Of a DNA stretch of 64,000 nt, positions 1 to 64,000 are shown piece by piece. A model generated the notes under the pieces. That model saw only the letters and a list, made by a program, of their open reading frames with translations. It did no database searches and was not told the origin of the DNA. The position numbers were made by a program, and so were the translations under genes. This DNA is from Patescibacteria group bacterium (lineage in GTDB: Bacteria; Patescibacteriota; Minisyncoccia; UBA6257; 2-01-FULL-56-20), in NCBI GenBank assembly GCA_024654525.1, contig JANLHI010000030.1, positions 2,886 to 66,885 of the forward strand, given 5' to 3'. Numbering within the stretch: position 1 is the stretch's first letter; each line of letters opens with the position of its first letter.

Positions 1-479
1 GTAAGTAGGGTGTAAAGAGCAATAAAGATCCATGGCACCCATCGCTCTATTTTAGTGAATGGCCAATAGATCTCTTTATTTTTACCCCTACCCAGCATTT
101 CCCATTCCGTATCGTACAGTGCCAAAGGCAAACGAGCCTCGATCGCGTGAATAACCTGAAACTTACCTCCATTTAAGCCATCATAGGATCGGATTATTCG
201 ATACCATAAATAACACATTGTGATTCCAGCGATGGAAGCTGATATCAGAATTGAGACTATGTCGCCCCCATTCGTCTTAGTAGCCACAAATCCAAGCAGA
301 GCTACGAGAGCTGTGTTTAGCCCCAAGAAGAATTCGTTGGCTTTTTGCCTGCGATCGCTGATTTTTTCCGCCGAGGCTATATAAATTTTATACTGCTCCA
401 GAAGATGCTCGATATACCGGTCGCCGTATTTATCGCTGGCCGATACGAAGAGTATCTTCTGGATATCCTCAGGTTTCAT
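1..479 (-). CDS. 2-TM protein immediately downstream of the TIR-like gene, running off the window start. The start is MKPEDIQK; the two TM helices are FLGLNTALVALLGFVA and IVSILISASIAGITMCYLW. Possible SLATT-like or ThsA-like effector partner.
   Basis: Manual translation of the minus strand. The ATG sits directly after the TIR gene stop (TAGATG junction), there are two hydrophobic helices, and the ORF continues past position 1. Confidence 0.35.
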   Translation of the reverse strand, partial: MKPEDIQKILFVSASDKYGDRYIEHLLEQYKIYIASAEKISDRRQKANEFFLGLNTALVALLGFVATKTNGGDIVSILISASIAGITMCYLWYRIIRSYDGLNGGKFQVIHAIEARLPLALYDTEWEMLGRGKNKEIYWPFTKIERWVPWIFIALYTLL

Positions 480-854
480 CTAAAGTGAGTTTATGAAGTT
501 TGTTATGTTAGGCCATGTCCAGTGGTAAATCCGCCTACCACTCAATTCTGAAGGAATACGTTTAACTCCCTCGTCATGAATGTAAACCGGGAAAACGGGG
601 ATGCTTTCTTCGTACGCACATTTTATTTCCCAAAGAGCCCCATCGGCATTAATAGTGTTATCGCTCACAAAAGCCACAACACCATCGCAACTCTTGATTC
701 GTTCGCGACACTGAGTTTTCCAAGACGACGACCAAGGCTCTTTCACTGACATGTCCACAAAATCGAACGGGGTATTTTCCTGTTTCGACTGATACGTCAA
801 ATTATCTCGAGCAAACTTATCTTCCATTGCGAAACTGACAAAAATTCTTTTCAT
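480..854 (-). CDS. TIR-like domain protein (DUF1863 / Thoeris ThsB-like)
   Basis: 124 aa. N-terminal KRIFVSFAMEDKF and the W...SxWK...I...DGVVAFVSxNTxxSxWxxWEI pattern are typical of bacterial TIR-like DUF1863 proteins. Confidence 0.5.
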   Translation of the reverse strand: MKRIFVSFAMEDKFARDNLTYQSKQENTPFDFVDMSVKEPWSSSWKTQCRERIKSCDGVVAFVSDNTINADGALWEIKCAYEESIPVFPVYIHDEGVKRIPSELSGRRIYHWTWPNITNFINSL

Positions 855-1228
855 TTTGTTTTATTTGATTTTATTAATTAGGCATACACGGATCACTCTT
901 CCTTCCCCGGAAGCAATCCGTGTATGCTTGCGAATACAAGCACTATTTCTTAGTGTCTCCGTATCCTGGCTTGGGAACACGTTCGACTACGTGCGTGTTG
1001 GGTTGCCGCCGGGCCTCTTCCACGGTTGTGAATTCGCCGGTTTTTGCATCCCGTCCACGAGTGGTCGTCTTTGATTCTTTACTCATTTATCTCGTATTAT
1101 TGGTGCTGATTGGGCGTCAGTATGATAGAGTGTAAGTGTAAGCTTTCCTCGTTTCACAACTAGCTTCTCGAAGAATCGACGCGGGGCCGGAGCGGGAAGG
1201 AAACCCCTCTCCGATTTAAACGCCCAGA

Positions 1229-1262
1229 AAAGCCGCTCAGTTACGGGCGGTTTTTTTTGACC
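1229..1262. terminator. Hairpin flanked by T-runs on both strands, downstream of lexA. Candidate bidirectional terminator.
   Basis: Sequence aaaagccgctcagttacgggcggtttttttt. Confidence 0.3.
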
Positions 1263-1319
1263 TTCAAATCTTTTCCCGGAAAGTTATCAACCGTGTTGTG
1301 TTTTCTAAGTTCCATGTTT

Positions 1320-1943
1320 TTAATAAAGATTTTTGGGAAGCGTTGCGACTACTACGCCTTGGACAACAAAATCCTCGGTTAAAATTATTGGCCTGTGTTC
1401 TTTGTCAGTGGAATTCGGTTTTAAGACAATGGATCCATTTTCACGATCATGATAAAGAAGCTTGATTGTCGCGTCGTTATTTATGAGAGCGACTATTCTT
1501 TCACCGTCTTCGGCAGTTGGTTGCTGTTTAATGAGAACCAAATCCCCGTCATTTATGCCGGATTTATTCATGGAGGTACCGACTGCGCGCAAAAGAAAAT
1601 AAGAATGGCCTGGCTTGGCGAAGCGGGTCGAGACATCAATTATGGCTTCGACATCCTGTTCGGCGAGCGAAGGCGATCCACAAGCCACCGATCCAACAAG
1701 CGGTACCTCCATAGTCCGATCTTCCATGGGTGATTCCATGTTTTGGGCGAGCTTAATAACGCCATTCGAATACGAAACCAGACCACGTTTCTTGAGGCGT
1801 TCCAGCATAAGCTGGACGGAGCGTGGCGAGGCATAACCAACAACCCTGCCTATTTCCCGGAGAGAAGGTGTTACGCCCGTGCTTAATACCTTGCCCCGAA
1901 GGAAAGCGTAGCCTTGAAGATCCTTTTTGTTTACTTGGTTCAT
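1320..1943 (-). CDS. lexA: LexA-type repressor (wHTH plus S24 peptidase). It may be the repressor of the adjacent phage-like module rather than the host SOS regulator.
   Basis: N-terminal LexA DNA-binding domain, an A-G cleavage region VACGSP, a GTSMN serine motif and a downstream Lys (IKLL). Confidence 0.85.
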   Translation of the reverse strand: MNQVNKKDLQGYAFLRGKVLSTGVTPSLREIGRVVGYASPRSVQLMLERLKKRGLVSYSNGVIKLAQNMESPMEDRTMEVPLVGSVACGSPSLAEQDVEAIIDVSTRFAKPGHSYFLLRAVGTSMNKSGINDGDLVLIKQQPTAEDGERIVALINNDATIKLLYHDRENGSIVLKPNSTDKEHRPIILTEDFVVQGVVVATLPKNLY

Positions 1944-1997
1944 CGGGATAAGTATACTGGATTGTCCACCTCTGTCAACCTATGCTAGGATATTGCC

Positions 1998-2636
1998 ATG
2001 GATACACCGCTTACCAGGCGGACAGTTGAAACCTACCTCCCCGTCTTACGGGCTATTTATGCATCCATTGAGGTTTCCGTTACAACCGCAAGTCGGCTGG
2101 AGAACAGGGACGACCTTTATTTCTTTTATCTGGGAAAAGAATTCGGAACCTCCAATATTTTACACACCACATATCTACTCAAACTTTGGCTGAAGGACTC
2201 TCGCGACTTCGAGATGAGGCCGATGATGTTCCACAAAAAGAATAGGAAAGCGAAGTGGGTCGACCTTATCAAATTGCTTGATGAAAAAATTACGGAATAT
2301 CACGACGGCGTCCCTATCATTGAGGTTGGTATCCATCGCAACGGGCGTGTCGTTCGAGAGTTTATGGGACAAAAACTTATTCATGACTTTGGAAGCGACG
2401 GGCTCAAAAGAAAAGTTGTATCTTATCTCGCTGGGCGCGGCAGTTTTACGAAAACTCCGGAAATCCAAAAGTATATCGGTTCGAAGAGTACCGAGTCCGC
2501 TGTGAAGGCAATTCGTTCTATCAACTCAACTCTTCGTTTGCGTCTCCAGTTTCCGAAGAAGCAAAAATTCATCGATAGTAAGCGGGGTTCCGGTTACGGC
2601 ATTAACCCGATTTACAACGTGGTTTTGTTGGATTAG
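1998..2636 (+). CDS. Hypothetical protein transcribed divergently from lexA
   Basis: 212-aa ORF with no recognisable motifs. It shares the divergent promoter region with lexA. Confidence 0.45.
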   Translation: MDTPLTRRTVETYLPVLRAIYASIEVSVTTASRLENRDDLYFFYLGKEFGTSNILHTTYLLKLWLKDSRDFEMRPMMFHKKNRKAKWVDLIKLLDEKITEYHDGVPIIEVGIHRNGRVVREFMGQKLIHDFGSDGLKRKVVSYLAGRGSFTKTPEIQKYIGSKSTESAVKAIRSINSTLRLRLQFPKKQKFIDSKRGSGYGINPIYNVVLLD

Positions 2637-2784
2637 ACGACCTCCCCGCATCCGGTGTGGATAACTATTTTTAGAACCTTGTTTTACAAGGTTTTTTTGT
2701 GTGGACAGTTCCAGATGTGTTCCATATAAGTCACGTTCCGAATAGGAGAAGATATAAAAGTCGAAAAAACAAAAAAATAAACCT

Positions 2785-4062
2785 ATGCCTGCACAAAAAC
2801 TTTCATGGAGGAACGAAGTGCGTCGGGTTTCGGATCTCGTGCCGAATCCGAAAAACCCTCGTTCCATCTCGCCGAAGCAGATGGAGGACTTGAAGCGCAG
2901 TCTCAAGAAATTCGGCCTGGTCGAATTGCCCGCGATAAACACTAACAACAGAATCTTGGCCGGACACCAACGCCTCCTCGCGCTCCAACTCCTCGGACGC
3001 GGTGACGAAAAGATTCCCGTTCGCGTGCCAACGCGCCCGCTCACAAAGAAGGAATACGATCAATATCTTCTGACCAGTAACCGCGTCCACGGTGAATGGG
3101 ATTATCAAATGCTCGCCGAGCAATTCGATGTCGAAATGCTCCTCGCCTCAGGCTTTGACGACGGGGATCTCTCGGTTATTTTCGACGATCTTCAAGTGGA
3201 AGACGACGAATTCGATCCGGAAAAAGAATTAAAGAAGATAAAGAAAACGGATGTGAAGCCGGGAAGTCTCTACCAACTGGGACCGCACCGTATTCTTTGT
3301 GGCGACAGCACCAATTCCGAAGTCGTCAAGAAACTCATGGGCGGCAAGAGTGCGGCGGTCATTCTCCAAGATCCCCCGTACAACATCGGTCTCAGCTATA
3401 ACAAAGGCATCGGCGGGAAAGGTAATTACGGCGGTGAAACGAACGACGCGAAGTCAGACGAAGAATATGAATCATTTCTCCGCAAAGCCCTTGCGAATGG
3501 CGTCGACGCCTGCGAGAAGGACGCACACGTGTTCACATACCACGATCCCCGCTACACCTGGCTTTTGCAAAAACTTTACAAAGAGCTGGGCATCGCGTAC
3601 AAGCGGACGTGTTTGTGGGTAAAAAATAATTCTACGCCCACACCTAACGTCGCCTTCAATCGCCAATATGAACCGGCGCTCTACGGCGTTATCGGGAAAC
3701 CGTATCTTTCGGAGCGATCATTCAATTTTTCCGAGATCTTAAACCGCGATGTTGGGATCGGTAATCGCACCATAGACGACATTTACGATTTGATAGACAT
3801 CTGGCTCGTAAAGCGGCTCGGCGGTTCGGAGTATGAGCATCCCACTGAAAAGCCGCCCATGCTGCACGAGCGGCCGCTGCGGCGTTGCACTAAGCCGGGA
3901 GATATCGTGCTTGATCTGTTCTCTGGTTCATCCAGTATTATGGTCGCTTGCCACGGGTTGAAGCGCATCGCGTATATGGTCGAACGCGAGCCGATTTTCG
4001 TTCAATTATCGCTAAACAGATATGCCAAACTTACGGGAGAAAAAGCAAAAAGGATCGCCTAA
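2785..4062 (+). CDS. ParB-like nuclease domain fused to an N6-adenine/N4-cytosine DNA methyltransferase (phage-type)
   Basis: N-terminal VPNPKNPR...ILAGHQRLLA matches a ParB N-terminal domain. The DPPY motif (ILQDPPYN) and C-terminal HPTEKP...DLFSGSSS (motif I) indicate a beta-class amino-MTase. Confidence 0.8.
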   Translation: MPAQKLSWRNEVRRVSDLVPNPKNPRSISPKQMEDLKRSLKKFGLVELPAINTNNRILAGHQRLLALQLLGRGDEKIPVRVPTRPLTKKEYDQYLLTSNRVHGEWDYQMLAEQFDVEMLLASGFDDGDLSVIFDDLQVEDDEFDPEKELKKIKKTDVKPGSLYQLGPHRILCGDSTNSEVVKKLMGGKSAAVILQDPPYNIGLSYNKGIGGKGNYGGETNDAKSDEEYESFLRKALANGVDACEKDAHVFTYHDPRYTWLLQKLYKELGIAYKRTCLWVKNNSTPTPNVAFNRQYEPALYGVIGKPYLSERSFNFSEILNRDVGIGNRTIDDIYDLIDIWLVKRLGGSEYEHPTEKPPMLHERPLRRCTKPGDIVLDLFSGSSSIMVACHGLKRIAYMVEREPIFVQLSLNRYAKLTGEKAKRIA

Positions 4063-4795
4063 GCCCGGCACGATCTGGCAGCTTGGCGATCATCGCTTGG
4101 CTTACGGCGACGCTCGCGACAAAGAGTTACTGAAGCGACTTATCGGCGTGGAGAAAATAAACCTTGTCTGTTGCGACGTTCCATACGGAGTGGATGTCGC
4201 AGCGTCAAAGCGCAACTTCCGCACGCTTTCTAAAGACAGAGATATTGCTAACGACCAATTGCAGTCGGACGACGAGTATCGGAAGTTTACAAGCGACTGG
4301 CTGCAGGCGGTATCGTCGTTTCTTGCCGCCAAAAACTCCGCCTACATATTTAATGCCGATAAGATGGTTTGGTCTTTGCGGGACGGCATGATTGATTCCG
4401 GTTTCAAGGTGGCCCAACTTCTTATTTGGATCAAATCTCAAGCAGTGGTAGGACGACTTGATTATTCTCCGCAGCACGAGCTTATCCTCTACGGCTGGCG
4501 CGGAACGCATAAATACCGCCGCTCAAAAGACAAAAGCGTCTTGTTCTATCCGCGGCCGTCGAAAAGCAAACTACATCCGACGACCAAACCCATTGGTCTT
4601 ATCCGGAGGCTTATTCTTAACTCCTCGGAAATCGGTGGTGCGGTCTACGACGGGTTTTTAGGCAGCGGTACTCTGCTTTTGGCTTGTGAGGAAACGCGCC
4701 GCAAATGCTTCGCAGTTGAGATTGATCCCGAGTATTGTCTCACGTCAATTTTCCAATGGGAGCGCCTGACCGGTAAAAAAGCAGAGCAGATATGA
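4022..4795 (+). CDS. DNA methyltransferase (N6A/N4C, beta-class)
   Basis: DVPY motif (CCDVPYGV) and HPTTKP...YDGFLGSGT motif I. It overlaps the upstream MTase by ~40 nt. Confidence 0.8.
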   Translation: MPNLREKKQKGSPKPGTIWQLGDHRLAYGDARDKELLKRLIGVEKINLVCCDVPYGVDVAASKRNFRTLSKDRDIANDQLQSDDEYRKFTSDWLQAVSSFLAAKNSAYIFNADKMVWSLRDGMIDSGFKVAQLLIWIKSQAVVGRLDYSPQHELILYGWRGTHKYRRSKDKSVLFYPRPSKSKLHPTTKPIGLIRRLILNSSEIGGAVYDGFLGSGTLLLACEETRRKCFAVEIDPEYCLTSIFQWERLTGKKAEQI

Positions 4796-5235
4796 AAAAG
4801 ACCGATCACATAAAAGAGCTGCTTATAGATCAGCTGCGCAGGACGCCAATCGTTGAGGCCGCTTGTCAGAAAGCGAACATTTCCCGCATGACGTTTTATC
4901 GTTGGAAAAATGAGGACAAAGAATTCGCAAAAAAGGTCGACGAGGCGCTTTCCGACGGGCAGCTTCTTGTGAACGATCTCGCCGAAAGCCAGCTTATTGG
5001 CGCGGTCAAAGATCGGAATTTTCAAGCGATTGCCTATTGGCTCAAACACCACCATCCGAGCTACAAAACGCGTATTGAAATCGAGGGAGCGCTCAACACC
5101 GTGCACGAACTTTCACCAGAACAAGAAAAACTTATGCGAAAAGCGTTTGAACTGGCAGGCATTAACATTGATGACTACGAAGAAGCACGAGATACGAGTC
5201 AAAAAAGTAACCAACTAAAACAAATCAATGAGTAA
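4792..5235 (+). CDS. Phage terminase small subunit-like HTH protein
   Basis: HTH ISRMTFYRWKNEDKEF, an ATGA overlap with the upstream gene, and a position directly upstream of TerL. Confidence 0.5.
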   Translation: MKKTDHIKELLIDQLRRTPIVEAACQKANISRMTFYRWKNEDKEFAKKVDEALSDGQLLVNDLAESQLIGAVKDRNFQAIAYWLKHHHPSYKTRIEIEGALNTVHELSPEQEKLMRKAFELAGINIDDYEEARDTSQKSNQLKQINE

Positions 5236-6712
5236 CAATTCTGACGACGATAAAAACGTTTTTGAAGCCATCGCAAAAGACCGCGTTCTTCGGCAGCAGC
5301 TTGGTCAGCGCAGCCATCACATGTTTTTCGTAATGTACTTTCCGCACTACATCAAATACCCCGTGGCGGAATTTCACAAAGATATTTTTCGCATCACCGA
5401 AGATCAGTCGACGAATCTTGCCTGCATCGTGGCGTTCAGGGGAAGCGGCAAGAGCACGCTAGTAACTTTTTCATATTCTCTCTGGTCGATCCTTGGCATC
5501 CAGCAAAAAAAGTTTGTCCTTATTATCTGTCAGACCCAAGCTCAGGCCAGACAGCACATGGCCAATCTCAAATTTGAGCTTGAGCAGAATACCCTCCTCA
5601 AAAGCGACATGGGACCGTTCCGCGAGGAAGCCGGCGACGGCCAGTGGGCCATATCGTCTCTTGTGTTCAAAAACACTGGAGCTCGGATAATGATCGCTTC
5701 AATAGATCAAAGTATTCGAGGTATTCGCCACCACGAATACCGCCCCGACCTTATCATTCTGGACGACATTGAGGACAGTAATTCCGTGAAAACCTTCGAG
5801 GGCCGCATCAAAATATCCGATTGGTTTTCCCGAGAGGTGGTGCCGCTCGGGGATATCGGAACTCGCATCATTCTCGTTGGCAACCTTCTTCACGAAGCCG
5901 CGCTTACGATAAGTCTCCGAAACAAAATTGACCGCAAAGAAATACGCGGCACCTACCGTTGGTTTCCGCTCATCGACGAAAGCGGAGCATGCCTGTGGCC
6001 AGGTAAATTTGATACGTCGGATAAAATTGAGGCTCTTCGTCAAAGCGTTGGCAACGAAATAGCCTGGCAGCAAGAGTATCTTCTCAATATTGTCTCTGAC
6101 AGCTCTCGTGTCATATTCCCGGAGTGGATTCGCTACTACGACGAGCTGCCCAGCGAAACATTGCGGAGTATCCACGTGGGCGTTGATCTGGCCATATCCC
6201 AGCGGGAAGGAGCCGATTTCACGGCAATGGTTGGCTTACGCCGCTATGGATACGGCAACACCATGCGTCTCTACGTGATTCCGAACCCGTTTAACAAGCG
6301 GGTGCCGTTTCCCGAAGTAGTGGCTACCATAAAAACTCTTGATCGAACGTTCAAAGCCAAAGGAGAGCATGCCAAATTCATTGTTGAGTCGAATGGTTTT
6401 CAAGAAATCTATGTGCACGCGGTAAGCGACAGCGGTTGCGACGTTAAGGGCGTAAAGCATACTGGGGACAAGCGTTCGCGACTGGCACTCACGAGCCAGC
6501 TTATTCAAAACGGTACGATTGTATTTCCGCGCCGTGGAGCGGAAGAACTTATCGCGCAACTCACGGGGTTTGGGGTAGAAAACCATGATGATTTGGCGGA
6601 TGGGTATAGCACCGCTGTACTCGATGTTATGAATGACATAGAAAACGACCGGGGTTGGGAGGCATGGATGCAGTGGGTGAAAAGCAATGGCGGAAGTTGT
6701 CAGATTAGGTAG
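5228..6712 (+). CDS. Phage terminase large subunit
   Basis: Walker A AFRGSGKST, Walker B LIILDDIED, and C-terminal RNaseH-like nuclease acidic motifs (VGVDLA, HDDLADG). Confidence 0.8.
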   Translation: MSNNSDDDKNVFEAIAKDRVLRQQLGQRSHHMFFVMYFPHYIKYPVAEFHKDIFRITEDQSTNLACIVAFRGSGKSTLVTFSYSLWSILGIQQKKFVLIICQTQAQARQHMANLKFELEQNTLLKSDMGPFREEAGDGQWAISSLVFKNTGARIMIASIDQSIRGIRHHEYRPDLIILDDIEDSNSVKTFEGRIKISDWFSREVVPLGDIGTRIILVGNLLHEAALTISLRNKIDRKEIRGTYRWFPLIDESGACLWPGKFDTSDKIEALRQSVGNEIAWQQEYLLNIVSDSSRVIFPEWIRYYDELPSETLRSIHVGVDLAISQREGADFTAMVGLRRYGYGNTMRLYVIPNPFNKRVPFPEVVATIKTLDRTFKAKGEHAKFIVESNGFQEIYVHAVSDSGCDVKGVKHTGDKRSRLALTSQLIQNGTIVFPRRGAEELIAQLTGFGVENHDDLADGYSTAVLDVMNDIENDRGWEAWMQWVKSNGGSCQIR

Positions 6713-6827
6713 GAATTACCGAGGGTATAGATGCTCCTTCTGCGTACTTGTTACCACCTTAATTGTCTTTCTTTTCATATTAGGATCCCACCACCCTAAA
6801 ATACAAAAATCTTTTTCAAAAGGGTGA

Positions 6828-7322
6828 TCATGCCGCCTTATTAAGCTTTTTCTTTCTAAGAAGAATATATGCAATGCCTAAAACTAAAGAGATGCCGAGA
6901 GGCGGAAGTGCGTACATTATAATACCGACAATGTTATATAAGATCGAGGCACTCGTATTTAGTGCATCAAATAACCACGGCACGATAAACTGATAGGAAA
7001 TATACATTAAAAACGCCCAAACCACTGCCTTGATAAAGTTATAAAGACCCCACAAACCCATCCCTTTTACCAAGATGTCATGCAATACCTTGTAGAAGCG
7101 AGCCATATACAGTAGGAATCCGAGCGTAAAAAACGTAAAAGCGCTATAGAAAGCTCGAACAAAGATGCTCGGCTGCTCAAACGGCTCGATCTGTTGCCAT
7201 TCAAAATGTATTCCCAAAACGAAGCGCCACAATAAAAACACTAACGCTAAAATGATATATGTCGATGCGGATCTAACAATATCATTTACATACTTCAATA
7301 TCGTTGCTTTATGCCACTTCAT
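6828..7322 (-). CDS. 4-TM membrane protein co-transcribed downstream of the ABC-ATPase
   Basis: 164 aa with four hydrophobic helices. Its start lies 5 nt after the ATPase stop. Confidence 0.45.
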   Translation of the reverse strand: MKWHKATILKYVNDIVRSASTYIILALVFLLWRFVLGIHFEWQQIEPFEQPSIFVRAFYSAFTFFTLGFLLYMARFYKVLHDILVKGMGLWGLYNFIKAVVWAFLMYISYQFIVPWLFDALNTSASILYNIVGIIMYALPPLGISLVLGIAYILLRKKKLNKAA

Positions 7323-7327
7323 TTTTA

Positions 7328-8791
7328 TTATTTACCGGCCTTTCTCTTGCCGTACTTTAATTCTCGAAGTGTACTTATAGATTTGACAAGATCTTCTGAC
7401 AAGAATTTACTATTCTTTGAATTTTCTGGATGATGGATAGAGTTACGAATGTATTTTGGCAGAGAAACGTTCTCTGTCTTGCTTAATTTATCATTGAACC
7501 ACTTTTCCGTTGTTGGAAGTCCGTTTAATTTACTTGGGTCAATATCTTCGAGATAGCCATACAGTTCGTTGTGGTAATCGTTTGTGGGTATACCGAATAC
7601 TTCGTAGTTCACTTCCGAATAGGAGCTATCCTTACCTTTGATTTGCTCAAGCTTTGTTTTCTTGTTGCCTTGTTTTACAACTCGGAAGCATCGGTCTATA
7701 TGGTCTTTGTCAATCATATAATTTGAGTGCGTTGCAAAAATGACAACGTTGTTCTCCTTATTCTTTGAGATCTTTATAAGTTCATTCCTCAAGTATTCCT
7801 GCGCTTGTGGGTGTAGGTGGGTTTCCGGCTCATCCAGCAGCAATAACGAATACGATAATTGATCAGTGGAGCTTTCTGCTGAAATTGTAAGAAGAAATGA
7901 TACGAATTGTCTGAATCCATCGCTTCTTTGGTTTGTTGTTTTAGAATCGTATTTTACTCCGACATCCTCAACCAAAAATGATAGCATCATGTTATTGATC
8001 TGAAATTTGATCTTGACCGGATGATTCTCCCACACCTTCTTGATGTGAGCAGTGACCTTATCTCCCAGCTTATCTTGGAGATCACTAACCTCGGCTGGAT
8101 CGGTCAACAGCTTACTTATGGCTGCTGGGATGTTTGCCTCATCAATACCTGCTAATCGAAAACAATTTAGCAGTGGGATTGATGTTTTCTCGGGTGCTGC
8201 AGAAAAAGCATTGAGATCAATTTGATCATTAATAAGGTATTCATTGGTTGATTTCCAAAAAGTGACGTGGTGTGAAATCTTCCAAAAGTAAGTCGGCAAG
8301 GTAGTTTCGAAATAAGTTTGAAGATTAAAATCATCTTGCGTTAGTTCCGGATTCTTCTTTATTGGTTTATCTCCCTCAAGAGTATAGTCGGGAAAAATGT
8401 GCGTCTTAAATTGGATACGATCAAAGTTTTTTCTTGCCGGTGTTGCTGTCGGCTCATAACCCACGCAAACATCTACCTCCTCAATCTGTATCTTTGAAAG
8501 CAGATCTTTTTCAAAGCCCTTTGCCTCAAGCTCCTTCTTCAGATTTTTCTCCTCGCTTACTTCTAGATTGTAGGTTAGTAAGACGCTGATCGGTTTTGAT
8601 TCGTTGAAATAATCTTTAGGAAACAAGACGTCGCCACTATCTACCAAAGAAACAGCTCTCAAAAAACTACTCTTTCCTGATTCATTGATACCAATGAGTG
8701 TGTAGGTTTTACCACCATGAATCTCTTCGACATTAAACGTTTCGTTTTCAATGCTCCTGAAGTTTTCGATTGTTATTTTTCTAATCTTCAT
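7328..8791 (-). CDS. SMC-head/ABC-type ATPase (AAA_15/21-like) with a C-terminal HEPN-like R-x4-H motif. PrrC/RloC-like anticodon-nuclease candidate.
   Basis: N-terminal ITIENFRSI...GINESGKSS (Walker A), LLLLDEPETHLHP (Walker B/D-loop) and ATHS (H-loop). The C-terminal tail contains KYIRNSIHHPEN. The gene is in a type I R-M locus. Confidence 0.55.
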   Translation of the reverse strand: MKIRKITIENFRSIENETFNVEEIHGGKTYTLIGINESGKSSFLRAVSLVDSGDVLFPKDYFNESKPISVLLTYNLEVSEEKNLKKELEAKGFEKDLLSKIQIEEVDVCVGYEPTATPARKNFDRIQFKTHIFPDYTLEGDKPIKKNPELTQDDFNLQTYFETTLPTYFWKISHHVTFWKSTNEYLINDQIDLNAFSAAPEKTSIPLLNCFRLAGIDEANIPAAISKLLTDPAEVSDLQDKLGDKVTAHIKKVWENHPVKIKFQINNMMLSFLVEDVGVKYDSKTTNQRSDGFRQFVSFLLTISAESSTDQLSYSLLLLDEPETHLHPQAQEYLRNELIKISKNKENNVVIFATHSNYMIDKDHIDRCFRVVKQGNKKTKLEQIKGKDSSYSEVNYEVFGIPTNDYHNELYGYLEDIDPSKLNGLPTTEKWFNDKLSKTENVSLPKYIRNSIHHPENSKNSKFLSEDLVKSISTLRELKYGKRKAGK

Positions 8792-8802
8792 ATATTTAGC
8801 GC

Positions 8803-11800
8803 TTATGCGTACACGTTTACCTTCGTGTCGACGTAGTTATCATACACATGAAAATATACCTTCTGCGTTCGATCTTCGCAGTCGGGATCGGTATATGTCG
8901 GCTCCGGTAGCTCGTCGTAAAGTATCTTTGCAATAGTGACTTTGACATCAGCGCGCGTTTCTTCTTTCTTCTTCCAGTCCAGCACAAGCTTCTCTTGTTT
9001 TAGTCGAGCCAATAGCTCTTTAGCTACCTTTTTGACCTGATCAATCTCGCTCGGGTTTAAATTCTCTTTACGGAGAATGTCGAATACCGCCAGCTCTTCT
9101 TCGGTAAGGTTCTCTGAAACAGCACGGCGATCTTCATCGCTCAATTCCTTTGCAAGCTCTACTAGCTGGTTAAAGAAGGCATCAAGATCATGCGATCCGG
9201 TATTGTATTCGTGTAGGAGCTTATTTAGGCGGTCTAGGAAGTGTTTGCGGAGCTTGTTCTTGCGTACCATCTCTTTGATCTTCTCTTCCAGCTCGGCGCT
9301 CAATGCCTCAGCTTCAATGTTCTGCGTATCAGAATCATCAAAAAACTTCCTCAGTACCTCGAAGTCAATCTTGCTCAAGTCCTTAAGTTTCGGCACATCT
9401 TTGATCACATACTCGCCAGCGCGGATAGAGCGATCAAGTAGGTTTTCAAGATCCTTTTTCACCTGCGACACGTTTGTATCTTCATCGATCACCTCGCGGA
9501 TACGCGATGCAATAACTTTGTATGCCGTCACTTCGTGATAATAATCTTCCGCCTTCGGTTCCGGCAAAACTGCTTTGTAGTATTTGTACGCGTCACCAGC
9601 AAGATCAAGATATCGCTGCTTTGTTTTTTCATTTTGGAGGATGCGGTTTGTGAATACATCCACAAGCCGGATCTTCTCGACATCTTTTGCTTCGAGAAGG
9701 TCGTTGATATCCAGCTCGAGTGTCTTTAGAAATTGCCTTGTCTTTGCGACGGTAGCAAAAAGTATTTCCACCAGCTCATTTTTGTCTTTGATAATCTCAT
9801 CATCTCCGTCTTTTGTAGATGCATAAACTGCGAGTGCTTTTTGTAGGTTACGGAATACCCCGATGTAGTCGACGATCAAGCCATTCGTTTTATTTGGATA
9901 GACACGGTTTGCGCGAGCGATGGTTTGCATCAGCGTGTGATTCTTGAGTGGCTTATCGAGATAAAGCGTTGAAAGGTTCGGTACATCAAAGCCGGTCATC
10001 CACATCGCGCACACAAACACGATCCGCAGATTGCTATCCGGATCCTTAAACTTGGTTTCAAGATCTTCGTTTAGAATACGAGCGCGCAGTGGGCGCATGT
10101 CAATCTCGAATTCTTCCATGTCGGCAATTTCATTTTGGCTTTGGCTTACCACAACCGCCATGTCGATGTTCTCATATTTCTGAACCTGTTCTCTCAACAT
10201 TTCTTTCTCGTGGTCATCCTTTGCTTTGGTAACGGCGATATTCATCTTTGCTAGATGGCGCTGCATCTCTGCCTTCACTTTCGCGTACATGCGAATGGCA
10301 GTTTTCTTGTCGATAGAAACAACCATCGCCTTACCGTCATATCCACGAGCAGTAAAGTGCGTGACGATATCCTCTGCAACTTTATTAAGGCGATCTTCAC
10401 GTGTGATCAGATGATAGAAAGTCGAAAATTCCTGCTCAAGCTTCTCTTCTTCGTCGGTCGAGAGTTCATAGAAGTCCATCACTTTCTCAAGATCCTTTTG
10501 GATCTCCGGATTCTCATTTTCAAGTTTGGGTACTCGGTTTTCGTAGTAAAGAGGCACCGTAGCACCATCTTCTACCGACTGGGCGAAGTTATAGGTCGAC
10601 ACGTAGTCACCGAAGGTTTCTCGGGTCTTTTCTTCGCCCTTAGCCATCAGTGGCGTGCCTGTAAAGCCAATAAATGCGGCTTTGGGCATCGCTATGCGCA
10701 TATTCTGCGCCAAGCGGTCATATTGGGTACGATGCGCCTCATCTACCATCACAATGATGTCGCTGCGCTCTGAAAGCACCGGCGGTTTCTCTTCGGGCTT
10801 CGTACCGAATTTATGGATCAAAGAAAAGATGTGACGATGATCTTCAGTTAAGAGCTGGCGGAGATTGAGAATCGAATCAGCATGTACTTCTTCTTTATAT
10901 ACCGCACCGCAGGCAGAGAATGTTTTGTATATCTGCCTGTCGAGTTCAGTTCTGTCAGTTACGACAATGAAAGTGAAGTTGCCAGTCATCTTTCGTAGCA
11001 CCTTTTGCGAAAGGAAGATCATGGAGTACGACTTGCCGGATCCTTGCGTATGCCAAAAGACACCAAGTCGTCCGTGATTTTTGTCGCGATTCTTGATCTG
11101 ATCAAACGCCTGATTTACTCCGAGTAGCTGGAAGTAACGAGATATAGCTTTTACTCTCTCGCGGAAGGAATCATCAAACAGTGTGAAGTTTTCAATAATA
11201 TCGAGAAGTCGTGAAGGTTCACAAGTTCCTTTAATAACTGTTTCCAAACTCACGCGCCCTTCCTCACTCTCGCTCTTTATCTTTTTCCATTCATTAAAAT
11301 GCTCGTATGCGGAAGTGAGTGTTCCTACTTTAGTTTCGATGCCGTTAGAGAGGATGATAAAACCATTGTGCCAAAAGAGCTGCGGAATAGTGTCTTTATA
11401 ATCACGGATGTTTTCTTGATAGGCATTTCGTAGATTCTTATGTGATGCCTTCAGTTCGATCAATACGAGCGGTAAGCCATTCACGAAACCGATCAGATCG
11501 GGACGGCGCTTGTGAAGCTCTCCGGTGATCCACATTTGGGATACCAGCAAGAAGTCATTATTCGCTGCGTTTTCAAAATCAAAGACGCGGATGTTGATAC
11601 TTTCAAACGCGCCCTGCTCGGTTCGGATCTCTGTTTTGATTCCGTCTTTTATAAGCTTGTAGATGTCATGGTTAGCATTGACCATGCTTGCAGTAGAACG
11701 ATCGCGCGTGAGTTCAGTAATAGCTTGAGCGATTGCTTCCTGTGGCGCATCCGGATTGAGCTTCTCAAGTGCCAGCTTTAAGCGATTAACCAAAACAACC

Positions 11801-11937
11801 TGCCCTTGATTCTCACGCCCCAAAAGAGCATCTCCTTCTTCGGAGTAGGCATTGATAAAATTCTTAACACCCCAAGGCTCCGCAAAAATCTTTACGGCTG
11901 TTTGCTCAATTAAATTGTTTTCAGAAAATTCATTCAT
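8803..11937 (-). CDS. hsdR: Type I restriction enzyme R subunit
   Basis: 1044 aa with a DEAH box (MVDEAHRTQ) and SF2 helicase motifs. It overlaps hsdS by 4 nt. Confidence 0.9.
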   Translation of the reverse strand: MNEFSENNLIEQTAVKIFAEPWGVKNFINAYSEEGDALLGRENQGQVVLVNRLKLALEKLNPDAPQEAIAQAITELTRDRSTASMVNANHDIYKLIKDGIKTEIRTEQGAFESINIRVFDFENAANNDFLLVSQMWITGELHKRRPDLIGFVNGLPLVLIELKASHKNLRNAYQENIRDYKDTIPQLFWHNGFIILSNGIETKVGTLTSAYEHFNEWKKIKSESEEGRVSLETVIKGTCEPSRLLDIIENFTLFDDSFRERVKAISRYFQLLGVNQAFDQIKNRDKNHGRLGVFWHTQGSGKSYSMIFLSQKVLRKMTGNFTFIVVTDRTELDRQIYKTFSACGAVYKEEVHADSILNLRQLLTEDHRHIFSLIHKFGTKPEEKPPVLSERSDIIVMVDEAHRTQYDRLAQNMRIAMPKAAFIGFTGTPLMAKGEEKTRETFGDYVSTYNFAQSVEDGATVPLYYENRVPKLENENPEIQKDLEKVMDFYELSTDEEEKLEQEFSTFYHLITREDRLNKVAEDIVTHFTARGYDGKAMVVSIDKKTAIRMYAKVKAEMQRHLAKMNIAVTKAKDDHEKEMLREQVQKYENIDMAVVVSQSQNEIADMEEFEIDMRPLRARILNEDLETKFKDPDSNLRIVFVCAMWMTGFDVPNLSTLYLDKPLKNHTLMQTIARANRVYPNKTNGLIVDYIGVFRNLQKALAVYASTKDGDDEIIKDKNELVEILFATVAKTRQFLKTLELDINDLLEAKDVEKIRLVDVFTNRILQNEKTKQRYLDLAGDAYKYYKAVLPEPKAEDYYHEVTAYKVIASRIREVIDEDTNVSQVKKDLENLLDRSIRAGEYVIKDVPKLKDLSKIDFEVLRKFFDDSDTQNIEAEALSAELEEKIKEMVRKNKLRKHFLDRLNKLLHEYNTGSHDLDAFFNQLVELAKELSDEDRRAVSENLTEEELAVFDILRKENLNPSEIDQVKKVAKELLARLKQEKLVLDWKKKEETRADVKVTIAKILYDELPEPTYTDPDCEDRTQKVYFHVYDNYVDTKVNVYA

Positions 11938-13247
11938 ATATTTATATTGCCGGTAACAAGCTTAGACAGTAAAGCGTCTTTGGAGTTTGATAATGAATCC
12001 ATTTGCTTATTTAAATTCAGCCCTAAATCTATAAGTGCGCTGACTAAATTCTCATATTCAGTTACTAATGAGATAGGAGGTAAAACCATTTTTAAATTCA
12101 GTGTCTGCACGGGACTTAAATTTTGTTGTGCCACACCATTTGAAAGCAATTCGAGTTTTTTCTTAAAAGATTCCGATCGAAAAAGTGAATATACAAAACT
12201 CTTATACACCGCATCTTTTGGAACGATCTTTCCTACGCGCTGGTTGAGCAGGAGATTTTCACCGTAAACAATGCAAACGCGTCCAACATTTCCGGTTAAT
12301 GACAGCAAAATATCACCATCGTTGAGTCGGCAATGATCCGGCATTTTTGGGGGAATTTCGGCAATGTAGTTAAAATCGGAAATAAATTTACCATCATGTA
12401 TATTTTTTATTGTTATGATTCTGTATAGCCCTGTTGTAACATAATCTTTCCCCTTAAAAGCATGGCCAGATTTAATATCCAAAATTGATTCTAAATTACA
12501 AATTTTCCATCCTTCTGGGATCTTCCCAAATTCGGTACCGCTATCAACCATTTTAATTTTCTCGTGATTGGGAAAGCGATAATTTACGAACCATTCAGTG
12601 TAAATAACCTGCATCATCAGCTCCAATATCTTGATCCGGCGAGTGTTATTTTCGATAAGATCATCATAAGGAGATAGATGATTAACGATACTCTCTTGAA
12701 CCTGAATCGGTGGAAGTGACAATTCGATATTCAAAAGATCCGACACTTTTACGCTTGGTTGAGCGGCGCCTCGATCCAATTCGGTTATCTTGTTTTTATT
12801 GAAAAATAGAAAATAATATAAAAACTCGTTTAAGCAACCCTTGCCGCATCTTATGCCTATTGTATTTTGAATTATCACACTCTTTTTCTTAGGTGCTAGA
12901 GCAACATTCCCAAAACCATTACCAACAAGTGTTACAAGAACATCCTTCTCTTTGAGGTATTTTCTTATAAAATCGTGAAATGTTTTTTCATCAATAAATC
13001 TTCTTGCGTTTGCTAAAGCCACGGATCTCGTACCAGTTATCAGGAAATTATCGATAACGGGAATTCCTTCATTATAAAAAGCTTGTGGATTTTTCCCTCT
13101 GTTATCAACAATGTAATCTACCAAAGCACTTAGCTTTGTATTATTCCAATTATTTTTTGCAGCAGTGATGGTCATATCAGAATAACTTTCCAAAATTCTT
13201 GCTAATTTTATTCTCAAGACCATGCGCTTCTTCTGTGAGCTTCTCAA
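11934..13247 (-). CDS. hsdS: Type I R-M specificity subunit. The real start is probably Met25 (MTITAAK, ~13175).
   Basis: Two target-recognition-domain repeats with conserved central and C-terminal coiled regions. It lies between hsdM and hsdR. Confidence 0.85.
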   Translation of the reverse strand: MRSSQKKRMVLRIKLARILESYSDMTITAAKNNWNNTKLSALVDYIVDNRGKNPQAFYNEGIPVIDNFLITGTRSVALANARRFIDEKTFHDFIRKYLKEKDVLVTLVGNGFGNVALAPKKKSVIIQNTIGIRCGKGCLNEFLYYFLFFNKNKITELDRGAAQPSVKVSDLLNIELSLPPIQVQESIVNHLSPYDDLIENNTRRIKILELMMQVIYTEWFVNYRFPNHEKIKMVDSGTEFGKIPEGWKICNLESILDIKSGHAFKGKDYVTTGLYRIITIKNIHDGKFISDFNYIAEIPPKMPDHCRLNDGDILLSLTGNVGRVCIVYGENLLLNQRVGKIVPKDAVYKSFVYSLFRSESFKKKLELLSNGVAQQNLSPVQTLNLKMVLPPISLVTEYENLVSALIDLGLNLNKQMDSLSNSKDALLSKLVTGNINI

Positions 13248-14703
13248 GCTCTGTATTTATCCCTCGTACAGTCGTTTCAAAATCGACGTCGCTTACGTTC
13301 TCATTATCTGCTGCGCCAACATATCGACCAGAATTTAAGGAATAACCAGCCGCGCGCACTTCTTCAAGGGCGGCTACCTTGCAAAGCCCCTTAATATCTG
13401 TGTATTTCTTTATACCTTCTCCGCGATAGCTACGCACGATATCGGCTATTTGCTGTATCTGTTCCTCCGTCCAGTCGCGATGCGCGCGATCAATTTGATG
13501 GTAGATATTTCGCGCATCAATGAAAAGAATTTTATCCTTGCGATCAGTTTTCTTTTTACCTTTGTCTAGGAACCACAAGGTAACTGGCAAGGTGACGTTG
13601 TAGAACATGTTTGATCCTACGGCGACCATTACATCAACCACGCCATCATCAATCATTTTTGCGCGAATATCCTTTTCGCTGTGTCCGGCATCGCTTGCAG
13701 AGTTAGCCATAACAAAACCAGCACGACCAGTATTTTTTAATGCACTCAAGAAAATCTGAATCCAAAGAAAGTTTCCATTATCAGTGCGAGGCAAGCCATG
13801 CGGAAAGCGAGGATCATCTTTAATGCGCTCCTTGTCGATACCATTCACGTTGAAAGGAGGATTCGCCATAGCGAAGTCAAACTTCCCAAGTGAACGATGT
13901 AGATCTTCGTAGTAGGTATTGCCTTGTTTGATATCACCGGATAGACCGTGAATCGCAAGGTTCATCTTTGCAATGCGAACCGTTTGGTCAGTTTTCTCTT
14001 GACCGTAGATAGATACTTCACGCGCCGCTTTTAACTTCTTTCCTTTCTCAAAATGACGCTTGATGAACTCAACAGATTGCACAAACATACCACCGGATCC
14101 GCAGGCAGGATCGTAAATATATCCCTTGAACGGCTCAAGAATTTCGACGATCAGCTTAACAATAGAAGTCGGTGTGAAGAACTCACCACCGCCTGATCCG
14201 TCTGCGATGGCGAACTTACCCAAGAAGTATTCATAAATAAGACCGAAGGCATCACCTTCAATCGTGTCCGGAATCTGATTGAAATTTTTGAGAAGTGAGA
14301 TGATAGCTGAATTTTCCAGCAAGTTGTAATTCTTCGGTAGGATACCAGCAAGCTCTTTGTTTTCTCCTTCAATAGTTTTCATCGCATCATTTACTGCCTT
14401 ACCCATGTTTGTACCTTCAGGAAGGGTTATGAGATGTGAGTAGTGAGCGCCTTCAGGAATATACAAAACGCCACGAGAGTGATAATCCTCGGGCGTGATA
14501 GGACGCTGGCGCTTGGATGTTGCTTTTGCACGCTCTGCCTCAAGATCCTTTTTAGCGGCGATAAATTTAACGTCGGCAAACTTCAAGAAGATAAGCCCCA
14601 AAACCGGTTCGGCAAACTCATTCAAGCGAAGCGCAGAATTAGCGCGGAGATGATCCGCCGCTTCCCACAATCTACTCTCGAGTTGTTTGGTATCTGATGA
14701 CAT
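13177..14703 (-). CDS. hsdM: Type I R-M N6-adenine methyltransferase subunit
   Basis: N-terminal HsdM_N domain (LWEAADHLR), an NPPF motif (ANPPFNV), and the SAM-binding motif GKFAIADGSGGGEFFTP. Confidence 0.9.
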   Translation of the reverse strand: MSSDTKQLESRLWEAADHLRANSALRLNEFAEPVLGLIFLKFADVKFIAAKKDLEAERAKATSKRQRPITPEDYHSRGVLYIPEGAHYSHLITLPEGTNMGKAVNDAMKTIEGENKELAGILPKNYNLLENSAIISLLKNFNQIPDTIEGDAFGLIYEYFLGKFAIADGSGGGEFFTPTSIVKLIVEILEPFKGYIYDPACGSGGMFVQSVEFIKRHFEKGKKLKAAREVSIYGQEKTDQTVRIAKMNLAIHGLSGDIKQGNTYYEDLHRSLGKFDFAMANPPFNVNGIDKERIKDDPRFPHGLPRTDNGNFLWIQIFLSALKNTGRAGFVMANSASDAGHSEKDIRAKMIDDGVVDVMVAVGSNMFYNVTLPVTLWFLDKGKKKTDRKDKILFIDARNIYHQIDRAHRDWTEEQIQQIADIVRSYRGEGIKKYTDIKGLCKVAALEEVRAAGYSLNSGRYVGAADNENVSDVDFETTVRGINTELEKLTEEAHGLENKISKNFGKLF

Positions 14704-14706
14704 AAG

Positions 14707-14952
14707 TTATTTTTGGCTTTGTTTAAGAAATTTTAATATGTCTTCTTTCTTATAGCGTCTATCCCGCCGACTTCCAAAACGCATTGCTTTTAATATGCCA
14801 CGGTTGTCCCACTTGCGGAGAGTATTAGGATGACAATTCAGAATCTCGCAGGCCTGTTGAAGCGTGAGAATATCGGGCATCTGTTTTATTTTAGGGCGCT
14901 GTTTTTTCATAAAAGCATAACTTAACACAAGTTTACACGACAATTTAAGCAT
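14707..14952 (-). CDS. Excisionase/MerR-type HTH DNA-binding protein. The start is probably the internal Met (MKKQRPK, ~14910).
   Basis: The segment LTLQQACEILNCHPNTLRKWDNRGIL is a Xis-family HTH. It is adjacent to the serine recombinase. Confidence 0.5.
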   Translation of the reverse strand: MLKLSCKLVLSYAFMKKQRPKIKQMPDILTLQQACEILNCHPNTLRKWDNRGILKAMRFGSRRDRRYKKEDILKFLKQSQK

Positions 14953-15042
14953 TGTAAAGAGCTTTTAAGGGGTTTTGGTTGCCTACGGGTTATCAACTAC
15001 CCCGTCTGGACTCCCTAGCGGGTTTGCGTCATCTCTTAGGGT

Positions 15043-16380
15043 ATGACCAACCAAACTACAGGGCCGGTGGGAGCTGTGGCCCAAACACAAATCCAGCTTC
15101 CCATAAAGGTCAAATACGTGCTCTATGCGAGGAAAAGCACGGAAAGCGAGGAACAGCAGATCCTTTCCATAGACAGCCAGATCAAGGAGATGCTCCAGAT
15201 GGCCGAACGTGACCATCTGGAGGTGGTAGAGATCAAGAAAGAGTCGCACTCGGCAAAGGAAGCGGGGCAACGTCCAGTGTTCAATGAGATCGTCGATGAA
15301 ATCAAAAGTGGCAAATTCAACGGAATACTTACATGGGCGGCAGACCGTATATCGAGAAACGCCGGAGACCTCGGAAGAATCGTGGACCTCATGGACAGCG
15401 GAAAGTTGATTGAGATACGCACCTACGGGCAGAAGTTCACCAACAGCCCGAACGAGAAGTTCCTCCTTATGATATTGGGCTCGCAGGCTAAGCTCGAGAA
15501 CGACAATAAGGTGGTGAATGTGAAGCGCGGGTTAAGGGCGCGATGCGAGATGGGGCTATGGCCATGCACGGCACCGACGGGATACCTGAACAGCACGATT
15601 AAGGAGAAAAGCTGCCATGTAGAAATTGATCCCCACAGGGCTCCCATGATTAAGAAGATGTTTGAGAAAGTGGCCTACGAGAACATGAGCGGGCGACGGC
15701 TTCACGCATGGCTCAAGGACGAGGCTAAGTTCCGGGTAAGGAGTGGCAAGCCGCTCACGATCAGCAATATATACATCACTCTGCGAAATACTTTCTACTA
15801 CGGCTCATTCGAATATCCGAGAGGCGGTGGGCAGTGGTATGCCGGGAAGCATATGCCCATCATCACCAAGGAACTCTTCGACAAGGTGCAGGAGAAAATG
15901 GCTAACTATGCGGTGCGCGGGGAAACAAAGGAATTCGCCTTCACGAAACTCATGACCTGCGGACTATGCGGATCTGGTATCACGGCCGATGAGAAATTCA
16001 AGAAACAACAAAATGGCAATGTACACAGGTACGTCTACTACGGTTGCTGCCGGTTCCAGGATAAGAACTGCAAATCGGGATATATGCGAGAAGAAGATCT
16101 GATCGAGCAGCTCGCAAAGCTGATGGATAAAATTGACCTCGATGAGATCGGCATGAAGGAGCGGATTAAAATTGAAATCGAACGGCACAAGAAATTCCAG
16201 TCGGGACTTTTGGGGATAAAGGAAAAGACGATCAAAGTCGGCGACATTGACGTGCGAAATTACGCGAAGTACGTGTTGCGAGACGGAACGATACTTGAGA
16301 AGCGAGAGTTGTTATCTTGCCTGCGTAGTAAGGTGACGATGGCGGAGAGAGAAGTGAAGATTGCTCAAGCTAAGACTTAA
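15043..16380 (+). CDS. Serine recombinase (resolvase N-terminal domain plus recombinase and zinc-ribbon domains)
   Basis: Catalytic region YARKSTESEEQQ...SIDSQ, ADRISRN, and a C-terminal CGLCGS...YYGCCRFQDKNC zinc ribbon. Confidence 0.8.
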   Translation: MTNQTTGPVGAVAQTQIQLPIKVKYVLYARKSTESEEQQILSIDSQIKEMLQMAERDHLEVVEIKKESHSAKEAGQRPVFNEIVDEIKSGKFNGILTWAADRISRNAGDLGRIVDLMDSGKLIEIRTYGQKFTNSPNEKFLLMILGSQAKLENDNKVVNVKRGLRARCEMGLWPCTAPTGYLNSTIKEKSCHVEIDPHRAPMIKKMFEKVAYENMSGRRLHAWLKDEAKFRVRSGKPLTISNIYITLRNTFYYGSFEYPRGGGQWYAGKHMPIITKELFDKVQEKMANYAVRGETKEFAFTKLMTCGLCGSGITADEKFKKQQNGNVHRYVYYGCCRFQDKNCKSGYMREEDLIEQLAKLMDKIDLDEIGMKERIKIEIERHKKFQSGLLGIKEKTIKVGDIDVRNYAKYVLRDGTILEKRELLSCLRSKVTMAEREVKIAQAKT

Positions 16381-16470
16381 AAAGGCTTTGCCTGCATTTA
16401 TCAAATCGACATCTTCGAGTTTTACATATTGGATCAGTGTGACTTACAATAACGAAAACAAGAAATACTC

Positions 16471-17175
16471 ATGTACATTAAAAATATCAACAAAAGGCAA
16501 TTTATTTGCTTCACTCAAAACGAGTTATCTTCGCTTTATAAAGCAGCAAAGTTAAAGCAACTTATGCAGGAAATGAGCGCGAGAGGTGTCACATTGAAAG
16601 ACTTGGCGGGCAATCACTCTAGGATGGAGGAAATCGCTAACATGGTTGGCGACCGAGGGGCGGCAGACCGAGACGAACACGAGATTTTCGCTGGTCTCTT
16701 TGTGTTCGCCCAATTTTATGGAAATGATAGTGAAATATGCTTCGAGCTGCAGGACTCATTCAGTCCACAAAGAGATAGGATTGTATCTCTGGCCGATCTG
16801 ATTAATCTAAGGAAAACAGACACTGAATCCGATTTTATGATTAAGGCAGAAGATGGATTTAGAGATTTTCAGTTGAAGCGTTATCGTGGCCCGCTTCAAA
16901 CGCAGGCGATCCTCGATTTCATTATTGGAGTGGTGCGACACTATGGAAATAATTTAGGCGACACGAATTTGCTTATACAGCTTCAGTCTCCGTCTTACAC
17001 CCACATGGACGCCGACTTTCACGATTTGCACAACCAGATAGCATCGATCGGTTTTCCTTTCTTGGGGCAAGTTCTAGTTTCTTACAACGACAACAATAAA
17101 AGCCAGGCAATTATTCAAGTACATCCCAAATTGACGAAAACAGAAATCCCGTTATTACTCCCAAGCCAACGATGA
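16471..17175 (+). CDS. Hypothetical protein, first gene of a two-gene cassette
   Basis: 234-aa ORF with an ATGA overlap to the downstream gene. No recognisable motif. Confidence 0.4.
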   Translation: MYIKNINKRQFICFTQNELSSLYKAAKLKQLMQEMSARGVTLKDLAGNHSRMEEIANMVGDRGAADRDEHEIFAGLFVFAQFYGNDSEICFELQDSFSPQRDRIVSLADLINLRKTDTESDFMIKAEDGFRDFQLKRYRGPLQTQAILDFIIGVVRHYGNNLGDTNLLIQLQSPSYTHMDADFHDLHNQIASIGFPFLGQVLVSYNDNNKSQAIIQVHPKLTKTEIPLLLPSQR

Positions 17176-17912
17176 CTTGTAAACTTTGCCTACAGGATAA
17201 ACAGCTCCTGAAAAAATCTCATATTATTCCGAACTTTATGTACGGCGACCTTTTCGACGGCGATCATAGTCTGTTCAAAGTTCGCCTTTCTGATTGGAGT
17301 AAGCAGAAGCTTCAGACAGGGGAATACGAGGCGAATATCCTTTGTGCTAATTGTGATAACAAGCTTATTGGTGGATTAGAAAATTATGCCTGCCAGGTAC
17401 TCTATGGAGGGAAAATTAATGGCGTAGAAATGCGCAATGAGATAAACCAAAATGGTGTCGAGTTCACTTATGCAAAAGGCATAGACTATAAAAAGTTTAA
17501 GCTATTCCTTTTATCATTAGTGTGGCGGTGCAGTATCTCGAAAAGAGTTTTTTACAAGCAAGTTGAACTGGGACAAAAGCACGAAGAAACGATAAGGGCG
17601 ATGATCTACGGTGGCGATCCAGGAAAACAAATGGATTATCCATGCTTTATTAGTTCCTATCGAAAACACAACGAATTGCCAGCGAAAGTAATAAGCCAGC
17701 CGACTAAATTTCGCCATGACGGTGGCGTTGCTTATTCGATTATCCTCGGAGGTATTGTCTATATGTATTACATTTCGAAGCACTCTGTCCCACAGGTAAT
17801 ATCCGAAACGGTCATCAATGAGCACGGCGAACTGAAAATTGTGCATATGCCACTTGACCAAGCAAAAAATCTTCTGAACCACTACACACAACATAGGGTT
17901 TTCCCCGTTTAG
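17172..17912 (+). CDS. HNH-like nuclease candidate
   Basis: N-terminal CKLC...SHIIP......NILCANCDNK resembles the Cx2C-HIxP...N...Cx2C(H/D) HNH core. Confidence 0.35.
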   Translation: MTCKLCLQDKQLLKKSHIIPNFMYGDLFDGDHSLFKVRLSDWSKQKLQTGEYEANILCANCDNKLIGGLENYACQVLYGGKINGVEMRNEINQNGVEFTYAKGIDYKKFKLFLLSLVWRCSISKRVFYKQVELGQKHEETIRAMIYGGDPGKQMDYPCFISSYRKHNELPAKVISQPTKFRHDGGVAYSIILGGIVYMYYISKHSVPQVISETVINEHGELKIVHMPLDQAKNLLNHYTQHRVFPV

Positions 17913-17997
17913 GCAAAAACCAGTCAATAGATTGATCGGTTATGGAAACACGGGAGACCGGGCTTTCCAAGCCCGCTCGGTCGGTCTCACATGCCTG

Positions 17998-18069
17998 TGC
18001 CCTCGAGAGGAATCGAACCTCTATCTTCACGTTAGGAGTGTGAAGCTCTATCCATTGAGCTACGAGGGC
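17998..18069 (-). tRNA. tRNA-Arg(CCT)
   Basis: Cloverleaf folded by hand: acceptor GCCCTCG/CGAGGGC, anticodon loop CTCCTAA, T-arm AGAGG-TTCGATT-CCTCT. Its 3' end faces the island. Confidence 0.75.
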
Positions 18070-18183
18070 ATATATAGCGTACTTATTCAATTTATCATTG
18101 CAGAAAGTTCTTTATGAAGCAAACCACCTTTCTTTAATGAATGTATTACAATATAGAAGAACGTATTTACTCTATCCGAATAT

Positions 18184-18402
18184 ATGCGACACCATCTTCA
18201 AAAATTTCACGATCGTATTTCCGAGAAGTATCCGCGGTTTAAGTTCGCAATAGGAATCTTTTTTATACTCTTTGGATTGCTTGCATTAGTCACGCCACTC
18301 ACGCCCGGATCATGGCTTGCGCTTGTGGGGCTTGAGCTTATTGGCATCCGCGTACTCACGGGGAAGTGGTGGGGAAAATTCTTTTCAAAATCTAAAAAAT
18401 AA
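18184..18402 (+). CDS. Small membrane protein
   Basis: 72 aa with two hydrophobic helices. Confidence 0.3.
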   Translation: MRHHLQKFHDRISEKYPRFKFAIGIFFILFGLLALVTPLTPGSWLALVGLELIGIRVLTGKWWGKFFSKSKK

Positions 18403-18413
18403 AACAGGGGAGT

Positions 18414-19103
18414 CTATGCGTTTGGTCTTTTGAGTACTAAATCCATTTCGGGGGAATCTGATTGCAGGTTCTCGATTACTTTTTTTGCAACGGGCATAAC
18501 TTCCATGTATTCGCGAAAATCTGCGGGATATTCCTCTTTATATATTTCCGTTTGCATACCACCGGGGAACACACCGTAGACTTGTATATTCGAGTTTTTC
18601 AGTTCTTTGCGAATTGATTCGGTCAAGCTCCTCACTGCAAATTTTGAAGACGAGTATGCGGCGATGCCCGGTTTTCCTTCAAGTCCGGCAGTAGAATTGA
18701 TATTGATAATTACGCCTTTCCCTTTTTCTTTCATATAAGAGAGAGCAACCTGACAGCCATACACATATCCAAAGAAATTAACCGCAAACAAGTGATGCAT
18801 TTTTTCAATATCAATATCTTCCACAAGGCTTGGTGCAATTTGAACACCGGCGTTGTTAATCCATATATCAATCGTGTGATATTTCTCAAAAACATATTTA
18901 GCGAATTCTCTCGTCTCATTTATAGAAGTAGCATTTGCCACAAAAGAATCACAGGATAATTTTTTCGCTGTATTTTGAAGTGCTGTTGCGTCATGACCGC
19001 TAATCACCACGTGAGCTCCGGAAGCAATACAAAGTTCCGCAAGTGCTTTGCCGAACCCTCGACTTCCGCCGGTTATAACAATGACTTTTTCTTTTAAATC
19101 CAT
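18414..19103 (-). CDS. Short-chain dehydrogenase/reductase (SDR) family oxidoreductase
   Basis: Motifs TGGSRGFG, NNAG and YSSSK. Confidence 0.8.
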   Translation of the reverse strand: MDLKEKVIVITGGSRGFGKALAELCIASGAHVVISGHDATALQNTAKKLSCDSFVANATSINETREFAKYVFEKYHTIDIWINNAGVQIAPSLVEDIDIEKMHHLFAVNFFGYVYGCQVALSYMKEKGKGVIININSTAGLEGKPGIAAYSSSKFAVRSLTESIRKELKNSNIQVYGVFPGGMQTEIYKEEYPADFREYMEVMPVAKKVIENLQSDSPEMDLVLKRPNA

Positions 19104-19435
19104 AATGTGAGATATAGTGTTTCCTGTGGTGATGATGTCTTGAAATTAGAACCGACTTCGGCTCGCCGAAGCTTCGTTCCGGCGTACTTTATCTCGTCGT
19201 AGCCGAGCTATAGCGAGACGAAGGTAGTATTCATTATACAAAAGAACCTTTTTTAAAACCAATCCTGACGAGGAAATCTGAACTGCACCCCGCCTCTTTT
19301 TTCTGGGGGAATGGTGATGCGTCGTTAGAATCCATTAGAAGAAGAACATAAGGATTTTTATGTTTTTCTTCCCAAATTTTTTGCTGATCAGAATGTGAAA
19401 TTATGTTTTGCATATCTGATGAAATCGTTTCTTTT

Positions 19436-20143
19436 CTATTTTTGCTCAGCTATTTTATCCAAAAAATTAAATAGGAGATTATTCATTTCAGCGTAATTAT
19501 GGCTTCGTAATTGTTCAGCGGTTTCAATATACGGCAAACCTTTATGACCCTCTAATTCGTGCGTATTATTTTCTATCATTCCTTCAATCGCTTCTGGCGT
19601 AAATTCAAAATGACATTGGAAGCCATATATTTTTGGAGCATAACGAATTATTTGTCGCGGGCATCCTTCGCTAGTGGCTAAAATTTTTGATTCTGGAGTA
19701 AGCCCCGGCATATCCCCATGCCAATGACCAACCAAAAATTTTTCAGGAAATTTTCCAATTATCGGGTCTTGCTTTCCGTCTTCTGTAAGCGTTATCGGAA
19801 AAACACCAATTTCTCGGTTTGGGCTATGTCCGAATTTTCCGCCAAGAGCTTCACCAATAAGTTGTGCGCCAAGACAAACACCAAGCAAAATTTTATTTTG
19901 GTTGATAGCTTTTTTAATAAACTCAATTTCCTTTTTTGCGTCATAATGTGGGCACTCTTCTAAAGTCGTTGCGGGAGATTGTGGCCCACCCATAACCACT
20001 AAAAAATCAAAATTACATTTTTCGGGGAAAGTGCCTCCAAGATATTGTCTGGTGTAAGTTATGTCGAGCCCTTTTTTCTTTGCCCATATTTCTGTGGCCG
20101 CAGGAGATTCAAAACTTTCATGCATTATAATATGTATTTTCAT
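19436..20143 (-). CDS. Class I glutamine amidotransferase-like protein
   Basis: GVCLGAQL nucleophile elbow, with H and E near the C-terminus. Confidence 0.7.
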   Translation of the reverse strand: MKIHIIMHESFESPAATEIWAKKKGLDITYTRQYLGGTFPEKCNFDFLVVMGGPQSPATTLEECPHYDAKKEIEFIKKAINQNKILLGVCLGAQLIGEALGGKFGHSPNREIGVFPITLTEDGKQDPIIGKFPEKFLVGHWHGDMPGLTPESKILATSEGCPRQIIRYAPKIYGFQCHFEFTPEAIEGMIENNTHELEGHKGLPYIETAEQLRSHNYAEMNNLLFNFLDKIAEQK

Positions 20144-20379
20144 ATATTCATAAATTATTTCAGAAGTTCCTCCATTGGAACGCCTAACGACTTGGCGATT
20201 TTTATGGACCGATTTATTAGTTTTAAAATGTCTTCTCTCACCTTAACATTAATCAAACGAACATCTTTGGTTTTCTCATAAAGTTTATCCAAATAAGAGC
20301 TAATTTCGGGTTGCATTGTATTTAAAGATCTGGGGCGGTTATGTCTCTCAAGTGGGTGCTTAATCGTACGATTAACTAC

Positions 20380-20626
20380 AAAAAATAATTCTTTAACATC
20401 TTCTTAATAGTTCTAAATCCCCAGCCGCTCTTAAGATATTCTTCTCGTGATTTGGCATCCCTCATATTCAAAACGCTTCATAGAATATCAGTTCGTAGGG
20501 GCGAAACGGTTTTGTCGCCTGACTTTTGCCGCTGTTGTGTTCGGCAACTCGTTTCTCAAGGTCGGCTGTATATCCAATATATAAACTTTGGTTTTTCTTA
20601 CTCTGCAAAATGTAAACGTAATACAT
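20380..20626 (-). pseudogene. GIY-YIG nuclease family gene disrupted by a frameshift and stop
   Basis: The N-terminal part MYYVYILQSKKNQSLYIGYTADLEKRVAEHNSGK...YEAF ends at TGA at 20468. The C-terminal part (REEYLKSGWGFRTIKKML) continues in the +1 frame from 20465. Together they match the intact copy at 31980. Confidence 0.55.
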
Positions 20627-20711
20627 TTTTTGTGTTATGGCGGGACGTAATAATTTCTTCGAAATTAAACGTCCCAGCAACGTAAAATTTGCCGTGCAAA
20701 TTTGTACGTTG

Positions 20712-20798
20712 CGGAGGGGGTGAGATTCGAACTCACGATACCCTTTCGAGTATACCGCATTTCGAGTGCGGCGCCTTCGGCCACTCAGCCACCCCTCC
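20712..20798 (-). tRNA. tRNA-Ser(CGA)
   Basis: Acceptor GGAGGGG/CCCCTCC, anticodon loop CTCGAAA, a long variable arm, and T-arm GTGAG-TTCGAAT-CTCAC. Confidence 0.75.
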
Positions 20799-21026
20799 AT
20801 TGTCTCGCCAAAACTTTAGTGCAGGCGGACTCACTCGCTATTCTATGCACAAATGACAAGAAAATAAAGTCACGCGGTATTATTTTAAGGTTATAGTCAT
20901 TGTAGTTGTTGCACAGTTTGATACAATTTTATGTAGTGGCAACGTATAAACTTACTTAAGAGACGAAGAATTCCTTGTTTAAATTTTATTTTTCAAGTTA
21001 TTGCGTGAGATAAACTTTTTATATTT

Positions 21027-22727
21027 ATGAAGAAAAAACCATTGAGTCAGGATGTTGTCCGGGAAGATGCAGTGAAATTTGATGATACTGCAATCAGAGA
21101 GCTTCTTCTCAAGGAGAGTTATGTGAGTGAAGAAGATGCACAGAAGGCTGATGATTTTGCGAAAGAGCATCACACGGCTTTTATTGATTATCTTCTCCAA
21201 GAGCGTCTCATTACCAAAGATCTTATAGGACAAGCAATTGCGGAGTCACTCAAGATTCCTTATGCCGACTTAAATTCAACCCCGTCAACTTCCGAGCAGG
21301 TACAAAAGATTCCCGAAGACATTGCCAAGAAATATCGAGTGGTCATTTTTACCGAAGAGGATAAAAAGGTAATGGTTGCTACCGACAATCCACAGGATGA
21401 AAATCTTTTGCCGGAGATTGAAAAGCTTTTTCCGGGAAAGAAGATTGATATTGCTTACTCGATCGCTGATGACATTGATGCAAGTTTTGTGCATTATCAA
21501 AAACCACTGGAGACACGATTTTCCAAAATTATCGAGAAAAAAGGAAGAATTGCACCGGAACTTTTGGAAGAAATATTTGATGACGCGCTTGTATATCATG
21601 CATCCGATATTCATTTTGAACCTCGGCAAAATAACGTATTAGTAAGGTTCCGTGTCGATGGTGTGTTGCATGAAGCGGGGAAAATTCCGAGGGAGTATTA
21701 TGAAAATATTTTAAATCGCATCAAAGTACAAAGTGGGTTGCGTATTGATGAGCATGTTACCGCACAGGATGGTTCTCTTCGTTATGAGAAGGGAAGTGCG
21801 GTGGTTGATATGAGAACTTCCATTGTTCCCACCGTTGAGGGAGAGAAGGTGGTATTACGTGTGCTTTCGGCATATGTGCAGGGATTTTCTCTCGGAGATA
21901 TCGGTTTGTCGCCCGCGCACCAGGAACTTCTTCGAGAGGCGGCGGACAAGCCATTTGGCATGATCCTTGTAGTGGGTCCAACCGGTTCCGGAAAGACAAC
22001 CACGTTGTATTCACTTTTGAAAATTGTAAATAATCCGGATGTGAATATCACTACCATTGAAGACCCTGTGGAATATAAAGTGGTGGGAGTGAATCAAATT
22101 CAAGTGAACAATCAAACGAAGCTCACGTTTGCAAAAGGATTGCGTTCCATTGTTCGTCAAGATCCGGATATCATTCTCGTTGGTGAAATACGCGATCAAG
22201 AAACTGCGGAGATTGCGGTGAATGCCGCACTTACCGGCCACCTGTTGTATTCCACGTTTCACGCGAATGATGCCGCAACCGCACTTCCTCGACTTTTGGA
22301 TATGGGTACAGAGCCGTTTTTACTTGCTTCCACATTACAGGTTATTGTTGCGCAACGACTTGTGCGGAAAATTTGCGAACATTGTAAACATAGCGTTACA
22401 AAATCTTCGAGTGATTTTAATACTCCACAGCTTAAGACAAGCCATGCATATTTTGGAGGGAAGTCGGCAACTTTTTACGAGGGGAAAAAGTGTGAAGCGT
22501 GCGGGTATACGGGATATCTTGGGCGCACGGCAATTTTCGAATTCATAAAAATCACCCCGGAGATGCAAGATCTCATTCTTCATTCTCCTTCAACAAAGGA
22601 AATTTGGAAGCTGGCTCGCAAAGAGGGATCAAACACACTTTTTGAAGATGGAATTGAGAAGGTGAAAGTGGGGATAACGACACTTGAAGAGCTTCTTCGA
22701 GTTGCAGAGCCTCCGGATAAGACATAG
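21027..22727 (+). CDS. pilB: Type IV pilus assembly ATPase (GspE/PilB family)
   Basis: Walker A GPTGSGKTT, a T2SSE core, and a C-terminal tetracysteine motif. Confidence 0.85.
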   Translation: MKKKPLSQDVVREDAVKFDDTAIRELLLKESYVSEEDAQKADDFAKEHHTAFIDYLLQERLITKDLIGQAIAESLKIPYADLNSTPSTSEQVQKIPEDIAKKYRVVIFTEEDKKVMVATDNPQDENLLPEIEKLFPGKKIDIAYSIADDIDASFVHYQKPLETRFSKIIEKKGRIAPELLEEIFDDALVYHASDIHFEPRQNNVLVRFRVDGVLHEAGKIPREYYENILNRIKVQSGLRIDEHVTAQDGSLRYEKGSAVVDMRTSIVPTVEGEKVVLRVLSAYVQGFSLGDIGLSPAHQELLREAADKPFGMILVVGPTGSGKTTTLYSLLKIVNNPDVNITTIEDPVEYKVVGVNQIQVNNQTKLTFAKGLRSIVRQDPDIILVGEIRDQETAEIAVNAALTGHLLYSTFHANDAATALPRLLDMGTEPFLLASTLQVIVAQRLVRKICEHCKHSVTKSSSDFNTPQLKTSHAYFGGKSATFYEGKKCEACGYTGYLGRTAIFEFIKITPEMQDLILHSPSTKEIWKLARKEGSNTLFEDGIEKVKVGITTLEELLRVAEPPDKT

Positions 22728-22862
22728 TCAGAAGCAGTAACATTCACTGTAGATGTTTTACAAAATATGTTCGACACGAAACCGCATCTTACGCATTTAT
22801 CATTCATTATCGATGTGTGCAACTAAGTTTTGGAGAGAAAAATTAATATATAATACCGCGCA

Positions 22863-24293
22863 ATGACTTTTGGTCTTTCAAAAGAAAGGGATTATTTTAT
22901 AGAAAATTTAAGCATGCTGATTGCAAGCGGTATGCCGATTACTTCGGCACTTGATGCCATGGCACTCGAAATGCGTTCACGCCGCATGAAGAGTATCGTT
23001 GCAGATATAAAAGCGGATATTGAATCGGGGTCTCCGTTATGGAAGGCGCTTGTGACTACTAATCTTTTTCCCGATCATGCGGTTTCGTTGATTCAACTTG
23101 GCGAAGAATCGGGGAAGCTTATGGAAAATTTGAAAGTAGTCGCGGTTGAGCAAGAAAAAGATCGCGTGTTCAAGTCGAAGCTTCGTTCCGCCATGATGTA
23201 CCCGGTGTTTGTACTTTCCCTTACGGTAATTATCGGTGTTGGTATCGCGTGGTTCATTCTTCCGAAGCTTGCAACTGTATTTTCTCAGCTTAAGATTAAA
23301 TTACCGCTTATCACGAAGATTCTAATTGAATCGGGAATATTTCTTGGCAATTATGGGCAGTATGTGGTGCCTGCGGGTATCGTAGTAATGGGATTGTTTT
23401 TCTTTTTCCTCTTTTCATTTCGCAAGACAAAATTTATAGGTCAGTTTGTTTTATTTTCTTCTCCCGGTATCAAGGGTCTTATTAAAGAAGTAGAAGTGGC
23501 TCGGTTTGGGTATCTTCTTGGGACTCTTTTGGAAGCAGGACTTCCCATTACCCATGTGTTTAATTCGCTTGCGAATGCCACTGAAGTTGCGCCATATCGC
23601 AAACTTTATTTTCATTTGCGTGATTCGATAAAAGACGGAAATTCTCTTCAGAAAAGTTTTGGTACATTCAGACATGCAAATCGTTTGATTCCTGCTCCCA
23701 TACAACAATTGATTTTTGTCGGAGAACAATCGGGTTCGTTATCAACGACTTCATTAAAAATTGGCGCTACTTTTGAAACAAAAGCGGATACCAGTACAAA
23801 AAATCTTGCCGTTATTTTAGAGCCGATTCTTCTCGTTATTGTATGGCTTGGTGTGGTTGCGGTGGCACTTGCGGTTATCTTGCCTATCTACAATCTTATA
23901 GGAGGTTTCAATGCGGGAGGACAACAAACACCACAAACAGAAGAGCCATCTGTTTCTGTCGTAGTGGAGGATCCCACGGTAGATCTGGAACTCAAAGTGC
24001 AGGAAGTCTTACCAAGTGCAGAGACCATAGATCAAGGATTGGAAATCCAAGAAGTCGTGCCCGGTGAAGAAGTAGTGAAGGAAAATGAGAATACACTTCG
24101 TATTCTTCCTACGGGCTTTGATTATCTCAATGTGCGCGATGCATCGTCGGTGGGAGGAAATATTATAACTCATGTTGCACCGGGGGATGTATATGTATAT
24201 ACGGAAGAAAGTGAAGGGTGGTACCGAATCGTTTTATCAGACGGTGAATCTGGTTGGGTATCGGGGAAATATATAGAAACAATTGGCAATTAA
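22863..24293 (+). CDS. pilC: Type IV pilus platform protein (GspF/PilC family) with a C-terminal SH3b-like domain
   Basis: A GspF-type polytopic domain, then an E/V/P-rich linker, then GWYRIVLSDGESGWVSGKYIE (bacterial SH3). Confidence 0.7.
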   Translation: MTFGLSKERDYFIENLSMLIASGMPITSALDAMALEMRSRRMKSIVADIKADIESGSPLWKALVTTNLFPDHAVSLIQLGEESGKLMENLKVVAVEQEKDRVFKSKLRSAMMYPVFVLSLTVIIGVGIAWFILPKLATVFSQLKIKLPLITKILIESGIFLGNYGQYVVPAGIVVMGLFFFFLFSFRKTKFIGQFVLFSSPGIKGLIKEVEVARFGYLLGTLLEAGLPITHVFNSLANATEVAPYRKLYFHLRDSIKDGNSLQKSFGTFRHANRLIPAPIQQLIFVGEQSGSLSTTSLKIGATFETKADTSTKNLAVILEPILLVIVWLGVVAVALAVILPIYNLIGGFNAGGQQTPQTEEPSVSVVVEDPTVDLELKVQEVLPSAETIDQGLEIQEVVPGEEVVKENENTLRILPTGFDYLNVRDASSVGGNIITHVAPGDVYVYTEESEGWYRIVLSDGESGWVSGKYIETIGN

Positions 24294-24322
24294 TACTGGA
24301 TATTTGAAAGAAATTTATAGAA

Positions 24323-24796
24323 ATGAAAAAGAAAAATTCCAGTGTCAAATGTCAAATTTCAAATATGAGAGCGGGATTTACACTCCTTGAAATGCTCCTT
24401 TCTCTTTCGGCAATCACGCTTATCGCGGGAATCGGCGTTCCGGTGTATCAGTCATTTCAAAACAGGAATAATTTAGATATCGCGGCGACTACTGTGGTGC
24501 AAAACATGCGTCGCGCGCAAGTTCTTTCACACGCGGTTGATGGTGATACAAGTTGGGGGGTAAAGGCGCAATCGGGGAGCATTGTAATGTTCAAGGGAGC
24601 GAGTTATGTCGCGCGCGATGCTGATTTTGACGAGGTATTCGAAGTACCGACAAATATGACCGTATCCGGAATAGGGGAATATGTTTTTACAAAATTTACG
24701 GGATTGCCCGCAAGTGTGGGTACCACGACGCTTATGTCGGTGAATAATGAAACGAGAACAATTACCATTAATGCAAAAGGCACCATTGAATACTGA
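24323..24796 (+). CDS. Type IV pilin-like protein (prepilin)
   Basis: Leader followed by G|FTLLEML, an N-terminal methylation motif, and a hydrophobic helix. Confidence 0.7.
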   Translation: MKKKNSSVKCQISNMRAGFTLLEMLLSLSAITLIAGIGVPVYQSFQNRNNLDIAATTVVQNMRRAQVLSHAVDGDTSWGVKAQSGSIVMFKGASYVARDADFDEVFEVPTNMTVSGIGEYVFTKFTGLPASVGTTTLMSVNNETRTITINAKGTIEY

Positions 24797-24798
24797 AT

Positions 24799-25788
24799 AT
24801 GGAATGTGGAATATTGAATATGGATAACGAAAAAATAAAATCATACAAAGATCTTAACACCTGGAAAAATGGGCATGAATTGGTTTTGCAGATATATAAA
24901 ATAACAAAAAAATTTCCAAAAGAGGAGCAATTCGGACTTGTATCACAAATTTGCAGAGCCGCTGTATCTATAACATCAAATATCGCAGAAGGTTTTAGTA
25001 GGAGACTTCCCAAAGATAAAGCACATTTTTATTCAATGGCGAAAGGATCTCTTACAGAAGTAGACAATCAAATCCTTATTGCAAAAGATGTAGGATACAT
25101 TAATGATAGCGATTTTAATAAAATAGGTAGTCAGATAGAGATTGTTGGAAGATTGCTAACGGGGCTTTTAAAGGTAACTCAACATTCAAAATTCAACATT
25201 CAAAATTCATCGCAACAGGGCTTTTCGTTGGTAGAAGTAATACTTGCCAGCGCTGTTTTTGTGTTGCTGGTTACCGCGTTTGTCGGCGCATATCTTTATG
25301 GGCAAGAATCCACTGCACTTGCGGGAAGCCGCGCTCGCGCCACGTTCCTTGTCGAAGAGGGATTAGAGGCGGTGCGTAATATCCGTGATTCTTCATTCGA
25401 AAATCTTATTGATGGCACTTATGGACTGGCTACTACGAGTAATCAGTGGAATCTGTCTGGTTCCAGTGATACGGTCGGTGTGTTTACGAGGCAGATTACC
25501 GTTGCTACGGTAGATGAGAACAGGAAAACGGTTTCTTGTTCGGTTTCATGGCAACAAAATCCACAACGAAATGGTTCAGTATCTCTCACCTCGAGACTTA
25601 CAAATTGGCAAAAGAGTGCTTCGACTCCCGTTTCTTGTAATGAACACACCATACAAGAGGGATATAGTGCGGGAACATGTAGGGCAAATTCCCAGCAATG
25701 TGCAAATAATGGCGAGACGTATCTTTCCACTGGTGATGTGTATTGTACCGATGGCGCTTCTGTCGATACTTGTTGTGCATTGCCTTAA
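24799..25788 (+). CDS. Four-helix-bundle protein (23S rRNA IVS-type, ~118 aa) fused in frame to a type IV prepilin
   Basis: The N-terminus MDNEKIKSYKDLNTWKNGHELVLQIYKITKKFPKEEQFGL...NIAEGF is a 4HB signature. G|FSLVEVIL is a prepilin motif. A 14-nt tandem duplication lies at the junction. Confidence 0.55.
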   Translation: MECGILNMDNEKIKSYKDLNTWKNGHELVLQIYKITKKFPKEEQFGLVSQICRAAVSITSNIAEGFSRRLPKDKAHFYSMAKGSLTEVDNQILIAKDVGYINDSDFNKIGSQIEIVGRLLTGLLKVTQHSKFNIQNSSQQGFSLVEVILASAVFVLLVTAFVGAYLYGQESTALAGSRARATFLVEEGLEAVRNIRDSSFENLIDGTYGLATTSNQWNLSGSSDTVGVFTRQITVATVDENRKTVSCSVSWQQNPQRNGSVSLTSRLTNWQKSASTPVSCNEHTIQEGYSAGTCRANSQQCANNGETYLSTGDVYCTDGASVDTCCALP

Positions 25789-25800
25789 TTTCGAAATTTT

Positions 25801-26325
25801 ATGTATCTGATTCCAATCCAAAATTCCCGGAAAGGATTTACTCTGATAGAGCTTTTGCTTTACGTTGCCGTTGCGTCCGTATTACTTTCCGCTATCTCCA
25901 CCTTCTTTTTTATTTTGCTTGAATCAAGAGTAAAGAATCAAACAATCGCCGAAGTGGAACAGCAGGGGATGCGCGTGATGCAAATGATTACACGAGCATC
26001 TCGGAATGCCGAGGCGATTACTTCACCCTCTCAAGGAGCTAGTGCTGCTTCTCTCATATTGGATGTGATAACTGTAGCGGATGACCCTACTGTTTTCGAT
26101 CTTTCCGGAGGAGTTCTTCGCATTAAAGAGGGGTCCGGTTCAGTAATTCCACTTACCAATTCGCGCGTTACCGCTTCTTCACTTTCTTTTTTCAATCTTT
26201 CTCGTGCGAGTACTCCGGGCGCTATTAGTATTCAATTCACACTTACCCACGCAAATCCTGCGGGGAGAAATGAGTATAATTTTAGTGAAACATTCTATGG
26301 AAGTGCATCGCTTCGGCAACCATAA
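25801..26325 (+). CDS. Type IV pilin-like protein
   Basis: Leader MYLIPIQNSRK followed by G|FTLIELL. Confidence 0.65.
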   Translation: MYLIPIQNSRKGFTLIELLLYVAVASVLLSAISTFFFILLESRVKNQTIAEVEQQGMRVMQMITRASRNAEAITSPSQGASAASLILDVITVADDPTVFDLSGGVLRIKEGSGSVIPLTNSRVTASSLSFFNLSRASTPGAISIQFTLTHANPAGRNEYNFSETFYGSASLRQP

Positions 26326-26380
26326 GATAAAATTTTGAATTCCAAACTTATTATTCAATTATCTCAATCTACTCATAGCC

Positions 26381-26803
26381 ATGTTTCAATCTACTTACTA
26401 CAAAGTTTTTATTAGGCATCGTCAGGGTTATATTACCCTTATAAGTGTTTTGGTGGTTGGCGCTGTTGGAATCGCAATTACCATTTCACTTATTTTACTC
26501 GGATTGAGTTCTTCACGCACAAGCTTTGCAGTGGAACAGTCTAATCAAGCCAAGGCGCTTGTAAATGCGTGCGTTGAAGAAGGAATGCAGCAGATTCGAG
26601 ATGCCACATCATTTACGGGCAGTGGGAGTTTGACTCTCGGTCAGGGGGTATGCAGTTATACGGTGACGAGTCAAGGAGGGCAGAATCGTACTATCGTTGC
26701 GTCGAGTACGGTGGGTACCATTATCCGCAAGACAAAAGTAATCATTGATAAAATTAACCCCACTATTCAGGTTGTCTCGTGGCAGGAAGTAAGTGATTTC
26801 TAG
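26381..26803 (+). CDS. Minor pilin/pseudopilin-like protein
   Basis: Hydrophobic N-terminus GYITLISVLVVGAV with no Glu at position +5. Confidence 0.4.
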   Translation: MFQSTYYKVFIRHRQGYITLISVLVVGAVGIAITISLILLGLSSSRTSFAVEQSNQAKALVNACVEEGMQQIRDATSFTGSGSLTLGQGVCSYTVTSQGGQNRTIVASSTVGTIIRKTKVIIDKINPTIQVVSWQEVSDF

Positions 26804-26867
26804 TAAAGAACTTGATAGCGAGGGCGTTTGATGATTAATATGCAAAAAATAACAAAGTTGTGGTAAA

Positions 26868-27389
26868 ATGGGGAGTATGAAGAAATTCTTTTTTAAAAGT
26901 TATATGTCGCGTTCTGAAAGTGAAAGATTTCGAGCAGGTTTCACTCTTCTCGAAATCCTTTTGGTAGTCGCCGCTATCGCGATTCTTGCGGGTATTGTGA
27001 TTGTTGCAATCAACCCCAATAAACAGTTGGGAGACACAAGAAATGCCCAGCGTCGTGCAGATGTAAACACTATTCTTAACGCCGCGTATCAATATACGAT
27101 TGATAATAACGGAACATTGCCTTCTAGTATTGCAAGTTCAACGTGTTCCTCGGTTACCACGAATGAAATTTGTAAAACCGGAGTTGCGACATCAACATGC
27201 AGTGGAAGTTTTATTGCACTTACCGAACTTACCGCAAGCGAACAATATTTAACCTCGCTTCCCATTGATCCACAAGCGACAAGCAGTGCAAATGGCACCG
27301 GCTATCGTATTACAAAAAGCGGCAACGGTCGCGTTACCGTGTGTGCGCCGCTCGCTGAACAAAGTGCGACAATTAGTGTAACAAGGTAA
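26868..27389 (+). CDS. Type IV pilin (major pilin-like)
   Basis: Leader followed by G|FTLLEILL. The C-terminal region is Cys-rich. Confidence 0.7.
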   Translation: MGSMKKFFFKSYMSRSESERFRAGFTLLEILLVVAAIAILAGIVIVAINPNKQLGDTRNAQRRADVNTILNAAYQYTIDNNGTLPSSIASSTCSSVTTNEICKTGVATSTCSGSFIALTELTASEQYLTSLPIDPQATSSANGTGYRITKSGNGRVTVCAPLAEQSATISVTR

Positions 27390-27441
27390 GAAGTGTTATT
27401 TCATACGCAACGAAAACATCCTCGCTTGTTATCAGCATAGA

Positions 27442-29274
27442 ATGAGCATTAAAGCAAAACTGTTATATATCGCCGTTTTTTCTTTTTTGGCGATTGTTGT
27501 TCTTGGTGTTCTTCTCTTTTTTTCTTATCAGCAGTTTAACGAAGCGATTGGGAGGAGTAGTATCGCGAATCAAATAGCCACGGGCGTCTATGAAAGAAGG
27601 CTTATTTTGGATGAATATTTACTTGATTACGGAGACGTTCATAGGGACGAATGGCTTACCAAGAACAATGATTTGGCACGTCTTTTGCAATCCCTTTCTC
27701 CGAAGTTTTCCGAAGTGCGATACAAAGAAGTCATTAACAATTTACTCATAAAATTTGCGATTAACAGGAAAGTATTCCTTGAGCTGTCCGAAGTTCGTGG
27801 TGCGGAGAATATTAAGGAAGAAAAGTTGACTTCTCAACTTTTATTTAACACTCAAGAGATAATTTCAGACACAAAGAAATTCGCCGCACTTAGCGTGGAG
27901 GAAGCAAGGCATAGTGAGGAGACCGCAGTGTTACTTTTGGGAAGTTTTAGTGTGGTATTGGTGCTTATAATCTTTGGAATCATCTTTGTTTTTTGGTTTA
28001 GCATTGTGCGTCCGATTATTAAATTTCGTGAGGGGACGGAAATTATATCTTCGGGAAATTTCAAACATAGGGTTGTTGTGAGTAGTCATGATGAAATAGG
28101 CCAGCTTGCAAAATCCTTTAATGACATGGCGGGGCGGTTGCAGGGATCGTACGCGGGTTTAGAAGAGAAAGTGCATGCAAGAACCGAGGCATTGGCTCAA
28201 GCGCAGTCGTTAGCGCATATCGGGAGTTGGGAGTGGGAAATCGGAAGTAATAATATGATATGGTCTGATGAGCTTTATCGTGTTTTTGGGGTGACGCGTC
28301 AAGAAGTTCCACAGTCATATTATGCATATTTACAGCAAGTGTTCCCGGATGATTTGGAAAAAGTGGAAGTAGCCATACAAAATACTCTCGAGACTCATGA
28401 GCCGTTTGAATTTGATCATAGGATTAAACTTCCGGATGGAACCTCCCGATGGGTTCGTGGAAGAGGAGCTGTGATTATGGACGCAAAAGGCGTGCCGGTA
28501 AAAATGGAAGGCACGGCTCAGGATATTACAAAAGAAAAGGAGATTGATCGCCAAAAAAACGAATTTATATCCATTGTTTCTCATCAGCTTCGTACCCCTT
28601 TGGGGAGTATGCGGTGGAATTTGGAGTTGTTGCAATCAGAGACTCACACATTATCGGAAGAGGCGCAGGGGAGAGTGAATGAGATGTATAAGAGTGATCT
28701 TCGCTTGATTCGCCTTGTAGGAGACCTTTTGAACGTGGCACGTATAGAGGGCGGTAGAACGAAAGATGAACCGGAACTTTCTGAAATTTTTGGTATTGTC
28801 GAGAGTGCGATCAAAGAAATGGAACCGGAAGCGAATAAAAAATCGGTAGCACTTGCATTTTCTTCCGTGGAAACAGCCATACCTAAGATTATGATTGATC
28901 CGAAACGATTTCGAGAGGTTATTCAGAATCTTCTTTCTAATGCGGTGCGATATACATTGCCGAAGGGACGAGTGTCTGTTAGAGTTGATTATTCCGATAA
29001 TTTGATTAAAATCTCGGTTGCCGACACGGGGATAGGAATTCCGAAGGGAGAACAGTCAAGACTTTTTGTTAAGTTTGCTCGTGCGGAGAATGCGGTGAAA
29101 ATTGATACCGAAGGTACTGGACTTGGACTTTTTATTGTAAAATCGTATGTAGAAGATTGGGGTGGAAAAGTATGGTTTGAAAGTATTGAGGGGAAAGGAA
29201 CAACCTTCTATGTATCGTTGCCTATAAAACCAAATGTGGTGAATATTACAAAAGAAACCGAAGACCATGACTAA
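27442..29274 (+). CDS. Sensor histidine kinase (TM-HAMP-PAS-HisKA-HATPase)
   Basis: HAMP region ...IGQLAKSFNDMAGRL, PAS with WEWEI, H-box SIVSHQLRTPL, and G-boxes DTGIGIP and GTGLGL. Confidence 0.8.
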   Translation: MSIKAKLLYIAVFSFLAIVVLGVLLFFSYQQFNEAIGRSSIANQIATGVYERRLILDEYLLDYGDVHRDEWLTKNNDLARLLQSLSPKFSEVRYKEVINNLLIKFAINRKVFLELSEVRGAENIKEEKLTSQLLFNTQEIISDTKKFAALSVEEARHSEETAVLLLGSFSVVLVLIIFGIIFVFWFSIVRPIIKFREGTEIISSGNFKHRVVVSSHDEIGQLAKSFNDMAGRLQGSYAGLEEKVHARTEALAQAQSLAHIGSWEWEIGSNNMIWSDELYRVFGVTRQEVPQSYYAYLQQVFPDDLEKVEVAIQNTLETHEPFEFDHRIKLPDGTSRWVRGRGAVIMDAKGVPVKMEGTAQDITKEKEIDRQKNEFISIVSHQLRTPLGSMRWNLELLQSETHTLSEEAQGRVNEMYKSDLRLIRLVGDLLNVARIEGGRTKDEPELSEIFGIVESAIKEMEPEANKKSVALAFSSVETAIPKIMIDPKRFREVIQNLLSNAVRYTLPKGRVSVRVDYSDNLIKISVADTGIGIPKGEQSRLFVKFARAENAVKIDTEGTGLGLFIVKSYVEDWGGKVWFESIEGKGTTFYVSLPIKPNVVNITKETEDHD

Positions 29275-29641
29275 AAAATTTATCATTGTAGCGGAAGACG
29301 ATAAGGCGTATATAGGCGTTTATAAGAGTAAACTTACCAGTGAGGGTTATGAGGTGGTGGTTGTCGATCAGGGTGATCTTGTGATACCCGAGCTTCATAA
29401 ACGCAAGCCCGATCTATTGATTTTGGATCTGATGTTACCGCAGAAAACAGGATTTGAGATTTTAGGAGAGCTAAGAGCTAATAGTAAACTTAAGGGTATT
29501 AAAGTGGTGGTTGCATCAAATTTGAGTCAAGACGTAGATAAGGAAAGAGTGAAAAAACTCGGAGCGCTTGATTATTTTATTAAGTCGGAAATTTCTATTT
29601 TTGAGCTGGTGGATAAGATAAAAAAAGCACTTGAGTGTTAG
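29267..29641 (+). CDS. Single-domain response regulator (CheY-like receiver)
   Basis: Receiver-domain motifs EDD, DLLILDLMLP and a KVVVAS region. It overlaps the end of the HK gene. Confidence 0.8.
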   Translation: MTKKFIIVAEDDKAYIGVYKSKLTSEGYEVVVVDQGDLVIPELHKRKPDLLILDLMLPQKTGFEILGELRANSKLKGIKVVVASNLSQDVDKERVKKLGALDYFIKSEISIFELVDKIKKALEC

Positions 29642-30164
29642 TTACTATATTAATAAGATATTAACTGATACTATATTAAGAATGAAAATAAATAAAATTA
29701 TTGTACTAGTAGTAGGAATTGTAGTGGTGACGGTTGTCGCGAGTATGGCATTGTCACCGCTACAGAATATGCGAGAGAATGATGCGTATGTTTCACCTTC
29801 AACATTTCCAGTTGCAACGTCTTCAGTCGTCGAATCAATAGCGGTACCCTTGGATACGATATCGGATGTAAGTATGCATACTTCACAAGAGTTTTTTGTT
29901 GTCTATGATGCAAATGGATTTTTGCCAAAAACTATTACCGTGAAGAAGGGTGATACGGTTGTGTTTCAGAATAGAACCGGCACGCGTGTCTCAGTTGCCT
30001 CCGACGACCATCCTACTCACTTGCGTTATCCTGATTTTGATCAGTATAGAACTGACCAAAAAGGACTAGACGTGTTTCGATTTGTTTTTACGAAAGTGGG
30101 AACATGGGGATATCATGATCATCTGAATGCAAACATGGTTGGTATGGTTATTGTTACAGAATAG
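29631..30164 (+). CDS. Secreted cupredoxin-like protein. The start is uncertain and may be the internal Met (MKINK).
   Basis: Signal/TM segment, then GDTVVFQN...HDH...M, a spacing compatible with a cupredoxin fold. Confidence 0.3.
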   Translation: MSVSYYINKILTDTILRMKINKIIVLVVGIVVVTVVASMALSPLQNMRENDAYVSPSTFPVATSSVVESIAVPLDTISDVSMHTSQEFFVVYDANGFLPKTITVKKGDTVVFQNRTGTRVSVASDDHPTHLRYPDFDQYRTDQKGLDVFRFVFTKVGTWGYHDHLNANMVGMVIVTE

Positions 30165-30167
30165 AGT

Positions 30168-30536
30168 ATGACATCGATTCTTCTCCGTGTTGCACTCTCA
30201 TTCTCTTTTCTCTACCCTGCCTATGGGTTTTGGAAAAACCCCGTTGATTGGATAGGGTATATCCCTTCCTTTATGAGAAATTTTGGATTATCCGAGGAGG
30301 TGCTTTTGATTGTTTTTGCTTTTTTTCATGTTGTACTTGCACTTTGGCTTCTATCGGGTTGGCATACTATGTACGCGGCGAGTGTTGCCGTTGTTTTTCT
30401 CGTGAGCGTGGTGGTATTCAATCTTAATCAGTTTAATATTCTTTTTCGTGACATTTCACTCGCACTCACTGCACTCGCATTGGTATTTCATAGGGAGAAT
30501 TTTTCCTATTCGCATAATAGGAATGAGGAGATATAA
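30168..30536 (+). CDS. Small membrane protein (DoxX-like)
   Basis: Three to four hydrophobic helices. Confidence 0.3.
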   Translation: MTSILLRVALSFSFLYPAYGFWKNPVDWIGYIPSFMRNFGLSEEVLLIVFAFFHVVLALWLLSGWHTMYAASVAVVFLVSVVVFNLNQFNILFRDISLALTALALVFHRENFSYSHNRNEEI

Positions 30537-30544
30537 TAACAACA

Positions 30545-30913
30545 ATGAATTCACAACAATTTCTTAAAAATGGAGGATTCTTTTTAATATTATTTGCGTT
30601 GCTTGGATTTTTTGGAGTACTTGGTCCTTCATCCGACGCGAGTGTTTTTGGTTCGGCATGGTGGTTTGATATCACGGAAAATTGGGGGCATCTTATTGTG
30701 GGAATTTTAGCGCTTGTGTTCGCATATTTTGGAGATGCAAAAATACAACAACCTGCGGTAATCGTGGTGGGGGTTATCAGTATATTGCTTGGGTTCTACA
30801 GTATATTTACTCCGAGTCTTCTTGGTGCGAACTTCCAAAACCCTCCCGATAGCATTTTCCATCTCATAGTGGGTATTTGGGCACTTATTTCCACGCGAGG
30901 AGGAGGGGAATAA
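30545..30913 (+). CDS. Small membrane protein
   Basis: Four hydrophobic helices. Confidence 0.3.
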   Translation: MNSQQFLKNGGFFLILFALLGFFGVLGPSSDASVFGSAWWFDITENWGHLIVGILALVFAYFGDAKIQQPAVIVVGVISILLGFYSIFTPSLLGANFQNPPDSIFHLIVGIWALISTRGGGE

Positions 30914-30969
30914 CCCGTTGCTTCTCAGTATATGATTTGATAGAGTGGTAGCGCATGAGTCGTTTTTTT

Positions 30970-31045
30970 GCCACCTTAGCTCAGCTGGTAGAGCAACACT
31001 TTTGTAAAGTGAAGGTCCCCGGTTCGAATCCGGGAGGTGGCTCCA
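30970..31045 (+). tRNA. tRNA-Thr(TGT) with encoded CCA
   Basis: Acceptor GCCACCT/AGGTGGC, anticodon loop TTTGTAA, T-arm CCCGG-TTCGAAT-CCGGG. Confidence 0.7.
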
Positions 31046-31205
31046 GTTTTGTAGAAAAAGATACGGAAGACCCAAAGCATGGGATTTCTTCCCTTGAACT
31101 CCTCCTCCCCCGCGCCACCCGAACAAATAGGGAAAAATCAAGGTATGGAGTTTTGACTGCACGTGTGAGTAATAGTAAGCTTAAGCGTGCGATTGATAAT
31201 ATGTT

Positions 31206-31471
31206 GCCGATGTAGCTCAGCTGGCAGAGCAACTCCATGGTAGACGAATCCTGCCCATCCCGACGGTAACGTCCGGATGAATCCTGAATTACGGTTAAAG
31301 GCCCGCACGGGGTTCAGACCGTAGCGCTTCTTGCGCTCGAACGACTGACAAGGGTTTCCTCGTGTTATCGAGGAGAAAGATACAGTCTAATCCTTCCGCA
31401 TATGTGTATATCGAAAAGGGAAGGTAGTAATGAAGGAGTAGGTCGCCGGTTCAAATCCGGCCATCGGCTCA
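31206..31471 (+). tRNA. tRNA interrupted by a group I intron in the anticodon loop. The most consistent reading is tRNA-Thr(GGT).
   Basis: The 5' exon GCCGATGTAGCTCAGCTGGCAGAGCAACTCCATGGT and the 3' exon AAGGAGTAGGTCGCCGGTTCAAATCCGGCCATCGGCT form a perfect cloverleaf once ~191 nt are removed. Confidence 0.65.
31242..31432 (+). ncRNA. Group I intron (~191 nt, no ORF)
   Basis: It contains sequences resembling the P, R and S core elements: aattacggttaaagg, gggttcagaccgtagc and aaagatacagtct. It ends in G before exon 2. Confidence 0.55.
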
Positions 31472-31554
31472 GGTGTGTGAAATAGAGATGTTTTTGCGTA
31501 TCTCTTGAAATTAGGAAATAAATGGAGTATCCTTTATTTGTTTAAACAAATTCA

Positions 31555-31731
31555 ATGGCGGGAAAAAAATCAAAACATTCGGAGAATCTCATAGGGCTTC
31601 GCTGTACTACGTGCAAGCGGAGGAATTACTATACCAGCAAAAACAAGAAGAAAGTTGAAAGAAAGATTGATCTTAAAAAGTTTTGCGAGTGGTGCAGAAA
31701 GCACACTGGTCATAAAGAGGTTAAAAAATAG
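31555..31731 (+). CDS. rpmG: 50S ribosomal protein L33
   Basis: 58-aa ORF below the ORF-track cutoff: [58 protein letters not shown], with a Cys4 zinc ribbon. Confidence 0.75.
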
Positions 31732-31833
31732 CGAGAGAGATGGTTTTTACCCGTATCAGGCGGGTTATTGAGAGTATTTTATATTGGTTGTAGTATACCT
31801 ATGGCGCATGATGTTATCTGCGTTGTTTTAAGT

Positions 31834-31904
31834 GGGGGCATCGTTCAGTGGTAGGACAGCGGTCTCCAAAACCGCCAACCTGGGTTCGATTCCTAGTGCC
31901 CCCG
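31834..31904 (+). tRNA. tRNA-Trp(CCA)
   Basis: Acceptor GGGGGCA/TGCCCCC, anticodon loop CTCCAAA, T-arm CTGGG-TTCGATT-CCTAG. Confidence 0.8.
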
Positions 31905-31963
31905 CCTTCGCCCGCCATAGCTTTAGCGACGGCGGGATTCGCTAAGCTATGTCGGGCTTCGGC
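31899..31963 (+). repeat. 65-nt direct repeat, copy 1. It starts in the last 6 nt of tRNA-Trp.
   Basis: Sequence cccccgccttcgcccgccatagctttagcgAcggcgggattcgctaagctatgtcgggcttcggc. It is identical to copy 2 except for one position and contains internal inverted repeats. Confidence 0.8.
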
Positions 31964-31979
31964 GGGCAAGCCCGCTATA

Positions 31980-32234
31980 ATGAGGTATTATATTTTCATG
32001 CATTTCGTATATATTCTGAAATGTGCCGACACTTTCAATTATGTGGGTTGCACTAACAACATCGAAGACAGATTAGAGCGTCACAGTAAAGGACAAGTTG
32101 AGGCAACTAAGAGTAGGCTTCCAATTGAATTGGTTTCCTACGTTGCTTTCGAAAATAAATACAAAGCTTACGAATTTGAAAAATATCTCAAGTCCGGTTC
32201 GGGTCGAGCATTTATCAAAAAACACCTTGCGTGA
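31980..32234 (+). CDS. GIY-YIG nuclease family small protein (84 aa)
   Basis: MRYYIFMHFVYILKC...YVGCTNNIEDRLERHSKG and the C-terminal EKYLKSGSGRAFIKKHL. The ORF-track start at 31848 lies inside the tRNA, so Met45 was taken as the start. Confidence 0.7.
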   Translation: MRYYIFMHFVYILKCADTFNYVGCTNNIEDRLERHSKGQVEATKSRLPIELVSYVAFENKYKAYEFEKYLKSGSGRAFIKKHLA

Positions 32235-32296
32235 GATTCCCTTTATTTCGCCGAAGCTCAAAAAGCAAAGGCGAAGTTGAACCGTTAGGTTTACTA

Positions 32297-32361
32297 CCCC
32301 CGCCTTCGCCCGCCATAGCTTTAGCGGCGGCGGGATTCGCTAAGCTATGTCGGGCTTCGGC
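32297..32361 (+). repeat. 65-nt direct repeat, copy 2
   Basis: Same sequence as 31899-31963 with a single A/G difference. Confidence 0.8.
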
Positions 32362-32404
32362 ATGGTAATACCCGCCGTAATTTTAGCGGTGGTGGGAGTC
32401 GAAA

Positions 32405-32821
32405 GTGTATAATCTGCAATATCATATGTCCTGGGACGAATTCGACAAAGAAATGCGCGCGCTTGCGCAAAAGATTGAATATATACCCGACATAATTGTG
32501 GGTGTGGTGCGGGGCGGGCTTGTGCCTGCGCGGCTTCTTTCGACGCTTCTTAAAGTGCCGAAGATGAGATGTGTTACATTGGAAAGAGCGGGGGAGAGAA
32601 AAATTTTAGACGAGTTACAGGGGGATTTTACCGGAAAAAAAGTGCTGGTGGTAGAGGATATGATAGAAACGGGCAAAGGTCTGGTCGCCGCAAGGAAATA
32701 CCTGGAATCCAAAGGGGCATCCGTCAAAACCGCGTGCTTGTATACCATGCCGATTTCAGAAACAACCCCCGATTATTTTTTGAGAGAAGTAAGTGAAGTA
32801 ATTAAATTTCCTTGGGATTGA
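32405..32821 (+). CDS. Phosphoribosyltransferase (type I PRT, purine salvage-like)
   Basis: PRPP-binding motif VLVVEDMIETGKGL. Confidence 0.6.
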   Translation: MYNLQYHMSWDEFDKEMRALAQKIEYIPDIIVGVVRGGLVPARLLSTLLKVPKMRCVTLERAGERKILDELQGDFTGKKVLVVEDMIETGKGLVAARKYLESKGASVKTACLYTMPISETTPDYFLREVSEVIKFPWD

Positions 32822-33453
32822 CGTATTATTCAATGAATTTTTGGGATACATTTTATACACAGCCTTTGGATAAAATTCCTTGGCAGAATACACAGGCGGA
32901 CTGGTTTAAGAATTTGATTGATAGCGGTGAAGTGCGAGGGGACTCGGCATTGGATTTAGGGTGTGGTACCGGTAAAAAATCTGTGTATTTAGCGCACCAC
33001 GAGTTTAAAAGAGTCATTGGTATAGATATCGCCGAGAAGGCGGTGGAATTTGCACGACAGAATGCGGTTCAGGAAAATGTTTCGAATAACTGCACGTTTT
33101 TTGCCGAAGATGCCATTGAGTGGATGTTGTCAAATAAAGAATCATGTGACCTTGTTTTGGACTGGGCATATTTGCATTGCATTGACCCTGAACGTCGAAA
33201 TGTATATGTAGAAGGAATAGAGAATGTGAGCCATGTTGGTTCGTTCTATCTTATCCGGGCTTTCATTTCTCACACGAGTAGCCGTTACTTTGAGGAAGAA
33301 ATGAACGGTGTGGTACATAAGATATACTTTCTTGACGAGGCGAGTATTGTGGCATTGCTTCCGAATTTCGAGATTGTAAAGAGAAATACCAGTATCCCGC
33401 GTACAAAACCGGAATTCTATTTTACCGAGTTGTTGATGAAAAAAATGAAATAA
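32812..33453 (+). CDS. Class I SAM-dependent methyltransferase
   Basis: Motif I ALDLGCGTGKKS and an acidic loop GIDIAE. Confidence 0.6.
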   Translation: MGLTYYSMNFWDTFYTQPLDKIPWQNTQADWFKNLIDSGEVRGDSALDLGCGTGKKSVYLAHHEFKRVIGIDIAEKAVEFARQNAVQENVSNNCTFFAEDAIEWMLSNKESCDLVLDWAYLHCIDPERRNVYVEGIENVSHVGSFYLIRAFISHTSSRYFEEEMNGVVHKIYFLDEASIVALLPNFEIVKRNTSIPRTKPEFYFTELLMKKMK

Positions 33454-33459
33454 AAAATA

Positions 33460-33924
33460 ATGCGCACCATACATCGAGATATTGTTGGGGCGCTCATCTT
33501 TTCACGTGACGGAAAGTTATTACAAGCGCTCAAAAATCCCAAGGGTGGAGGAGTGTACTCCATGGATTGTTGGCATATTCCGGGCGGTGGTGTTGAAGAA
33601 GGTGAGAGTAGAGAGGCGGCGGTGGCGCGAGAAGTTTTCGAAGAAACGGGCATTGATGTTTCTCATTATGCAATTGAGTTTGTGAGCGATACGGGGGAAG
33701 GAGAGAGCGAAAAAACGCTGAAATCCACCGGCGAGCGCGTGCTTTGTAAGATGAAATTTTATGACTACAAGGTTGTGATAGACGACAAAGATGCTTCTCA
33801 AATTGAAGTACGGCTTTGCGACGAGTTCGTAACATATCAATGGTCGGAGGTATCAGCACTAAAGAATCTTAAACTCACTCCGCCGTCAGTCGAACTTTTT
33901 AAGAAACTCGGGTATATTGAATAG
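33460..33924 (+). CDS. Nudix hydrolase
   Basis: Nudix box GGGVEEGESREAAVAREVFEETGI. Confidence 0.75.
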   Translation: MRTIHRDIVGALIFSRDGKLLQALKNPKGGGVYSMDCWHIPGGGVEEGESREAAVAREVFEETGIDVSHYAIEFVSDTGEGESEKTLKSTGERVLCKMKFYDYKVVIDDKDASQIEVRLCDEFVTYQWSEVSALKNLKLTPPSVELFKKLGYIE

Positions 33925-34503
33925 ATGGATTCACTCGCTCCGCGCCCCGGACTTCCCGCACATGCAAAGCGGGTGTTTAAGGGCGAGATTTTTGAAGTGT
34001 GGCAATGGGAGCAAAAAATGTTTGATGGAACCACAAATACATTTGAAAGAATCTGGCGGTATTCCACGGTGGAGATTTTTGCGACAGTGGGGGATAAAAT
34101 CATTCTTGAAGATCAGGACCAGCCGGATAGGAAGGGGAGTGTTACCGTTCCAAGCGGGAGAATGGATCAAGGCGAGGATGACCCTCTTGTGGAAGCGAAA
34201 CGGGAGTTGTTGGAAGAAACCGGATATACTTCTGACGATTGGACTCTTTTTATGACCCTTGGCAGGGATAGTAAGGTGATTCACGAAATTCACCACTTTA
34301 TCGCGCGGAATTGTATAAAAACCTCGGAACAACAGCTTGATTCGGGAGAAAAAATTGCCACGCGCCTTATTTCATTCGACGAGTTTCTCGAATTGGTTGA
34401 CGAGCCTCGCTTCTGGATGTCCGCCGAGTTCAAGAATTATATGCTTCGCGCAAGGTTCGACCCGGAGAAAAAAGAAGAGTTTAGGAAAGCGCTGTTTCCG
34501 TAA
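33925..34503 (+). CDS. Nudix hydrolase (ADP-ribose pyrophosphatase-like)
   Basis: Nudix box SGRMDQGEDDPLVEAKRELLEETGY. Confidence 0.75.
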   Translation: MDSLAPRPGLPAHAKRVFKGEIFEVWQWEQKMFDGTTNTFERIWRYSTVEIFATVGDKIILEDQDQPDRKGSVTVPSGRMDQGEDDPLVEAKRELLEETGYTSDDWTLFMTLGRDSKVIHEIHHFIARNCIKTSEQQLDSGEKIATRLISFDEFLELVDEPRFWMSAEFKNYMLRARFDPEKKEEFRKALFP

Positions 34504-34517
34504 GGGATTGTAAGCGG

Positions 34518-35051
34518 ATGCATCTACTCAATATGACAAATTCTAAAGGAATGCACGAATTAGGAAAGGTGATAATTGCCTGTGAGACCTATATCACTAA
34601 TGGGGGAAAGGTGTTGATGCATAAGCGCGCCGAAAACAAGAAAAATTTCCCGGGATTCTGGATTGGTCCCGGCGGGCATGTTGATGAGGAAGAGGATGTG
34701 CTTGGCGCCGCAATTCGTGAAGTGAAGGAGGAGGTGGGTATTGCGCTTGACCCCCATAATATAAAGTTGAAAGTCATTGCATTTCACCATCACATTGATA
34801 GAAATGAAGTTTGGGTTGAATATGTGTTTCGAGCAACTATACCCAAAGAGATAGCGCCGAAGGATTCAGAGGAGGGCGTGTCCCAATGGATCGCCATTGC
34901 GGAAGTGTTGCGCATGGATAATATTTTTCCTCCGGCAAAATATCATCTCGACCACATCTTGAATGATAAACCCGGGATTTTGTACAATTCCAGCCAATGG
35001 AAAGGCGCGCAATTGTATAAAATATGCAGTGAGCGGATAGGAAATATATGA
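34518..35051 (+). CDS. Nudix hydrolase
   Basis: Nudix box GPGGHVDEEEDVLGAAIREVKEEVGI. Confidence 0.75.
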   Translation: MHLLNMTNSKGMHELGKVIIACETYITNGGKVLMHKRAENKKNFPGFWIGPGGHVDEEEDVLGAAIREVKEEVGIALDPHNIKLKVIAFHHHIDRNEVWVEYVFRATIPKEIAPKDSEEGVSQWIAIAEVLRMDNIFPPAKYHLDHILNDKPGILYNSSQWKGAQLYKICSERIGNI

Positions 35052-35494
35052 ACCAAAAAGATACCTATTTCGTTGCGGTAAAAGTATTCCTTGAGCGTGA
35101 GGAAAAACTTTTGATTTTGAAAGATAAATTCGGCCCCGCAGTTGCGGGGTGGGACCTTCCCGGCGGGAGAATTAAGACGGATGAATTTGAAACGCCGCTC
35201 GAAGACATCGTGCGCCGGAAAATACGAGAAGAATTGGGTGAGGGGGTTATATACGATATTGGGAAACCGACGGTGTTCATGCGCCACGAGCGGGTGGAGG
35301 CAACTCCGGAAAAGCCAACGGTGCGGATATTCGCAATCGGGTATCCGGCAGTCTGGAAGAGTGGTGAGGCGCGCCTTTCGCCCGCGCACACCGAGATGCA
35401 ATGGGTGGATATGAAAACCTTTAAGCCGGAAGAGTATTTCTCCGGCGGGTGGCTGAAGGGGGTGAGGGAATATATTACGTTGAGGAAGGGTTAG
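35048..35494 (+). CDS. Nudix hydrolase
   Basis: Nudix box LPGGRIKTDEFETPLEDIVRRKIREELGE. Confidence 0.7.
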   Translation: MNQKDTYFVAVKVFLEREEKLLILKDKFGPAVAGWDLPGGRIKTDEFETPLEDIVRRKIREELGEGVIYDIGKPTVFMRHERVEATPEKPTVRIFAIGYPAVWKSGEARLSPAHTEMQWVDMKTFKPEEYFSGGWLKGVREYITLRKG

Positions 35495-35501
35495 ATAGGG
35501 G

Positions 35502-35529
35502 TTGACGGGTTTTTTGTAGGTGCTATACT
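35502..35529 (+). promoter_or_regulatory. Sigma70-like promoter TTGACG-16-TATACT upstream of the rplJ leader
   Basis: Near-consensus -35 and -10 hexamers, ~110 nt upstream of the rplJ start. The leader is likely an L10/L12 autoregulatory leader. Confidence 0.4.
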
Positions 35530-35636
35530 TGTCATATCCAAAGACAGTAGGCGGCTCGGAGAAAAAGAGCATAAGACCTGCCGAGGAAAATCCCTTGTAA
35601 AACCGTCTTTGTGACGCGTTTTCTTTTTTCATTACC

Positions 35637-36158
35637 ATGAAAACAAAAGCACAAAAAACAACCGAACTCGAAAAAGGACGTAAGCTTTTTGAAGAAAGCG
35701 AGGCGCTTATTTTTGCTGATTTCTCACATGTTTCCACCGAAAATTTAAAGAAATTGCGCAAAGTGGTGCGCGAAGCGGGATCGGAGCTTTTGGTAATTAA
35801 AAAGCGACTTTTAAATGTGCTTTTTAAAGAGAAGGGAGTTACCTATGACGCAAAACAGTTTAGCGGTTCGGTGGGCACGATTTTTTCGAAAAAAAACATA
35901 GAGGGAGTCAGCGGTCCCATATATAATTTTTTTTCCGGGCTTGAGGTGCCGGAAGGTGGTATAAAAGGTATGTGGGCAAAACACATTTTGGGAGCGTATG
36001 ACGCAAAGGGGAGGGCGGCAATTGATGCCGAGCAGATAATTTTTATCGGCAGGCTTCCTTCTCGAGAGATTCTTTTGGCGCAGCTTTTAGGGACGCTTGC
36101 TGCGCCGCTTCGTTCATTTATGTACTTGCTCCAGCAAAAATCCGCGAAGCAAGAATAA
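35637..36158 (+). CDS. rplJ: 50S ribosomal protein L10
   Basis: 173 aa with the L10 N-terminal signature KAQKTTELEKGRKLFEESEALIFADF. Confidence 0.85.
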   Translation: MKTKAQKTTELEKGRKLFEESEALIFADFSHVSTENLKKLRKVVREAGSELLVIKKRLLNVLFKEKGVTYDAKQFSGSVGTIFSKKNIEGVSGPIYNFFSGLEVPEGGIKGMWAKHILGAYDAKGRAAIDAEQIIFIGRLPSREILLAQLLGTLAAPLRSFMYLLQQKSAKQE

Positions 36159-36270
36159 TGGAAAGGTCGTCAATATACACGATGTCAATATGCGAATTGT
36201 ACTAATAATGCAAATGGGGATTCTCATTCGCATCACTGGTACCTGTTAGTATATTTGCATCAATACTTTC

Positions 36271-36636
36271 ATGGAAAAGTTTAACGATTTAATCACAAAA
36301 ATTGAAGCTCTCTCTGTAGTAGAGCTTGCAGAATTAGTAAAAGCACTTGAAGAGAAATTTGGCATTTCTGCGGCTGCGCCGGTTGCGGCAGGAGGTGGTG
36401 CAGGGGCTGTTGCTGAGGAAGAAAAAACAAGTTTTAATGTGATCCTTAAAGAGTCAGGAGCGACAAAGATCAATGTTATTAAAGTTATTCGCGAGGTAAC
36501 CAGCTTGGGGCTTAAGGAGGCAAAGGACTTGGTTGATGGCGCGCCGAAGACGGTGAAGGAAGGATTGAAGAAGGAAGAAGCGGAAGAAGTAAAGAAGAAG
36601 CTTGAAGCGGCAGGAGCGAAGGCAGTGATAGAATAA
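36271..36636 (+). CDS. rplL: 50S ribosomal protein L7/L12
   Basis: N-terminal dimerisation helix, an A/G/E-rich hinge, and the C-terminal domain [27 protein letters not shown]. Confidence 0.9.
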
Positions 36637-36672
36637 TAAGTAGCATGCAGAACGTAGTAGGGGAGTACAAGA

Positions 36673-36705
36673 AGGCGATCTCGCTTGAGCGGGACGCCTT
36701 TTTGC
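36673..36705 (+). terminator. Rho-independent terminator after rplL
   Basis: Hairpin aggcg...cgcct followed by ttttt. Confidence 0.4.
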
Positions 36706-36801
36706 TTTACTATTTTCAATTGTAGGCATATTTAGTTTTTCACCGCTCATACGCGGGATCCCACGCCGCCGATGGTAGATGGTCGTCCATCTTTGTCGAA
36801 T

Positions 36802-36876
36802 GCACTCTTAGCTCAGTGGTAGAGCGTCCCGTTCACATCGGGAAGGTCGCAGGTTCGATCCCTGCAGAGTGCACCA
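36802..36876 (+). tRNA. tRNA-Val(CAC) with encoded CCA
   Basis: Acceptor GCACTCT/AGAGTGC, anticodon loop TTCACAT, T-arm GCAGG-TTCGATC-CCTGC. Confidence 0.8.
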
Positions 36877-37253
36877 AGCAGAAAAACATCGGCTCGAACC
36901 ATATTTTAATTTTTTGGGAAGAAATTTTTTATGGAGACAAATAATCAGCCTACAAAAAGAGCATACGCGATTTACCACGTCGGTCTGAAAGTTCTCGTTA
37001 AAAAAGGAGACGAATTTTGTTTTTGACGGACGCCGTTGGCAAACATTTTGATTTGCCAGGTGGGAGTGCAAAATTTTTTCGACCCAAATTCGCTTTTCTC
37101 TGCTTGGTGGTGAATCAAGCGAAAGTGCGATAAAATAGGATTAAGCCAATAAACAAATTAATTCAATAAATCCGAAAAGCGAACTTCGCATACTCGGATA
37201 CGTTAGGCGACATTGTGTCCTGTCTAACCTTTTACTAAAATAATTGACACACT

Positions 37254-37892
37254 ATGGAAAACATTACATTGCCACCGGAGCTATCGTCTTCCGTTAGCTC
37301 AGAAAGCAAAGACTTTGCCGTTAAAGCCGGTCGTACTCAACCGTTAAAAAAATCAATTTCTTCAATTCTTTTTGGAACTGTCTGGACCGCATTTACAAGT
37401 ATATTTGTATTTGTCTTTTTGGGCCCGATATTTCAAGGCAAGGAAGTCCATTTTGAATCAAATGGAGTGCCTACTGTTGCTGGTCCTGACAATCTAGGTC
37501 CTATTGTAATACCCGCAATAATTATTGGAATTTTTGTATTAGTTGGAATTGGCATATTGTCTTGGGGGCTTTACTCATTATTCAAAAAAGGAGGCTATTT
37601 TGTCGGCACTCCAACAAGATTGGTGCATTTCCAAAATGGGAATATCAGATCTATTGATTGGGAGCAATTTTCCGGAGATATTGAAGTTAATGGAAATGCC
37701 CAAAAAGGCAACGTTTCACTCCAAATGAGAACTGGCAGAATGGCAAGTAGAAAAAATGGTCCAGACAGATATGTCCCCGATGTTATTTATATTTCGGAAA
37801 TTCCAAATGTATTTGAGGTGGAACAAATTTGTAGAAAAAGAATTAAAGAAAATGATCCTACGCCAACGACAACAGGACACAACATCGCCTAA
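37254..37892 (+). CDS. Membrane protein, hypothetical
   Basis: Two TM helices. Confidence 0.35.
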   Translation: MENITLPPELSSSVSSESKDFAVKAGRTQPLKKSISSILFGTVWTAFTSIFVFVFLGPIFQGKEVHFESNGVPTVAGPDNLGPIVIPAIIIGIFVLVGIGILSWGLYSLFKKGGYFVGTPTRLVHFQNGNIRSIDWEQFSGDIEVNGNAQKGNVSLQMRTGRMASRKNGPDRYVPDVIYISEIPNVFEVEQICRKRIKENDPTPTTTGHNIA

Positions 37893-38037
37893 TACGCAGT
37901 ATGCGACTACGTTTTGCTCCGTACCTCCGCAAGCCTCCACCCATATTTGCCAGTGGCAAGCTCCCGCTGGTCGCAAGTTTTACCACGGGCAAACATCGCA
38001 TATTCCGGAACGTTGTACGAAATAATAAAAATCCCAC

Positions 38038-38400
38038 ATGCCATCAGCGCTTGAGATAGCAAAACGATACTTTGACCTTTCGAATGAAAGTAATTTTGAA
38101 GGAATTCAGGATTTATTTACTGAATCAACGACATATAGTTCAGCCACAACGGGAGTCTACCTCGGTCGTACCGACATCATGGAAATGCAGCGTAAATTCC
38201 ACGCGCAGTTTGAATCCGTACAGTGGAAGGTAAACTCAGTCGAGGAAATAAAGCCGGGTATTGTCCTGTTCGATTTCGAATTCAATGGAAAAAAACGTAG
38301 TGGACAGACTGTTAAAACTGTTGGCGTGGAGTACGTCATTGTGTACAAGGGTAAAATTCAACACATTGAAATTAGAAACAGCGACGGCAGGCCGAGGTAG
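38038..38400 (+). CDS. SnoaL/NTF2-like small protein
   Basis: 120 aa. Its alpha+beta pattern and length fit an NTF2-like fold. The assignment is weak. Confidence 0.3.
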   Translation: MPSALEIAKRYFDLSNESNFEGIQDLFTESTTYSSATTGVYLGRTDIMEMQRKFHAQFESVQWKVNSVEEIKPGIVLFDFEFNGKKRSGQTVKTVGVEYVIVYKGKIQHIEIRNSDGRPR

Positions 38401-38606
38401 ACTCCGTCCAATGACTGGAGGCGGGATTTTATTACTTCGCACAACACCGGATATCCGAAATTTATCTTCGCAAACCCTTGAGTATGCGGTTCAGGAATTT
38501 TTCACATTTATAATTTAAGGTAAGAAAATTTTTTCTCCCAAATTTTTGTTCCGCTATCGTTGCACAAAAACTTCAAAACAAAAGCTTATCAAAAATACTG
38601 CACAAA

Positions 38607-39389
38607 CTATAATTTTATATCGAGAAGAATCCCAAGGTGATCCGAAAGTTTTTCTCCATGACCAAACACATACCGCCACGTTGCCGTGGCGGTGGGGGGG
38701 ATTCCGCGTCCCAATATATAATCTACTTTAAAATTACTGATAATCGGTGAAAAGAGTATAGGAAAACGATAATGATTTCCGCGCACTGAAGGAACAGTCC
38801 CCGGGGTAAGATCCGTGCTTTTTGTCGCTTTAAGAAAACTTCGCAAGAGAGAGCTTTCGGGAGGAACATTTAAATCCCCGACAATAAATGCGGGGATGTG
38901 GCGAGGTACTTTTCGCACCGCGGTGGACATTTCATAGAGCTGGATTCTTTGAATCCGTGCAATACGATGAATAGGGTGGTAGTCACCGGCATAATTGCAG
39001 GTGAGGTGTGTATGAAAAATGCGAAATGGACGAGGGGTATCAAACGAAATTTCCATCCATCCCTTTTCAACAAGCTTATCGGCAAGTGTAATGCTTGACC
39101 ATCGTCCCACATCGGAAAACTCGTTGAATGTCGCGTTGCTCATTGGAAATTTTGAAAATATGCATAATCCCGCACCTGTGCCGAATATGCCGTTTCTTGG
39201 AATATATCGATGGCGCCACTGTTGCAGTGCAGTACTGAATATACGTTTGTGCCATGGTAAAAATATTTCCTGAAGACATACAATGTCGGGATTAAGAGAC
39301 TGGATATGATGCACGATAAGACGCATTCGTTCGGAAGCGCGAGGTGCTACCAACGGAACGCCGAAGCAATTCAAAGTGAGAAGAGTCAT
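38607..39389 (-). CDS. Endonuclease/exonuclease/phosphatase (EEP) family protein
   Basis: DIVCLQE near the N-terminus, a GDLN motif, and a C-terminal SDH. Confidence 0.7.
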   Translation of the reverse strand: MTLLTLNCFGVPLVAPRASERMRLIVHHIQSLNPDIVCLQEIFLPWHKRIFSTALQQWRHRYIPRNGIFGTGAGLCIFSKFPMSNATFNEFSDVGRWSSITLADKLVEKGWMEISFDTPRPFRIFHTHLTCNYAGDYHPIHRIARIQRIQLYEMSTAVRKVPRHIPAFIVGDLNVPPESSLLRSFLKATKSTDLTPGTVPSVRGNHYRFPILFSPIISNFKVDYILGRGIPPTATATWRYVFGHGEKLSDHLGILLDIKL

Positions 39390-39556
39390 GATATGACTAA
39401 TGATTCATCGCTGATAACCTAAACCAATGCAATTATTACTATGGATATATCATAACAAATTGCCATGTGTCATGGGCTTGCATGTGGGGCTTGCGTTGCA
39501 TCTATAATGAGGGGTACCATAAGACAAAAGGTCTTAAATAAACTAGAATTTTTACT

Positions 39557-40711
39557 ATGAACAGTTCGGCAAGAATAGTGTTGGGGTTGGTTATTATTGT
39601 AGCGGTGGTGGCGGGAGTATTCGCGTTTCTTCAGGCGCCTCAGACTGCACATGGTCCCACGGAATCACCTGCGGGAAATGTATCGCCGATTACCATTGGA
39701 TTTATTGCTCCGCTTACGGGGGATGGAGCAGCTTTGGGACAAAATGAGAAAGTGGCAGTGGAGCTTGCAGTCAGTGAAGTGAACATGGCGGGAGGTATTG
39801 GAGGTAGGCCACTCAATGTGATTTATGAGGATGGGCAATGTACGGGGAAAGTCGCGTCAAATGCGGCGAATAAGCTGATAAATGTGGATAACGTACCGGT
39901 GATATTGGGTGGGCTTTGTTCGGGTGAGACAATGTCGTTTGCTGCAGCAGCGGAACAGGCAAAACGCGTAGTGTTGTCTCCTTGTTCATCGGCGCCCGCT
40001 ATTACAGATGCGGGGGATTATATTTTTCGGGATTATCCATCAGATCTTTTCCAAGGGGCGTTTGGGGCAAAGTATGTGTACGAACAACTTGGGAAACGGA
40101 AAGCTGCAATTGTATATGTGAAGAGCGATTATGGTGTTGGGCTTGATAAAGTGTTTCGGGAAGAGTTCACAAATCTTGGAGGTACGATTGTTGCGGATGA
40201 GGGATATGATCAAGCGGCGCGCGATCTTCGTACGCAACTCACAAAAGTGAAAGCGTCGAATCCCGATATTGTATATTTTGTGGGATATACCGAAGGATCC
40301 ACCGTGGGTTTAAAGCAGGCTGCAGATCTTAATCTTGGGGTATCGATGTTTGGTGCGGACGGATGGGGTGATCCAAAATTATGGACAGATGTAGGTGTAG
40401 CGGGAGAAGGGGCAATGTATACGACGGTGTCTGCGCCTCTTTCCGATGATTTCAAAGCAAAGATGAAGGAAAAAACAGGAAGCGAAGAAGTGCTTACTTG
40501 CAGTCCCGGTGCATATGATGGTATTAAGATTCTTGCGCAGGTGATGTCAAAAGTAGGAACTGATCCGACAGCGATTAAGGATGAACTCTATAAAGTGGAG
40601 TATATAGGAGGAGTGTCTGCGGCGCGCGTGGCGTTTGATGAGAATGGCGATCCTGCAGAGGCAAGTTTTGCGGTTAAAGTGGTAAAAGATGGTAAAGCAG
40701 TGATTCGATAA
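39557..40711 (+). CDS. ABC transporter substrate-binding protein (branched-chain amino acid, LivJ/K-like)
   Basis: Signal peptide plus a periplasmic-binding type I fold. The gene precedes livHMGF. Confidence 0.75.
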   Translation: MNSSARIVLGLVIIVAVVAGVFAFLQAPQTAHGPTESPAGNVSPITIGFIAPLTGDGAALGQNEKVAVELAVSEVNMAGGIGGRPLNVIYEDGQCTGKVASNAANKLINVDNVPVILGGLCSGETMSFAAAAEQAKRVVLSPCSSAPAITDAGDYIFRDYPSDLFQGAFGAKYVYEQLGKRKAAIVYVKSDYGVGLDKVFREEFTNLGGTIVADEGYDQAARDLRTQLTKVKASNPDIVYFVGYTEGSTVGLKQAADLNLGVSMFGADGWGDPKLWTDVGVAGEGAMYTTVSAPLSDDFKAKMKEKTGSEEVLTCSPGAYDGIKILAQVMSKVGTDPTAIKDELYKVEYIGGVSAARVAFDENGDPAEASFAVKVVKDGKAVIR

Positions 40712-40806
40712 TTTTTAGCTTCTTGCATAGAGCGAGCAAAAACTCCGAGTATGGAGTTTTTGCTTTTTCTAGGCAGAAGTCGCTACAATACTCTCGAGTG
40801 TGAGAA

Positions 40807-41694
40807 ATGTATATTTGCAATCATTTTATGGAAATCTTTGCACAACTTGTAGCCAACAGCGTTATCGCAGGGGCGACATATACCATCCTCACGTTGGGTT
40901 TTAACCTTATCTACGGCGCGACGAGATTTACGAATATGGCGTATGGCGTAGTAGCTGCTACGGGAGGCTACGCCTTCTTTTTTCTTACGCGTACCGTAGG
41001 ATTGCCAATGATTCCCAGTATCATTGCGGGTGCTTTGTTTTCGGGTGTAGTGGGGGTACTTACTGATCGATTGATATTTTCTCCTTTACGGAAGAAGAAT
41101 GTGAGACCTTCGGTACATGTAATTGCTTCGCTTGGCGCGTTTGTGGCTATTCAAGCTCTTCTCTCGATTTTTTTTGGTGCGGAATTTTGGACATTGCTTC
41201 CTTCGGGTACGGTCCGTGTATTTGATGTAGCGGGAGCTTCCGTAACTGAAGTGCAATGGTGGATTATGGGCATTGCCGCGGCAGTGAGCGGATTATTGTT
41301 TGTAGTTCTCCGTTTTACACTTTTCGGAAAAGTAGTACGAGCACTCTCTGATGATGAAGAAGTAGGGAAAATGCTTGGTATTAATACCGACCGAACAATC
41401 GGCATAGTTTTTTTTATTGGTTCCATGATTGCGGGACTTGGAGGAATTCTTGTGGGGTTTGATACGGGTATTCAGCCGACAATGGGACTTTTCATTCTTA
41501 TTGAAGCGGCAGTCCCTTCTATTATTGGAGGTATCGGTAATCTTGCAGGTGGTGTGATTGCGGCATTTCTGTTTGGGTTTGTTGAGAATTTCGGTATTTG
41601 GTTTATTGCAAGTCAATGGAAAGCCGCGATTGCATTTGGATTGCTTACGCTGTTCCTTATTTTTAAACCGGAGGGGATAATGGGAAAAAAATGA
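40807..41694 (+). CDS. livH: Branched-chain amino acid ABC permease
   Basis: Polytopic protein of LivH type, in an operon. Confidence 0.8.
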   Translation: MYICNHFMEIFAQLVANSVIAGATYTILTLGFNLIYGATRFTNMAYGVVAATGGYAFFFLTRTVGLPMIPSIIAGALFSGVVGVLTDRLIFSPLRKKNVRPSVHVIASLGAFVAIQALLSIFFGAEFWTLLPSGTVRVFDVAGASVTEVQWWIMGIAAAVSGLLFVVLRFTLFGKVVRALSDDEEVGKMLGINTDRTIGIVFFIGSMIAGLGGILVGFDTGIQPTMGLFILIEAAVPSIIGGIGNLAGGVIAAFLFGFVENFGIWFIASQWKAAIAFGLLTLFLIFKPEGIMGKK

Positions 41695-42557
41695 ATTATA
41701 TTCTTCATCTCGGTACTTTTTTTGGGATTTACGCAATACTGGGGATCAGTTTAAATCTACTTGTTGGAGGTACGGGACTTATTTGGATTGCGCATGCGGC
41801 GATTTTTGGTCTTGGCGCGTATGTGCTTGCACTTCTTATGACAAAGGTTGCTTTGAACTTTTTCCTCGCGGCGTTTTTAGGAATGTGTATCGCGGGAATA
41901 GTGGGGTGTATCGCGGCGTGGGTGTTTGCTCGGCTTAGCGGAGACTATTACATGCTTGCAAGTGTGGCGTTTAACTACATCATAGTGAGTGTGTTTATAA
42001 ACTGGGAGAGTCTCACGAACGGTCCTCTTGGAATTTCAGGTATTTCAAGACCTTCTCTTTTTGGAATTTCTTTTGCGGGTAATGAATCCTTTTTTGCATT
42101 AACGTTTCTTTTTCTTGGGCTTGTATATGTTTCTGCGCGGTTGATTATGCATTCATCGTTTGGAAGGGTTATAAAAGCAATTCGCGAAGATGAAGAAGCA
42201 ATACGTGTATTCGGATATCACACTCTCTTGTATAAGATTATGATTTCCGGGATCGCCGCAGCGATGGCGGCGCTTGCCGGAGCTCTTTTTGCTTCATATA
42301 TTGCATTTATAGACCCTTCTAATTTCCATGTTATGGAATCGATATTTATTTTAGGAATAGTGGTTGTGGGTGGGTTTGCGAGTATCCGCGGCTCATTGCT
42401 GGGAGCTTTAATACTTGTGCTTTTGCCGGAAGTTCTTCGCTTTGCAGGGTTTCCACAAGATATTTCCGCACACATGCAACAACTTGTGTATGGAATAGTG
42501 TTGATATTGTTTATGCTCTATCGTCCGCAAGGGTTAATAGGGGAATATAAGTTTTAA
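41691..42557 (+). CDS. livM: Branched-chain amino acid ABC permease
   Basis: Polytopic protein of LivM type, with a 4-nt overlap to livH. Confidence 0.8.
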   Translation: MNYILHLGTFFGIYAILGISLNLLVGGTGLIWIAHAAIFGLGAYVLALLMTKVALNFFLAAFLGMCIAGIVGCIAAWVFARLSGDYYMLASVAFNYIIVSVFINWESLTNGPLGISGISRPSLFGISFAGNESFFALTFLFLGLVYVSARLIMHSSFGRVIKAIREDEEAIRVFGYHTLLYKIMISGIAAAMAALAGALFASYIAFIDPSNFHVMESIFILGIVVVGGFASIRGSLLGALILVLLPEVLRFAGFPQDISAHMQQLVYGIVLILFMLYRPQGLIGEYKF

Positions 42558-42560
42558 TAA

Positions 42561-43319
42561 TTGATGACCATGACACACAATAAAGATATGACAATACTTG
42601 AGATTAAAAATTTGCAAAAGCACTTCGGGGGTGTGTATGCGGTAGATGGACTTTCCTTGAAAATTGAGAAGGGGAGGATTACTGCACTTGTGGGCCCGAA
42701 CGGATCGGGGAAAAGTACGCTTATCAATGTACTTACGGGATTACTTCCCATTGACGGTGGTGTGGTTGCGGTGCGCGGTGCAGAGCTTCAATATATTGTG
42801 TCACAGAAAATTCCCGACTATGGTATTACGAGGACGTTCCAAAATGTACGGCTTTTTGAGCAGATGCCGGTGCTCGACAATATTCTTCTTATACTTACCG
42901 AACGGAATGTATTTGGGGCGTTGTTTGAGCGGCACGGGGAATCTCACCTCAAAAAAGCAGAGGAGGTATTGAGGCTTGTGGGGCTATGGGAAAAACGGAG
43001 TGAACTTGCGATAAATCTTTCCTATGGACAGCGCAAACTTCTTGAAATAGGGAGGGCGTATGCAATGAATTCAGATATTTATCTTTTTGATGAACCATTT
43101 TCGGGGCTCTTTCCTGCGATGGTAAAAACCGTAGAAGAGGTATTCCATGCTTTGAAAGCTTCGGGGAAAACAATCATTCTTGTAGAGCACGACATGGGAT
43201 TAATTCGCCGACTTACGGATTATGTGTTTGTATTGGATTCAGGAAAACTGCTTGCGGAAGGAATTCCTGACGAAGTGCTTGGGAGAAAAGAAGTAGTAGA
43301 GGCATATTTAGGAGAATAA
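42561..43319 (+). CDS. livG: ABC transporter ATP-binding protein
   Basis: Walker A GPNGSGKST, the ABC signature LSYGQRK, and Walker B IYLFDEP. Confidence 0.85.
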   Translation: MMTMTHNKDMTILEIKNLQKHFGGVYAVDGLSLKIEKGRITALVGPNGSGKSTLINVLTGLLPIDGGVVAVRGAELQYIVSQKIPDYGITRTFQNVRLFEQMPVLDNILLILTERNVFGALFERHGESHLKKAEEVLRLVGLWEKRSELAINLSYGQRKLLEIGRAYAMNSDIYLFDEPFSGLFPAMVKTVEEVFHALKASGKTIILVEHDMGLIRRLTDYVFVLDSGKLLAEGIPDEVLGRKEVVEAYLGE

Positions 43320-43377
43320 CGCGCTATAAAATATGAATCATGCGTAATTCTTAATTCGTTATTCATAATCCAAACAC

Positions 43378-44097
43378 ATGAAAGATATTTTACTTGAAGT
43401 TGAAGATATCCATGTTCACTATGGTGGCGTGAAAGCGCTTGATGGTGCGAGTATTATGATTGACGAGGGAGAGGTGATAGCGCTTATGGGGCCGAACGGG
43501 GCGGGAAAGTCCACTATCCTCAAGGCGATATTCGGACTTGCGCCGATTGAGAAGGGAGAAGTGCGTTGGCACGGCGCACCAATCAGGCCGGTGCCACATG
43601 AGATTGTGGCTCGCGGAATTTCTTTCGTGCCACAAGGAAGACGGGTATTTTCCGGATTAAGCGTTGAAGAAAACTTGGAAGTGGGAGGATTTCTTGTGAG
43701 GGATAAAAAAGAGCGTGCAAGGCGCATTGCGGAAGTAATGGATTTTTTTCCTGTGTTGAAGCATAAACGAAAACATGGCGCAGGGATGCTCTCCGGCGGC
43801 GAACAACAAATGCTCGCGATTGCTCGCGGGATGATTACCGACCCAAAAGTACTTTTGCTTGATGAGCCTTCTCTCGGACTTGCCCCGAAAATCGTAAAAG
43901 AAGTATTCGCAAAGATTAAAGAAATCAGCGAGCGGCACAAAACGGCAATTGTGATTGTGGAACATAATCTCGTTTCACTTCTTTCAATTGCGAGTCGCGC
44001 GTATGTGCTCGATAAAGGAAAAGTGGTGGCGGAAGGTGACTCAAAGAAAATAGTGGAAAGCGGGATACTAGAAAGGGTTTTTTTGGGTGGGGTTTGA
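43378..44097 (+). CDS. livF: ABC transporter ATP-binding protein
   Basis: Walker A GPNGAGKST, the signature LSGGEQQ, and LLLDEPS. Confidence 0.85.
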   Translation: MKDILLEVEDIHVHYGGVKALDGASIMIDEGEVIALMGPNGAGKSTILKAIFGLAPIEKGEVRWHGAPIRPVPHEIVARGISFVPQGRRVFSGLSVEENLEVGGFLVRDKKERARRIAEVMDFFPVLKHKRKHGAGMLSGGEQQMLAIARGMITDPKVLLLDEPSLGLAPKIVKEVFAKIKEISERHKTAIVIVEHNLVSLLSIASRAYVLDKGKVVAEGDSKKIVESGILERVFLGGV

Positions 44098-44317
44098 GTA
44101 TTTTTATATGCTTGTGGATAGCTTAAATATTTTCCTTTAAGAAGCCTTTAAAAATAAGGCTTCTTTTTGTTTTGTGGTGCTATTTTCGGTATTTTGACAA
44201 TATAGAGAAGTGGCATAGAATTGAATGAAAGTGGGGGAAAGTGGATAATCTTGTGGATAACTGCCCATTTTAAGACCTTTCTGGGGATAACATTTGTTTC
44301 TCAATACTTATTTTTCA

Positions 44318-44749
44318 ATGCTTCTTGGCGAATATAACCACACGTTAGATGTAAAAGGTCGAGTGGCAATACCCTCTAAATTCAAGGACGCGCTTGGAAC
44401 GGGAGCCATTATCACGCGTGGGTTAGATAATTGTTTGTTTTTGTTTGCGGCGAAAGAATGGGATGTGCTGGCGCAGAAGCTTGTGGCGCTTCCATTGGCG
44501 CAGGCGAACTCGCGTGCATTTGTTCGTTTGATGCTTGCCGGTGCGATGGATGCCTCATTTGATGGTCAGGGAAGAATTTTGATTCCCGATTATCTTCGAA
44601 AATATGCTGACCTTTCGAAGGATGTTACGTTCGCGGGGTTGTACAGCAGAGCGGAAATTTGGGACAGCGCTCGTTGGGTGGAATATAAACGCAAAACCGA
44701 AGGTGCATCGGAAGAAATTGCGGAAAAGTTGGGAGAGTTGGGCATTTGA
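44318..44749 (+). CDS. mraZ: Transcriptional regulator MraZ
   Basis: MLLGEYNHTLDVKGRVAIP, with two MraZ repeats. The start is Met9 of the tracked ORF. Confidence 0.8.
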   Translation: MLLGEYNHTLDVKGRVAIPSKFKDALGTGAIITRGLDNCLFLFAAKEWDVLAQKLVALPLAQANSRAFVRLMLAGAMDASFDGQGRILIPDYLRKYADLSKDVTFAGLYSRAEIWDSARWVEYKRKTEGASEEIAEKLGELGI

Positions 44750-44810
44750 AATGTAAAACTCAAAAATCTAATCAAATTTTATTTTGATATTTACATTTTG
44801 AACTTTCTCC

Positions 44811-45698
44811 ATGCATATTCCTGTTCTTTTAGAAGAAATTGTACAAATTCTTAAATGTGAGCCCGGAGACTTTTTCATCGATGGCACGATAAACGGAGGG
44901 GGGCATGCGGATGTCGTTCTTCAGAAAATCGGGGTACAGGGGAAGTTACTGGGAATTGACTGGGACGAACAGGTGCTTGCAAAGGGGAGGGCACGGATAG
45001 GATCGAACGGTAATGTAATTCTTGTGCACGGGAATTATGCGGATATTCCCAAAATTCTCGAGGATAACAGATTGCCAAAGGCGGACGCATTGCTTCTTGA
45101 TCTCGGGTTTTCTTCCGAACAAATGAATACATCGGGGAAAGGATTCAGTTTTTCGAGTGATGAACCTCTTGTGATGACGTATGACGCTGACAGTGAATCG
45201 GTAGCGGATATCTTACGGCGAATAGACGAGAAAGAGCTTGTCCGTGTAATTCGGGATTACGGAGAAGAGAGATATGCGCCGGAGATTGCACATGCGATTG
45301 TGCGTCATGAGAAAAAGTCGCCGATCACTTCTTCTTCCGAGCTTGCAGAAATTATACGTGGTGCGGTGTCTCCCGGATATGAAAGAGGGAGAATACATCC
45401 CGCAACGAGGACATTCCAGGCACTCCGTATTTATGCAAATAAAGAACTTGAGAATCTTCAATGTGTGATTCGAGAATTGCCGAATATAGTGCGTGTAGGC
45501 GGGCGTGCGGTAATTATTTCCTTCCATTCGCTTGAAGACAGGATAGTGAAGAATATGTTTCGGGACATGGCGAAAGAGGGGAAATTCTCGATTCTCACAA
45601 AAAAAGCGTTGGTTGCTTCTCATAAAGAGATTTCACGGAATCCTCGAAGCCGATCGGCAAAAATGAGAGCAGTGGAAATATGCGTAAATGACGAATAA
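44811..45698 (+). CDS. rsmH: 16S rRNA (cytosine1402-N4)-methyltransferase
   Basis: MHIPVLLEE...DGTINGGGHA and DLGFSS motifs. Confidence 0.85.
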   Translation: MHIPVLLEEIVQILKCEPGDFFIDGTINGGGHADVVLQKIGVQGKLLGIDWDEQVLAKGRARIGSNGNVILVHGNYADIPKILEDNRLPKADALLLDLGFSSEQMNTSGKGFSFSSDEPLVMTYDADSESVADILRRIDEKELVRVIRDYGEERYAPEIAHAIVRHEKKSPITSSSELAEIIRGAVSPGYERGRIHPATRTFQALRIYANKELENLQCVIRELPNIVRVGGRAVIISFHSLEDRIVKNMFRDMAKEGKFSILTKKALVASHKEISRNPRSRSAKMRAVEICVNDE

Positions 45699-45775
45699 GA
45701 AATTACGAATTATGGATAAGCTCATATTTAAATTCTTTTATTCCTAATTCCTAATTTTTAATTCAAAACCATACT

Positions 45776-46093
45776 ATGACTTTTATAAAACCAAACAACA
45801 AAAAAAATATATTAAATGTGATGCTGGTATGTATGGTGTGTGTATTAGTGGTGAGCGCAATAGGATTGGTTTTCGTATATAATAGATTTGCAGATATTGA
45901 TCGTGATCTCCGCGCTTCAAAAGAAGAATTCCAAAAACTTGAAGCAAAGAATGCAAAATTAAGAAGTGATCTCCTTTCTCTTTTTGACAGTGCGCGACTC
46001 GCGACGTTTGCAAGTGCATATTCTTTGGTGCGGGAAAAGAATCCCGCGTATATAGAAACTGATACGCAATGGCAATTCGCTTCTGGTTGGTAA
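45776..46093 (+). CDS. ftsL: Cell division protein FtsL-like
   Basis: Single TM helix followed by a coiled coil. It lies between rsmH and ftsI. Confidence 0.5.
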   Translation: MTFIKPNNKKNILNVMLVCMVCVLVVSAIGLVFVYNRFADIDRDLRASKEEFQKLEAKNAKLRSDLLSLFDSARLATFASAYSLVREKNPAYIETDTQWQFASGW

Positions 46094-47715
46094 TTATCGG
46101 AGTATTTATTGGCTACCTCGGCCTTTTGGGAAGGTTGTATGATCTTCAGCTTGTACGCGGAGGCCAATTTCTTGCGCGAGCGCAATCTCAATATCGCGCT
46201 GCATTGTCGCTCGATGCTCCGCGCGGGCTCATTTACTTTACCGATAAGGATGGTGCACATGTTCCGGTCGCATTAAATGAAGACTATCCTTTAATATTTG
46301 CGGTTCCGAAGGTAATTGAGGATGCGGACGAAGCGGCGCATATGCTTGCAAGAGTGGTTAATATTCCCGTTGATGAACTTTTTAAGAAATTTTCTAATAA
46401 AGATAGCTTATATGTATTGCTTGATAAACGTGCCGATGCGGAAATGGTCAATGCGATTCAGGCACTTAATCTTGCCGGTGTATATGTCGATTTTGCGCCG
46501 GGACGACTGTATCCGAATGGTGCAATGGCGGCGCACGTGCTGGGCTTTGTAAGTCCCGATGATGACGGGCGTGAAGCGCATGGAAGATATGGAGTTGAAA
46601 AGCAATATGACGATGTTTTGCGGGGCATTGCGGGTGTTGTAGATGGAAAAAATTTTTCTGAACCGGAAGCGGGAAACAATATAATACTCACGATTGACCC
46701 GACTCTTCAGCTTGAAGCGGAAAGAGTTTTGAAAGACATTATTGCTGAATATCGTGCGCCCGGTGGGAGTGTTATAGTGGGAGATCCCAATACCGGAAAA
46801 ATTCTTGCAATGGGAAGTTATCCTTCGTTTAACCCCAGTACCTACGGATCTTCTCCGCTTTCGAATTTTCCGAATCCTTTACTTGAGATGATATACGAGC
46901 CGGGATCGGTGCTTAAAGTGGTTACTATGGCGGGTGCGATAGATGCGGGAAAAATTACTCCCGATACGATATATTTCGATCATGGGAAGATTTCCATGAA
47001 CGGATATACTATCAAGAATTTTGATTATGATGTGCGCGGTGGACATGGAGAAGTCTCTATGACGTATGTTATAGAGCATTCGCTCAATACTGGTGCGGTG
47101 TTCGCGCAACAACAGCTTGGGAATGCTTCCTTCCTTTCGTATCTCCAGCGATTTGGACTTGGGGACAAGACGGGAATTACGCTTCCCGGAGAGGTAAGGG
47201 GAAGTTTAAGACCTTTGGAGCAGAGAAGTGTCCGGGATATTGCATTTGCCACTGCGTCGTACGGGCAGGGAATCGCGGTGACTCCGATTGAACTTATTCA
47301 GGCGGTTGGTGCGATTGCAAACGGAGGGAAGTTGATGAAGCCGTTTATTGATGCGAATAAAAGTCCGGAAATTGTACGTCGTGTAGTGAGTGAGGATGCC
47401 GCAAAACAAGTAACACAAATGATGATTTCGGGTATTGATAGGGCGGGAGTTGCGAAGATAAGCGGATATTCTCTTGCAGGAAAAACGGGAACAGCTTTTG
47501 TTCCTGATTTTAAGAATGGAGGTTATACAGAGAACGTAGTCAATACCTATGTGGGATTTGGTCCCGCAAGTAACCCTCGATTTATAATTTTATTGAAATT
47601 GAACCAGCCTCCGGATGCGCCTCTTGCCGGATATTCGGTGGTTCCGGCATTTCGGAATCTTGCTCAATTTATTCTTAATTATTATAATATCCCGCCGGAC
47701 AGGATTTCCGAATAA
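46069..47715 (+). CDS. ftsI: Peptidoglycan D,D-transpeptidase (FtsI/PBP family)
   Basis: PBP dimerisation domain plus a transpeptidase domain with SVLK (SxxK) and KTGT motifs. Confidence 0.8.
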   Translation: MAIRFWLVIIGVFIGYLGLLGRLYDLQLVRGGQFLARAQSQYRAALSLDAPRGLIYFTDKDGAHVPVALNEDYPLIFAVPKVIEDADEAAHMLARVVNIPVDELFKKFSNKDSLYVLLDKRADAEMVNAIQALNLAGVYVDFAPGRLYPNGAMAAHVLGFVSPDDDGREAHGRYGVEKQYDDVLRGIAGVVDGKNFSEPEAGNNIILTIDPTLQLEAERVLKDIIAEYRAPGGSVIVGDPNTGKILAMGSYPSFNPSTYGSSPLSNFPNPLLEMIYEPGSVLKVVTMAGAIDAGKITPDTIYFDHGKISMNGYTIKNFDYDVRGGHGEVSMTYVIEHSLNTGAVFAQQQLGNASFLSYLQRFGLGDKTGITLPGEVRGSLRPLEQRSVRDIAFATASYGQGIAVTPIELIQAVGAIANGGKLMKPFIDANKSPEIVRRVVSEDAAKQVTQMMISGIDRAGVAKISGYSLAGKTGTAFVPDFKNGGYTENVVNTYVGFGPASNPRFIILLKLNQPPDAPLAGYSVVPAFRNLAQFILNYYNIPPDRISE

Positions 47716-47746
47716 AGGATATGACTACAGTAGTAATTGATTATCA

Positions 47747-49057
47747 ATGAGAATTTATTTGCGAAATATTTTACGCGGGAGTTTGGCGCTACTTGCACGT
47801 CTTACGATATGGCGTTTTAGTCCGGGTGTGGTGGGAGTTACGGGAAGTGTAGGGAAAACATCTGCTAAAATCGCAATCGCTGCCGTGCTTAGAAGTGGAA
47901 GGCGTGTGCGTGCGGCGCGAGGAAACCTTAATAATGATTTTGGACTCCCCCTTACTATTCTTGGAGATTGGTCTGAGCGTGATGCGGTATTGGTGAGCAG
48001 AGAGGGTTCGAGGGGGCATTTGTTTCGCAAATCGTGGTTTTGGTGCAGGGTATTGTGCGGGAGTGTAGTAAGGCTTATTTTCTATCCAAAAAAGTCTTAT
48101 CCGGAAATTTTGGTTTTGGAATATGGTGCTGATAAGCCGGGAGATATTAAATATCTCCTTTCTATTGCGCGTCCGAGTGTGGCGGTAATCACCGCGGTGG
48201 GAACTATTCCGGTACATGTGGAATTTTATTCCGGGCAGGAAGAAGTCGCTCGTGAAAAGGCGCGGCTTATTGAAGCGCTTCCCGCGGCGGGATTTGCCGT
48301 TTTAAACCATGATGACAATACGGTTATGCGTCTTCAGGAGAGAACGCGCGCGCATGTTACAACCTTCGGTTTTGAAAAAGGATCGGAAGTCATTTTGACT
48401 CGCTTTGAACATCGCATTATAGACGGTCGTCCCGTAGGAGTATCGTTCAAGATTGAGCATATTAAGAGCTTTGTACCTGTACGAATAGACGGGGTATTTG
48501 GTAGGGCGCATGCGTATGCGGCCGGTGCGGCAACGGCGGTTGGTTTGATTTTCGGAATGAACCTTGTTGCCATCTCGGAATCTTTGCAGCACTATGTTTC
48601 TGCGCCGGGAAGAATGGATTTGAAAAAATCGGTTCGCGACTCGTATCTTCTTAATGATTCTTATAACGCAAGTCCGCTTTCCATGCGTGCGGCGCTTGCA
48701 ACGTTACGCGATCTTCCGGGTAAGCGGAAAATTGCGATTCTTGGTGATATGCTTGAGGTAGGAAAATATGCGATTGATGCGCATAGAGAGGTGGGACGAT
48801 TCGCTGAAAAGTGCGCCGATATTCTTATTACCGTGGGTCCGAGAGGAAAATTTATTGCCGAAGCGGCAATGCGTGCGGGGATGCATCGTGATAAGGTGAT
48901 GAGCTTTGATGAAGCGGAGGAGGTTATTCCTATGATCGACGAAGAGCTTCGCACGGGGGATTTGGTTTTAGTGAAGGGGTCGCATGCAATGCTTCTTGAC
49001 CAGATTGCTAAGGCGATTGATGTTGAAAATGACATTCCCACCGCTATTCCTGCGTGA
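47747..49057 (+). CDS. murF: Mur ligase, probably UDP-MurNAc-tripeptide--D-Ala-D-Ala ligase
   Basis: GVTGSVGKTS P-loop and Mur ligase middle and C-terminal domains. Confidence 0.7.
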   Translation: MRIYLRNILRGSLALLARLTIWRFSPGVVGVTGSVGKTSAKIAIAAVLRSGRRVRAARGNLNNDFGLPLTILGDWSERDAVLVSREGSRGHLFRKSWFWCRVLCGSVVRLIFYPKKSYPEILVLEYGADKPGDIKYLLSIARPSVAVITAVGTIPVHVEFYSGQEEVAREKARLIEALPAAGFAVLNHDDNTVMRLQERTRAHVTTFGFEKGSEVILTRFEHRIIDGRPVGVSFKIEHIKSFVPVRIDGVFGRAHAYAAGAATAVGLIFGMNLVAISESLQHYVSAPGRMDLKKSVRDSYLLNDSYNASPLSMRAALATLRDLPGKRKIAILGDMLEVGKYAIDAHREVGRFAEKCADILITVGPRGKFIAEAAMRAGMHRDKVMSFDEAEEVIPMIDEELRTGDLVLVKGSHAMLLDQIAKAIDVENDIPTAIPA

Positions 49058-49164
49058 TAATGGTTGCGCTAATATAGGGCGAAAAATGTCGATTTTAAGA
49101 TGTATTTGTCGGTCTCTCGTTTGTTTCGTGTCGAAATTACGCTATTATTACTTTTGTTTGAATA

Positions 49165-49237
49165 GGCCCCATCGTCTAGTGGCCTAGGACACTGCGTTCT
49201 CAGCGCAGGAACAGGGGTTCGATTCCCCTTGGGGCTA
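49165..49237 (+). tRNA. tRNA-Glu(CTC)
   Basis: D-arm GTCTAGTGGCCTAGGAC, anticodon loop TTCTCAG, T-arm AGGGG-TTCGATT-CCCCT. Confidence 0.75.
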
Positions 49238-49242
49238 CACAT

Positions 49243-50475
49243 ATGTTGAAATATCTCATAGCTTTTGGAGGTGTCGTTGCGGTTATCATCCTTGTAATAA
49301 ATACTCAGGTTCCGTTTTCGAGTGTTGTGAATGAACCTAGTGTAGTGGTGGCGACAAGCACTGTTGTTCTCACACCTGAAACGACAAGTACTGAAAAAGT
49401 TATTGTGATTCCCGCACCTCACCTTTCTTCATCGACATTAAAAAAAGACAATGTTGTTTCTCCTGTAGTTTTACCACCACAGGAACCTCCGATATCTTCT
49501 GTAGTGTCTCCGGTCGTTGCGGTACCCGTAATTTCTTCTCCTCCTATTACGACTGCAACAAGTTCATTTGAAATTATTGCAACGTCTTCCATTCCGGCAA
49601 TACTGGAAGATGAGGAGAGGGAATTATCCGCAAAAACGATTGTAGGGTTGCTTTGCGTATATACATTTACCAATTCTTCCCTCGCGCAACTCTATGGAGA
49701 AGGGAATGAGGTGATATATGCAAAAGGAAGTGGCGTTATAGTAAATCCGGAAGGATATGTTATCACGGCGCGACATGTAGTGGATCCTGCGTGGTATTTA
49801 TGGGCATATGGGGCGGATTCTGCGGAGGAAACGGAGTTGTACCAAAGCATGAAGTTTTCTCATTGTGAAGTGGGTACACCGACTGTGAGCGAATTGCCTA
49901 CGGTAGACGATATTCGTGTATTCAATCCTCAACTAGAACTTCCCCATCCGTTTCCGTATCTTGCGGAGTTGTATTTTGTCCCGCCGCGCGGGGAAATGAG
50001 TGATCGTGAATATAAAAATATAGACTTCGCGATTTTAAAAATAAACAAACCGCGCAAGGATTGCGAAGTATTTAATCTCTGCACACTTCCCGAGAAATTT
50101 CCATACAGCCCTGTTCTTTATAAAAAGCTTCCTCCGCTTCAATCCGAAGTGTTGAATTTCGGTTACCCGGTGGAATTGATAAACAGCTCCGGTGGCGCAT
50201 TTACTAACTTTTTTCTGAAAGGAGCAGTGGGGATTCTTGATGGAATAGTGGAAGGGGATAAAGCGTTTATTAGTACGCCGATTTATATTCGATGGCGTGC
50301 GGATGATGTGTTGCCGGGACGGTCTGGGTCCCCGATATTTCTTGATGGATATGTGATAGGAATCGAATATGCGGGACTTACCGCGAATGTTACCGAAAAT
50401 TTTGGAGTGAGTGTGATAGGTATACAGCGTGTGTTGGAATTGAGCGGTCTTGGAAATTTACTTTCAACGGAGTAG
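49243..50475 (+). CDS. Secreted or membrane-anchored trypsin-like serine protease (S1 family)
   Basis: TM helix, a V/P/S/T-rich linker, His ITARHVV, and Ser GRSGSPIF (GDSGGP-like). Confidence 0.6.
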   Translation: MLKYLIAFGGVVAVIILVINTQVPFSSVVNEPSVVVATSTVVLTPETTSTEKVIVIPAPHLSSSTLKKDNVVSPVVLPPQEPPISSVVSPVVAVPVISSPPITTATSSFEIIATSSIPAILEDEERELSAKTIVGLLCVYTFTNSSLAQLYGEGNEVIYAKGSGVIVNPEGYVITARHVVDPAWYLWAYGADSAEETELYQSMKFSHCEVGTPTVSELPTVDDIRVFNPQLELPHPFPYLAELYFVPPRGEMSDREYKNIDFAILKINKPRKDCEVFNLCTLPEKFPYSPVLYKKLPPLQSEVLNFGYPVELINSSGGAFTNFFLKGAVGILDGIVEGDKAFISTPIYIRWRADDVLPGRSGSPIFLDGYVIGIEYAGLTANVTENFGVSVIGIQRVLELSGLGNLLSTE

Positions 50476-50499
50476 GACTCGGTATGCTAAAATCCTTGT

Positions 50500-51258
50500 A
50501 TGGAGGCGAAAAAACTTATTGTCGGCAATTGGAAAATGAATCCCGCTACTTTGAAGGAGGCGGAGGAACTTGCGAGAAGGACTGATGCGGATTCTAAGAG
50601 GTTGAAAAACGTCGAAGTGGTGGTTGCACCTCCATTTCCTTTTTTGACGGATGTTCGTCGTATGGCAAAAAATATAAAGCTTGCGGCGCAGGATGTTTCA
50701 TGGGAGGAGCAGGGGGCGTTTACGGGAGAAGTTTCTCCCACAATGCTTTTAAATCTGAACGTGGAATACGTCATTGTGGGACATTCGGAACGCCGTGCTA
50801 TGGGAGAAGGCGACGAGGTAATAAATAAAAAATGCAGTGCCGCGCGTAGGCACGGACTCAATGTGATTCTTTGCGTAGGAGAATCCATTGATATTCGGAG
50901 AAAGGGATTTGGTGCGGCAAAAAAATTTGTAGAGAAGCAAATCCTTGAAGGATTAAAGGGAATTGAAAAAGGGAAAGACGGAAACGAAGGAGAGGTTGTT
51001 ATTGCGTATGAGCCACTTTGGGCAGTGGGAACCGGAACCGCAGATTCTCCTGATGATGCGGTAATAATGATTTGTTTCATAAAATCAATTCTCGATTCAA
51101 TACTCCGCACTTCCCATTCCCGTGTTTTATATGGTGGTTCTGTTACTCCCGAAAATGCGCGGGGGTTTTTAGAAAATGGAGAAATCGATGGTGCGCTTAT
51201 AGGCCGCATAAGCCTGAAATTCGAAGCATTTGGCAAGATTTTGAAGATTTTGGGGTAG
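50500..51258 (+). CDS. tpiA: Triosephosphate isomerase
   Basis: Motifs VGNWKMN, VGHSERR and AYEPLWAVGTG. Confidence 0.9.
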   Translation: MEAKKLIVGNWKMNPATLKEAEELARRTDADSKRLKNVEVVVAPPFPFLTDVRRMAKNIKLAAQDVSWEEQGAFTGEVSPTMLLNLNVEYVIVGHSERRAMGEGDEVINKKCSAARRHGLNVILCVGESIDIRRKGFGAAKKFVEKQILEGLKGIEKGKDGNEGEVVIAYEPLWAVGTGTADSPDDAVIMICFIKSILDSILRTSHSRVLYGGSVTPENARGFLENGEIDGALIGRISLKFEAFGKILKILG

Positions 51259-51326
51259 TGTGGTAGTATGCTTCCAATTAAAGGTCAATGTGTTCGTAAA
51301 TTAATCGTTACTCATTATTACTTAAT

Positions 51327-52094
51327 ATGCACGATACAAAGTTGAAGAGTTATTTTTGGTTTTTACTTGATGTGTTATTGCTTGTGTTTATCGTATGCGC
51401 GTTGTTTTACGCAATTCCGGCAATACGGAAGTTTGGAAAGTCGTTTTCACCTGCGCGGACAATAGTGGTTTCCGCAGAGGGTAAAACAATCGCAGTACCC
51501 GACATTGCGGAGCTCTCTTTCTCGGTAGTGTCGCAGGGGAAAAATCCCAGCGATCTTTCGGAAAGTAATAGTCAGAAGATGAACGCGGTTGCGGAGTTTG
51601 TGAAAGGAGAGGGGATTGCGGATGAGGATATAAAGACTACCGCGTATTCGCTTTCGCCAAGTTATCGGCATGATTATTCCACGCAAAGGAATTTCATTAC
51701 CGGGTACTCGTTGACACAGACGCTTACTATTAAGGTTCGCGAATTGGACAAGGTTGCGAACATTATCGCAGGACTTACTCCGCTTGGCGTGAACCAGATC
51801 GGAGGTGTAAATTTTACGGTTGAAGATCCCGAAAGATATCTGAGTGATGCGCGAAAAAATGCGTTCGAAAAAGTTCAAATAAAAGCTCGTGAGATTGCCG
51901 AAGATGCCGGAGTATTGCTTGGAGATGTTGTGAATGCTTCGGAATATCAGAATTACCCTCCTGTCCCGTATTTAATGTCTGCAAGCGCCGAAGCTCTTGG
52001 GCGCGGAGGATCGAGTGCTCCGACGGTACCGACGATTGAACCGGGGACAACCGAAGTAACGTTGAACGTTTCGGTTACGTACGAAATTCGCTAA
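51327..52094 (+). CDS. SIMPL domain protein (DUF541, YggE-like)
   Basis: Signal anchor and SIMPL motifs (...GYSLTQTLTIKV...GVNQIGGVNF). Confidence 0.7.
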   Translation: MHDTKLKSYFWFLLDVLLLVFIVCALFYAIPAIRKFGKSFSPARTIVVSAEGKTIAVPDIAELSFSVVSQGKNPSDLSESNSQKMNAVAEFVKGEGIADEDIKTTAYSLSPSYRHDYSTQRNFITGYSLTQTLTIKVRELDKVANIIAGLTPLGVNQIGGVNFTVEDPERYLSDARKNAFEKVQIKAREIAEDAGVLLGDVVNASEYQNYPPVPYLMSASAEALGRGGSSAPTVPTIEPGTTEVTLNVSVTYEIR

Positions 52095-52104
52095 ACAGGT
52101 ACGA

Positions 52105-52761
52105 ATGATACGAAAGGATTTTGTAATCGTAACAAGTATTGGTGTCGCGATTGGTATATTGGCGCAACCCATACTTACTAATGTAGTACCCGTAATAACT
52201 CCCGCTCTGCGAGCGGGAGTTATTATTGGATGCACGGTATTTTCGCCATTTGCGCTTTTTGTTGCTTATTTTTTGGGGTTGCGTGTCCCCGCGCTTTACC
52301 AATTTGCAAAATTTGGCGCGGTCGGAACGCTTAATACGCTTATCAGTTTTGGGCTCTTGAATCTGCAATCACTCGTTTTCCATGTTACGTCGGGAATGCT
52401 GATACCGGTGTTTGCAACCGTGGCATTTGTCGGAGCGACAACGAATAGTTTTTTTTGGAATAAATTTTGGACATTTGGATCTCGGGAAAATGCGCATACG
52501 GGAGAAGCATTTAAATTTTATCTTGTTTCGTTTATTGGGTGGGGTGTCAATGTGAGTACGGTTTCTTTTGTGGTGAATGTTATTCCCCATTCAGGCATTT
52601 CCCCTGAAATATGGTTGAATGTCGGAGGTCTTTGCGGCGTTGCCGCATCGTTCCTTCTGAATTTCTTAGGGTACAAATTTTGGGTATTTAAGAATCACTC
52701 ATCAGTACCTGTTACCCTTAAGAAAAAAACACCGGAGGTGGCACAAATCCTAGGCGAGTGA
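52105..52761 (+). CDS. GtrA-like membrane protein
   Basis: FAKFGAVGTLNTLISFGLLN is GtrA-family, with four TM helices. Confidence 0.5.
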   Translation: MIRKDFVIVTSIGVAIGILAQPILTNVVPVITPALRAGVIIGCTVFSPFALFVAYFLGLRVPALYQFAKFGAVGTLNTLISFGLLNLQSLVFHVTSGMLIPVFATVAFVGATTNSFFWNKFWTFGSRENAHTGEAFKFYLVSFIGWGVNVSTVSFVVNVIPHSGISPEIWLNVGGLCGVAASFLLNFLGYKFWVFKNHSSVPVTLKKKTPEVAQILGE

Positions 52762-52839
52762 ATGGTTTATCGAGGGAGTTGACCCTGGTAGTGAAACTGG
52801 GAATAAAAACTCTTAGGTGCTTGTAGTGTTATTGTCGAC

Positions 52840-52972
52840 TTGACTTTCTATACTTATTTCTGCTATAATGCTAGCGAATGAGTGTGAGTATGCCTTAACG
52901 ACGATATCGATTAAGGTATGCGCTATCCAACTGTTTGACCCCGCCCCTCGCAAGAGGGGCGGGGTTTTTTAT
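52840..52972 (+). ncRNA. Candidate small RNA: a consensus promoter followed by a ~97-nt transcript and a strong intrinsic terminator
   Basis: The promoter is TTGACT-18-TATAAT (52840-52869). The terminator is ccccgcccctc-gcaa-gaggggcgggg followed by tttttt (52939-52970). The only ORF here starts inside the -10 box. Confidence 0.35.
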
Positions 52973-53034
52973 TATCATTGCGGATTATCCCCTGGCAGAA
53001 GAAGGTTTTTAATTAGTAGTCTCTTTGCTATGAT

Positions 53035-53178
53035 ATGTAGGGAACGGCTGGAGAGCTTGTGGCCATCTCAAGGGTCGCAAGCGAGCACTCATTCAATATC
53101 AAACAGAATTGGAGGTCACCACTTGCGACCCTTTAGGTGGCTTTTCCCGAAAGGGTGCCCACCGGCCGTTCCAGAGTT
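53035..53178 (+). ncRNA. GC-rich structured element upstream of murB (unknown ncRNA or leader)
   Basis: Long-range pair gggaacggctgg/ccggccgttcc, a perfect 10-bp stem gggtcgcaag/cttgcgaccc, and a GAAA-loop hairpin cccgaaaggg. The GC content is far above the local background. Confidence 0.3.
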
Positions 53179-54111
53179 ATGATCCGATTTCAAGAAAATG
53201 TTTCTCTTGCCGGGTGTGTGGCATACAAGATCGGCGGCCATGCCCGGTATTTTTTTAATGCGAATACAGTCGAAGGTCTTTTTGGCGCGCTTAAATTTGC
53301 AAAGGAGAAAAAAATAAAAATATTTATACTGGGAGAAGGGACTAATCTTTTAGTTGGAGACAAGGGGTTTAAAGGGCTTGTGATTCATCCGGATTTTAAG
53401 GACATCGCTTCACGTGGGGCGTTTGTCGAAGTTGGCGCGGGAATATCCATGAAGGAATTAGTTTCTTTTGCGATAACGCGCGGATTGTCTGGTCTCGAAT
53501 GGGCGGGAGGACTTCCCGGATCTGTCGGAGGTGCGATTCGGGGGAATGCGGGCGCATTCGGAGGGGAGATAAAGGATTCCGTTATTGCGGTAAAAAGTGT
53601 GGATACCGTTGCTATCAAGGAAAAATTTTATTCCAATAGTATGTGCAAATTTGGGTATAGGTCGAGTATTTTTAAATTAAAAAAAGAAAAAGATATTGTG
53701 ATAAGTGTGATATTTAAACTTAAAAAAGGGAATATGAAAGTGATTCGGAAGGCAACTATGGAAAGAATAATACATCGGAAGAAGAAGCATCCTTTAGAAT
53801 TTCCGAATGTAGGGAGTATTTTTAAAAATGTCGATGTAAAAAAAGTTTCAAAGGCGTTGCGTGTTCAGTTTGCGCATGTGATTAAGAAGGATCCATTTCC
53901 CGTAATTCCCGCGGCGTGTCTTATTTCCGAGGCGGGAATGAAGGGTGTTCGTGTTGGTGATGCGGAGATTTCCACAAAACATCCGAACTTTATAATAAAT
54001 AAAAAAAAGGCAACCGCTGATGACGTAAAAAAGCTTATTGCCTGCGTAACGCGTGCAGTAGATAAGAAATTTAATGTGGTGCTGGAAGCCGAAGTTCAGA
54101 TACTGGATTAG
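53179..54111 (+). CDS. murB: UDP-N-acetylenolpyruvoylglucosamine reductase
   Basis: FAD-binding region GGHARYF...ILGEGTNLL and a MurB C-terminal domain. The start is the internal Met (MIRFQEN). Confidence 0.8.
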   Translation: MIRFQENVSLAGCVAYKIGGHARYFFNANTVEGLFGALKFAKEKKIKIFILGEGTNLLVGDKGFKGLVIHPDFKDIASRGAFVEVGAGISMKELVSFAITRGLSGLEWAGGLPGSVGGAIRGNAGAFGGEIKDSVIAVKSVDTVAIKEKFYSNSMCKFGYRSSIFKLKKEKDIVISVIFKLKKGNMKVIRKATMERIIHRKKKHPLEFPNVGSIFKNVDVKKVSKALRVQFAHVIKKDPFPVIPAACLISEAGMKGVRVGDAEISTKHPNFIINKKKATADDVKKLIACVTRAVDKKFNVVLEAEVQILD

Positions 54112-54181
54112 AGCAATAAGGACTGGGTGGATGCATAAGAGACCTTTTTCTCTACTGGAAAAGGAGTGATATACTGTAAGT

Positions 54182-54529
54182 ATGAATCTTAATTTTAAAG
54201 CAGTCGGGTTTGAATGGACTCCCGCATTGGAGACGTTTGTCCAAAAAAAGTTGTCGACATTGGAAAAGTTTGTGAAACGGTTCGATACGGAGGGGGGAGT
54301 TGAGTTGCGTGTAGAGATATCAAAGACCACACATCATCATAAAAAAGGGGAGATATTTCGTGCTGTCGCAAATCTTCACTTGCCAAAACAATTGCTTCGC
54401 GCGGAAGAGAGTGCGGAGGATTTGAGGGTTGCAATTGATCGTTTGCACCATATTATGGAGCTTGAAATTACGAAATATAAAACACGATTTATTGAAAGAC
54501 CGAGAAAGACTGTACCTCGTAAAAAATAG
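54182..54529 (+). CDS. hpf: Ribosome hibernation promoting factor (RaiA/HPF family)
   Basis: MNLNFKAVGFEWTPALETFVQKKL matches the S30AE signature. Confidence 0.8.
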   Translation: MNLNFKAVGFEWTPALETFVQKKLSTLEKFVKRFDTEGGVELRVEISKTTHHHKKGEIFRAVANLHLPKQLLRAEESAEDLRVAIDRLHHIMELEITKYKTRFIERPRKTVPRKK

Positions 54530-54576
54530 AATTTTACCATTTGCATTTTCTTTACCCCTCATTCGTTGCCTGAAAC

Positions 54577-57270
54577 TTGTCTTCGGGGTATAGTTCTCAC
54601 GCAGTAATTACCCTCTCTATGCTTGGATTTGTTAAAAATATCTTCCATGGGAAGAAGGTTGATGTGCTTCGCAAACGTGCGGAGGAAATTGGCGCGCTTG
54701 AGCCGGAAATACAACAACTTTCGGATGAAGCGATTCGAGAAGAGAGCGCTAAATTAAAGGAATCCGTAAAAAATGGAATTTCGCTTGACGATATATTACC
54801 TCGTGCTTTTGCATTAGTGCGCGAAGCCGCGCGCCGAACATTGGGACAACGTCCCTACGATGTGCAGCTTATAGGAGGAATCGTGCTTCATGAGGGTGGT
54901 ATTGCCGAGATGATGACCGGTGAAGGAAAAACACTTGCGGGAGTAGCGCCTGCATATTTAAATACGCTTGCAGGAAATGGTGTGCATGTCGTGACGGTGA
55001 ACGAGTATTTGGCGAGACGTGATGCGGTATGGATGGGGCAGATTTATCGTGCATTGGGTCTTTCGGTGGCGTGTCTTGTGCCGAATACCGCATATCTTTA
55101 CGATCCCGATTACAAGGCTCCGGAGGAATCTGTAAAATCAGGGAGTGAAGAGACGAAAATCGGAGAATCGGCATTACTGGATAAGGAGCGTGATATTACG
55201 GGGAGTTTTCTGGTACAACAGGAATTTCTCCGTCCTATTTCCCGCAGAGAAGCGTATCTTGCGGATATCACGTATGGCACGAATCACGAATTCGGATTTG
55301 ACTATTTACGAGATAATCTTGCGCATGGATTATTCGATCAGGTGCAGTCTGCGCGTGGAGGATATAATTTTGCGATTATTGACGAAGTGGATAGTATTTT
55401 GATAGATGAGGCGCGAACGCCTCTTATTATCGCTGCGCCGGATTCGGAATCGAGTGAATTTTATAAAACATTTGCGCGTATAGTACGTGACTTACAGCCC
55501 GAAACTCATTATACAGTTGATGAAAAATTTAAAGCGGTAAGCATTACTAATGATGGTATAGAGAAGGTGGAATCGCTTGTGGGTATACAGGATTTATATG
55601 CACCTCAAAATCTTCGTTTAGTGCATTATCTTGAGGAAAGCTTGAAGGCAAAGGCATTGTTTCATCGCGATAAAGAATATGTGGTAAAAAACGGGGAAAT
55701 TATTCTTGTGGACGAATTTACGGGGCGTCTTTTGCAAGGGAGGCGTTACAGTGCGGGGCTCCATCAGGCAATCGAGGCGAAAGAGGGAGTCACGGTACAG
55801 CAGGAGTCAAAGACATATGCGCGTGTTTCGATTCAAAACTATTTCCGGCTTTACCGCAAACTTGCGGGTATGACTGGGACGGCACAGACTTCCGCGGAAG
55901 AATTTCATAAGGTGTACGGTATGGAAGTGATAAGTATCCCTCCGAATAAGCCGTGTACTCGAAAAGATGCGGGAGATTTGATTTATAAAACCGCGTTGGC
56001 AAAATGGGAAGCGGTTGCGCGAGATGTAAAATCAGCGCATGAAAAAGGACAACCGGTGTTGGTGGGAACTACCTCTATCTCGAAAAATGAATTACTCTCG
56101 GCGTTATTACATAAGCATCACGTACCGCATGAAGTATTGAATGCAAAAAACAACGAGCGGGAAGGTGCGATTATTGCGCAGGCGGGACGGTGGGGCGCGG
56201 TGACGGTGGCAACAAACATGGCGGGGCGCGGTGTGGATATTATTCTTGGGGGTAATCCGTTTAGCGCCGATGATGCAAAGAAAGTGTGTGAGGCGGGTGG
56301 GCTTGGAGTTATCGGAACCGAACGGCACGAAGCGCGCCGTATAGATAATCAGCTTCGTGGACGTGCGGGGCGTCAAGGAGACCCGGGTTTTTCGCAGTTC
56401 TATCTTTCACTCGAAGATGATCTTATGCGCATATTTGGTGGAAGCATGATTAAGGGAATTATGGATAAGTTTGATCTTCCTGATGACCAGCCGATTGAGG
56501 CGGGGATTGTGTCAAAAGCGGTTGCGCAAGCGCAGTCGAAAGTGGAAGGCGCCACGTTTGATATGCGAAAGCACTTATTGGAATACGATGATGTGTTAAA
56601 CAAACAACGAACGGCGGTGTATCGGCGTCGACAGGAAATTCTAGAAAGCATGAATAAAGGTGAATTGAGTCGGTTGGTGTTTGAGGCAGCTGAGGGACAT
56701 ACTAAAATGATTGTTCCGCAAGGATTTGCGGAAGAGGCCGAGTTTTCTGATGAGGTGAAGGAAATGTTAAAAAAAGGATTCGAGGAAGCGGGAATTATTG
56801 CGACGAACGATGAATTACGTATTACGAATTACGCTGGGATTAAGGATATTATCTCGAAACGTAGTATTGAAGCATCGGCAGACCCGCAAACTTTTTCACG
56901 TGCATTGAGTATTTTGGATATGCTTTGGATGAGTCATCTTGAAGATCTTGATGCGCTTTCAGAATCTGTTGGTCTTCGTGCATATGGTCAGCGCGATCCG
57001 CTTGTGGAATATCGGCAAGAGGCGCATCGGCTTTTCACTAACTTTTGGGTAAACTTCAATGCGTGGATATTTTTAAATATTTTTAAATTGGCGAATCCAG
57101 TGGACGGTACCCGAAAGGTAGTCGATAATGAGGCAGTGCAGAGCCAACTTTCTAGAATCGGGCTATCTCCCGGATCTTTCGCGAATGTAGGACGCAACGA
57201 TCCATGTCCGTGCGGGGCGAAACATGCTGACGGACGACCGATGAAATATAAGCATTGTCATGGGGCGTAG
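54577..57270 (+). CDS. secA: Preprotein translocase ATPase SecA
   Basis: DEAD-like motor motifs and a C-terminal zinc finger CPCGAKHADGRPMKYKHCHG. Confidence 0.9.
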   Translation: MSSGYSSHAVITLSMLGFVKNIFHGKKVDVLRKRAEEIGALEPEIQQLSDEAIREESAKLKESVKNGISLDDILPRAFALVREAARRTLGQRPYDVQLIGGIVLHEGGIAEMMTGEGKTLAGVAPAYLNTLAGNGVHVVTVNEYLARRDAVWMGQIYRALGLSVACLVPNTAYLYDPDYKAPEESVKSGSEETKIGESALLDKERDITGSFLVQQEFLRPISRREAYLADITYGTNHEFGFDYLRDNLAHGLFDQVQSARGGYNFAIIDEVDSILIDEARTPLIIAAPDSESSEFYKTFARIVRDLQPETHYTVDEKFKAVSITNDGIEKVESLVGIQDLYAPQNLRLVHYLEESLKAKALFHRDKEYVVKNGEIILVDEFTGRLLQGRRYSAGLHQAIEAKEGVTVQQESKTYARVSIQNYFRLYRKLAGMTGTAQTSAEEFHKVYGMEVISIPPNKPCTRKDAGDLIYKTALAKWEAVARDVKSAHEKGQPVLVGTTSISKNELLSALLHKHHVPHEVLNAKNNEREGAIIAQAGRWGAVTVATNMAGRGVDIILGGNPFSADDAKKVCEAGGLGVIGTERHEARRIDNQLRGRAGRQGDPGFSQFYLSLEDDLMRIFGGSMIKGIMDKFDLPDDQPIEAGIVSKAVAQAQSKVEGATFDMRKHLLEYDDVLNKQRTAVYRRRQEILESMNKGELSRLVFEAAEGHTKMIVPQGFAEEAEFSDEVKEMLKKGFEEAGIIATNDELRITNYAGIKDIISKRSIEASADPQTFSRALSILDMLWMSHLEDLDALSESVGLRAYGQRDPLVEYRQEAHRLFTNFWVNFNAWIFLNIFKLANPVDGTRKVVDNEAVQSQLSRIGLSPGSFANVGRNDPCPCGAKHADGRPMKYKHCHGA

Positions 57271-57276
57271 GAATTA

Positions 57277-57762
57277 TTGAGGTTTAACCTCAATAATTCA
57301 ATTACATTAAATCCAATGCCAAAGGAACGTTTTAAGTTAATTCCTTCCGTATATCTTCTCCTTGTAAAGGATGGCAAAATTCTATTGTCGCGCAGATTTC
57401 AAACGGGATTTGAAGATGGAAAGTATGGCTTGCCTAGCGGGCACGCCGAAGAGAAAGAAACAATGCGGGAAGCTATGGTGCGTGAGATTCAAGAAGAGAT
57501 TGGGGCGCAAGTCGCAATTGAAGACCTTGAGTTTGCGCACATGATGCATCGGTCCTGCGGTGATCATGAGCGTATTGATTTTTTCTTTGTGGTGAAAAAA
57601 TGGAACGAGGAACCGAAAAATATGGAACCCGAGAAATGCGATGATTTAAGTTGGTTTTTGTTGGATAATCTTCCGGATAGTACGATTCCATATATTCGAC
57701 AGGCGATTGAGAGTTTTGTAAACAAAATTCCTTATTCTGAATTTGGGTGGGAGGAAAGATAA
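57277..57762 (+). CDS. Nudix hydrolase
   Basis: Nudix box LPSGHAEEKETMREAMVREIQEEIGA. Confidence 0.7.
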   Translation: MRFNLNNSITLNPMPKERFKLIPSVYLLLVKDGKILLSRRFQTGFEDGKYGLPSGHAEEKETMREAMVREIQEEIGAQVAIEDLEFAHMMHRSCGDHERIDFFFVVKKWNEEPKNMEPEKCDDLSWFLLDNLPDSTIPYIRQAIESFVNKIPYSEFGWEER

Positions 57763-58006
57763 TTTTATGCTTAAACCGGGAGTATATCGGCACTACAAAG
57801 GGAAACAATACAAAGTATTGGGTGTTGCGCTTCATACGGAAACTCGAGAGAAAATGGTGTTGTATAAGGCGCTCTATGATTGTCCCGATTTAAAAGAAGA
57901 ATTTGGCGATGATCCGCTGTTTGTGCGTCCTTATAATATGTTTGTGGAAGAAGTAGAGGTAGACGGCATAAAGAAACCCCGCTTTGAATGGGTGCGGGAA
58001 ATATAG
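57743..58006 (+). CDS. DUF1653-like small protein
   Basis: YRHYKGKQYKVLGVALHTETREKMVLYKALY. Confidence 0.5.
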   Translation: MGGRKDNFMLKPGVYRHYKGKQYKVLGVALHTETREKMVLYKALYDCPDLKEEFGDDPLFVRPYNMFVEEVEVDGIKKPRFEWVREI

Positions 58007-58637
58007 AGTGATGTCTAACAAGCAAAAAATTCTCTGGTTCTTGGTGGGGGTGGTGTTTACCGCCATTTTCTTTGTCCTTATATTTTTCCCCGAGTACAAC
58101 CAGTACGCGGTAAAGATCATTAATGATTATCCGGCGCTTGCGCCGCTTGTAATCATCACGTTTCGTTTTCTGGGAATCGTGCTTGCGCCGCTCCCGGGCG
58201 CGCCGGTAGCGTTCGCGAGCATCGCATTTCTACCGTGGCACACGGCGTGGTTCTATAACCTCATTGGCGTCGAGCTTGGCTCGGTGTGTGCGTTTTTCAT
58301 CGCGCGGAGATGGCGGGAACCGATTGCCGCAAAGTTCGCGCCGATTCAGAATCTCCATGCGTGGCAGGAAAAAATTTCGGAGAAGCGCCAATTTTGGGGG
58401 TTCGTCGCGCTTCGATTCATGTCTGCGGTCGTGGTGGATTTCTTAAGCTACGCTGCGGGGCTTTCCAAGATATCATTCCGCAACTTTCTCCTTGCGAGCG
58501 TGATTGTGGACGCACTCGCGAGTGTACCTTTCTTTTATCTTGGGAACATCGCGTTCGCATATGGTGTATATGCAATGGCTGGATTTGTCGTGCTCTTCGG
58601 CATTTTTTTCCTTGTTGTCAAATTTCGGAGACAATAA
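57984..58637 (+). CDS. DedA/TVP38-like membrane protein
   Basis: Polytopic protein with the LGIVLAPLPGAPVAF motif region. Confidence 0.45.
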   Translation: MNGCGKYRVMSNKQKILWFLVGVVFTAIFFVLIFFPEYNQYAVKIINDYPALAPLVIITFRFLGIVLAPLPGAPVAFASIAFLPWHTAWFYNLIGVELGSVCAFFIARRWREPIAAKFAPIQNLHAWQEKISEKRQFWGFVALRFMSAVVVDFLSYAAGLSKISFRNFLLASVIVDALASVPFFYLGNIAFAYGVYAMAGFVVLFGIFFLVVKFRRQ

Positions 58638-58644
58638 AAAATAC

Positions 58645-59229
58645 ATGCGCATCTATTTTATACGACACGGTGAAACCACGGGAGATGTGGAAAATCGCTA
58701 TGGCGGAAATTATGATGACCATTTGACCGAAAAGGGAAGACGACAAGCGGAAAAGCTTGCGGAAAAATTTGCAGGAGAAGGAATCGCGGTGATTTATTCA
58801 AGTCCTTTTTTTCGCGCAAAAGAAACCGCGGAAATTCTTGCGAAAAAACTGAATTGCTCCATCGTGGTGGTACCCGAGCTTCGAGAACGGAGTCAGTATG
58901 GCGTTCTTACGGGCATGGTCAAGAGTGATGCATGCGAGAGGTATCCAAGTCTAGTTGAGAAGGTAAAAGATAGGTTGAATATCATCGAAGGAGCTGAATC
59001 CTATGAAGATTTTAGTGTAAGGATCCAATCTTCCGTGCGTGAAATAATCTTCGATCAAGGACGCAGTGGTATTGCGATAGTGTGGCACGGCGGACCGATG
59101 AGAGTTCTTTTCCGCGAGGTTGTGGCGCGTCAGGAAATTGGGAAAATTGCCGATTGTGCATTTTTGGAGTGTGAAATAAAAAAAGAGAAGTGGATTATAC
59201 TTCGTCGCGAAGGTATTTCTTATTCATGA
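58645..59229 (+). CDS. Histidine phosphatase (phosphoglycerate mutase family)
   Basis: MRIYFIRHGET RHG motif. The start is the internal Met of the tracked ORF. Confidence 0.65.
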   Translation: MRIYFIRHGETTGDVENRYGGNYDDHLTEKGRRQAEKLAEKFAGEGIAVIYSSPFFRAKETAEILAKKLNCSIVVVPELRERSQYGVLTGMVKSDACERYPSLVEKVKDRLNIIEGAESYEDFSVRIQSSVREIIFDQGRSGIAIVWHGGPMRVLFREVVARQEIGKIADCAFLECEIKKEKWIILRREGISYS

Positions 59230-59504
59230 AAATTCCAAACGTAAAAGTTCTTCAGGAATTGCGCATTATTCCCGGTGTAGGGAAGGAAATAGCCGAGGAT
59301 TTTTGGAATATAGGGATTCGGTCAGTGAAAGATTTGAAGAATAAGAATCCCGAAAAGCTCTATGAAAAGCTTTGCGCTTACGAAGGACGACATATAGACC
59401 GTTGTATGTTGTACGTGTTTCGGTGTGCGGTGTATTATGCATCGCATACGTGGCACAATCCGAAACGGCTACAGTGGTGGCATTGGAAGGATAAAAAACG
59501 ATGA
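59226..59504 (+). CDS. Helix-hairpin-helix DNA-binding protein (pathogenicity-locus/Cdd1-like)
   Basis: LQELRIIPGVGKEIAEDFWNIGIRSVKDL HhH region. Confidence 0.45.
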   Translation: MKIPNVKVLQELRIIPGVGKEIAEDFWNIGIRSVKDLKNKNPEKLYEKLCAYEGRHIDRCMLYVFRCAVYYASHTWHNPKRLQWWHWKDKKR

Positions 59505-59520
59505 AAATTTAATTCTTTAT

Positions 59521-59787
59521 ATGGCAATAATCAAGAAAAAAATATGGCCAAAGTACTTTGATGCGGTTGCATCCGGAAAAAAGAGATTCGAGTTGCGTCT
59601 CAATGATTTTGAAGTGCGTGAGGGAGATGTGCTTATTCTTGAAGAATGGGACCCGAAAATAAAAGAATATACAGGAAAGAAAATAGAGAAGAAAGTATCC
59701 TATGTGCTGAAGTTTAAAACGGATGCATTGTTTTGGCCGGAGAGAGAGGTTGAGGAAAAAGGGTTGCAAGTTATTTCTTTTGAATAG
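59521..59787 (+). CDS. ASCH/DUF3850-like small protein
   Basis: IKKKIWPKYFDAVASGKKRFELRLNDFEVREGDVLILEEW. Confidence 0.45.
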   Translation: MAIIKKKIWPKYFDAVASGKKRFELRLNDFEVREGDVLILEEWDPKIKEYTGKKIEKKVSYVLKFKTDALFWPEREVEEKGLQVISFE

Positions 59788-59884
59788 AAGACTTTACCCG
59801 TTACACAATTCCATGGAATTGTGTAACGTGAAAGAATAATTGTATTGTGAGAGAATAGTGTGTGGTATAGGATAAATAAGAAAA

Positions 59885-60367
59885 ATGAAGAAAATCTTTA
59901 CACTTTGCGTTGTATTTCAGTCGTCCCGCGTGCTTTTGGGAATGAAAAAGCGTGGGTTTGGCGAAGGGCGTTGGAATGGATTTGGTGGCAAAATAAAAGA
60001 TGGAGAAACAATTGAAGAAGCAATGCGGCGCGAGATGCATGAAGAGGCGGGAGTGAAAATAGATTCTGCGGAGCATGTGGGTATTCTTGATTTTGAATTC
60101 TCCGAACAAGATGGGTCGGCTTCTCTCGGGGAAATTCTCACAGTCCATATTTTTCGAGTGGACAGCTTTACTGGCGAGCCGCGGGAGAGCGATGAGATGA
60201 AGCCTCAATGGTTTGACATTGCAGATGTTCCCTACGAAATAATGTGGCCTGATGATAAGTATTGGATGCCACTTCTCTTTGATGGGAAGAAGTTTCATGG
60301 GAAATTTGTGTTTGGCAAGGGAGATGTTGTGCGCGAGTATTCGATTGATGAAGTTCAAAAAATATGA
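59885..60367 (+). CDS. Nudix hydrolase (MutT-like)
   Basis: Nudix box FGGKIKDGETIEEAMRREMHEEAGV. Confidence 0.7.
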   Translation: MKKIFTLCVVFQSSRVLLGMKKRGFGEGRWNGFGGKIKDGETIEEAMRREMHEEAGVKIDSAEHVGILDFEFSEQDGSASLGEILTVHIFRVDSFTGEPRESDEMKPQWFDIADVPYEIMWPDDKYWMPLLFDGKKFHGKFVFGKGDVVREYSIDEVQKI

Positions 60368-60828
60368 GTATTCCAAAATTTATTCCAAAACCGGGACAGA
60401 TTGATTATACACATAGTAAGCGTGCCCCCGTCATTAATTGTCTTGTGGAGTTTGACGGGAGAATTTTATTGGTAAAAAGGAGCAAGGATTTATATTTTTA
60501 CCCGGGAATATGGAATGGCATTGGGGGATTTCTTGATGATGAAAAAAGTCCCGCCGAAAAAGCGAAAGAGGAGATTGAGGAAGAATTAAACATTTCTCCG
60601 GATAAAATTTTAAAAATAAATATAGGAGAAATATTCGAAATGACCGATGCTCGGTATGAAAAGACATGGATCATCCACCCTGTACATGCGGTAGTGGCGA
60701 CAGACAAAGTTCGGCTTGATTGGGAGGCGGAAGAATATCGTTGGATATTGCCGGAAGATATCTCAAAGTATGACAATGCTATGTCGGGATTGTCGGGAAT
60801 ACTGGATCAGTTTTTCAATATCCGTTGA
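60364..60828 (+). CDS. Nudix hydrolase
   Basis: Nudix-like box GIGGFLDDEKSPAEKAKEEIEEEL. Overlaps the upstream gene by 4 nt. Confidence 0.6.
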   Translation: MSIPKFIPKPGQIDYTHSKRAPVINCLVEFDGRILLVKRSKDLYFYPGIWNGIGGFLDDEKSPAEKAKEEIEEELNISPDKILKINIGEIFEMTDARYEKTWIIHPVHAVVATDKVRLDWEAEEYRWILPEDISKYDNAMSGLSGILDQFFNIR

Positions 60829-60878
60829 TTTTCAGGGGGATTCATCGAATTTCTTTTGAGTTCTGTGTGTAACTTTGA

Positions 60879-61580
60879 TTGCAAGGTGTGTTTCCCCCTG
60901 TTAGAATGGAAGGTATGATGGAAATTAAAAAAATGGGAGTGTTTTTTGCGGGAGTTGCATATGTCGCAACGGCAATTATTGTGGCGGCACAGGTGGATGT
61001 TAGGGTAACGACGACTACGGCGCAAGGAGAGGTCAATGCTCTTCGCGTTCAAGGAATGAATGCAAGGTTGGAAGACGCAAAAAAAGACAGAGAAGAAAAG
61101 ATAAGGGTGCAACGCGCAGAGTTTCAGGTAAGATTAAAGAAAATACAAGACGAAAAAAAGAAACAAGTTGCGGATACCTTGTTTGAGCGCTTGGAAACCC
61201 TTAATGAGAAGTGGACGACACATTTTTCCGATATGCTTGATAAATATGATTTGGTATTGAAAAAAGTCGGAGATCGTCGGGATACCGCGCTTGGAAAATC
61301 ATTAGATGTAGCATCGGTAACTTCGGCGATTCGAACGGCGAATGAAGCTATTCTTTCGGCGCGGAAAGCACTTGATGAGCAGGCAGAGAAAACATATTCG
61401 GTTGATATAACCACCGATGCAAAGCTTCGGGAAGCGTTTCAAAGTGCGCACGAAAGTCTTAAAAAAGATCTTATGGGTTTACGAGATACAAAAATAAGAG
61501 AGGCGCGGGAGGCGACTCATAACACAATACAGACACTTCGTAATATTCCAAAGCCGAGGAGTGATTCATCGTCGCAATAA
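60879..61580 (+). CDS. Membrane-anchored coiled-coil protein, hypothetical
   Basis: N-terminal TM helix followed by long charged helices. Confidence 0.35.
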   Translation: MQGVFPPVRMEGMMEIKKMGVFFAGVAYVATAIIVAAQVDVRVTTTTAQGEVNALRVQGMNARLEDAKKDREEKIRVQRAEFQVRLKKIQDEKKKQVADTLFERLETLNEKWTTHFSDMLDKYDLVLKKVGDRRDTALGKSLDVASVTSAIRTANEAILSARKALDEQAEKTYSVDITTDAKLREAFQSAHESLKKDLMGLRDTKIREAREATHNTIQTLRNIPKPRSDSSSQ

Positions 61581-61595
61581 TTATAGTTAATCTAT

Positions 61596-61895
61596 ATGCA
61601 AGAAAATAAAACAGCGTGGATTATTGCAGTGGTAGCTATCGTGGTTGCTGGGGGTATTGCATGGTGGTATGTCTCTGGTATGAATCCACAGACTATGGAG
61701 AAAAATCCGGTATCGGCGACACAGCCCGTACCCGAGAGTAGCAATGCCGAAGGAGGCGTGGTAGTAGAGACTCCTGCTTCAGTTAGCGAAGATTTGGATT
61801 CTCTTCAGAATGAGCTTGATGCGGTTAACTTCGGAGATGCGGATTTCCAAAGAGATATTAATACGCTTGATTCTGATATTCAGAACGGTTTCTAA
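61596..61895 (+). CDS. Small membrane-anchored protein, hypothetical
   Basis: 99 aa with a single TM helix. Confidence 0.3.
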   Translation: MQENKTAWIIAVVAIVVAGGIAWWYVSGMNPQTMEKNPVSATQPVPESSNAEGGVVVETPASVSEDLDSLQNELDAVNFGDADFQRDINTLDSDIQNGF

Positions 61896-61981
61896 TTTCT
61901 TGTTTTAGAAGGTGAGAAAATACAGCCCCGCATTTTCACAAAAATGCGGGGCTGTATAAGTATGTGCGTTATCATTAGTGG

Positions 61982-63061
61982 ATGATGCGTATTATAGGAC
62001 ATCTTGATATGGATGCATTCTTTGCTTCAGTGGAAGAAAGGGATAATCCGCGCTTTACGGAGAGGCCCCTTGTGGTGGGATCGGATCCTAAAGGAGGAAA
62101 GGGACGTGGCGTGGTTTCGACTGCAAATTATAAGGCACGGGAATATGGTATTCACTCGGCAATGCCTATTTCCCGAGCGTGGCAACTTTCAGAAAATGCC
62201 AAAGCCGATGGGAACCCGGCAGTGGTTTTTTGTGAAACCGATGGGAAAAAATATGGAGAAGTGTCGTGTCGAGTAATGATGATTGTGAAGCGGTTTGTGG
62301 ATAGTGTGGAGCAGGCGAGTGTAGATGAGGCGTATTTCGATCTTTCTTTCACGGGGTCGTATGAAAATGCCCAGTACATTGCGCAACAAATAAAATTGGC
62401 AGTTTTACAGGAGGAAAGACTTACTGCGACAGTGGGAATCGGTCCCAACCGCCTTGTCGCAAAAATAGCGACAGAAATGAAAAAACCCAATGGACTTTCG
62501 GTTATTATGGAGGAAGATGCAGAACATGCGCTTGAATCGTTACCCATTCGCGTAATTCCCGGCATAGGTCCAAAAACAGAGTCTCTTTTTGCGCGAAAAG
62601 GAATTCGATTAGTTCGTGATGCTAAAAATCTTTCGCTTGAGGATATTTGCGCGTTATGTGGTGTGTGGGGTGAAAGACTTTATATGTATATGCGAGGCAA
62701 AGACGATGCTCCGGTTGGAGAGAAGGAAAATATTAAATCTTTGGGAGAACAGGAAACATTTGAAATCGATATGCATGATTGTGCATTCATACTGATGCGT
62801 CTTCAGTTACTCGCGCGCGCGGTCTTCGAGCGTTTCTCTTTTTCGGGATTCAGCGGGTTTAAACGTATAGTACTCACTGTGCGTTTTGGAGATTTTACAA
62901 CCGTTACCCGTTCTCATACGCTTGAGTACGTTGCATCCTCCGTTGATATACTTATATTCGAATCGATAAAAATGATTGCGCCTTTTTTTGATGCGCGCGA
63001 GAATCCCATGCGTAAATCGTTAAGGCTTGTGGGAATACGCATAGAAAAGTTATCATTATAA
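61982..63061 (+). CDS. dinB: DNA polymerase IV (Y-family)
   Basis: IGHLDMDAFFASVE...SVDEAYFD motifs and a Y-family little-finger domain. Confidence 0.85.
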   Translation: MMRIIGHLDMDAFFASVEERDNPRFTERPLVVGSDPKGGKGRGVVSTANYKAREYGIHSAMPISRAWQLSENAKADGNPAVVFCETDGKKYGEVSCRVMMIVKRFVDSVEQASVDEAYFDLSFTGSYENAQYIAQQIKLAVLQEERLTATVGIGPNRLVAKIATEMKKPNGLSVIMEEDAEHALESLPIRVIPGIGPKTESLFARKGIRLVRDAKNLSLEDICALCGVWGERLYMYMRGKDDAPVGEKENIKSLGEQETFEIDMHDCAFILMRLQLLARAVFERFSFSGFSGFKRIVLTVRFGDFTTVTRSHTLEYVASSVDILIFESIKMIAPFFDARENPMRKSLRLVGIRIEKLSL

Positions 63062-63069
63062 AAATCACT

Positions 63070-63597
63070 ATGGCATTTCGCGCATATTCCGAAAAATATC
63101 TTGCCGAATTTGTATATGGAGCAACGGATGGCACCGTAACCACCTTTGCGGTTGTTTCCGGGGTAGTGGGGGCACAACTTTCTCCCGCGATTGTATTTAT
63201 CCTCGGTATATCAAATGTACTTGCAGACGGGTTCTCTATGGCTTCTTCGAACTATCTGGCAGAAAAATCGGATCAGCAACTTGCTCGTGTTCCCACGGAA
63301 GGAGAAAAAGCTCCGCTTAAAACCGCTGCAATAACGTTTGTTTCGTTTATTGCGGTTGGTATGGTGCCTTTATTACCCTTCATTGCCGCTACTACATTAA
63401 AACTCTCTCCGGAGACTCAATTTTTGTATTCCGTCATCTTTACGGCGTGTGCGTTTATTACGATTGGCGCAATTCGCGGAGTAGTAACTAGAAAAAATAA
63501 ATTTCTTACCGCATTTGAAACACTTTTCATTGGTGCGATCGCAGCAGGAGTGGCATATGTAGTCGGATATTTTCTTCGTGGACTTACTGTAGTTTGA
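63070..63597 (+). CDS. VIT1/CCC1 family membrane protein
   Basis: YGATDGTVTTFAVVSG plus four TM helices. Confidence 0.6.
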   Translation: MAFRAYSEKYLAEFVYGATDGTVTTFAVVSGVVGAQLSPAIVFILGISNVLADGFSMASSNYLAEKSDQQLARVPTEGEKAPLKTAAITFVSFIAVGMVPLLPFIAATTLKLSPETQFLYSVIFTACAFITIGAIRGVVTRKNKFLTAFETLFIGAIAAGVAYVVGYFLRGLTVV

Positions 63598-64000
63598 TTT
63601 TTTTAACAAATTTTATTTATTTTATAAATAATTAAATTATTCTCTATTTTTTTATCAGCTGTGCATAACTTTCTCTGTACATGTAGGCACAAGGTTCTAC
63701 AATTTTAGTATGGTTGTAGAATTAAAAATTATTTCTGAAATTTTTCAGGCGGAATGATTTTATAAAAATTCAGTCGCCGCCGTTTAAAAGGTCGGTGTTT
63801 GTATGCGGTAAAATTTTTTTCACAATGGCAAAAAAGAAAAAAGCAAAGAAGACTACGAAAAAGAAGACTACAAAGAAAGCAGGAAAGAAAAAGCGAGTCT
63901 AGTATTTGCTCAAAAATCCCCGCTTTATATCTGTCGTTTGATGGATATGAATGCGGGGTTTTTGTTTGCAGAGGTGTGCGTGAATGTTGGCAAAGTGATA

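Follow-up and report, generated by a model that had tools for sequence, protein, structure and literature searches.

Thoeris systems, in the broad sense, comprise a TIR protein with a catalytic glutamate and an adjacent, co-oriented effector gene that is conserved with it. The effector typically has a recognised signal-binding domain, such as SLOG or Macro, or responds to a TIR product, and phage infection elicits an ADPR-derived signal and protection. In type IV Thoeris, the TIR protein is paired with a caspase-like protease and the signal is N7-cADPR (Rousset et al., 10.1101/2024.10.24.620036). Type V Thoeris pairs a TIR protein with ThsF, a DUF2270 protein (PF10028), and uses 3'cADPR as the signal; ThsF has three membrane helices and, in AlphaFold3 models, forms a homo-oligomeric ring whose protomers have pockets between them. 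SLATT effectors and the ThsA of type II Thoeris are also membrane-spanning and are activated by a nucleotide signal. A further predicted effector class, ‘3TM’, is listed in Table S1 and Figure 1C of a recent preprint (Yirmiya et al. 2025, 10.64898/2025.12.03.692087); 30 operons were cloned in that work, and ‘3TM’ is not among them.

Here, we describe a pair of genes at one end of a 64 000-nt stretch of DNA from a Patescibacteria genome (‘the window’; all positions refer to this stretch, at its full length). The upstream gene encodes a TIR protein, and the downstream gene a small membrane protein of the Pfam family 8xMP (PF24838). We read the two as a Thoeris-type abortive-infection module that lies on an integrative mobile/defence island, and assign this reading a probability of about 0.68. 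The Thoeris-like pair itself is real and probably functional.

The TIR gene

The TIR gene occupies positions 480–854 on the minus strand. The initial annotation had called its product TIR-like, and our 124-residue translation agrees with the protein sequence quoted there. Pfam assigns the protein to ThsB_TIR (PF08937; E = 1.4e-7, 32.3 bits with a cut-off of 21.2) and to TIR_2 (PF13676; E = 1.6e-6, above the cut-off), and PADLOC ThsB models match it as well (best E = 1.8e-5). When the AlphaFold2 (AF2) model of the protein (pLDDT 84) is compared with the PDB using Foldseek, the top matches are TIR proteins, with 8fz9 the best of them (E = 1.7e-6, TM score 0.77), followed by EcThsB2, MyD88, SPARTA and SARM1. 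The product is therefore a TIR protein of the ThsB kind, and neither Pfam nor the AF2 model shows a separate sensor domain in it. A protein that is 100% identical is present under the locus tag NUV53_03040 (P0121).

The initial annotation had also suggested that the fold and the catalytic glutamate be checked, and both were found. Glu76 is invariant in 28 homologues, where it belongs to a W75-E76 motif within LWEIKCA. It aligns with the glutamate in the WEIQCA motif of the type IV TIR protein from Pseudomonas sp. 1-7 (PsTIR), which is 40% identical; defence is lost in the E79Q mutant of PsTIR. By this alignment, Glu76 is the catalytic-position glutamate of the window TIR. The protein is predicted to act as both the infection sensor and the synthase of an NAD+-derived signal.

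The junction of the two genes

Read along the minus strand, the sequence across the junction is ...CTTTAGATGAAA, with the TIR stop codon TAG at 482–480 and the ATG of the next gene at 479–477. The gap is 0 nt, so that translational coupling is indicated. This TAGATG (477–482), in which the two genes abut without overlap and the second one leaves the window, is as the initial annotation had described it and can be read directly in the sequence. The same arrangement recurs elsewhere: in 26/26 related loci (those with an 8xMP protein at least 50% identical to the window protein, termed group A, and with a readable junction), a TIR reading frame lies within -17 to +14 nt of the start of 8xMP. Pairing this consistent far exceeds what chance would produce.

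The 8xMP partner

The partner gene runs from its ATG at 479–477 along the minus strand (1–479) and continues past the window start; the frame downstream of the TIR gene is open for 159 codons, up to window base 3. Pfam identifies the product as a member of 8xMP (E = 5.4e-43, 146.5 bits with a cut-off of 30), and the match covers profile positions 1–130 of 136. The family name is one that we take to stand for octameric membrane protein. The window protein has 394 homologues, mostly 165–180 residues long and 70–92% identical, and a precomputed PF24838 annotation is present on every one among the matches listed. The window thus holds ~90% of the protein (159 of ~176 residues). The last ~17 codons were inferred from P0001, a full-length homologue that is 92% identical. 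Although the initial annotation had considered the effector unidentifiable owing to this truncation, the identity can be resolved, since only ~17 C-terminal residues are lacking. It had further counted an end within ~20 residues of the window edge, combined with the lack of a conserved domain, against the proposed pair. The protein does end in ~17 residues, but its domain is strongly conserved, and thus the Thoeris-like idea is not refuted.

In layout, the protein begins with a polar, cytoplasmic N-terminal helix, followed by a hairpin of two hydrophobic segments (TM1 and TM2, residues 47–68 and 71–93), a conserved soluble stretch of ~50 residues and the start of a third membrane helix. The initial annotation had anticipated the N-terminal helix and the two membrane segments, but not TM3, which spans residues ~146–166 in P0001 and is cut by the window edge. 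Hydropathy and charge analysis places K/R-rich stretches on the flanks of the N-terminal and middle segments; by the positive-inside rule, the ~50 residues between TM2 and TM3 are predicted to be cytoplasmic. AF2 predicts an entirely helical structure for P0001 (pLDDT 74). The predicted cytoplasmic segments contain conserved aromatic and charged residues, a pattern that is compatible with a ligand pocket without being proof of one.

Two other identities had been proposed for the partner, and both are rejected. For SLATT, there is no matching model at E<=1 in Pfam and none in PADLOC. For the TM-plus-Macro architecture of type II ThsA, there is no Macro match in Pfam at E<=1, and PADLOC gives 0 matches; the homologues, at 165–180 residues, end just past TM3, and ~176 residues is too short to include a Macro domain. 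Besides 8xMP, the partner gives only a sub-threshold match to DUF1129 (Pfam hmmscan, E<=1). A search of Pfam and PADLOC for known ligand-binding domains (SLOG, Macro, SAVED and CARF) gives none, and NCBIfam, PADLOC and PHROGs have 0 matches to 8xMP. No informative relative was found among solved structures, and a literature search for ‘8xMP’, PF24838 and ‘octameric membrane protein’ returned nothing relevant. The family is large, with ~3,400 clusters at 50% identity.

Conservation of the pair

The coupling of TIR and 8xMP genes is strict and phylogenetically broad. Wherever an 8xMP gene with a product at least 50% identical has upstream DNA, a TIR reading frame is found immediately upstream. 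These TIR proteins come from three different clades, and several loci have two TIR genes. The pair is also present in 7/11 plasmid records, which come from proteobacteria (Haematospirillum, Polaromonas and Novosphingobium), cyanobacteria (Synechococcus) and three haloarchaea; the other 4/11 have no annotated TIR gene beside 8xMP. On a Rhizobium plasmid, an NB-ARC/WD40 STAND protein takes the place of the TIR protein upstream of 8xMP.

A single-chain fusion of TIR and 8xMP was found once, in P0341. Other long 8xMP ‘fusions’ (with a transposase or NMT1) mostly seem to reflect errors in gene calling or added TM segments, and P0341 is the only credible one.

Versions of the pair from cultured organisms include those on Polaromonas pH8NP2, Synechococcus elongatus pIITB6_1 and the Haematospirillum plasmid. 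These are more tractable than the CPR gene.

More distant 8xMP genes are arranged differently. In a set of 31 from Paceibacteria/Nomurabacteria (group B; 41–48% identical), the neighbours are housekeeping genes, and no TIR gene is detected within 8 kb, even by an HMM that covers the three TIR clades. The idea that every 8xMP is TIR-linked is ruled out by these loci. The subgroup retains the invariant residues of the family, and its existence means that the 8xMP family is not obligatorily TIR-dependent.

Exchange of effectors and the ‘3TM’ label

Close relatives of the window TIR occur with different partners. P0179, which is 65% identical to it, is paired with 8xMP. P0213 and P0211, both 60% identical to it, are instead paired with Peptidase_C14, as in type IV Thoeris, and at locus L011 a TIR–caspase pair and a TIR–8xMP pair adjoin each other. 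As TIR proteins 60% identical to the window TIR pair with a caspase-like effector, 8xMP occupies the effector slot.

The family can also be connected with the preprint class described above. The TIR domain in one ‘3TM’ row of Table S1 (ga0209542_10000011137) occurs in full and without mismatch within the TIR protein encoded directly upstream of 8xMP P0018 (L002–L009), and P0018 shares 79% identity with the 159-residue window fragment. Other ‘3TM’ rows in the covered parts of the table are 82–94% identical to TIR proteins upstream of 8xMP at the loci examined. On the strength of these matches, 8xMP is the effector that adjoins the TIR proteins labelled ‘3TM’ in those parts of the table. Neither ‘8xMP’ nor PF24838 appears as a name in the preprint (Yirmiya et al. 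2025, 10.64898/2025.12.03.692087). An anonymous Pfam family is now tied to a preprint label, a link that had not been made before.

Genomic neighbourhood

Upstream of the pair, on the same strand, is a gene for a LexA/CI-type repressor (1320–1943, minus strand), consisting of a LexA DNA-binding winged helix (Pfam LexA_DNA_bind, E = 7.5e-10) and an S24 self-cleaving peptidase (Peptidase_S24, E = 6.7e-24). It also matches PHROG transcriptional repressor/UmuD-like families. Homologues are found upstream of TIR genes at L011, L014, L015, L018, L020, L022 and L025; L001 has a Pfam Peptidase_S24 repressor upstream of its TIR gene, and L002–L009 have a LexA–methylase fusion. The LexA-type repressor is thus a recurrent neighbour of TIR–8xMP in Patescibacteria. 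A sigma-70-like promoter (1978–1951, minus strand; 11/12 matches) lies by the repressor gene; for the TIR gene, the promoter/terminator scan gave no convincing candidate.

Two smaller features separate the repressor from the pair. A conserved 47-residue reading frame (943–1086, minus strand) directly upstream of the TIR gene has phmmer matches that are identically placed at L001 (E = 1e-28) and L008 (E = 1e-21). Nucleotide differences are spread along the three copies and leave the frame intact; Pfam, NCBIfam and PHROG give 0 matches. A role as an accessory or regulatory gene, shared by the closest relatives only, is possible. The repeat search found a perfect 12-bp inverted repeat at 882–927 (minus strand; GCATACACGGAT / ATCCGTGTATGC, with a loop of 22 nt); the TIR start codon lies ~28 nt downstream of it. 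At the equivalent position, L001 has a 16-bp stem; the core CACGGAT/ATCCGTG is common to both loci, and flanking stem positions are changed on both arms. The repeat may form an RNA stem-loop or serve as an operator.

Other neighbours in the window are DNA methylases, terminase subunits and a type I restriction–modification (R-M) system, so the initial annotation was right to place the pair beside a LexA-type repressor and a phage/R-M island. Taken across this locus and the others, the context comprises R-M genes, AAA_15/OLD-like ATPase, Mrr-STAND, DpnI, zeta toxin and PIN genes, toxin–antitoxin (TA) modules, serine recombinases and terminase genes.

Comparison with known systems

The window locus has the two genetic components of Thoeris in the broad sense: the TIR protein has the catalytic glutamate, and the gene for 8xMP, the predicted effector, is adjacent, co-oriented and conserved with it. 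With type IV it shares the TIR clade (40% identity to PsTIR) and the order of a short TIR-only gene followed by an effector gene. However, the type IV effector is a soluble caspase-like protease, whereas here it is a three-TM membrane protein with no Peptidase_C14 next to the TIR gene; in the annotated part of the window (1 to ~22.7 kb), no caspase gene is seen. Type V is alike in design, as 8xMP is also small, has three TM helices and is octameric if the Pfam name is taken at its word, but the Pfam families differ: the window protein has no PF10028 match at E<=1 in a sequence-to-profile search (hmmscan). SLATT proteins (ThsH of type VII Thoeris, and CBASS) and ThsA resemble it in their N-terminal TM hairpin, cytoplasmic helical part and adjacent TIR gene. 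They differ in that 8xMP has a third, C-terminal TM helix and no match to SLATT, Macro, CBASS TM or ThsA (Pfam at E<=1 and PADLOC, again by sequence-to-profile search).

The ‘3TM’ configuration (Yirmiya et al. 2025) is like the window pair in effector family, two-gene order and small three-TM partner. The TIR proteins set the two apart. All of the ‘3TM’ rows in parts 1–2 of Table S1 belong to the ‘FISHSW...WINKEI’ clade (clusters 2734565194 and 2556961318), unlike the window TIR, which belongs to the ‘FVSFAxED...DMSVK...WEIKCA’ clade that is labelled ‘Caspase - Type IV’ in the same table.

Proposed mechanism and alternatives

The proposal that the TIR protein and the small membrane protein form a candidate Thoeris-like defence pair is upheld by the domains, the fold, the glutamate, the synteny across phyla and the exchange of effectors. 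In the mechanism that we propose, the 124-residue ThsB-like TIR protein would be the sensor; upon phage infection it would use Glu76 to make, from NAD+, a signalling nucleotide derived from ADP-ribose. Among TIR relatives whose partner has been characterised, the closest are those of type IV Thoeris; at 40% TIR identity, this analogy suggests N7-cADPR, or a closely related isomer, as a possible signal. The co-translated 8xMP would be the effector, presumably a ring oligomer in the membrane (an octamer only according to the Pfam family name), with the N-terminal helix and the segment between TM2 and TM3 toward the cytoplasm. Binding of the signal to this cytoplasmic face would open the membrane or break its integrity, and phage replication would be halted through cell death or growth arrest. 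More speculatively, 8xMP could be a new class of nucleotide-gated effector, a three-TM ring that has no known ligand domain and is opened by a TIR-made signal; we put this forward tentatively, with the odds somewhat against it.

The direction of signalling could also be reversed, with 8xMP as a membrane sensor or anchor that responds to DNA injection or to perturbation of the envelope or membrane by phage, and the TIR protein as an NAD+-depleting effector. TIR domains kill by NAD+ depletion in CBASS, Pycsar, SPARTA and Avs systems, and the glutamate required for NADase activity is present here. A TIR protein of 124 residues with no separate sensor domain and a partner with no known nucleotide-binding domain would suit such a scheme, as would the appearance of a STAND protein, a typical sensor, in the TIR position on the Rhizobium plasmid. 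However, the STAND–8xMP combination is equally consistent with 8xMP as the effector, direct phage sensing is known for TIR-only ThsB proteins, and the several alternative TIR proteins per 8xMP fit a layout of many sensors and one effector. TIR proteins 60% identical to this one make the signal for a caspase-like effector whose slot 8xMP fills; we consider the reversal unlikely.

There are two further explanations. In an addiction or TA-like module, 8xMP would be a holin-like toxin that is restrained by, or co-regulated with, the TIR protein and the LexA-type repressor, and would serve maintenance of the mobile element or lysis timing instead of phage sensing. The pair is always on plasmids or TA-rich integrative islands, a CI/LexA-type repressor recurs upstream, terminase genes adjoin the pair here and tight translational coupling is usual for TA pairs. 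Yet the invariant catalytic glutamate and the TIR fold point to enzymatic signalling, the same TIR clades pair with proven Thoeris effectors, and orphan 8xMP genes with no cognate neighbour are evidently tolerated, unlike a constitutive toxin, which makes a toxin role quite improbable. A non-immune function, in which a nucleoside 2-deoxyribosyltransferase-like or NAD-metabolising enzyme and a small membrane channel take part in nucleoside/NAD salvage, would be plausible for metabolically reduced CPR bacteria, in whose genomes group B 8xMP genes sit among housekeeping genes. A weak Pfam match to Nuc_deoxyrib_tr (E = 0.0016, below the cut-off), a 2-deoxyribosyltransferase at rank 10 of the Foldseek results and homologues so named in some JGI records are in keeping with it. 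The TIR models nevertheless outscore the transferase model and exceed their cut-offs, TIR proteins lead the structural matches, unrelated phyla and archaea have the pair on plasmids and defence islands, and the partner is exchanged with a caspase-like effector; we give salvage hardly any credence.

Implications

Because a TIR protein with a membrane effector is already an established theme, a Thoeris-type module of TIR and 8xMP is no conceptual surprise. If the pair works as proposed, TIR immune signalling gains a distinct and large family of membrane effectors, one that is unusually well conserved in CPR/Patescibacteria (70–92% identity), in a module documented both there and on haloarchaeal plasmids. 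On the more speculative reading of 8xMP as a nucleotide-gated ring, the pair would define a further, experimentally unclaimed type of Thoeris that is spread by mobile elements in Bacteria and Archaea. The orphan 8xMP proteins of Paceibacteria would, in turn, be either effectors activated in trans or the housekeeping ancestor of an immune effector.

The TIR protein and its membrane partner

Two minus-strand genes at the window edge form the pair studied here. The first, a 124-aa ORF at 480-854, reads exactly as the initial annotation had it, and its TAG stop (482-480) adjoins, without a gap, the ATG (479-477) of the second gene, whose frame is uninterrupted through 159 codons up to the first window base (1-479). 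The proposed TIR-like identity of the first product holds up. In Pfam it matches ThsB_TIR (PF08937, E 1.4e-7) and TIR_2 (PF13676, E 1.6e-6), both above gathering thresholds, and a PADLOC search returns several ThsB models. Its AlphaFold2 model (28 homologues as input; pLDDT 84, pTM 0.80) has a flavodoxin-like alternating beta/alpha order. The top Foldseek match in the PDB is a Bacillus cereus TIR (8fz9, E 1.7e-6, TM 0.77), and the other best matches, also TIR proteins, are EcThsB2, MyD88, SPARTA TIR-APAZ and SARM1. A probable catalytic Glu can also be assigned: W75-E76 (motif LWEIKCA) is invariant across the 28-homologue alignment, and in a BLASTP comparison with the type IV Thoeris TIR domain from Pseudomonas sp. 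1-7 (40% identity, E 1e-33) E76 is aligned with the Glu of the motif WEIQCA. Defense by the Pseudomonas protein is abolished by E79Q (10.1101/2024.10.24.620036); if the published domain sequence is offset by four residues, as presumed here, the aligned Glu would be E79. NCBI records an identical TIR protein in a MAG named 'Patescibacteria group bacterium'.

The initial annotation was right about the kind of system and about the coupling, but its view of the partner, as a SLATT or TM-plus-Macro protein with two TM helices whose identity was hidden by truncation, has to be revised. The 159-residue fragment matches PF24838, 'Octameric membrane protein family (8xMP)', with an E of 5.4e-43, and the match covers positions 1-130 of the 136-position profile; SLATT, Macro and DUF2270 give no Pfam match at E<=1, and searches of PADLOC, NCBIfam and PHROGs return zero matches. 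A large protein database holds 394 relatives, the best of them 70-92% identical, and since nearly all are 165-180 aa long, only ~17 residues of the window protein are missing. By hydropathy, TM segments lie at 47-68 and 71-93 in the fragment, with a third at 146-166 in P0001, a full-length homologue (176 aa, 92% identical to the fragment). Lys and Arg together number 8 in the N-terminal 49 residues and 8 in 97-148, and there are none in the 69-76 loop; by the positive-inside rule, both conserved soluble segments would therefore face the cytoplasm. The AlphaFold2 monomer of P0001 (pLDDT 74) consists of helices throughout: two of them (21-68 and 71-116) make a long hairpin, and a TM helix lies at the C-terminus.

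The 8xMP family is large: among 1.84 billion cluster representatives, a profile search detects 3,418 relatives with E<=1e-3, of which 2,059 have E<=1e-10. Some members are longer: P0071, P0093, P0080 and P0107 (about 264 aa; loci L011, L012, L014, L017 and L019) have a C-terminal extension of ~90 residues with more hydrophobic helices, and P0285 and P0351 have an N-terminal multi-TM extension of ~200 residues.

Conservation of the TIR-8xMP pair

Loci for comparison were sampled by exact-protein look-up and, with each species represented by one genome, by a genome scan (54 loci), and all of their ORFs were searched with HMMs for 8xMP and for TIR. The loci in which 8xMP is >=50% identical to P0001 (group A, including L001-L028, L061, L062 and L067) come mostly from Patescibacteria, with a few from Bacteroidota, Gemmatimonadota and proteobacterial MAGs. 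Wherever upstream DNA is present in this group, a TIR ORF lies immediately upstream of 8xMP, and in the 26 loci with a readable junction 8xMP starts -17 to +14 nt from the TIR stop. The TIRs in this position belong to three clades: the 124-aa clade of the window ('FVSFAxED...DMSVK...WEIKCA'), a 135-aa clade ('FISHSW...WINKEI') and a clade with 'SFDFDHD'; among 47 upstream ORFs scanned, 19 match Pfam ThsB_TIR. In five loci a single 8xMP gene comes after two distinct TIR genes.

The pair is also found on plasmids. A tblastn search identified 36 PLSDB records with 8xMP, and in 7 of the 11 inspected an annotated TIR gene is directly upstream, namely those of Haematospirillum jordaniae, Synechococcus elongatus IITB6, Novosphingobium ES2-1, Polaromonas sp. 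H8N (where a type I restriction subunit and a PIN protein flank the pair) and the haloarchaea Haladaptatus, Halorubrum and Halobacterium. In P0341, a 299-aa metagenomic cluster representative, a ThsB-type TIR (residues 7-82 by Pfam) and 8xMP (158-293) are the N- and C-terminal parts of one protein, possibly a natural gene fusion, with a lost stop codon or an assembly error as the alternatives.

Comparison with known Thoeris systems

Close relatives of the window TIR have different partners. The gene after P0179 (65% identical) encodes 8xMP, and the gene after P0213 and P0211 (both 60% identical) encodes a Peptidase_C14 caspase-like protein, which is the gene order of type IV Thoeris. At locus L011 (6236-8792), two TIR systems with different effectors lie in tandem, a type IV pair of TIR and Peptidase_C14 caspase and then a second TIR with a long, 263-aa 8xMP. 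Table S1 of the preprint by Yirmiya et al. (10.64898/2025.12.03.692087), in the part consulted, places the window TIR clade in cluster 2635319349, labeled 'Caspase - Type IV', and its clusters of the 135-aa clade have caspase, CMP hydrolase, SLATT or '3TM' partners. Of the arguments that 8xMP receives a TIR-made signal, this modular exchange at a site of proven effectors is the strongest.

The '3TM' label denotes a predicted effector class with at least 100 rows in Table S1. The TIR domain of '3TM' row ga0209542_10000011137 occurs unchanged within the TIR ORF immediately before P0018, the 8xMP protein of L002-L009, and other '3TM' rows have 82-94% identity to TIRs upstream of 8xMP in the sampled loci. 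By these matches, at least part of the '3TM' class is the 8xMP family. The names '8xMP' and PF24838 are absent from the preprint text and the supplements searched. The preprint describes 29 putative Thoeris configurations; types V-XI are verified there, others are left as predictions, and '3TM' is not in the set of 30 operons cloned (10.64898/2025.12.03.692087). PADLOC-DB v2 has no model for '3TM', and our literature search found no mention of the Pfam family. The window pair is a further, putative member of a class known as a computational prediction.

Proposed mechanism

The best-supported model, to which we give a probability of roughly two in three, is a Thoeris-type abortive-infection pair. 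The TIR protein would sense infection and make an NAD+-derived nucleotide, by analogy N7-cADPR; a co-translated 8xMP oligomer would bind this nucleotide at the cytoplasmic face, and the membrane would be permeabilized. The signal, the oligomeric state and the lethal step are inferred parts of this model. The roles could be reversed, with the TIR protein as an NADase effector and 8xMP as the sensor, or the genes could be a toxin-antitoxin or addiction module, or have a metabolic role. Exchange of effectors beside related TIRs, and several TIR genes sharing one 8xMP, fit each of these three less well than the Thoeris-type pair.

Genomic surroundings

The LexA-type repressor and the phage/restriction-modification island noted earlier beside the pair are both there. 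The TIR gene is immediately preceded on the minus strand by a 47-aa ORF (943-1086; MSKESKTTTRGRDAKTGEFTTVEEARRQPNTHVVERVPKPGYGDTKK), which is found in this place in L001 (E 1e-28) and L008 (E 1e-21) too, with the frame kept in all three; it is missing from most other TIR-8xMP loci and has no match in Pfam, NCBIfam or PHROGs. On the same strand, ~28 nt before the TIR start codon, is a perfect inverted repeat (882-927) with 12-bp arms and a loop of 22 nt. L001 has a 16-bp stem in the same place (1260-1299), with the common core CACGGAT/ATCCGTG and flanking stem positions altered on both arms. No T-run was found after the window repeat, which is therefore not a canonical terminator and may act as a regulatory hairpin in RNA or as an operator.

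The LexA/CI-type S24 repressor gene (1320-1943, minus strand) is followed by a hairpin and T/A-run at about 1233-1258, read from the sequence and uncalled by the terminator scan. A LexA-type gene is also directly upstream of the TIR gene(s) in L001, L011, L014, L015, L018, L020, L022 and L025, and in L002-L009 (Azambacteria; 4063-5406) LexA is fused to an N6/N4 DNA methylase upstream of TIR-8xMP. This recurrent neighbor in Patescibacteria could reflect SOS- or induction-linked control of the defense operon, or mere shared carriage on temperate elements. Divergent from the repressor, in the Cro/antirepressor-side position, a plus-strand 212-aa ORF (1998-2636) has no Pfam, NCBIfam, PADLOC or PHROG match; L020 has a weak homologue (E 7e-10) in the corresponding place.

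Next on the plus strand (2785-6712) come two methylase genes with a 41-nt overlap, the first of them a ParB-N-terminal/DNA-methylase fusion, and then the genes for the small and large terminase subunits. Capsid and tail genes do not follow, since minus-strand defense genes come next; the block may be what is left of a phage, or a packaging module like that of a satellite. The defense/mobility block (6828-16380) contains a 164-aa membrane protein, an AAA_15 ATPase likened to those of OLD, Gabija and PARIS (best PADLOC matches Old, AriA and GajA), a complete type I restriction-modification system (8803-14703; hsdR 8803-11937, hsdS 11934-13247, hsdM 13177-14703) and a large serine recombinase (15043-16380). 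A tRNA-Arg (17997-18069) is a possible island boundary. These surroundings are an integrative mobile/defense island, and L002 (Azambacteria) is built likewise, with serine recombinase, rolling-circle Rep, BsaWI, LexA-methylase, TIR-8xMP, Mrr-STAND, DpnI and zeta toxin. Cumulative GC skew over the window (1-64000) is lowest around 12-14 kb and climbs steadily beyond about 20 kb; ORFs listed from there up to 30 kb are nearly all on the plus strand, and the 1-16 kb island interrupts an otherwise strongly skewed region.

8xMP genes without TIR

More distant 8xMP genes (group B; 41-48% identical; Paceibacteria and Nomurabacteria) have other neighbors. An HMM spanning the three TIR clades found no TIR within 8 kb of any of the 31 genes, and at loci among L029-L060 the neighbors are housekeeping genes (RmuC, Mur ligases, ATP synthase epsilon, pyruvate kinase). 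The invariant residues Q29, Y30, R43, N48, F50, F51, N55, W92, K106, H111, E114, P118, E125, W126, Y138 and E145 are kept in these proteins. In nine of the L029-L060 loci a LexA-like gene lies within about 1-6 kb of the TIR-less 8xMP.

An annotated TIR neighbor is likewise absent in 4 of the 11 inspected plasmid records, one of which, Rhizobium leguminosarum plasmid pRL22b6 (L066), has an NB-ARC/WD40 STAND protein instead. This 1,215-aa protein (1373-5480), annotated as NB-ARC and with WD40 repeats as the Pfam matches shown, ends 1 nt before a 152-aa 8xMP gene. Because the 31 group B genes have no TIR nearby and these four plasmids no annotated TIR neighbor, the 8xMP family is not obligatorily TIR-coupled. 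It may also serve as the effector of STAND-type sensors, and TIR-less members may be activated in trans, act as sensors themselves or have a non-immune role.

Follow-up and report, generated by a model that had tools for sequence, protein, structure and literature searches.

The island that borders a tRNA-Arg(CCT) gene in the window (the whole 64-kb stretch of DNA analysed here, from a Patescibacteria (CPR) MAG) is a member of a conserved integrative-element family with a phage-derived backbone of ~7 kb. We found this compact backbone at 100 loci or more, nearly all of them in CPR genomes; at least 181 species-level genomes have a member of the family, and some have two. No head, tail or lysis genes belong to it. 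On balance, we favour reading the element as a phage satellite and not a decayed prophage: it would be an integrative, satellite-like element equipped with a complete terminase of its own. A full-text literature search found no description of this mobile-island family, which is apparently undescribed so far.

A compact backbone shared across Patescibacteria

The backbone consists, in order, of an S24/LexA-like or ImmR/ImmA regulator, a small variable ORF, a ParB-domain methyltransferase, the terminase subunits TerS and TerL, and a large serine recombinase (Table 1). Our survey of loci was anchored on TerL. The backbone is kept in two individual loci (L004 and L007), in the best 80 of 181 GTDB matches, which were the genome loci examined, and in ~23 IMG/VR contigs; the last were matched by an alignment-based TerL scan, and a scan of IMG/VR with a single TerL sequence gave no matches. 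Its closest relatives are L170 (TerL 88%) and a full 26-kb contig comprising L173 and L002. The methyltransferase, TerL, recombinase, TerS, repressor and one small ORF family are the only families found in over 12 of ~88 loci. In 55 loci the recombinase follows TerL, with strand and order constant throughout, and in 29 of these the two genes are no more than 300 nt apart. The locus with the closest recombinase relative (L002) was considered as a case lacking the terminase module and was rejected as such: the other 4.7 kb of its contig hold the methyltransferase, TerS and TerL, 20 kb upstream of the recombinase.

Table 1 Features of the element in the window, from the left edge to the tRNA gene
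Feature	Position	Strand	Basis and remarks
8xMP-family membrane protein, truncated by window edge	3-479	-	Hotspot i; clusters with L034:5794-6321
TIR (ThsB-like) protein	480-854	-	Hotspot i; PF08937 E=1.4e-7; PADLOC ThsB E=1.8e-5
LexA-type S24 repressor	1320-1943	-	Peptidase_S24 E=7e-24; LexA_DNA_bind E=7.5e-10
Predicted divergent regulatory intergenic region, repressor/operon	1944-1997	.	Position only
First operon gene, no assigned function	1998-2636	+	Slot filled by variable genes across the family
ParB-domain N6/N4 DNA methyltransferase	2785-4062	+	PF01555 E=4e-25; phrog_498 E=4e-90; ParB-like PHROGs
Second DNA methyltransferase	4022-4795	+	PF01555 E=4e-26
TerS	4792-5235	+	PHROG TerS families, E=1.6e-9 and 3.3e-8
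TerL, intact	5228-6712	+	phrog_38 E=3.6e-69; PHROG only
Cargo hotspot ii	6721-15004	-	Membrane protein, ATPase, HsdR, HsdS, HsdM, HTH_17
Multi-pass membrane protein	6828-7322	-	Hotspot ii
AAA_15/OLD-like ATPase	7328-8791	-	AAA_15, AAA_21; PADLOC Old, AriA, GajA ATPase parts
HsdR	8803-11937	-	Type I R-M, Pfam/PADLOC
HsdS	11934-13247	-	Type I R-M; Methylase_S matched in 2 stretches
HsdM	13177-14703	-	Type I R-M, Pfam/PADLOC
HTH_17 protein	14707-14952	-	Pfam
Large serine recombinase (integrase)	15043-16380	+	Resolvase PF00239, Recombinase PF07508, Zn_ribbon_recom PF13408
Cargo hotspot iii, two ORFs (234 aa, 246 aa) without assigned function	16471-17912	+	phrog_19960 match
Element-end sequence	17976-17996	.	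Identical in L001/L002
tRNA-Arg(CCT), 3' end faces left, attachment site (attR)	17997-18069	-	ARAGORN; family-wide tRNA 3' end linkage

The regulator and the operon that it faces are divergently arranged, with the LexA-like gene on the minus strand and the operon starting at 1998 on the plus strand, a layout common to the 34 loci that have a repressor homologue at the same position. In the sequence of the window's repressor we read the catalytic motifs GTSM and IKLL and a cleavage-site region, VACGSP. Some relatives have ImmR/ImmA or a small HTH protein in place of the LexA/S24 type; the ImmA/ImmR-like genes at this position are supported by Pfam in L170 and appear, from their sequences, to be present in some other loci. 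The first gene of the operon in the window has only four homologues, an AF2 model with a pLDDT of 34 and a product that matched nothing in Pfam, PHROG or PADLOC; this variable slot could conceivably encode a novel replication initiator. No replication domain was found in the backbone ORFs by Pfam, PHROG or PADLOC, and neither a primase nor a replicase was recognised in the backbone of the window's element. The methyltransferase cluster was found in 78 loci, with the second methyltransferase being an optional gene of a subset, and TerS is kept upstream of TerL across the family. TerL itself had no match in Pfam.

Composition and extent of the island

The composition of the island is foreign to its host. 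GC content reaches 0.49-0.50 in the backbone, as against 0.42 for the cargo and 0.43 for the host, and tetranucleotide deviation is high (z=4-13) across 1-18 kb of the window. To the right of the tRNA gene it declines towards the host level (z of 1.2-2.8 for intervals spanning 16.5-21 kb, and 0.4 from 19.5 kb). The first-pass annotation had described uneven GC content, a particular set and order of genes and an absence of head and tail genes after the terminase; these checks bear out the first, Pfam, PHROG and PADLOC support the second, and the searches for virion genes agree with the third. With portal, protease and major capsid protein (MCP) sequences of the nearest real phages as tblastn queries, there were no matches in the 64-kb window, and PHROG together with these searches for head genes identified no head, tail or lysis module or structural remnant in the island. 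Head genes were sought by homology, and the absence of tail and lysis genes rests on every island ORF of at least 60 aa being accounted for. Homologues of head genes were likewise absent from the best 80 of 181 genome loci.

The island is larger than first stated and is cut by the window edge. Its left limit had been placed at 1320, too far to the right, as the TIR gene and the truncated 8xMP gene also belong to it. Because these two genes are co-oriented with the repressor and recur as a pair in relatives, the element must extend past the left edge. The pair is also found in L034, where the 8xMP protein matches PF24838 (E=9e-43), and in L170, and L041 has an 8xMP gene with a TIR match.

Defence cargo in three hotspots

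Defence genes occupy three positions relative to the backbone: behind the repressor (i), between TerL and the recombinase (ii) and between the recombinase and the tRNA gene (iii). Across the family, cargo consists mainly of type I, III and IIG R-M systems, Shedu, nucleases and a DGR-like RT. In hotspot i of the window, the TIR protein has no ThsA partner and its neighbour is the 8xMP membrane protein, so we do not assign it to Thoeris.

The limits of hotspot ii in the window are given by homology: that with L170 ends at 6720, and that with L001/L002 begins at 15005. Of 55 loci, 29 carry nothing in this slot, and the rest have 0.8-8.7 kb of DNA there. In the window it carries a complete type I R-M system, with HsdR, HsdM and HsdS in one operon. 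Matches of the neighbouring ATPase were confined to the ATPase region, with no Toprim domain or partner, so it is not classed as OLD, Gabija or PARIS. The small HTH protein that had been annotated as Xis-like is indeed present, but it heads the R-M operon both here and in two relatives (L011 and L047), and it may serve as an R-M controller and not as an excisionase.

Hotspot iii is absent in L001/L002, where the recombinase abuts the junction. Its two genes in the window had been labelled HNH-like, and for the 246-aa protein (17172-17912) a CxxC..SHIIP..CxxC motif is present; this motif is the sole basis of the label, as Pfam and PADLOC gave no match and the AF2 model of the protein (pLDDT 93.5) matched no fold in the PDB. 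The only BFVD fold match was an uncharacterised phage protein. The hotspot iii cargo protein has 303 homologues, none with a Pfam domain.

Cargo and backbone differ in how closely they relate the window to L011, with 80% identity for HsdM and 73% for HsdR, compared with 65% for TerL and 59% for the recombinase. As judged from such identities, cargo is swapped independently of the backbone. The proposal of a mobile island carrying defence genes is supported.

A terminase clade without capsid genes

The family TerLs form one monophyletic clade of 111 tips, with no portal- or capsid-linked member. All 86 recombinase-linked TerLs fall inside this clade and all 37 portal-linked TerLs fall outside it. 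All 109 family TerLs compared agree in their Walker A, Walker B and nuclease acidic residues, a conservation indicating that the enzyme is functional. The nearest TerLs outside the clade (no more than 40% identity) belong to ordinary phages, in which they lie beside portal, protease and MCP genes.

Integration at the 3' end of tRNA genes

The window's recombinase, its only one, is of the large serine type and is 88% identical in amino acid sequence to that of L001/L002; no tyrosine recombinase was found among the recurrent clusters. It lies 1.6 kb from the tRNA-Arg(CCT) gene, the 3' end of which points towards it. In all 22 loci with a tRNA gene past the recombinase, the 3' end of the first such gene faces the element, and in L073 and L079 the tRNA gene lies only 105-221 nt past the recombinase. 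The window and L001/L002 have the same 27-nt junction with tRNA-Arg(CCT). Next to the tRNA gene, the element-end sequence CTCGGTCGGTCTCACATGCCTG is shared with L001/L002 although the sequence to its left is unrelated, and this sharing suggests that it is probably the recombinase-side arm of attR. A search of the window and all loci for tRNA 3'-end repeats and junction motifs matched only the L001/L002 junction.

In five relatives (L026, L034, L046, L068 and L059), the far end of the element carries a direct repeat, 15-25 nt long, of sequence at the tRNA 3' end; in four the repeated sequence lies within the tRNA gene, and in one it straddles the end of the gene. Housekeeping genes lie outside attL in relatives. 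Direct repeats of this length (15-25 bp) are unusual for serine integrases. Together, the shared junction, the uniform tRNA orientation and these repeats support the earlier suggestion that the tRNA 3' end is the att site. The far repeat that the first-pass annotation expected exists in these relatives but not within the window, because the element runs off the left edge. None of the retrieved contigs ended in direct repeats, and neither a circular or excised form nor capsid-derived reads turned up. As an empty-site comparison, a related metagenome contig (L169) carries a 97% identical tRNA-Arg(CCT) beside a homologue of orf72, and its 12 kb contain none of the island's genes; its tRNA gene is inverted relative to orf72, and it is therefore not a clean empty site. 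Where the gene order is shared elsewhere, it comes with tRNA linkage, repeats and deviant composition. The opposite pattern, named earlier as evidence against the island (the same order in DNA of uniform composition, with neither tRNA linkage nor repeats), was not what we found.

A proposed life cycle

In the resting state, the repressor would hold the operon off and co-transcribe the defence genes behind it, as λ cI does with rexAB. Once DNA damage or a signal from a helper had inactivated the repressor, here by S24 self-cleavage, the recombinase would excise the element. The methyltransferases could pre-methylate element DNA, and the TerS-TerL holoenzyme of the element would recognise the element's own packaging site and load its DNA into procapsids of a co-resident helper phage. 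A likely helper type is the lineage of the nearest outgroup TerLs, whose head genes are Mu-like (portal-MuF, protease and MCP). In a new cell, the recombinase would integrate the element at the tRNA gene. Elements of 14-26 kb would under-fill a capsid of the 40-60-kb class unless multimers or flanking DNA were co-packaged. Because TerL is Mu-type, packaging directly from the integrated state is a possibility.

Alternative origins

The first-pass annotation had offered both a satellite-like island, as opposed to an intact prophage, and a degraded prophage; the conserved, capsid-less architecture upholds the former. A temperate phage that was stripped of head, tail and lysis genes and gathered defence genes passively would account for the clear phage ancestry of the packaging genes and the ParB-methyltransferase, for the occurrence of the methyltransferase-TerS-TerL order in real phages as well, and for the lack of structural genes in the window. 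Yet 100 or more loci have the same minimal set, with 44-88% identity and no trace of structural genes, the TerL catalytic residues are invariant within a single capsid-less clade, and the att repeats are intact. Since the architecture is conserved in so many loci, the reduced gene set is not decay; we regard this origin as already largely refuted and give it hardly any credence. It is also very improbable that a terminase-bearing phage remnant and a serine recombinase/R-M island at a tRNA gene became neighbours by chance. In the window, TerL and the recombinase are parted by 8.3 kb of cargo on the opposite strand and segments differ in GC content, which would fit such a history, but these genes adjoin one another in over half of the loci that have both, with constant strand and order, the TerL segment (0.49) and the recombinase (0.50) match in GC content against the 0.42 of the cargo, and the closest recombinase relative also has a terminase module upstream.

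More serious, though still unlikely, is a defence island that is no satellite: moved by its serine recombinase, it would spread by transformation or generalised transduction and keep the terminase for interference with the packaging of infecting phages or for another nuclease/ATPase role beneficial to the host. Its cargo is mostly defence genes, neither a replication module nor a helper has been identified, CPR bacteria are widely thought to take up DNA, and PICI packaging proteins interfere with helper packaging. The placement of TerS, TerL and methyltransferases in a repressor-controlled operon nevertheless looks like a packaging programme rather than constitutive defence, and no ATPase or nuclease motif has been lost. 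A complete unconventional virus or GTA-like system, with structural genes too divergent to recognise among the cargo or located elsewhere in the chromosome, strikes us as quite improbable. Many cargo and backbone-adjacent ORFs do lack annotation, and a Saccharibacteria 'phage' described as complete but without an identifiable capsid protein is mentioned in PMC6509639, which cites Dudek et al. 2017. Against this, no gene family beyond those of the backbone exceeds 12 of ~88 loci, the recombinase directly follows TerL in many of them, the short gap between recombinase and tRNA gene in L073 and L079 leaves no room for a virion module, and the 64-kb window contains no head genes.

Implications

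CPR bacteria account for a large part of bacterial diversity, with ~1-Mb genomes, few CRISPR systems and few cultured systems in the phylum. To our knowledge, their mobile elements are almost unknown. One family carrying R-M, TIR, Shedu and DGR-like cargo in fixed hotspots would explain how these bacteria acquire and exchange defences. It also offers a natural collection of large serine recombinases that target tRNA genes and have att sites that can be inferred, and the TerL clade with its adjacent serine recombinase gives a concrete marker for finding CPR helper phages. As a satellite, the element may reveal a new form of phage parasitism in which a whole terminase is brought and nothing else, and it would put satellite biology to the test in a sparsely cultured phylum. 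A bolder claim is that this is the first CPR/Patescibacteria satellite family, with a new strategy (TerS, TerL and methyltransferases; no capsid, replication or size-redirection genes; a serine recombinase for entry into tRNA genes), and a major vehicle of R-M and other defence genes. We advance it tentatively, being slightly inclined to doubt that all of it will hold.

Comparison with known mobile elements

The family resembles PICIs and SaPIs, which are also site-specifically integrated islands of ~10-20 kb; they too have a switch formed by a repressor and a divergent operon, a TerS of phage origin and frequent defence cargo, and they lack virion and lysis genes. PICIs, however, use tyrosine integrases in place of a large serine recombinase, have a primase/replicase-ori module where the family has no recognisable replicase, and encode TerS only, borrowing the TerL of the helper, whereas the family has both subunits; its host phylum, CPR, also differs. 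Indeed, PICI, P4 and PLE satellites all carry a replication gene, and none was recognised in the family backbone. The cfPICIs share a TerS and TerL of their own with the family, making their packaging independent of the helper terminase, but they also encode their own major capsid, portal, protease and connector proteins, none of which was found in the window or the best 80 of 181 loci.

Among elements with the same type of recombinase, the PLEs of Vibrio cholerae are satellites integrated and excised by a large serine recombinase; they differ in having a replication initiator and no TerL, in targeting chromosomal repeats and not tRNA genes, and in showing no sequence relationship to the family. 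SCC elements (ccrAB), similarly, use large serine recombinases to move cargo islands, often with R-M genes and with no transfer apparatus of their own, into the 3' end of a conserved gene, but that gene is rlmH and not a tRNA gene, and they have no terminase, methyltransferase or repressor module. On the phage side, TerL belongs to phrog_38 and its best named phage matches are in the D3112/JBD24 group, at 27% identity. These Mu-like/D3112-like relatives are complete phages, and in the nearest phage relatives portal-MuF, protease and MCP genes follow TerL, whereas the family keeps only methyltransferase, TerS and TerL, with no transposase seen. P4-like satellites have a tyrosine integrase, a primase, genes for capsid size and helper control, no terminase and cos packaging by the helper, but share with the family a conserved backbone that carries variable defence cargo at fixed hotspots.

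The region belongs to a conserved, capsid-less, phage-derived family of integrative elements of CPR bacteria that combine a repressor switch, one or two methyltransferases, a complete terminase, a tRNA-targeting serine recombinase and defence cargo.

Gene content and composition

Nearly all of the genes that the first-pass annotation had named to the left of the tRNA were borne out by Pfam, PHROG and PADLOC scans (table below). The catalytic motifs of the repressor, read off the sequence, are intact, and overlaps of 4–41 nt join the methyltransferase, TerS and TerL genes in an operon-like arrangement. Four homologues were found for the first gene of this operon. None of the backbone genes was recognisable as having a replication function. 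Two island ORFs have identical NCBI entries, the hypothetical proteins NUV53_03050 and NUV53_03115 on a 151,854-nt contig of a Patescibacteria group bacterium MAG, so the host is a CPR bacterium. The compositional heterogeneity noted at first pass was confirmed: GC content was 0.49–0.50 in the repressor-to-TerL segment and the recombinase, versus 0.42 in two cargo segments and 0.43 in the host, and tetranucleotide deviation was z = 4–13 over 1–18 kb, declining right of the tRNA to host level by ~19.5 kb.

Features of the element in the window
Feature	Position	Strand	Remarks
8xMP membrane protein, truncated	3-479		Hotspot i, behind repressor, same strand
TIR protein	480-854		Hotspot i, behind repressor, same strand
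LexA-type S24 repressor	1320-1943	-	Pfam, PHROG and PADLOC scans
212-aa ORF without annotation	1998-2636	+	First operon gene
ParB-domain N6/N4 methyltransferase	2785-4062	+	Pfam, PHROG and PADLOC scans
Second methyltransferase	4022-4795	+	Pfam, PHROG and PADLOC scans
TerS	4792-5235	+	Pfam, PHROG and PADLOC scans
TerL	5228-6712	+	phrog_38; no Pfam match
Hotspot ii, between TerL and recombinase	6721-15004		L170 homology ends at 6720; L001/L002 homology begins at 15005
Multi-pass membrane protein, 164 aa	6828-7322	-	
AAA_15/OLD-like ATPase without Toprim	7328-8791	-	Pfam, PHROG and PADLOC scans
Complete type I R-M (HsdR, HsdS, HsdM)	8803-14703	-	
HTH_17 protein	14707-14952	-	
Large serine recombinase	15043-16380	+	
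Hotspot iii, between recombinase and tRNA	16401-17975		Two ORFs, neither in L001/L002
Two ORFs without assigned function	16471-17175 and 17172-17912	+	
tRNA-Arg(CCT)	17997-18069	-	ARAGORN; 3' end points left

Conservation across CPR genomes

A recombinase search of IMG/VR identified a relative (L001/L002) with 88% identity to the window's recombinase, in which type III R-M, Mrr and other genes replace the window's type I system. Two further IMG/VR loci (L004 and L007) retain the order repressor, ParB-methyltransferase, TerS, TerL and recombinase at 41–57% identity, with different cargo. Scanning one genome per GTDB species with a TerL profile yielded 181 relatives; the best 80 of these were nearly all from Patescibacteria MAGs, complete chromosomes among them, and shared an essentially invariant order of methyltransferase-(methyltransferase)-TerS-TerL-(0–8.7 kb)-recombinase. 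In a clustering of all ORFs from 87 loci and the first 24 kb of the window, the only families present in more than 12 loci were TerL (83), methyltransferase (78), recombinase (65), TerS (41, too low a count because ORF picking under-counts it), repressor (34) and, in the first slot of the operon, a family of 135-aa ORFs (28). Where LexA is missing, its position is taken by a small HTH protein or by an ImmA-protease paired with an HTH protein.

Nine members (L066, L075, L085, L091, L095, L097, L098, L101 and L111) carry a tandem TerL pair ahead of the recombinase, both copies being 44–50% identical to the window TerL with catalytic motifs kept. Two distinct members can share a genome of the ~1-Mb class (L044/L045 in MAG CAZRXW01; L056/L067 in MAG CAZIZK01), and L025, L026, L041, L044, L045, L051 and L064 carry additional serine recombinase genes upstream of the backbone, suggesting tandem or neighbouring elements.

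Defence cargo in three hotspots

Cargo is found in three positions. The TIR and 8xMP (octameric membrane protein family) genes of hotspot i recur as a pair in L034 (5794-6819) and L170 (9112-9996), with ThsA absent, and other loci carry caspase and TIR or TIR and membrane protein pairs there; the window's pair looks like a two-gene TIR-plus-membrane-effector defence system. As this cargo lies left of 1320, where the first-pass annotation had set the island's limit, the element extends past the window edge.

Of 55 loci, 29 have hotspot ii empty (≤300 nt), and the remainder have 0.8–8.7 kb of sequence there. It reaches ~20 kb in L173 plus L002, the complete 26.1-kb IMG/VR contig whose recombinase is closest to that of the window, where methyltransferase, TerS and TerL lie at 0.5–4.4 kb and the recombinase comes next after the cargo. 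This contig has no repressor ORF of at least 70 aa left of the methyltransferase. Among 141 cargo proteins of hotspots ii and iii, Pfam profiles identified foremost type I, III and IIG R-M domains, together with Shedu, SNase nucleases, reverse transcriptase with bAvd, and metal ATPases. Cargo moves independently of the backbone: HsdM and HsdR of L011 are 80% and 73% identical to those of the window, compared with 65% for TerL and 59% for the recombinase.

Appended to the window's type I R-M operon is a pair (6828-8791) made up of an OLD/AriA/GajA-like ABC ATPase lacking Toprim and the 164-aa multi-pass membrane protein. In L054, L079, L081, L065, L088 and L002, a reverse transcriptase stands beside a bAvd-like four-helix protein (clusters c10 and c24), suggesting that the elements carry DGR-like or defence-associated RT modules. 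The HTH_17 protein, initially labelled Xis-like, is 75–80% identical between the window, L031, L047 and L074 and occupies different hotspots. The operon that it heads encodes type I R-M in the window, in L011 and in L047, and large ORFs without annotation in L031 and L074. Its behaviour is that of a cassette-linked controller protein, not an excisionase.

Of the putative HNH-like cassette in hotspot iii, the CxxC..SHIIP..CxxC motif of its 246-aa ORF (17172-17912) stood. This protein has 303 homologues, without a Pfam domain and with varying upstream partners. The HNH-like label itself is tentative, as a fold search with the confident AF2 model (pLDDT 93.5) gave no PDB match and, in BFVD, only an uncharacterised phage protein.

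Integration at tRNA genes

A 27-nt sequence identical to window positions 17976-18002, the junction of the element with the tRNA-Arg 3' end, was found ~70 nt past the L001/L002 recombinase. Twenty-two GTDB loci have a tRNA beyond the recombinase, and in all 22 the first one is on the opposite strand with its 3' end toward the element, at a distance of 105–8,090 nt; these are isoacceptors of Ser, Gln, Asn, Trp and Glu. A tRNA-Trp adjoining nusG has the same orientation in L007. In L026, L034, L046 and L068, a 15–25-nt sequence that begins exactly at the tRNA 3' terminus recurs at the far end, and in L059 the terminus lies within a 24-nt repeat. The left copy lies 3–4 kb left of the repressor in L034, L046 and L068 and, in L026, which has no LexA-like gene, ~5.7 kb to the left of the methyltransferase gene. 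Ahead of it are a terminator hairpin and a cell-surface protein in L034, and housekeeping genes in L046 and L068 (inositol monophosphatase, isochorismatase, uridine kinase and a thioredoxin-reductase-like gene). Elements delimited by these repeats measure 13.6–17.2 kb. The tRNA orientation and direct repeats of relatives thus support, at the family level, the earlier proposal that the tRNA 3' end is the att site. The window itself contains no repeat of the tRNA-Arg(CCT) 3' end, because the element continues beyond its left edge.

An empty site was also sought. In L169, a metagenome contig and the nearest related one, island genes are absent across 12 kb and a 97% identical tRNA-Arg(CCT) lies directly beside a homologue (82% amino acid identity) of orf72, the window's right-flank gene. 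The tRNA is, however, inverted relative to orf72 (L169:11770-12028 versus window 17997-18402), its 3' end lying 38 nt from the orf72 start, whereas in the window the 5' end faces orf72. L169 is therefore an island-free but rearranged site rather than a clean attB; the inversion may be recombinase-mediated or an older rearrangement.

At the right junctions of L034, L046, L068 and L059, a palindromic CTCGTGCTAGCACGAG-like motif lies on the element side, directly against the tRNA 3' end; the window and L001/L002 have CTCGGTCGGTCTCACATGCCTG in common instead. These motifs may be recombinase or packaging sites. The L173 provirus (IMGVR_UViG_3300032024_000414) begins with GTGCCCCCGCTCGGTCTCGACC, resembling a tRNA 3' end (positions 1-30), and terminates in CTCGGTCGGTCTCACATGCCTGTGCCC (26100-26125); both ends thus carry GTGCCC and a CTCGGTC..TCTC motif, in the same orientation. 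L007 (13941-14092, equivalent to L100:3741-3892) and L023 (12534-12682) have a tRNA-Arg(TCT) and tRNA-Phe pair beyond TerL, on the other strand. It is 68 nt past TerL in L007/L100, inside the element ahead of cargo and recombinase, and ~1 kb past it in L023; the pair may represent element-borne tRNAs or nested integration. At the att ends of L022 (18974-19059), L047 (13972-14061), L056 (19210-19297) and L058 (18878-18967), ARAGORN predicted a tRNA-Ser whose anticodon, ACT, is unusual; a tRNA-Ser(GCT) is also nearby in three of the four (L022, L047 and L056).

A terminase clade without virion genes

A TerL-profile scan of IMG/VR separated two groups of contigs. The first (~23 contigs) has the methyltransferase-TerS-TerL backbone, with a recombinase visible in most and TerL identity to the window of 38–62% (at least 44% in all but two). 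The second, with TerL identity of 40% or less, is without the recombinase, and PHROGs place a portal (MuF-like domain fusion), protease/scaffold and major capsid protein after TerL. Head proteins of this second group, used as tblastn queries, had zero matches in 80 CPR genome loci or the entire 64-kb window; the same queries matched 39 IMG/VR contigs. A neighbour-joining tree of 168 TerLs gathered the 86 recombinase-linked sequences, without exception, into one 111-tip clade with no portal-linked member; 37 of 37 portal-linked TerLs fell outside it. Walker A (R-G-S-x-K-S-T), Walker B (DDxE) and nuclease acidic residues were invariant in 109 of 109 clade sequences. Such a pattern points to a long-standing, stable mode of life maintained by purifying selection and not to repeated decay.

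Discussion

We consider the elements most likely, with slightly better than even confidence, to be phage satellites. DNA damage or a helper would derepress the satellite, the recombinase would excise it and its own TerS-TerL would package the element's methylated DNA into the helper's procapsids. Against this, no replicase was found, no helper identified and no excised form seen, the element is small for the likely capsid capacity and the direct repeats exceed the length usual for serine integrases.

A distinctly less probable alternative is a defence island in which the terminase would disturb the packaging of phages. An unlikely one is a virus or GTA-like system whose structural genes are unlinked or went unrecognised; the head-protein queries found nothing in the 64-kb window. 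Chance juxtaposition of two elements seems very improbable, and terminase and recombinase recur in one order across the family. Least probable is the degraded prophage of the first-pass annotation: conserved gene order, the lack of head-gene matches and invariant TerL motifs contradict a one-off decay product.

In the full-text literature searches made, neither such elements in CPR bacteria nor satellites with TerS and TerL but without capsid genes were described. A remark within PMC6509639, citing Dudek et al. 2017, mentions a complete Saccharibacteria 'phage' without identifiable capsid, which may be a prior sighting of the family. Among the closest known kinds, PICIs have a tyrosine integrase, a replicase and TerS only, and SCC-type islands are serine-recombinase cargo islands without packaging genes. 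PLEs share a serine integrase with the family but lack TerL, whereas cfPICIs likewise encode their own terminase but carry capsid genes too.

Follow-up and report, generated by a model that had tools for sequence, protein, structure and literature searches.

Two overlapping genes of a Patescibacteria group bacterium, here called ORF A and ORF B, are flanked by a large serine recombinase gene and a tRNA-Arg gene, within a 64,000-nt stretch of contig JANLHI010000030.1 (the window). Do these genes encode the two parts of a new anti-phage system, or are they independent passengers that share a mobile element? A preliminary description of the locus likened the pair to two-gene defence systems such as Septu. 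We addressed the question by asking what each protein is predicted to be, where its homologues are found, and whether the two genes travel together.

ORF A and ORF B overlap at the end of a mobile island

The genes and their immediate surroundings are as follows.

14707-14952, minus strand: small HTH_17/MerR-type DNA-binding protein, excisionase- or regulator-like (HTH_17, E=5e-13)
15043-16380, plus strand: 445-aa protein of the large serine recombinase type, the integrase of the element on which A and B reside (Resolvase, Recombinase and Zn_ribbon_recom matches)
16421-16450, plus strand: promoter-like site TTTACA-18-TACAAT, 10/12 matches, 20 bp 5′ of the ATG of A
16471-17175, plus strand: ORF A, predicted PD-(D/E)xK-fold nuclease, 234 aa (AF2 model, motif conservation)
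17172-17912, plus strand: ORF B, phrog_19960 family (E=1e-26), 246 aa, HNH_5-like N-terminus and conserved α/β C-terminal domain
17997-18069, minus strand: tRNA-Arg(CCT), 85 bp beyond B (ARAGORN; Rfam tRNA, 68 bits)

The coordinates in the ORF listing and the sequence itself bear out the layout first described, with the recombinase on one side, tRNA-Arg(CCT) on the other and an ATGA overlap between the genes: in the sequence ...CAA CGA TGA CTT..., the ATG of B shares bases with the TGA that ends A. Both are real genes, since homologues were found for each, 25 by word-indexed search and 206 by profile search for A, and 303 for B. In this genome the overlap couples the two genes tightly, as would also be expected of a functional pair, and A and B are probably co-transcribed here. 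The promoter-like site upstream of A is a hint only, because such sites are no more numerous in the region than in shuffled sequences.

The position had also been read as one typical of island cargo, and the surroundings agree with that reading. The island in the window contains TerS/TerL, an OLD/AriA-like ATPase, type I R-M genes, the HTH_17 gene and the serine recombinase, and ends at the tRNA, which is likely the right-hand border of the element. GC3 is 0.655 for the recombinase versus 0.47 for A and 0.44 for B, a gap that indicates a mosaic origin. A search for att-like direct or inverted repeats flanking the element returned only short matches at chance level.

ORF A is predicted to be a PD-(D/E)xK-fold nuclease

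The first protein was initially thought to have no recognisable motif. This proved incorrect: A has an invariant E...D...(Q/E)xK nuclease signature, located at the following positions.

16681-16683, plus strand: codon E71, Glu on the first core helix (H67-83), 104/104 in the family alignment
16831-16833, plus strand: codon D121, Asp where core strand 122-126 begins (DSSP), 104/104
16870-16878, plus strand: codons Q134-L135-K136, the (Q/E)-x-K motif on core strand 129-138 (DSSP)

Among the 104 diverse members aligned, position 134 is Q in 88, E in 16 and nothing else, and K136 is present in 103. The AF2 model of A (pLDDT 90) has the element order α-β-β-β-α-β; taken together, the model and the 104-sequence alignment put E, D and (D,E,Q)xK where a PD-(D/E)xK core canonically has them. 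Outside the core, A has its own 66-residue N-terminal extension, consisting of a hairpin plus helices, and a C-terminal β-sheet.

When the model was compared with the PDB using Foldseek, PD-(D/E)xK nucleases accounted for 21 of the top 50 matches, none of them individually significant (SfsA, PaqCI, Card1, EndoMS, Hjc, HincII, RecU, Mus81, SPARDA and ACE1; best E = 0.029, for SfsA; best probability 0.63, for PaqCI). Models from Pfam, NCBIfam, PADLOC and PHROG did not match A, and Pfam searches with the 104 family members gave scattered noise only. Profiles of the A and B families searched against PDB sequences likewise found only chance matches (uS17 and a lectin coiled coil). A resembles the PD-(D/E)xK superfamily (Hjc, RecU, SfsA, the nuclease domain of PaqCI, HincII) in its element order and in the placement of Glu/Asp/(Q/E)xK, but matches no member significantly by sequence or fold. 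We conclude that A is predicted, from the model and the alignment, to be a PD-(D/E)xK-fold nuclease of an undescribed family with putative cleavage activity. The enzyme would be a Mg2+-dependent endonuclease in which E71, D121 and Q134 ligate the metal and K136 activates water.

At 50% identity the A family forms ~200 clusters. Its members, seen mainly in Patescibacteria so far, are apparently confined to them; tblastn searches of INPHARED phages and of PLSDB gave no match. Several homologues lie among restriction or mobile-element genes. One is immediately 3′ of an N6_N4 DNA methyltransferase (L004), and another is within a type I R-M operon (L005/L006). A 63% identical homologue (L033) adjoins HEPN_AbiU2 and a serine recombinase that is 60% identical to that of the window, and a 48% identical homologue (L008) is near a recombinase 29% identical to it. 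At L001 the gene is solitary, with rlmH on one side and ribE on the other. Neighbours of the closest homologues at L003 and L034 were searched against PDB sequences, and nothing was found. A is a small standalone gene that has moved among R-M operons, integrase elements and slots flanked by tRNA genes. In this it resembles solitary or type II/IV restriction endonucleases, although it is mostly without an adjoining methyltransferase. The adjoining cognate methyltransferase of a type II R-M system is found neither at most A loci nor in the window, where the nearest methyltransferase is the type I hsdM, 1.8 kb from A on the opposite strand.

ORF B begins with a candidate zinc-stabilised His-Me finger

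The family of B (phrog_19960) has >300 clusters at 90% identity in several phyla and in phages, and is found in Patescibacteria, Bacteroidia and Marinimicrobia at 40-60% identity. The N-terminus reads MTCKLC...SHIIP...NILCANCDNK, as had been described, and its Cys, His and Asp residues are conserved across the family. The relevant features are listed below.

17178-17189, plus strand: codons C3-x-x-C6, first zinc knuckle; C3 invariant, C6 conserved in at least 90%, with C-x4-C spacing instead in distant plasmid relatives
17217-17231, plus strand: codons S16-H17-I-I-P20, where finger strand 1 ends, including the candidate catalytic His
17232-17321, plus strand: residues 21-50, inserted loop between the two finger strands, formed by helix 21-27 and hairpin 34-47 (DSSP)
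17343-17360, plus strand: codons C58-A-N-C61-D62-N63, second zinc knuckle, where helix 59-77 begins, with D62 (N63) as candidate metal ligand

H17, I18 and P20 are invariant even at 22-25% identity. C58 and C61 are also invariant, relatives down to 22% identity have only D or E at position 62, and N63 is at least 90% conserved, being G or A in some relatives. B therefore has the residues by which a His-Me finger is recognised, namely a conserved His, an acidic ligand and a CxxC...CxxC site. In the AF2 model of B (pLDDT 95.5), the order of secondary-structure elements fits that of a zinc-knuckle His-Me finger (PMC5714182).

The S16-H17-I-I-P20 segment aligns with positions 1-25 of the HNH_5 model. 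Native B scores 13.4 bits against this model (E=0.078; gathering cut-off 27.5), and no curated HNH model (HNH, HNH_2-5) matches B above threshold. Once the loop is deleted, HNH_5 scores of 13-16 bits rise to 20-23 bits (E=7e-5 at 23 bits), and the match then covers model positions 1-43 of 56. Within the family, HNH_5 is the sole recurrent Pfam signal, found in 25/111 members, all sub-threshold (best E 0.009).

B shares with HNH_5 (PF14279) and with His-Me groups 1 and 8 (PMC5714182) the order CxxC ... (x)H-I-I-P ... CxxC-(D/N), in which one zinc knuckle precedes the finger and the second opens the helix. It differs in its score (13-23 bits versus the cut-off of 27.5), in the 30-residue structured insertion between the finger strands, in having Ser before the His and Asp for the final His/Asn, and in an extra C-terminal domain for which the PDB offers no matching fold. 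Among His-Me fingers, large insertions in the Ω-loop have been described (Jablonska et al. 2017, PMC5714182).

Foldseek comparison of the whole B model with the PDB gave no significant fold match; three R.PabI chains among the E~1 matches are noise, with an rmsd of about 20 Å. Against BFVD there was a single match, to an uncharacterised phage protein (E=6e-12). The fold comparison proposed at the outset for both proteins thus yielded a PD-(D/E)xK-dominated set of weak matches for A and nothing significant in the PDB for B. A loop-deleted N-terminal profile of B searched against PDB sequences found MsrB only (E=0.6), and PADLOC and NCBIfam gave no match to B.

T4 endonuclease VII is a zinc-stabilised His-Me finger enzyme in which Asn62 binds the metal. 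Its structure (PDB 1EN7/2QNC) has a CxxC ... CxxC four-Cys zinc site with the ligand right after the second CxxC, as in B: LLCNLCN62 in the T4 protein, whose sequence was checked, corresponds to ILCANCD62N in B. There is no hhalign similarity, however, and the motif was not aligned when the loop-deleted B profile was compared with the T4 enzyme. The T4 protein, a junction resolvase that forms a domain-swapped dimer, has a minimal Ω-loop; B has a long loop and an extra domain.

Of the claim that the N-terminus is HNH-like, what stands is that HNH_5 is the only recurrent signal and that the modelled element order fits; what falls short is that every score is sub-threshold and that no solved HNH was matched by profile search, by hhalign or by Foldseek. 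These shortfalls would also suit a zinc ribbon or treble-clef that binds nucleic acid or protein without catalysis, in which case B would be no nuclease and its function would lie in the C-terminal domain. Weak matches to zinc-ribbon families (DUF4428, Znf_SCAND3) point the same way, as does the residue before H17, which is Ser or Ala in place of Asp/Glu, together with the lack of conservation of the middle Asn of HNH. From these last two sequence features, the B active site could be degenerate. However, H17 of H-I-I-P is invariant though four Cys already fill the zinc site, the residue after the second CxxC is acidic throughout, in the place of the metal-binding Asn62 of T4 endonuclease VII, and HNH_5 is commoner than any other family (25 members versus 7 for the next). 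We consider a non-catalytic B possible but doubtful. The HNH-like reading of the N-terminus is plausible but unproven, judged from sequence and model, and B is a putative nuclease. Under that reading, B would be a zinc-stabilised His-Me (HNH_5-like) finger in which C3/C6/C58/C61 hold a structural Zn, H17 serves as general base and D62 (N63) as ligand of the catalytic metal.

ORF B is found in mobile, defence and housekeeping contexts

Genes of the B family occupy varied surroundings. In a phage locus (L002), the gene order is rep-DnaC-339aa-B-TerS-TerL-portal. B is found in serine-recombinase elements at L026 and L029, and at L018 in an island with a Zeta toxin, an SLFN-like helicase and MazG. 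On plasmids, B-like genes at L031 and L032 share defence islands with Mrr, type ISP R-M and DUF4238. At L027, B is a single gene flanked by hsp20 and dnaK, and at L028 it follows a tRNA cluster. The 539-aa neighbour of B at L020 and L026 has 39 homologues, all unnamed and without Pfam matches. Searching PLSDB with B gave three distant matches.

From this distribution, B might instead be a selfish gene without a host role that inserted by A: a homing-type HNH endonuclease of the free-standing kind or, in phages, an HNH protein associated with packaging. A would then be an unrelated resident nuclease. In favour of this, B occurs in different phyla at 40-60% identity, as a lone gene amid housekeeping genes (hsp20-dnaK) or past a tRNA cluster, and it also matches PHROG families. 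In phage L002, B is directly 5′ of TerS-TerL-portal, and terminase-associated HNH genes reportedly sit immediately upstream of these same genes. Known packaging HNH proteins, however, are of about 100-120 aa and belong to PF01844. The whole B protein is conserved, including its 170-residue C-terminal domain (mean column identity 39-48%), unlike the fast-evolving DNA-binding modules of homing endonucleases. In addition, no association with an intron, intein or target gene was seen, and tblastn found no homologue of B in INPHARED phage genomes. A selfish B is, in our view, unlikely.

ORF A and ORF B do not recur as neighbours

B is absent from the 17 other A loci (L001, L003-L017, L033, L034), and A is absent from the 13 other B or B-like loci (L002, L018-L032, L035-L038). 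The closest homologues are also unpaired, at 62-66% identity for A (L003, L033, L034) and 59% for B (L018). The set of loci with long flanks is small, roughly 9 for A and 13 for B, the contigs of most family members being too short to judge. Recurrence as neighbours, the mark of a conserved two-gene system, was not observed. The preliminary description had itself named failure of the pair to co-occur elsewhere as one half of what would speak against it, and that is the outcome here. Since the pair does not recur, we interpret A and B as two independent passengers rather than as a new two-part anti-phage system; on balance, and with some reserve, we conclude that they are independent, unrelated nuclease-type cargo genes and not subunits of a conserved system.

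The resemblance to Septu (PtuA ABC ATPase plus PtuB HNH) consists of an HNH-like protein with a neighbouring partner in a defence-rich region. It was not upheld: A is nuclease-fold and has no ATPase domain, PADLOC recognises neither protein and B does not match PtuB, and the pair is found at 0/17 A loci and 0/13 B loci. The PtuA/AriA/OLD-like ATPase of the window is a separate gene (7328-8791), partnered with a membrane protein.

A genuine lineage-specific two-component system, such as a heteromeric restriction or defence nuclease in which B nicks or senses and A cleaves, would account for the 4-bp ATGA overlap and for the single promoter-like site 5′ of A. A variant of this idea makes B a shared module with interchangeable upstream partners. 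Indeed, in 7/14 B or B-like loci, the window included, B has a tightly linked, co-directional upstream gene (overlap or gap ≤18 bp): A in the window, a 539-aa protein at L020 and L026 (46% mutual identity), a 243-aa protein at L032, an Mrr_cat PD-(D/E)xK nuclease at L031, a 339-aa protein at L002 and a 157-aa protein at L035. Among them, A (by prediction) and the Mrr_cat protein both belong to the PD-(D/E)xK nucleases. However, overlapping genes are frequent in compact genomes, the pair is not repeated in 30 other loci, closest homologues included, and in half of its loci B stands alone, its neighbours being distant or on the opposite strand (L018, L023, L027, L028, L037). The upstream partners have no detectable mutual similarity and none is recognised by PADLOC; by hhalign, the A profile is unrelated to the Mrr_cat (L031) and 243-aa (L032) plasmid partners. 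We therefore regard a two-component A-B system as quite improbable, and we give correspondingly little credence to the B family being a modular effector with interchangeable partners (A, the 539-aa and 243-aa proteins, the Mrr-type nuclease), that is, an unrecognised class of small two-gene defence systems. If that were true, B-partner systems would ride serine-recombinase elements, plasmids and phages, and the A-B pair would join two nuclease chemistries.

Finally, A adjoins a large serine recombinase in three loci with divergent recombinases (the window, L033 and L008) and at about 230 aa is near the size of some serine-integrase directionality factors, such as phiC31 gp3 and Bxb1 gp47, but it is very unlikely that A is a recombination directionality factor or element-maintenance helper rather than a defence nuclease, with B as independent cargo, given that the fetched flanks of L001, L014, L004, L005/L006, L010 and L012 contain no recombinase, that the orientation of A relative to the recombinase is not alike in the window and L033, that an invariant PD-(D/E)xK catalytic tetrad would be superfluous for a protein-protein directionality factor, and that the element already has the HTH_17 excisionase-like gene.

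Discussion

We favour a model in which A and B are independently mobile single-gene cargo that landed side by side by chance in a variable slot of a mobile/defence island, with the large serine recombinase on one side and the bordering tRNA-Arg on the other. A would act most likely as a solitary restriction-like or defence nuclease against foreign DNA. In B, the 30-residue Ω-loop insertion may pack on the 170-residue α/β domain, which would supply target recognition or regulation. Some copies of both genes lie in recombinase elements, R-M operons, defence islands or phages; others stand alone amid housekeeping genes, where about half of the loci are found. It is from neighbourhood that a defence role of either gene may be inferred.

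An overlapping gene pair next to an integrase is insufficient to call a system; the co-occurrence test clearly fails here. What the analysis provides is a testable identity for two uncharacterised protein families. The A family can now be annotated as a predicted PD-(D/E)xK nuclease with defined catalytic residues. For the B family (phrog_19960), the candidate identity is a His-Me finger enzyme; its loop is unusual, and no solved structure is a neighbour of its C-terminal domain. The defence repertoire of candidate-phyla-radiation bacteria is poorly known, and A and B enlarge the small catalogue of mobile-element cargo in these organisms.

Two overlapping genes at the end of a mobile, defence-rich stretch

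A (234 aa) and B (246 aa) form the end of a mobile, defence-rich stretch of the window, in which we recognised the following features:

2785-4062, + strand, ParB-DNA methyltransferase fusion (phrog_498, 4e-90)
4022-4795, + strand, N6_N4 methyltransferase
4792-5235, + strand, terminase small subunit
5228-6712, + strand, terminase large subunit (phrog_38, E=3.6e-69)
6828-7322, - strand, multi-pass membrane protein, 164 aa, without family match
7328-8791, - strand, OLD/AriA/GajA/PtuA-like ABC ATPase (AAA_15-AAA_21), 487 aa (PADLOC: Old 1e-28, AriA 2e-22, AbiLi, GajA, PtuA)
8803-11937, - strand, hsdR
11934-13247, - strand, hsdS, of low GC (0.355)
13177-14703, - strand, hsdM
14707-14952, - strand, HTH_17/MerR-type gene, from a domain match
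15043-16380, upstream of A, large serine recombinase, 445 aa (Resolvase, Recombinase, Zn_ribbon_recom)
16471-17175, + strand, A
17172-17912, + strand, B
17997-18069, - strand, tRNA-Arg(CCT), 85 bp downstream of B

The positions of A and B in the preliminary description match the ORF listing exactly, and exact matches at NCBI carry the locus tags NUV53_03110 and NUV53_03115. At their junction (CAA CGA TGA CTT), ATGA is common to the start codon of B and the stop codon of A. Homologues are many for both A (25 in a word-indexed search; 206 clusters at 50% identity in a profile search) and B (n=303), and each is a real gene. A promoter-like site, of a kind not enriched over shuffles, lies ahead of A at 16421-16450, and no terminator-like site was detected between A and B; both are probably co-transcribed from this site.

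The hsd genes make up a complete type I restriction-modification (R-M) operon (8803-14703) directly left of the HTH and recombinase genes, and the ATPase, with the membrane protein that follows it, resembles a defence pair of an ATPase and a membrane effector. The composition of the recombinase is far from that of A and B (GC3 of 0.655 versus 0.47 and 0.44, respectively), and the element is therefore a mosaic. No att-like repeats were found around the element, as expected for a serine recombinase.

The + strand block at 2785-6712 is phage-like, with methyltransferase genes followed by the small and large terminase subunits. Portal or capsid genes are absent after it, and opposite-strand defence genes begin there instead; the block may represent a satellite-like element or what remains of a prophage. 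Cumulative GC skew over positions 1-24000 has its minimum near 14-15 kb, and beyond ~21 kb the ORFs examined are on the + strand and the skew is strongly positive up to the end of the window. This pattern would fit either a replication origin or a major switch of strand near the island.

A and B do not recur as a pair

The preliminary description proposed that A and B form a two-gene cassette, and called for a co-occurrence search. We collected 17 other loci with A: one from GTDB genomes, fifteen from JGI metagenomes (among which L005 and L006 are the same sequence) and two by exact look-up, the latter being the closest homologues (63% and 66% identity). Loci with B or a B-like gene numbered 13 besides the window, comprising one phage contig, ten exact look-ups and two plasmids. 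A tblastn search with B gave no match in any of the 17 A loci, and A was absent from all 13 B or B-like loci. An all-against-all comparison of the neighbours of A revealed no recurrent partner except a serine recombinase. Even at the locus with the closest B homologue (L018; 59% identity), B is solitary, with opposite-strand genes on either side. We regard this co-occurrence search as the decisive test, and conclude that A and B are not a recurrent pair.

The suggested likeness to Septu PtuAB is likewise excluded for A-B, which lacks an ATPase partner, has no PADLOC match and does not recur. The comparison with Septu, PARIS or AbiL would really apply, within the window, to the PtuA/AriA/OLD-like ATPase gene at 7328-8791, which belongs to a different pair, with 6828-7322.

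Protein A has the signature of a PD-(D/E)xK nuclease

No model in Pfam, NCBIfam, PADLOC or PHROG matches A or 104 of its relatives. Nevertheless, the view that A lacks a recognisable motif does not hold: a family alignment (104 diverse members, with identities as low as 20%) has E71 and D121 in 104/104 sequences each and K136 in 103/104, and position 134 holds either Q (88) or E (16) and no other residue, giving the catalytic signature E71/D121/(Q/E)134-x-K136. AlphaFold modelling from this alignment (mean pLDDT 90) puts E71 in helix 67-83 and D121 where strand 122-126 begins; Q134-x-K136 falls in the hairpin partner strand 129-138, which is followed by helix 144-157 and strand 166-171. The modelled core is thus an α-β-β-β-α-β restriction-endonuclease-like fold of the PD-(D/E)xK type, with the predicted catalytic residues at canonical places. 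A Foldseek search of the PDB with this model gave no significant match (best E=0.029); PD-(D/E)xK nucleases account for 21 of the top 50 matches, none of them significant, and include SfsA, PaqCI (match probability 0.63), Card1, EndoMS, Hjc, HincII, RecU, Mus81, SPARDA and ACE1. A very probably represents a new PD-(D/E)xK family.

The neighbourhoods of A are varied:

L004, A immediately following an N6_N4 DNA methyltransferase, between two tRNA-Ser genes
L005/L006, A within a type I R-M operon, flanked by the helicase subunit gene and hsdS
L033 (697-3428), HEPN_AbiU2 next to an A homologue of 63% identity, with a convergent serine recombinase of 445 aa that shares 60% identity with the one in the window
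L008, A near a more distant serine recombinase
L001, A between rlmH and riboflavin synthase
Further loci, A beside peptidases or a DNA alkylation repair gene

L033 and the window hold the same type of element with the same A, inverted in L033 relative to the recombinase. The slot beyond A holds an Abi gene in L033 and B in the window, which, through guilt by association, mildly supports a role of B in defence.

Protein B has a probable His-Me finger at its N-terminus

The B family occurs in Patescibacteria, Bacteroidia and Marinimicrobia and on one phage contig, with distant relatives (21-25% identity) on alphaproteobacterial plasmids. B matches three PHROG families of unknown function (phrog_19960 at E=1e-26). 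Its AlphaFold model (pLDDT 95.5, pTM 0.92) has no Foldseek neighbour in the PDB and a single match in BFVD, an uncharacterised phage protein.

The preliminary description read the N-terminal motif (CKLC, SHIIP, NILCANCDNK) as HNH-like, and conservation in the family peaks here. C3, H17, I18, P20, C58 and C61 are invariant, plasmid relatives included; residue 62 is always Asp or Glu, and N63 is at least 90% conserved. The model begins with a small hairpin bearing C3/C6 and a strand ending at S16-H17, followed by an inserted helix (21-27) and hairpin (34-47), strand 52-58 and a long helix (59-77) that starts with C58-x-x-C61-D62-N63. The modelled order of elements corresponds to a His-Me finger that has a zinc knuckle and an enlarged Ω-loop, both of which are common variations in the 2017 classification of the superfamily (PMC5714182). 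The sole Pfam match of B is to HNH_5 (residues 3-25; 13.4 bits, E=0.078), the only Pfam family that recurs across the B family (25/111 members, versus 7 for the next). Deleting residues 24-49 in silico raised the score to 23 bits (E=7e-5), covering model positions 1-43 of 56 and the second CxxC, although this is still under the HNH_5 cut-off of 27.5 bits. The sequence evidence for an HNH_5-type finger is weak but consistent. We consider it fairly likely that the N-terminus is a His-Me finger. That B is an active nuclease we put at about an even chance, a lower estimate since B has Ser in place of the usual acidic residue ahead of the His and conservation does not extend to the middle Asn. An α/β domain at residues 80-246 is strongly conserved as well, including at Y106, F109, K110, W118, R119, S121, S123, G134, E138 and R142.

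Upstream partners of B

B and B-like genes occur in the following settings:

L002 (phage), replication initiator, DnaC-like loader, 339-aa protein, B, TerS, TerL and portal, in this order
L026 and L029, B in two other serine-recombinase elements
L018, B beside Zeta toxin, SLFN-like helicase and MazG
L020, B at the end of an operon with DUF2726
L031 (plasmid NZ_CP015441.1), B-like gene adjoining an Mrr_cat restriction nuclease
L032, B-like gene in a plasmid island with type ISP R-M, AAA ATPase, DUF4238 and SbcCD-like genes
L027, B alone between hsp20 and dnaK

Tight coupling of B to a co-directional gene ahead of it (overlap or gap ≤18 bp) is seen in 7/14 loci, the window included. The coupled genes encode A, a 539-aa protein (twice), a 243-aa protein, an Mrr_cat nuclease, the 339-aa protein and a 157-aa protein; PADLOC matched none of the upstream partners. 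Such coupling to varied genes would suit an effector module with interchangeable partners, defining a new class of two-gene systems, but could equally reflect tight gene packing in variable cargo arrays. Half of the B loci are solitary, which favours autonomy of B, and we regard the module reading as improbable. The only recurrent partner found is the 539-aa protein, directly upstream of B at L020:4377-5996 (4 bp gap) and L026:4385-6004 (overlap), on unrelated Patescibacteria contigs. The two copies, which have no Pfam or PADLOC match, are 46% identical, and the 39 members of their family are all unnamed and without domain matches. The 539-aa protein and B may be a real two-gene unit.

Three further observations concern these loci. 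The annotated start of the B-like gene at L031:4950-5699 (locus position 5034) removes the conserved N-terminal Cys motif, which is regained if translation begins in frame near 4950, just past the stop codon of the Mrr_cat restriction endonuclease gene upstream; the start in the record is probably mis-called. The rpsL-rpsG-fusA operon is no more than a few kb away from the B homologue and its variable neighbours in both L018 (a Patescibacteria contig) and L023 (a Bacteroidia genome); the vicinity of this operon may be a shared insertion hot spot, or this may be coincidence. The 339-aa phage protein (L002:4026-5045), directly upstream of B, has no PHROG, Pfam or PADLOC match and includes the sequence FRDVVCHKK, whose R-x4-H pattern recalls a HEPN motif.

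Proposed activities of A and B

Beside the gene structure, conservation, topology and contexts that we observed, we infer possible activities, substrates and a defence role. A would be a metal-dependent PD-(D/E)xK endonuclease in which the carboxylates of E71 and D121, with Q134, bind Mg2+ and K136 positions the attacking water. Its role would be that of a solitary restriction-like nuclease, a reading that its occasional methyltransferase and R-M neighbours fit. In B, C3, C6, C58 and C61 of the His-Me finger would hold a structural zinc, H17 would serve as the general base and the catalytic metal would be ligated by D62, together with N63; specificity or control would come from the C-terminal domain.

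A has the motif and topology that define PD-(D/E)xK nucleases and is predicted to work as they do, but belongs to no described family. B is predicted to work like HNH_5-type nucleases, but scores below their curated membership threshold, and its larger domain has no fold neighbour. We conclude that A and B are most likely new representatives of known enzyme kinds, brought together by chance as mobile-element cargo, rather than a new system. Both are useful for annotating candidate-phyla-radiation genomes.
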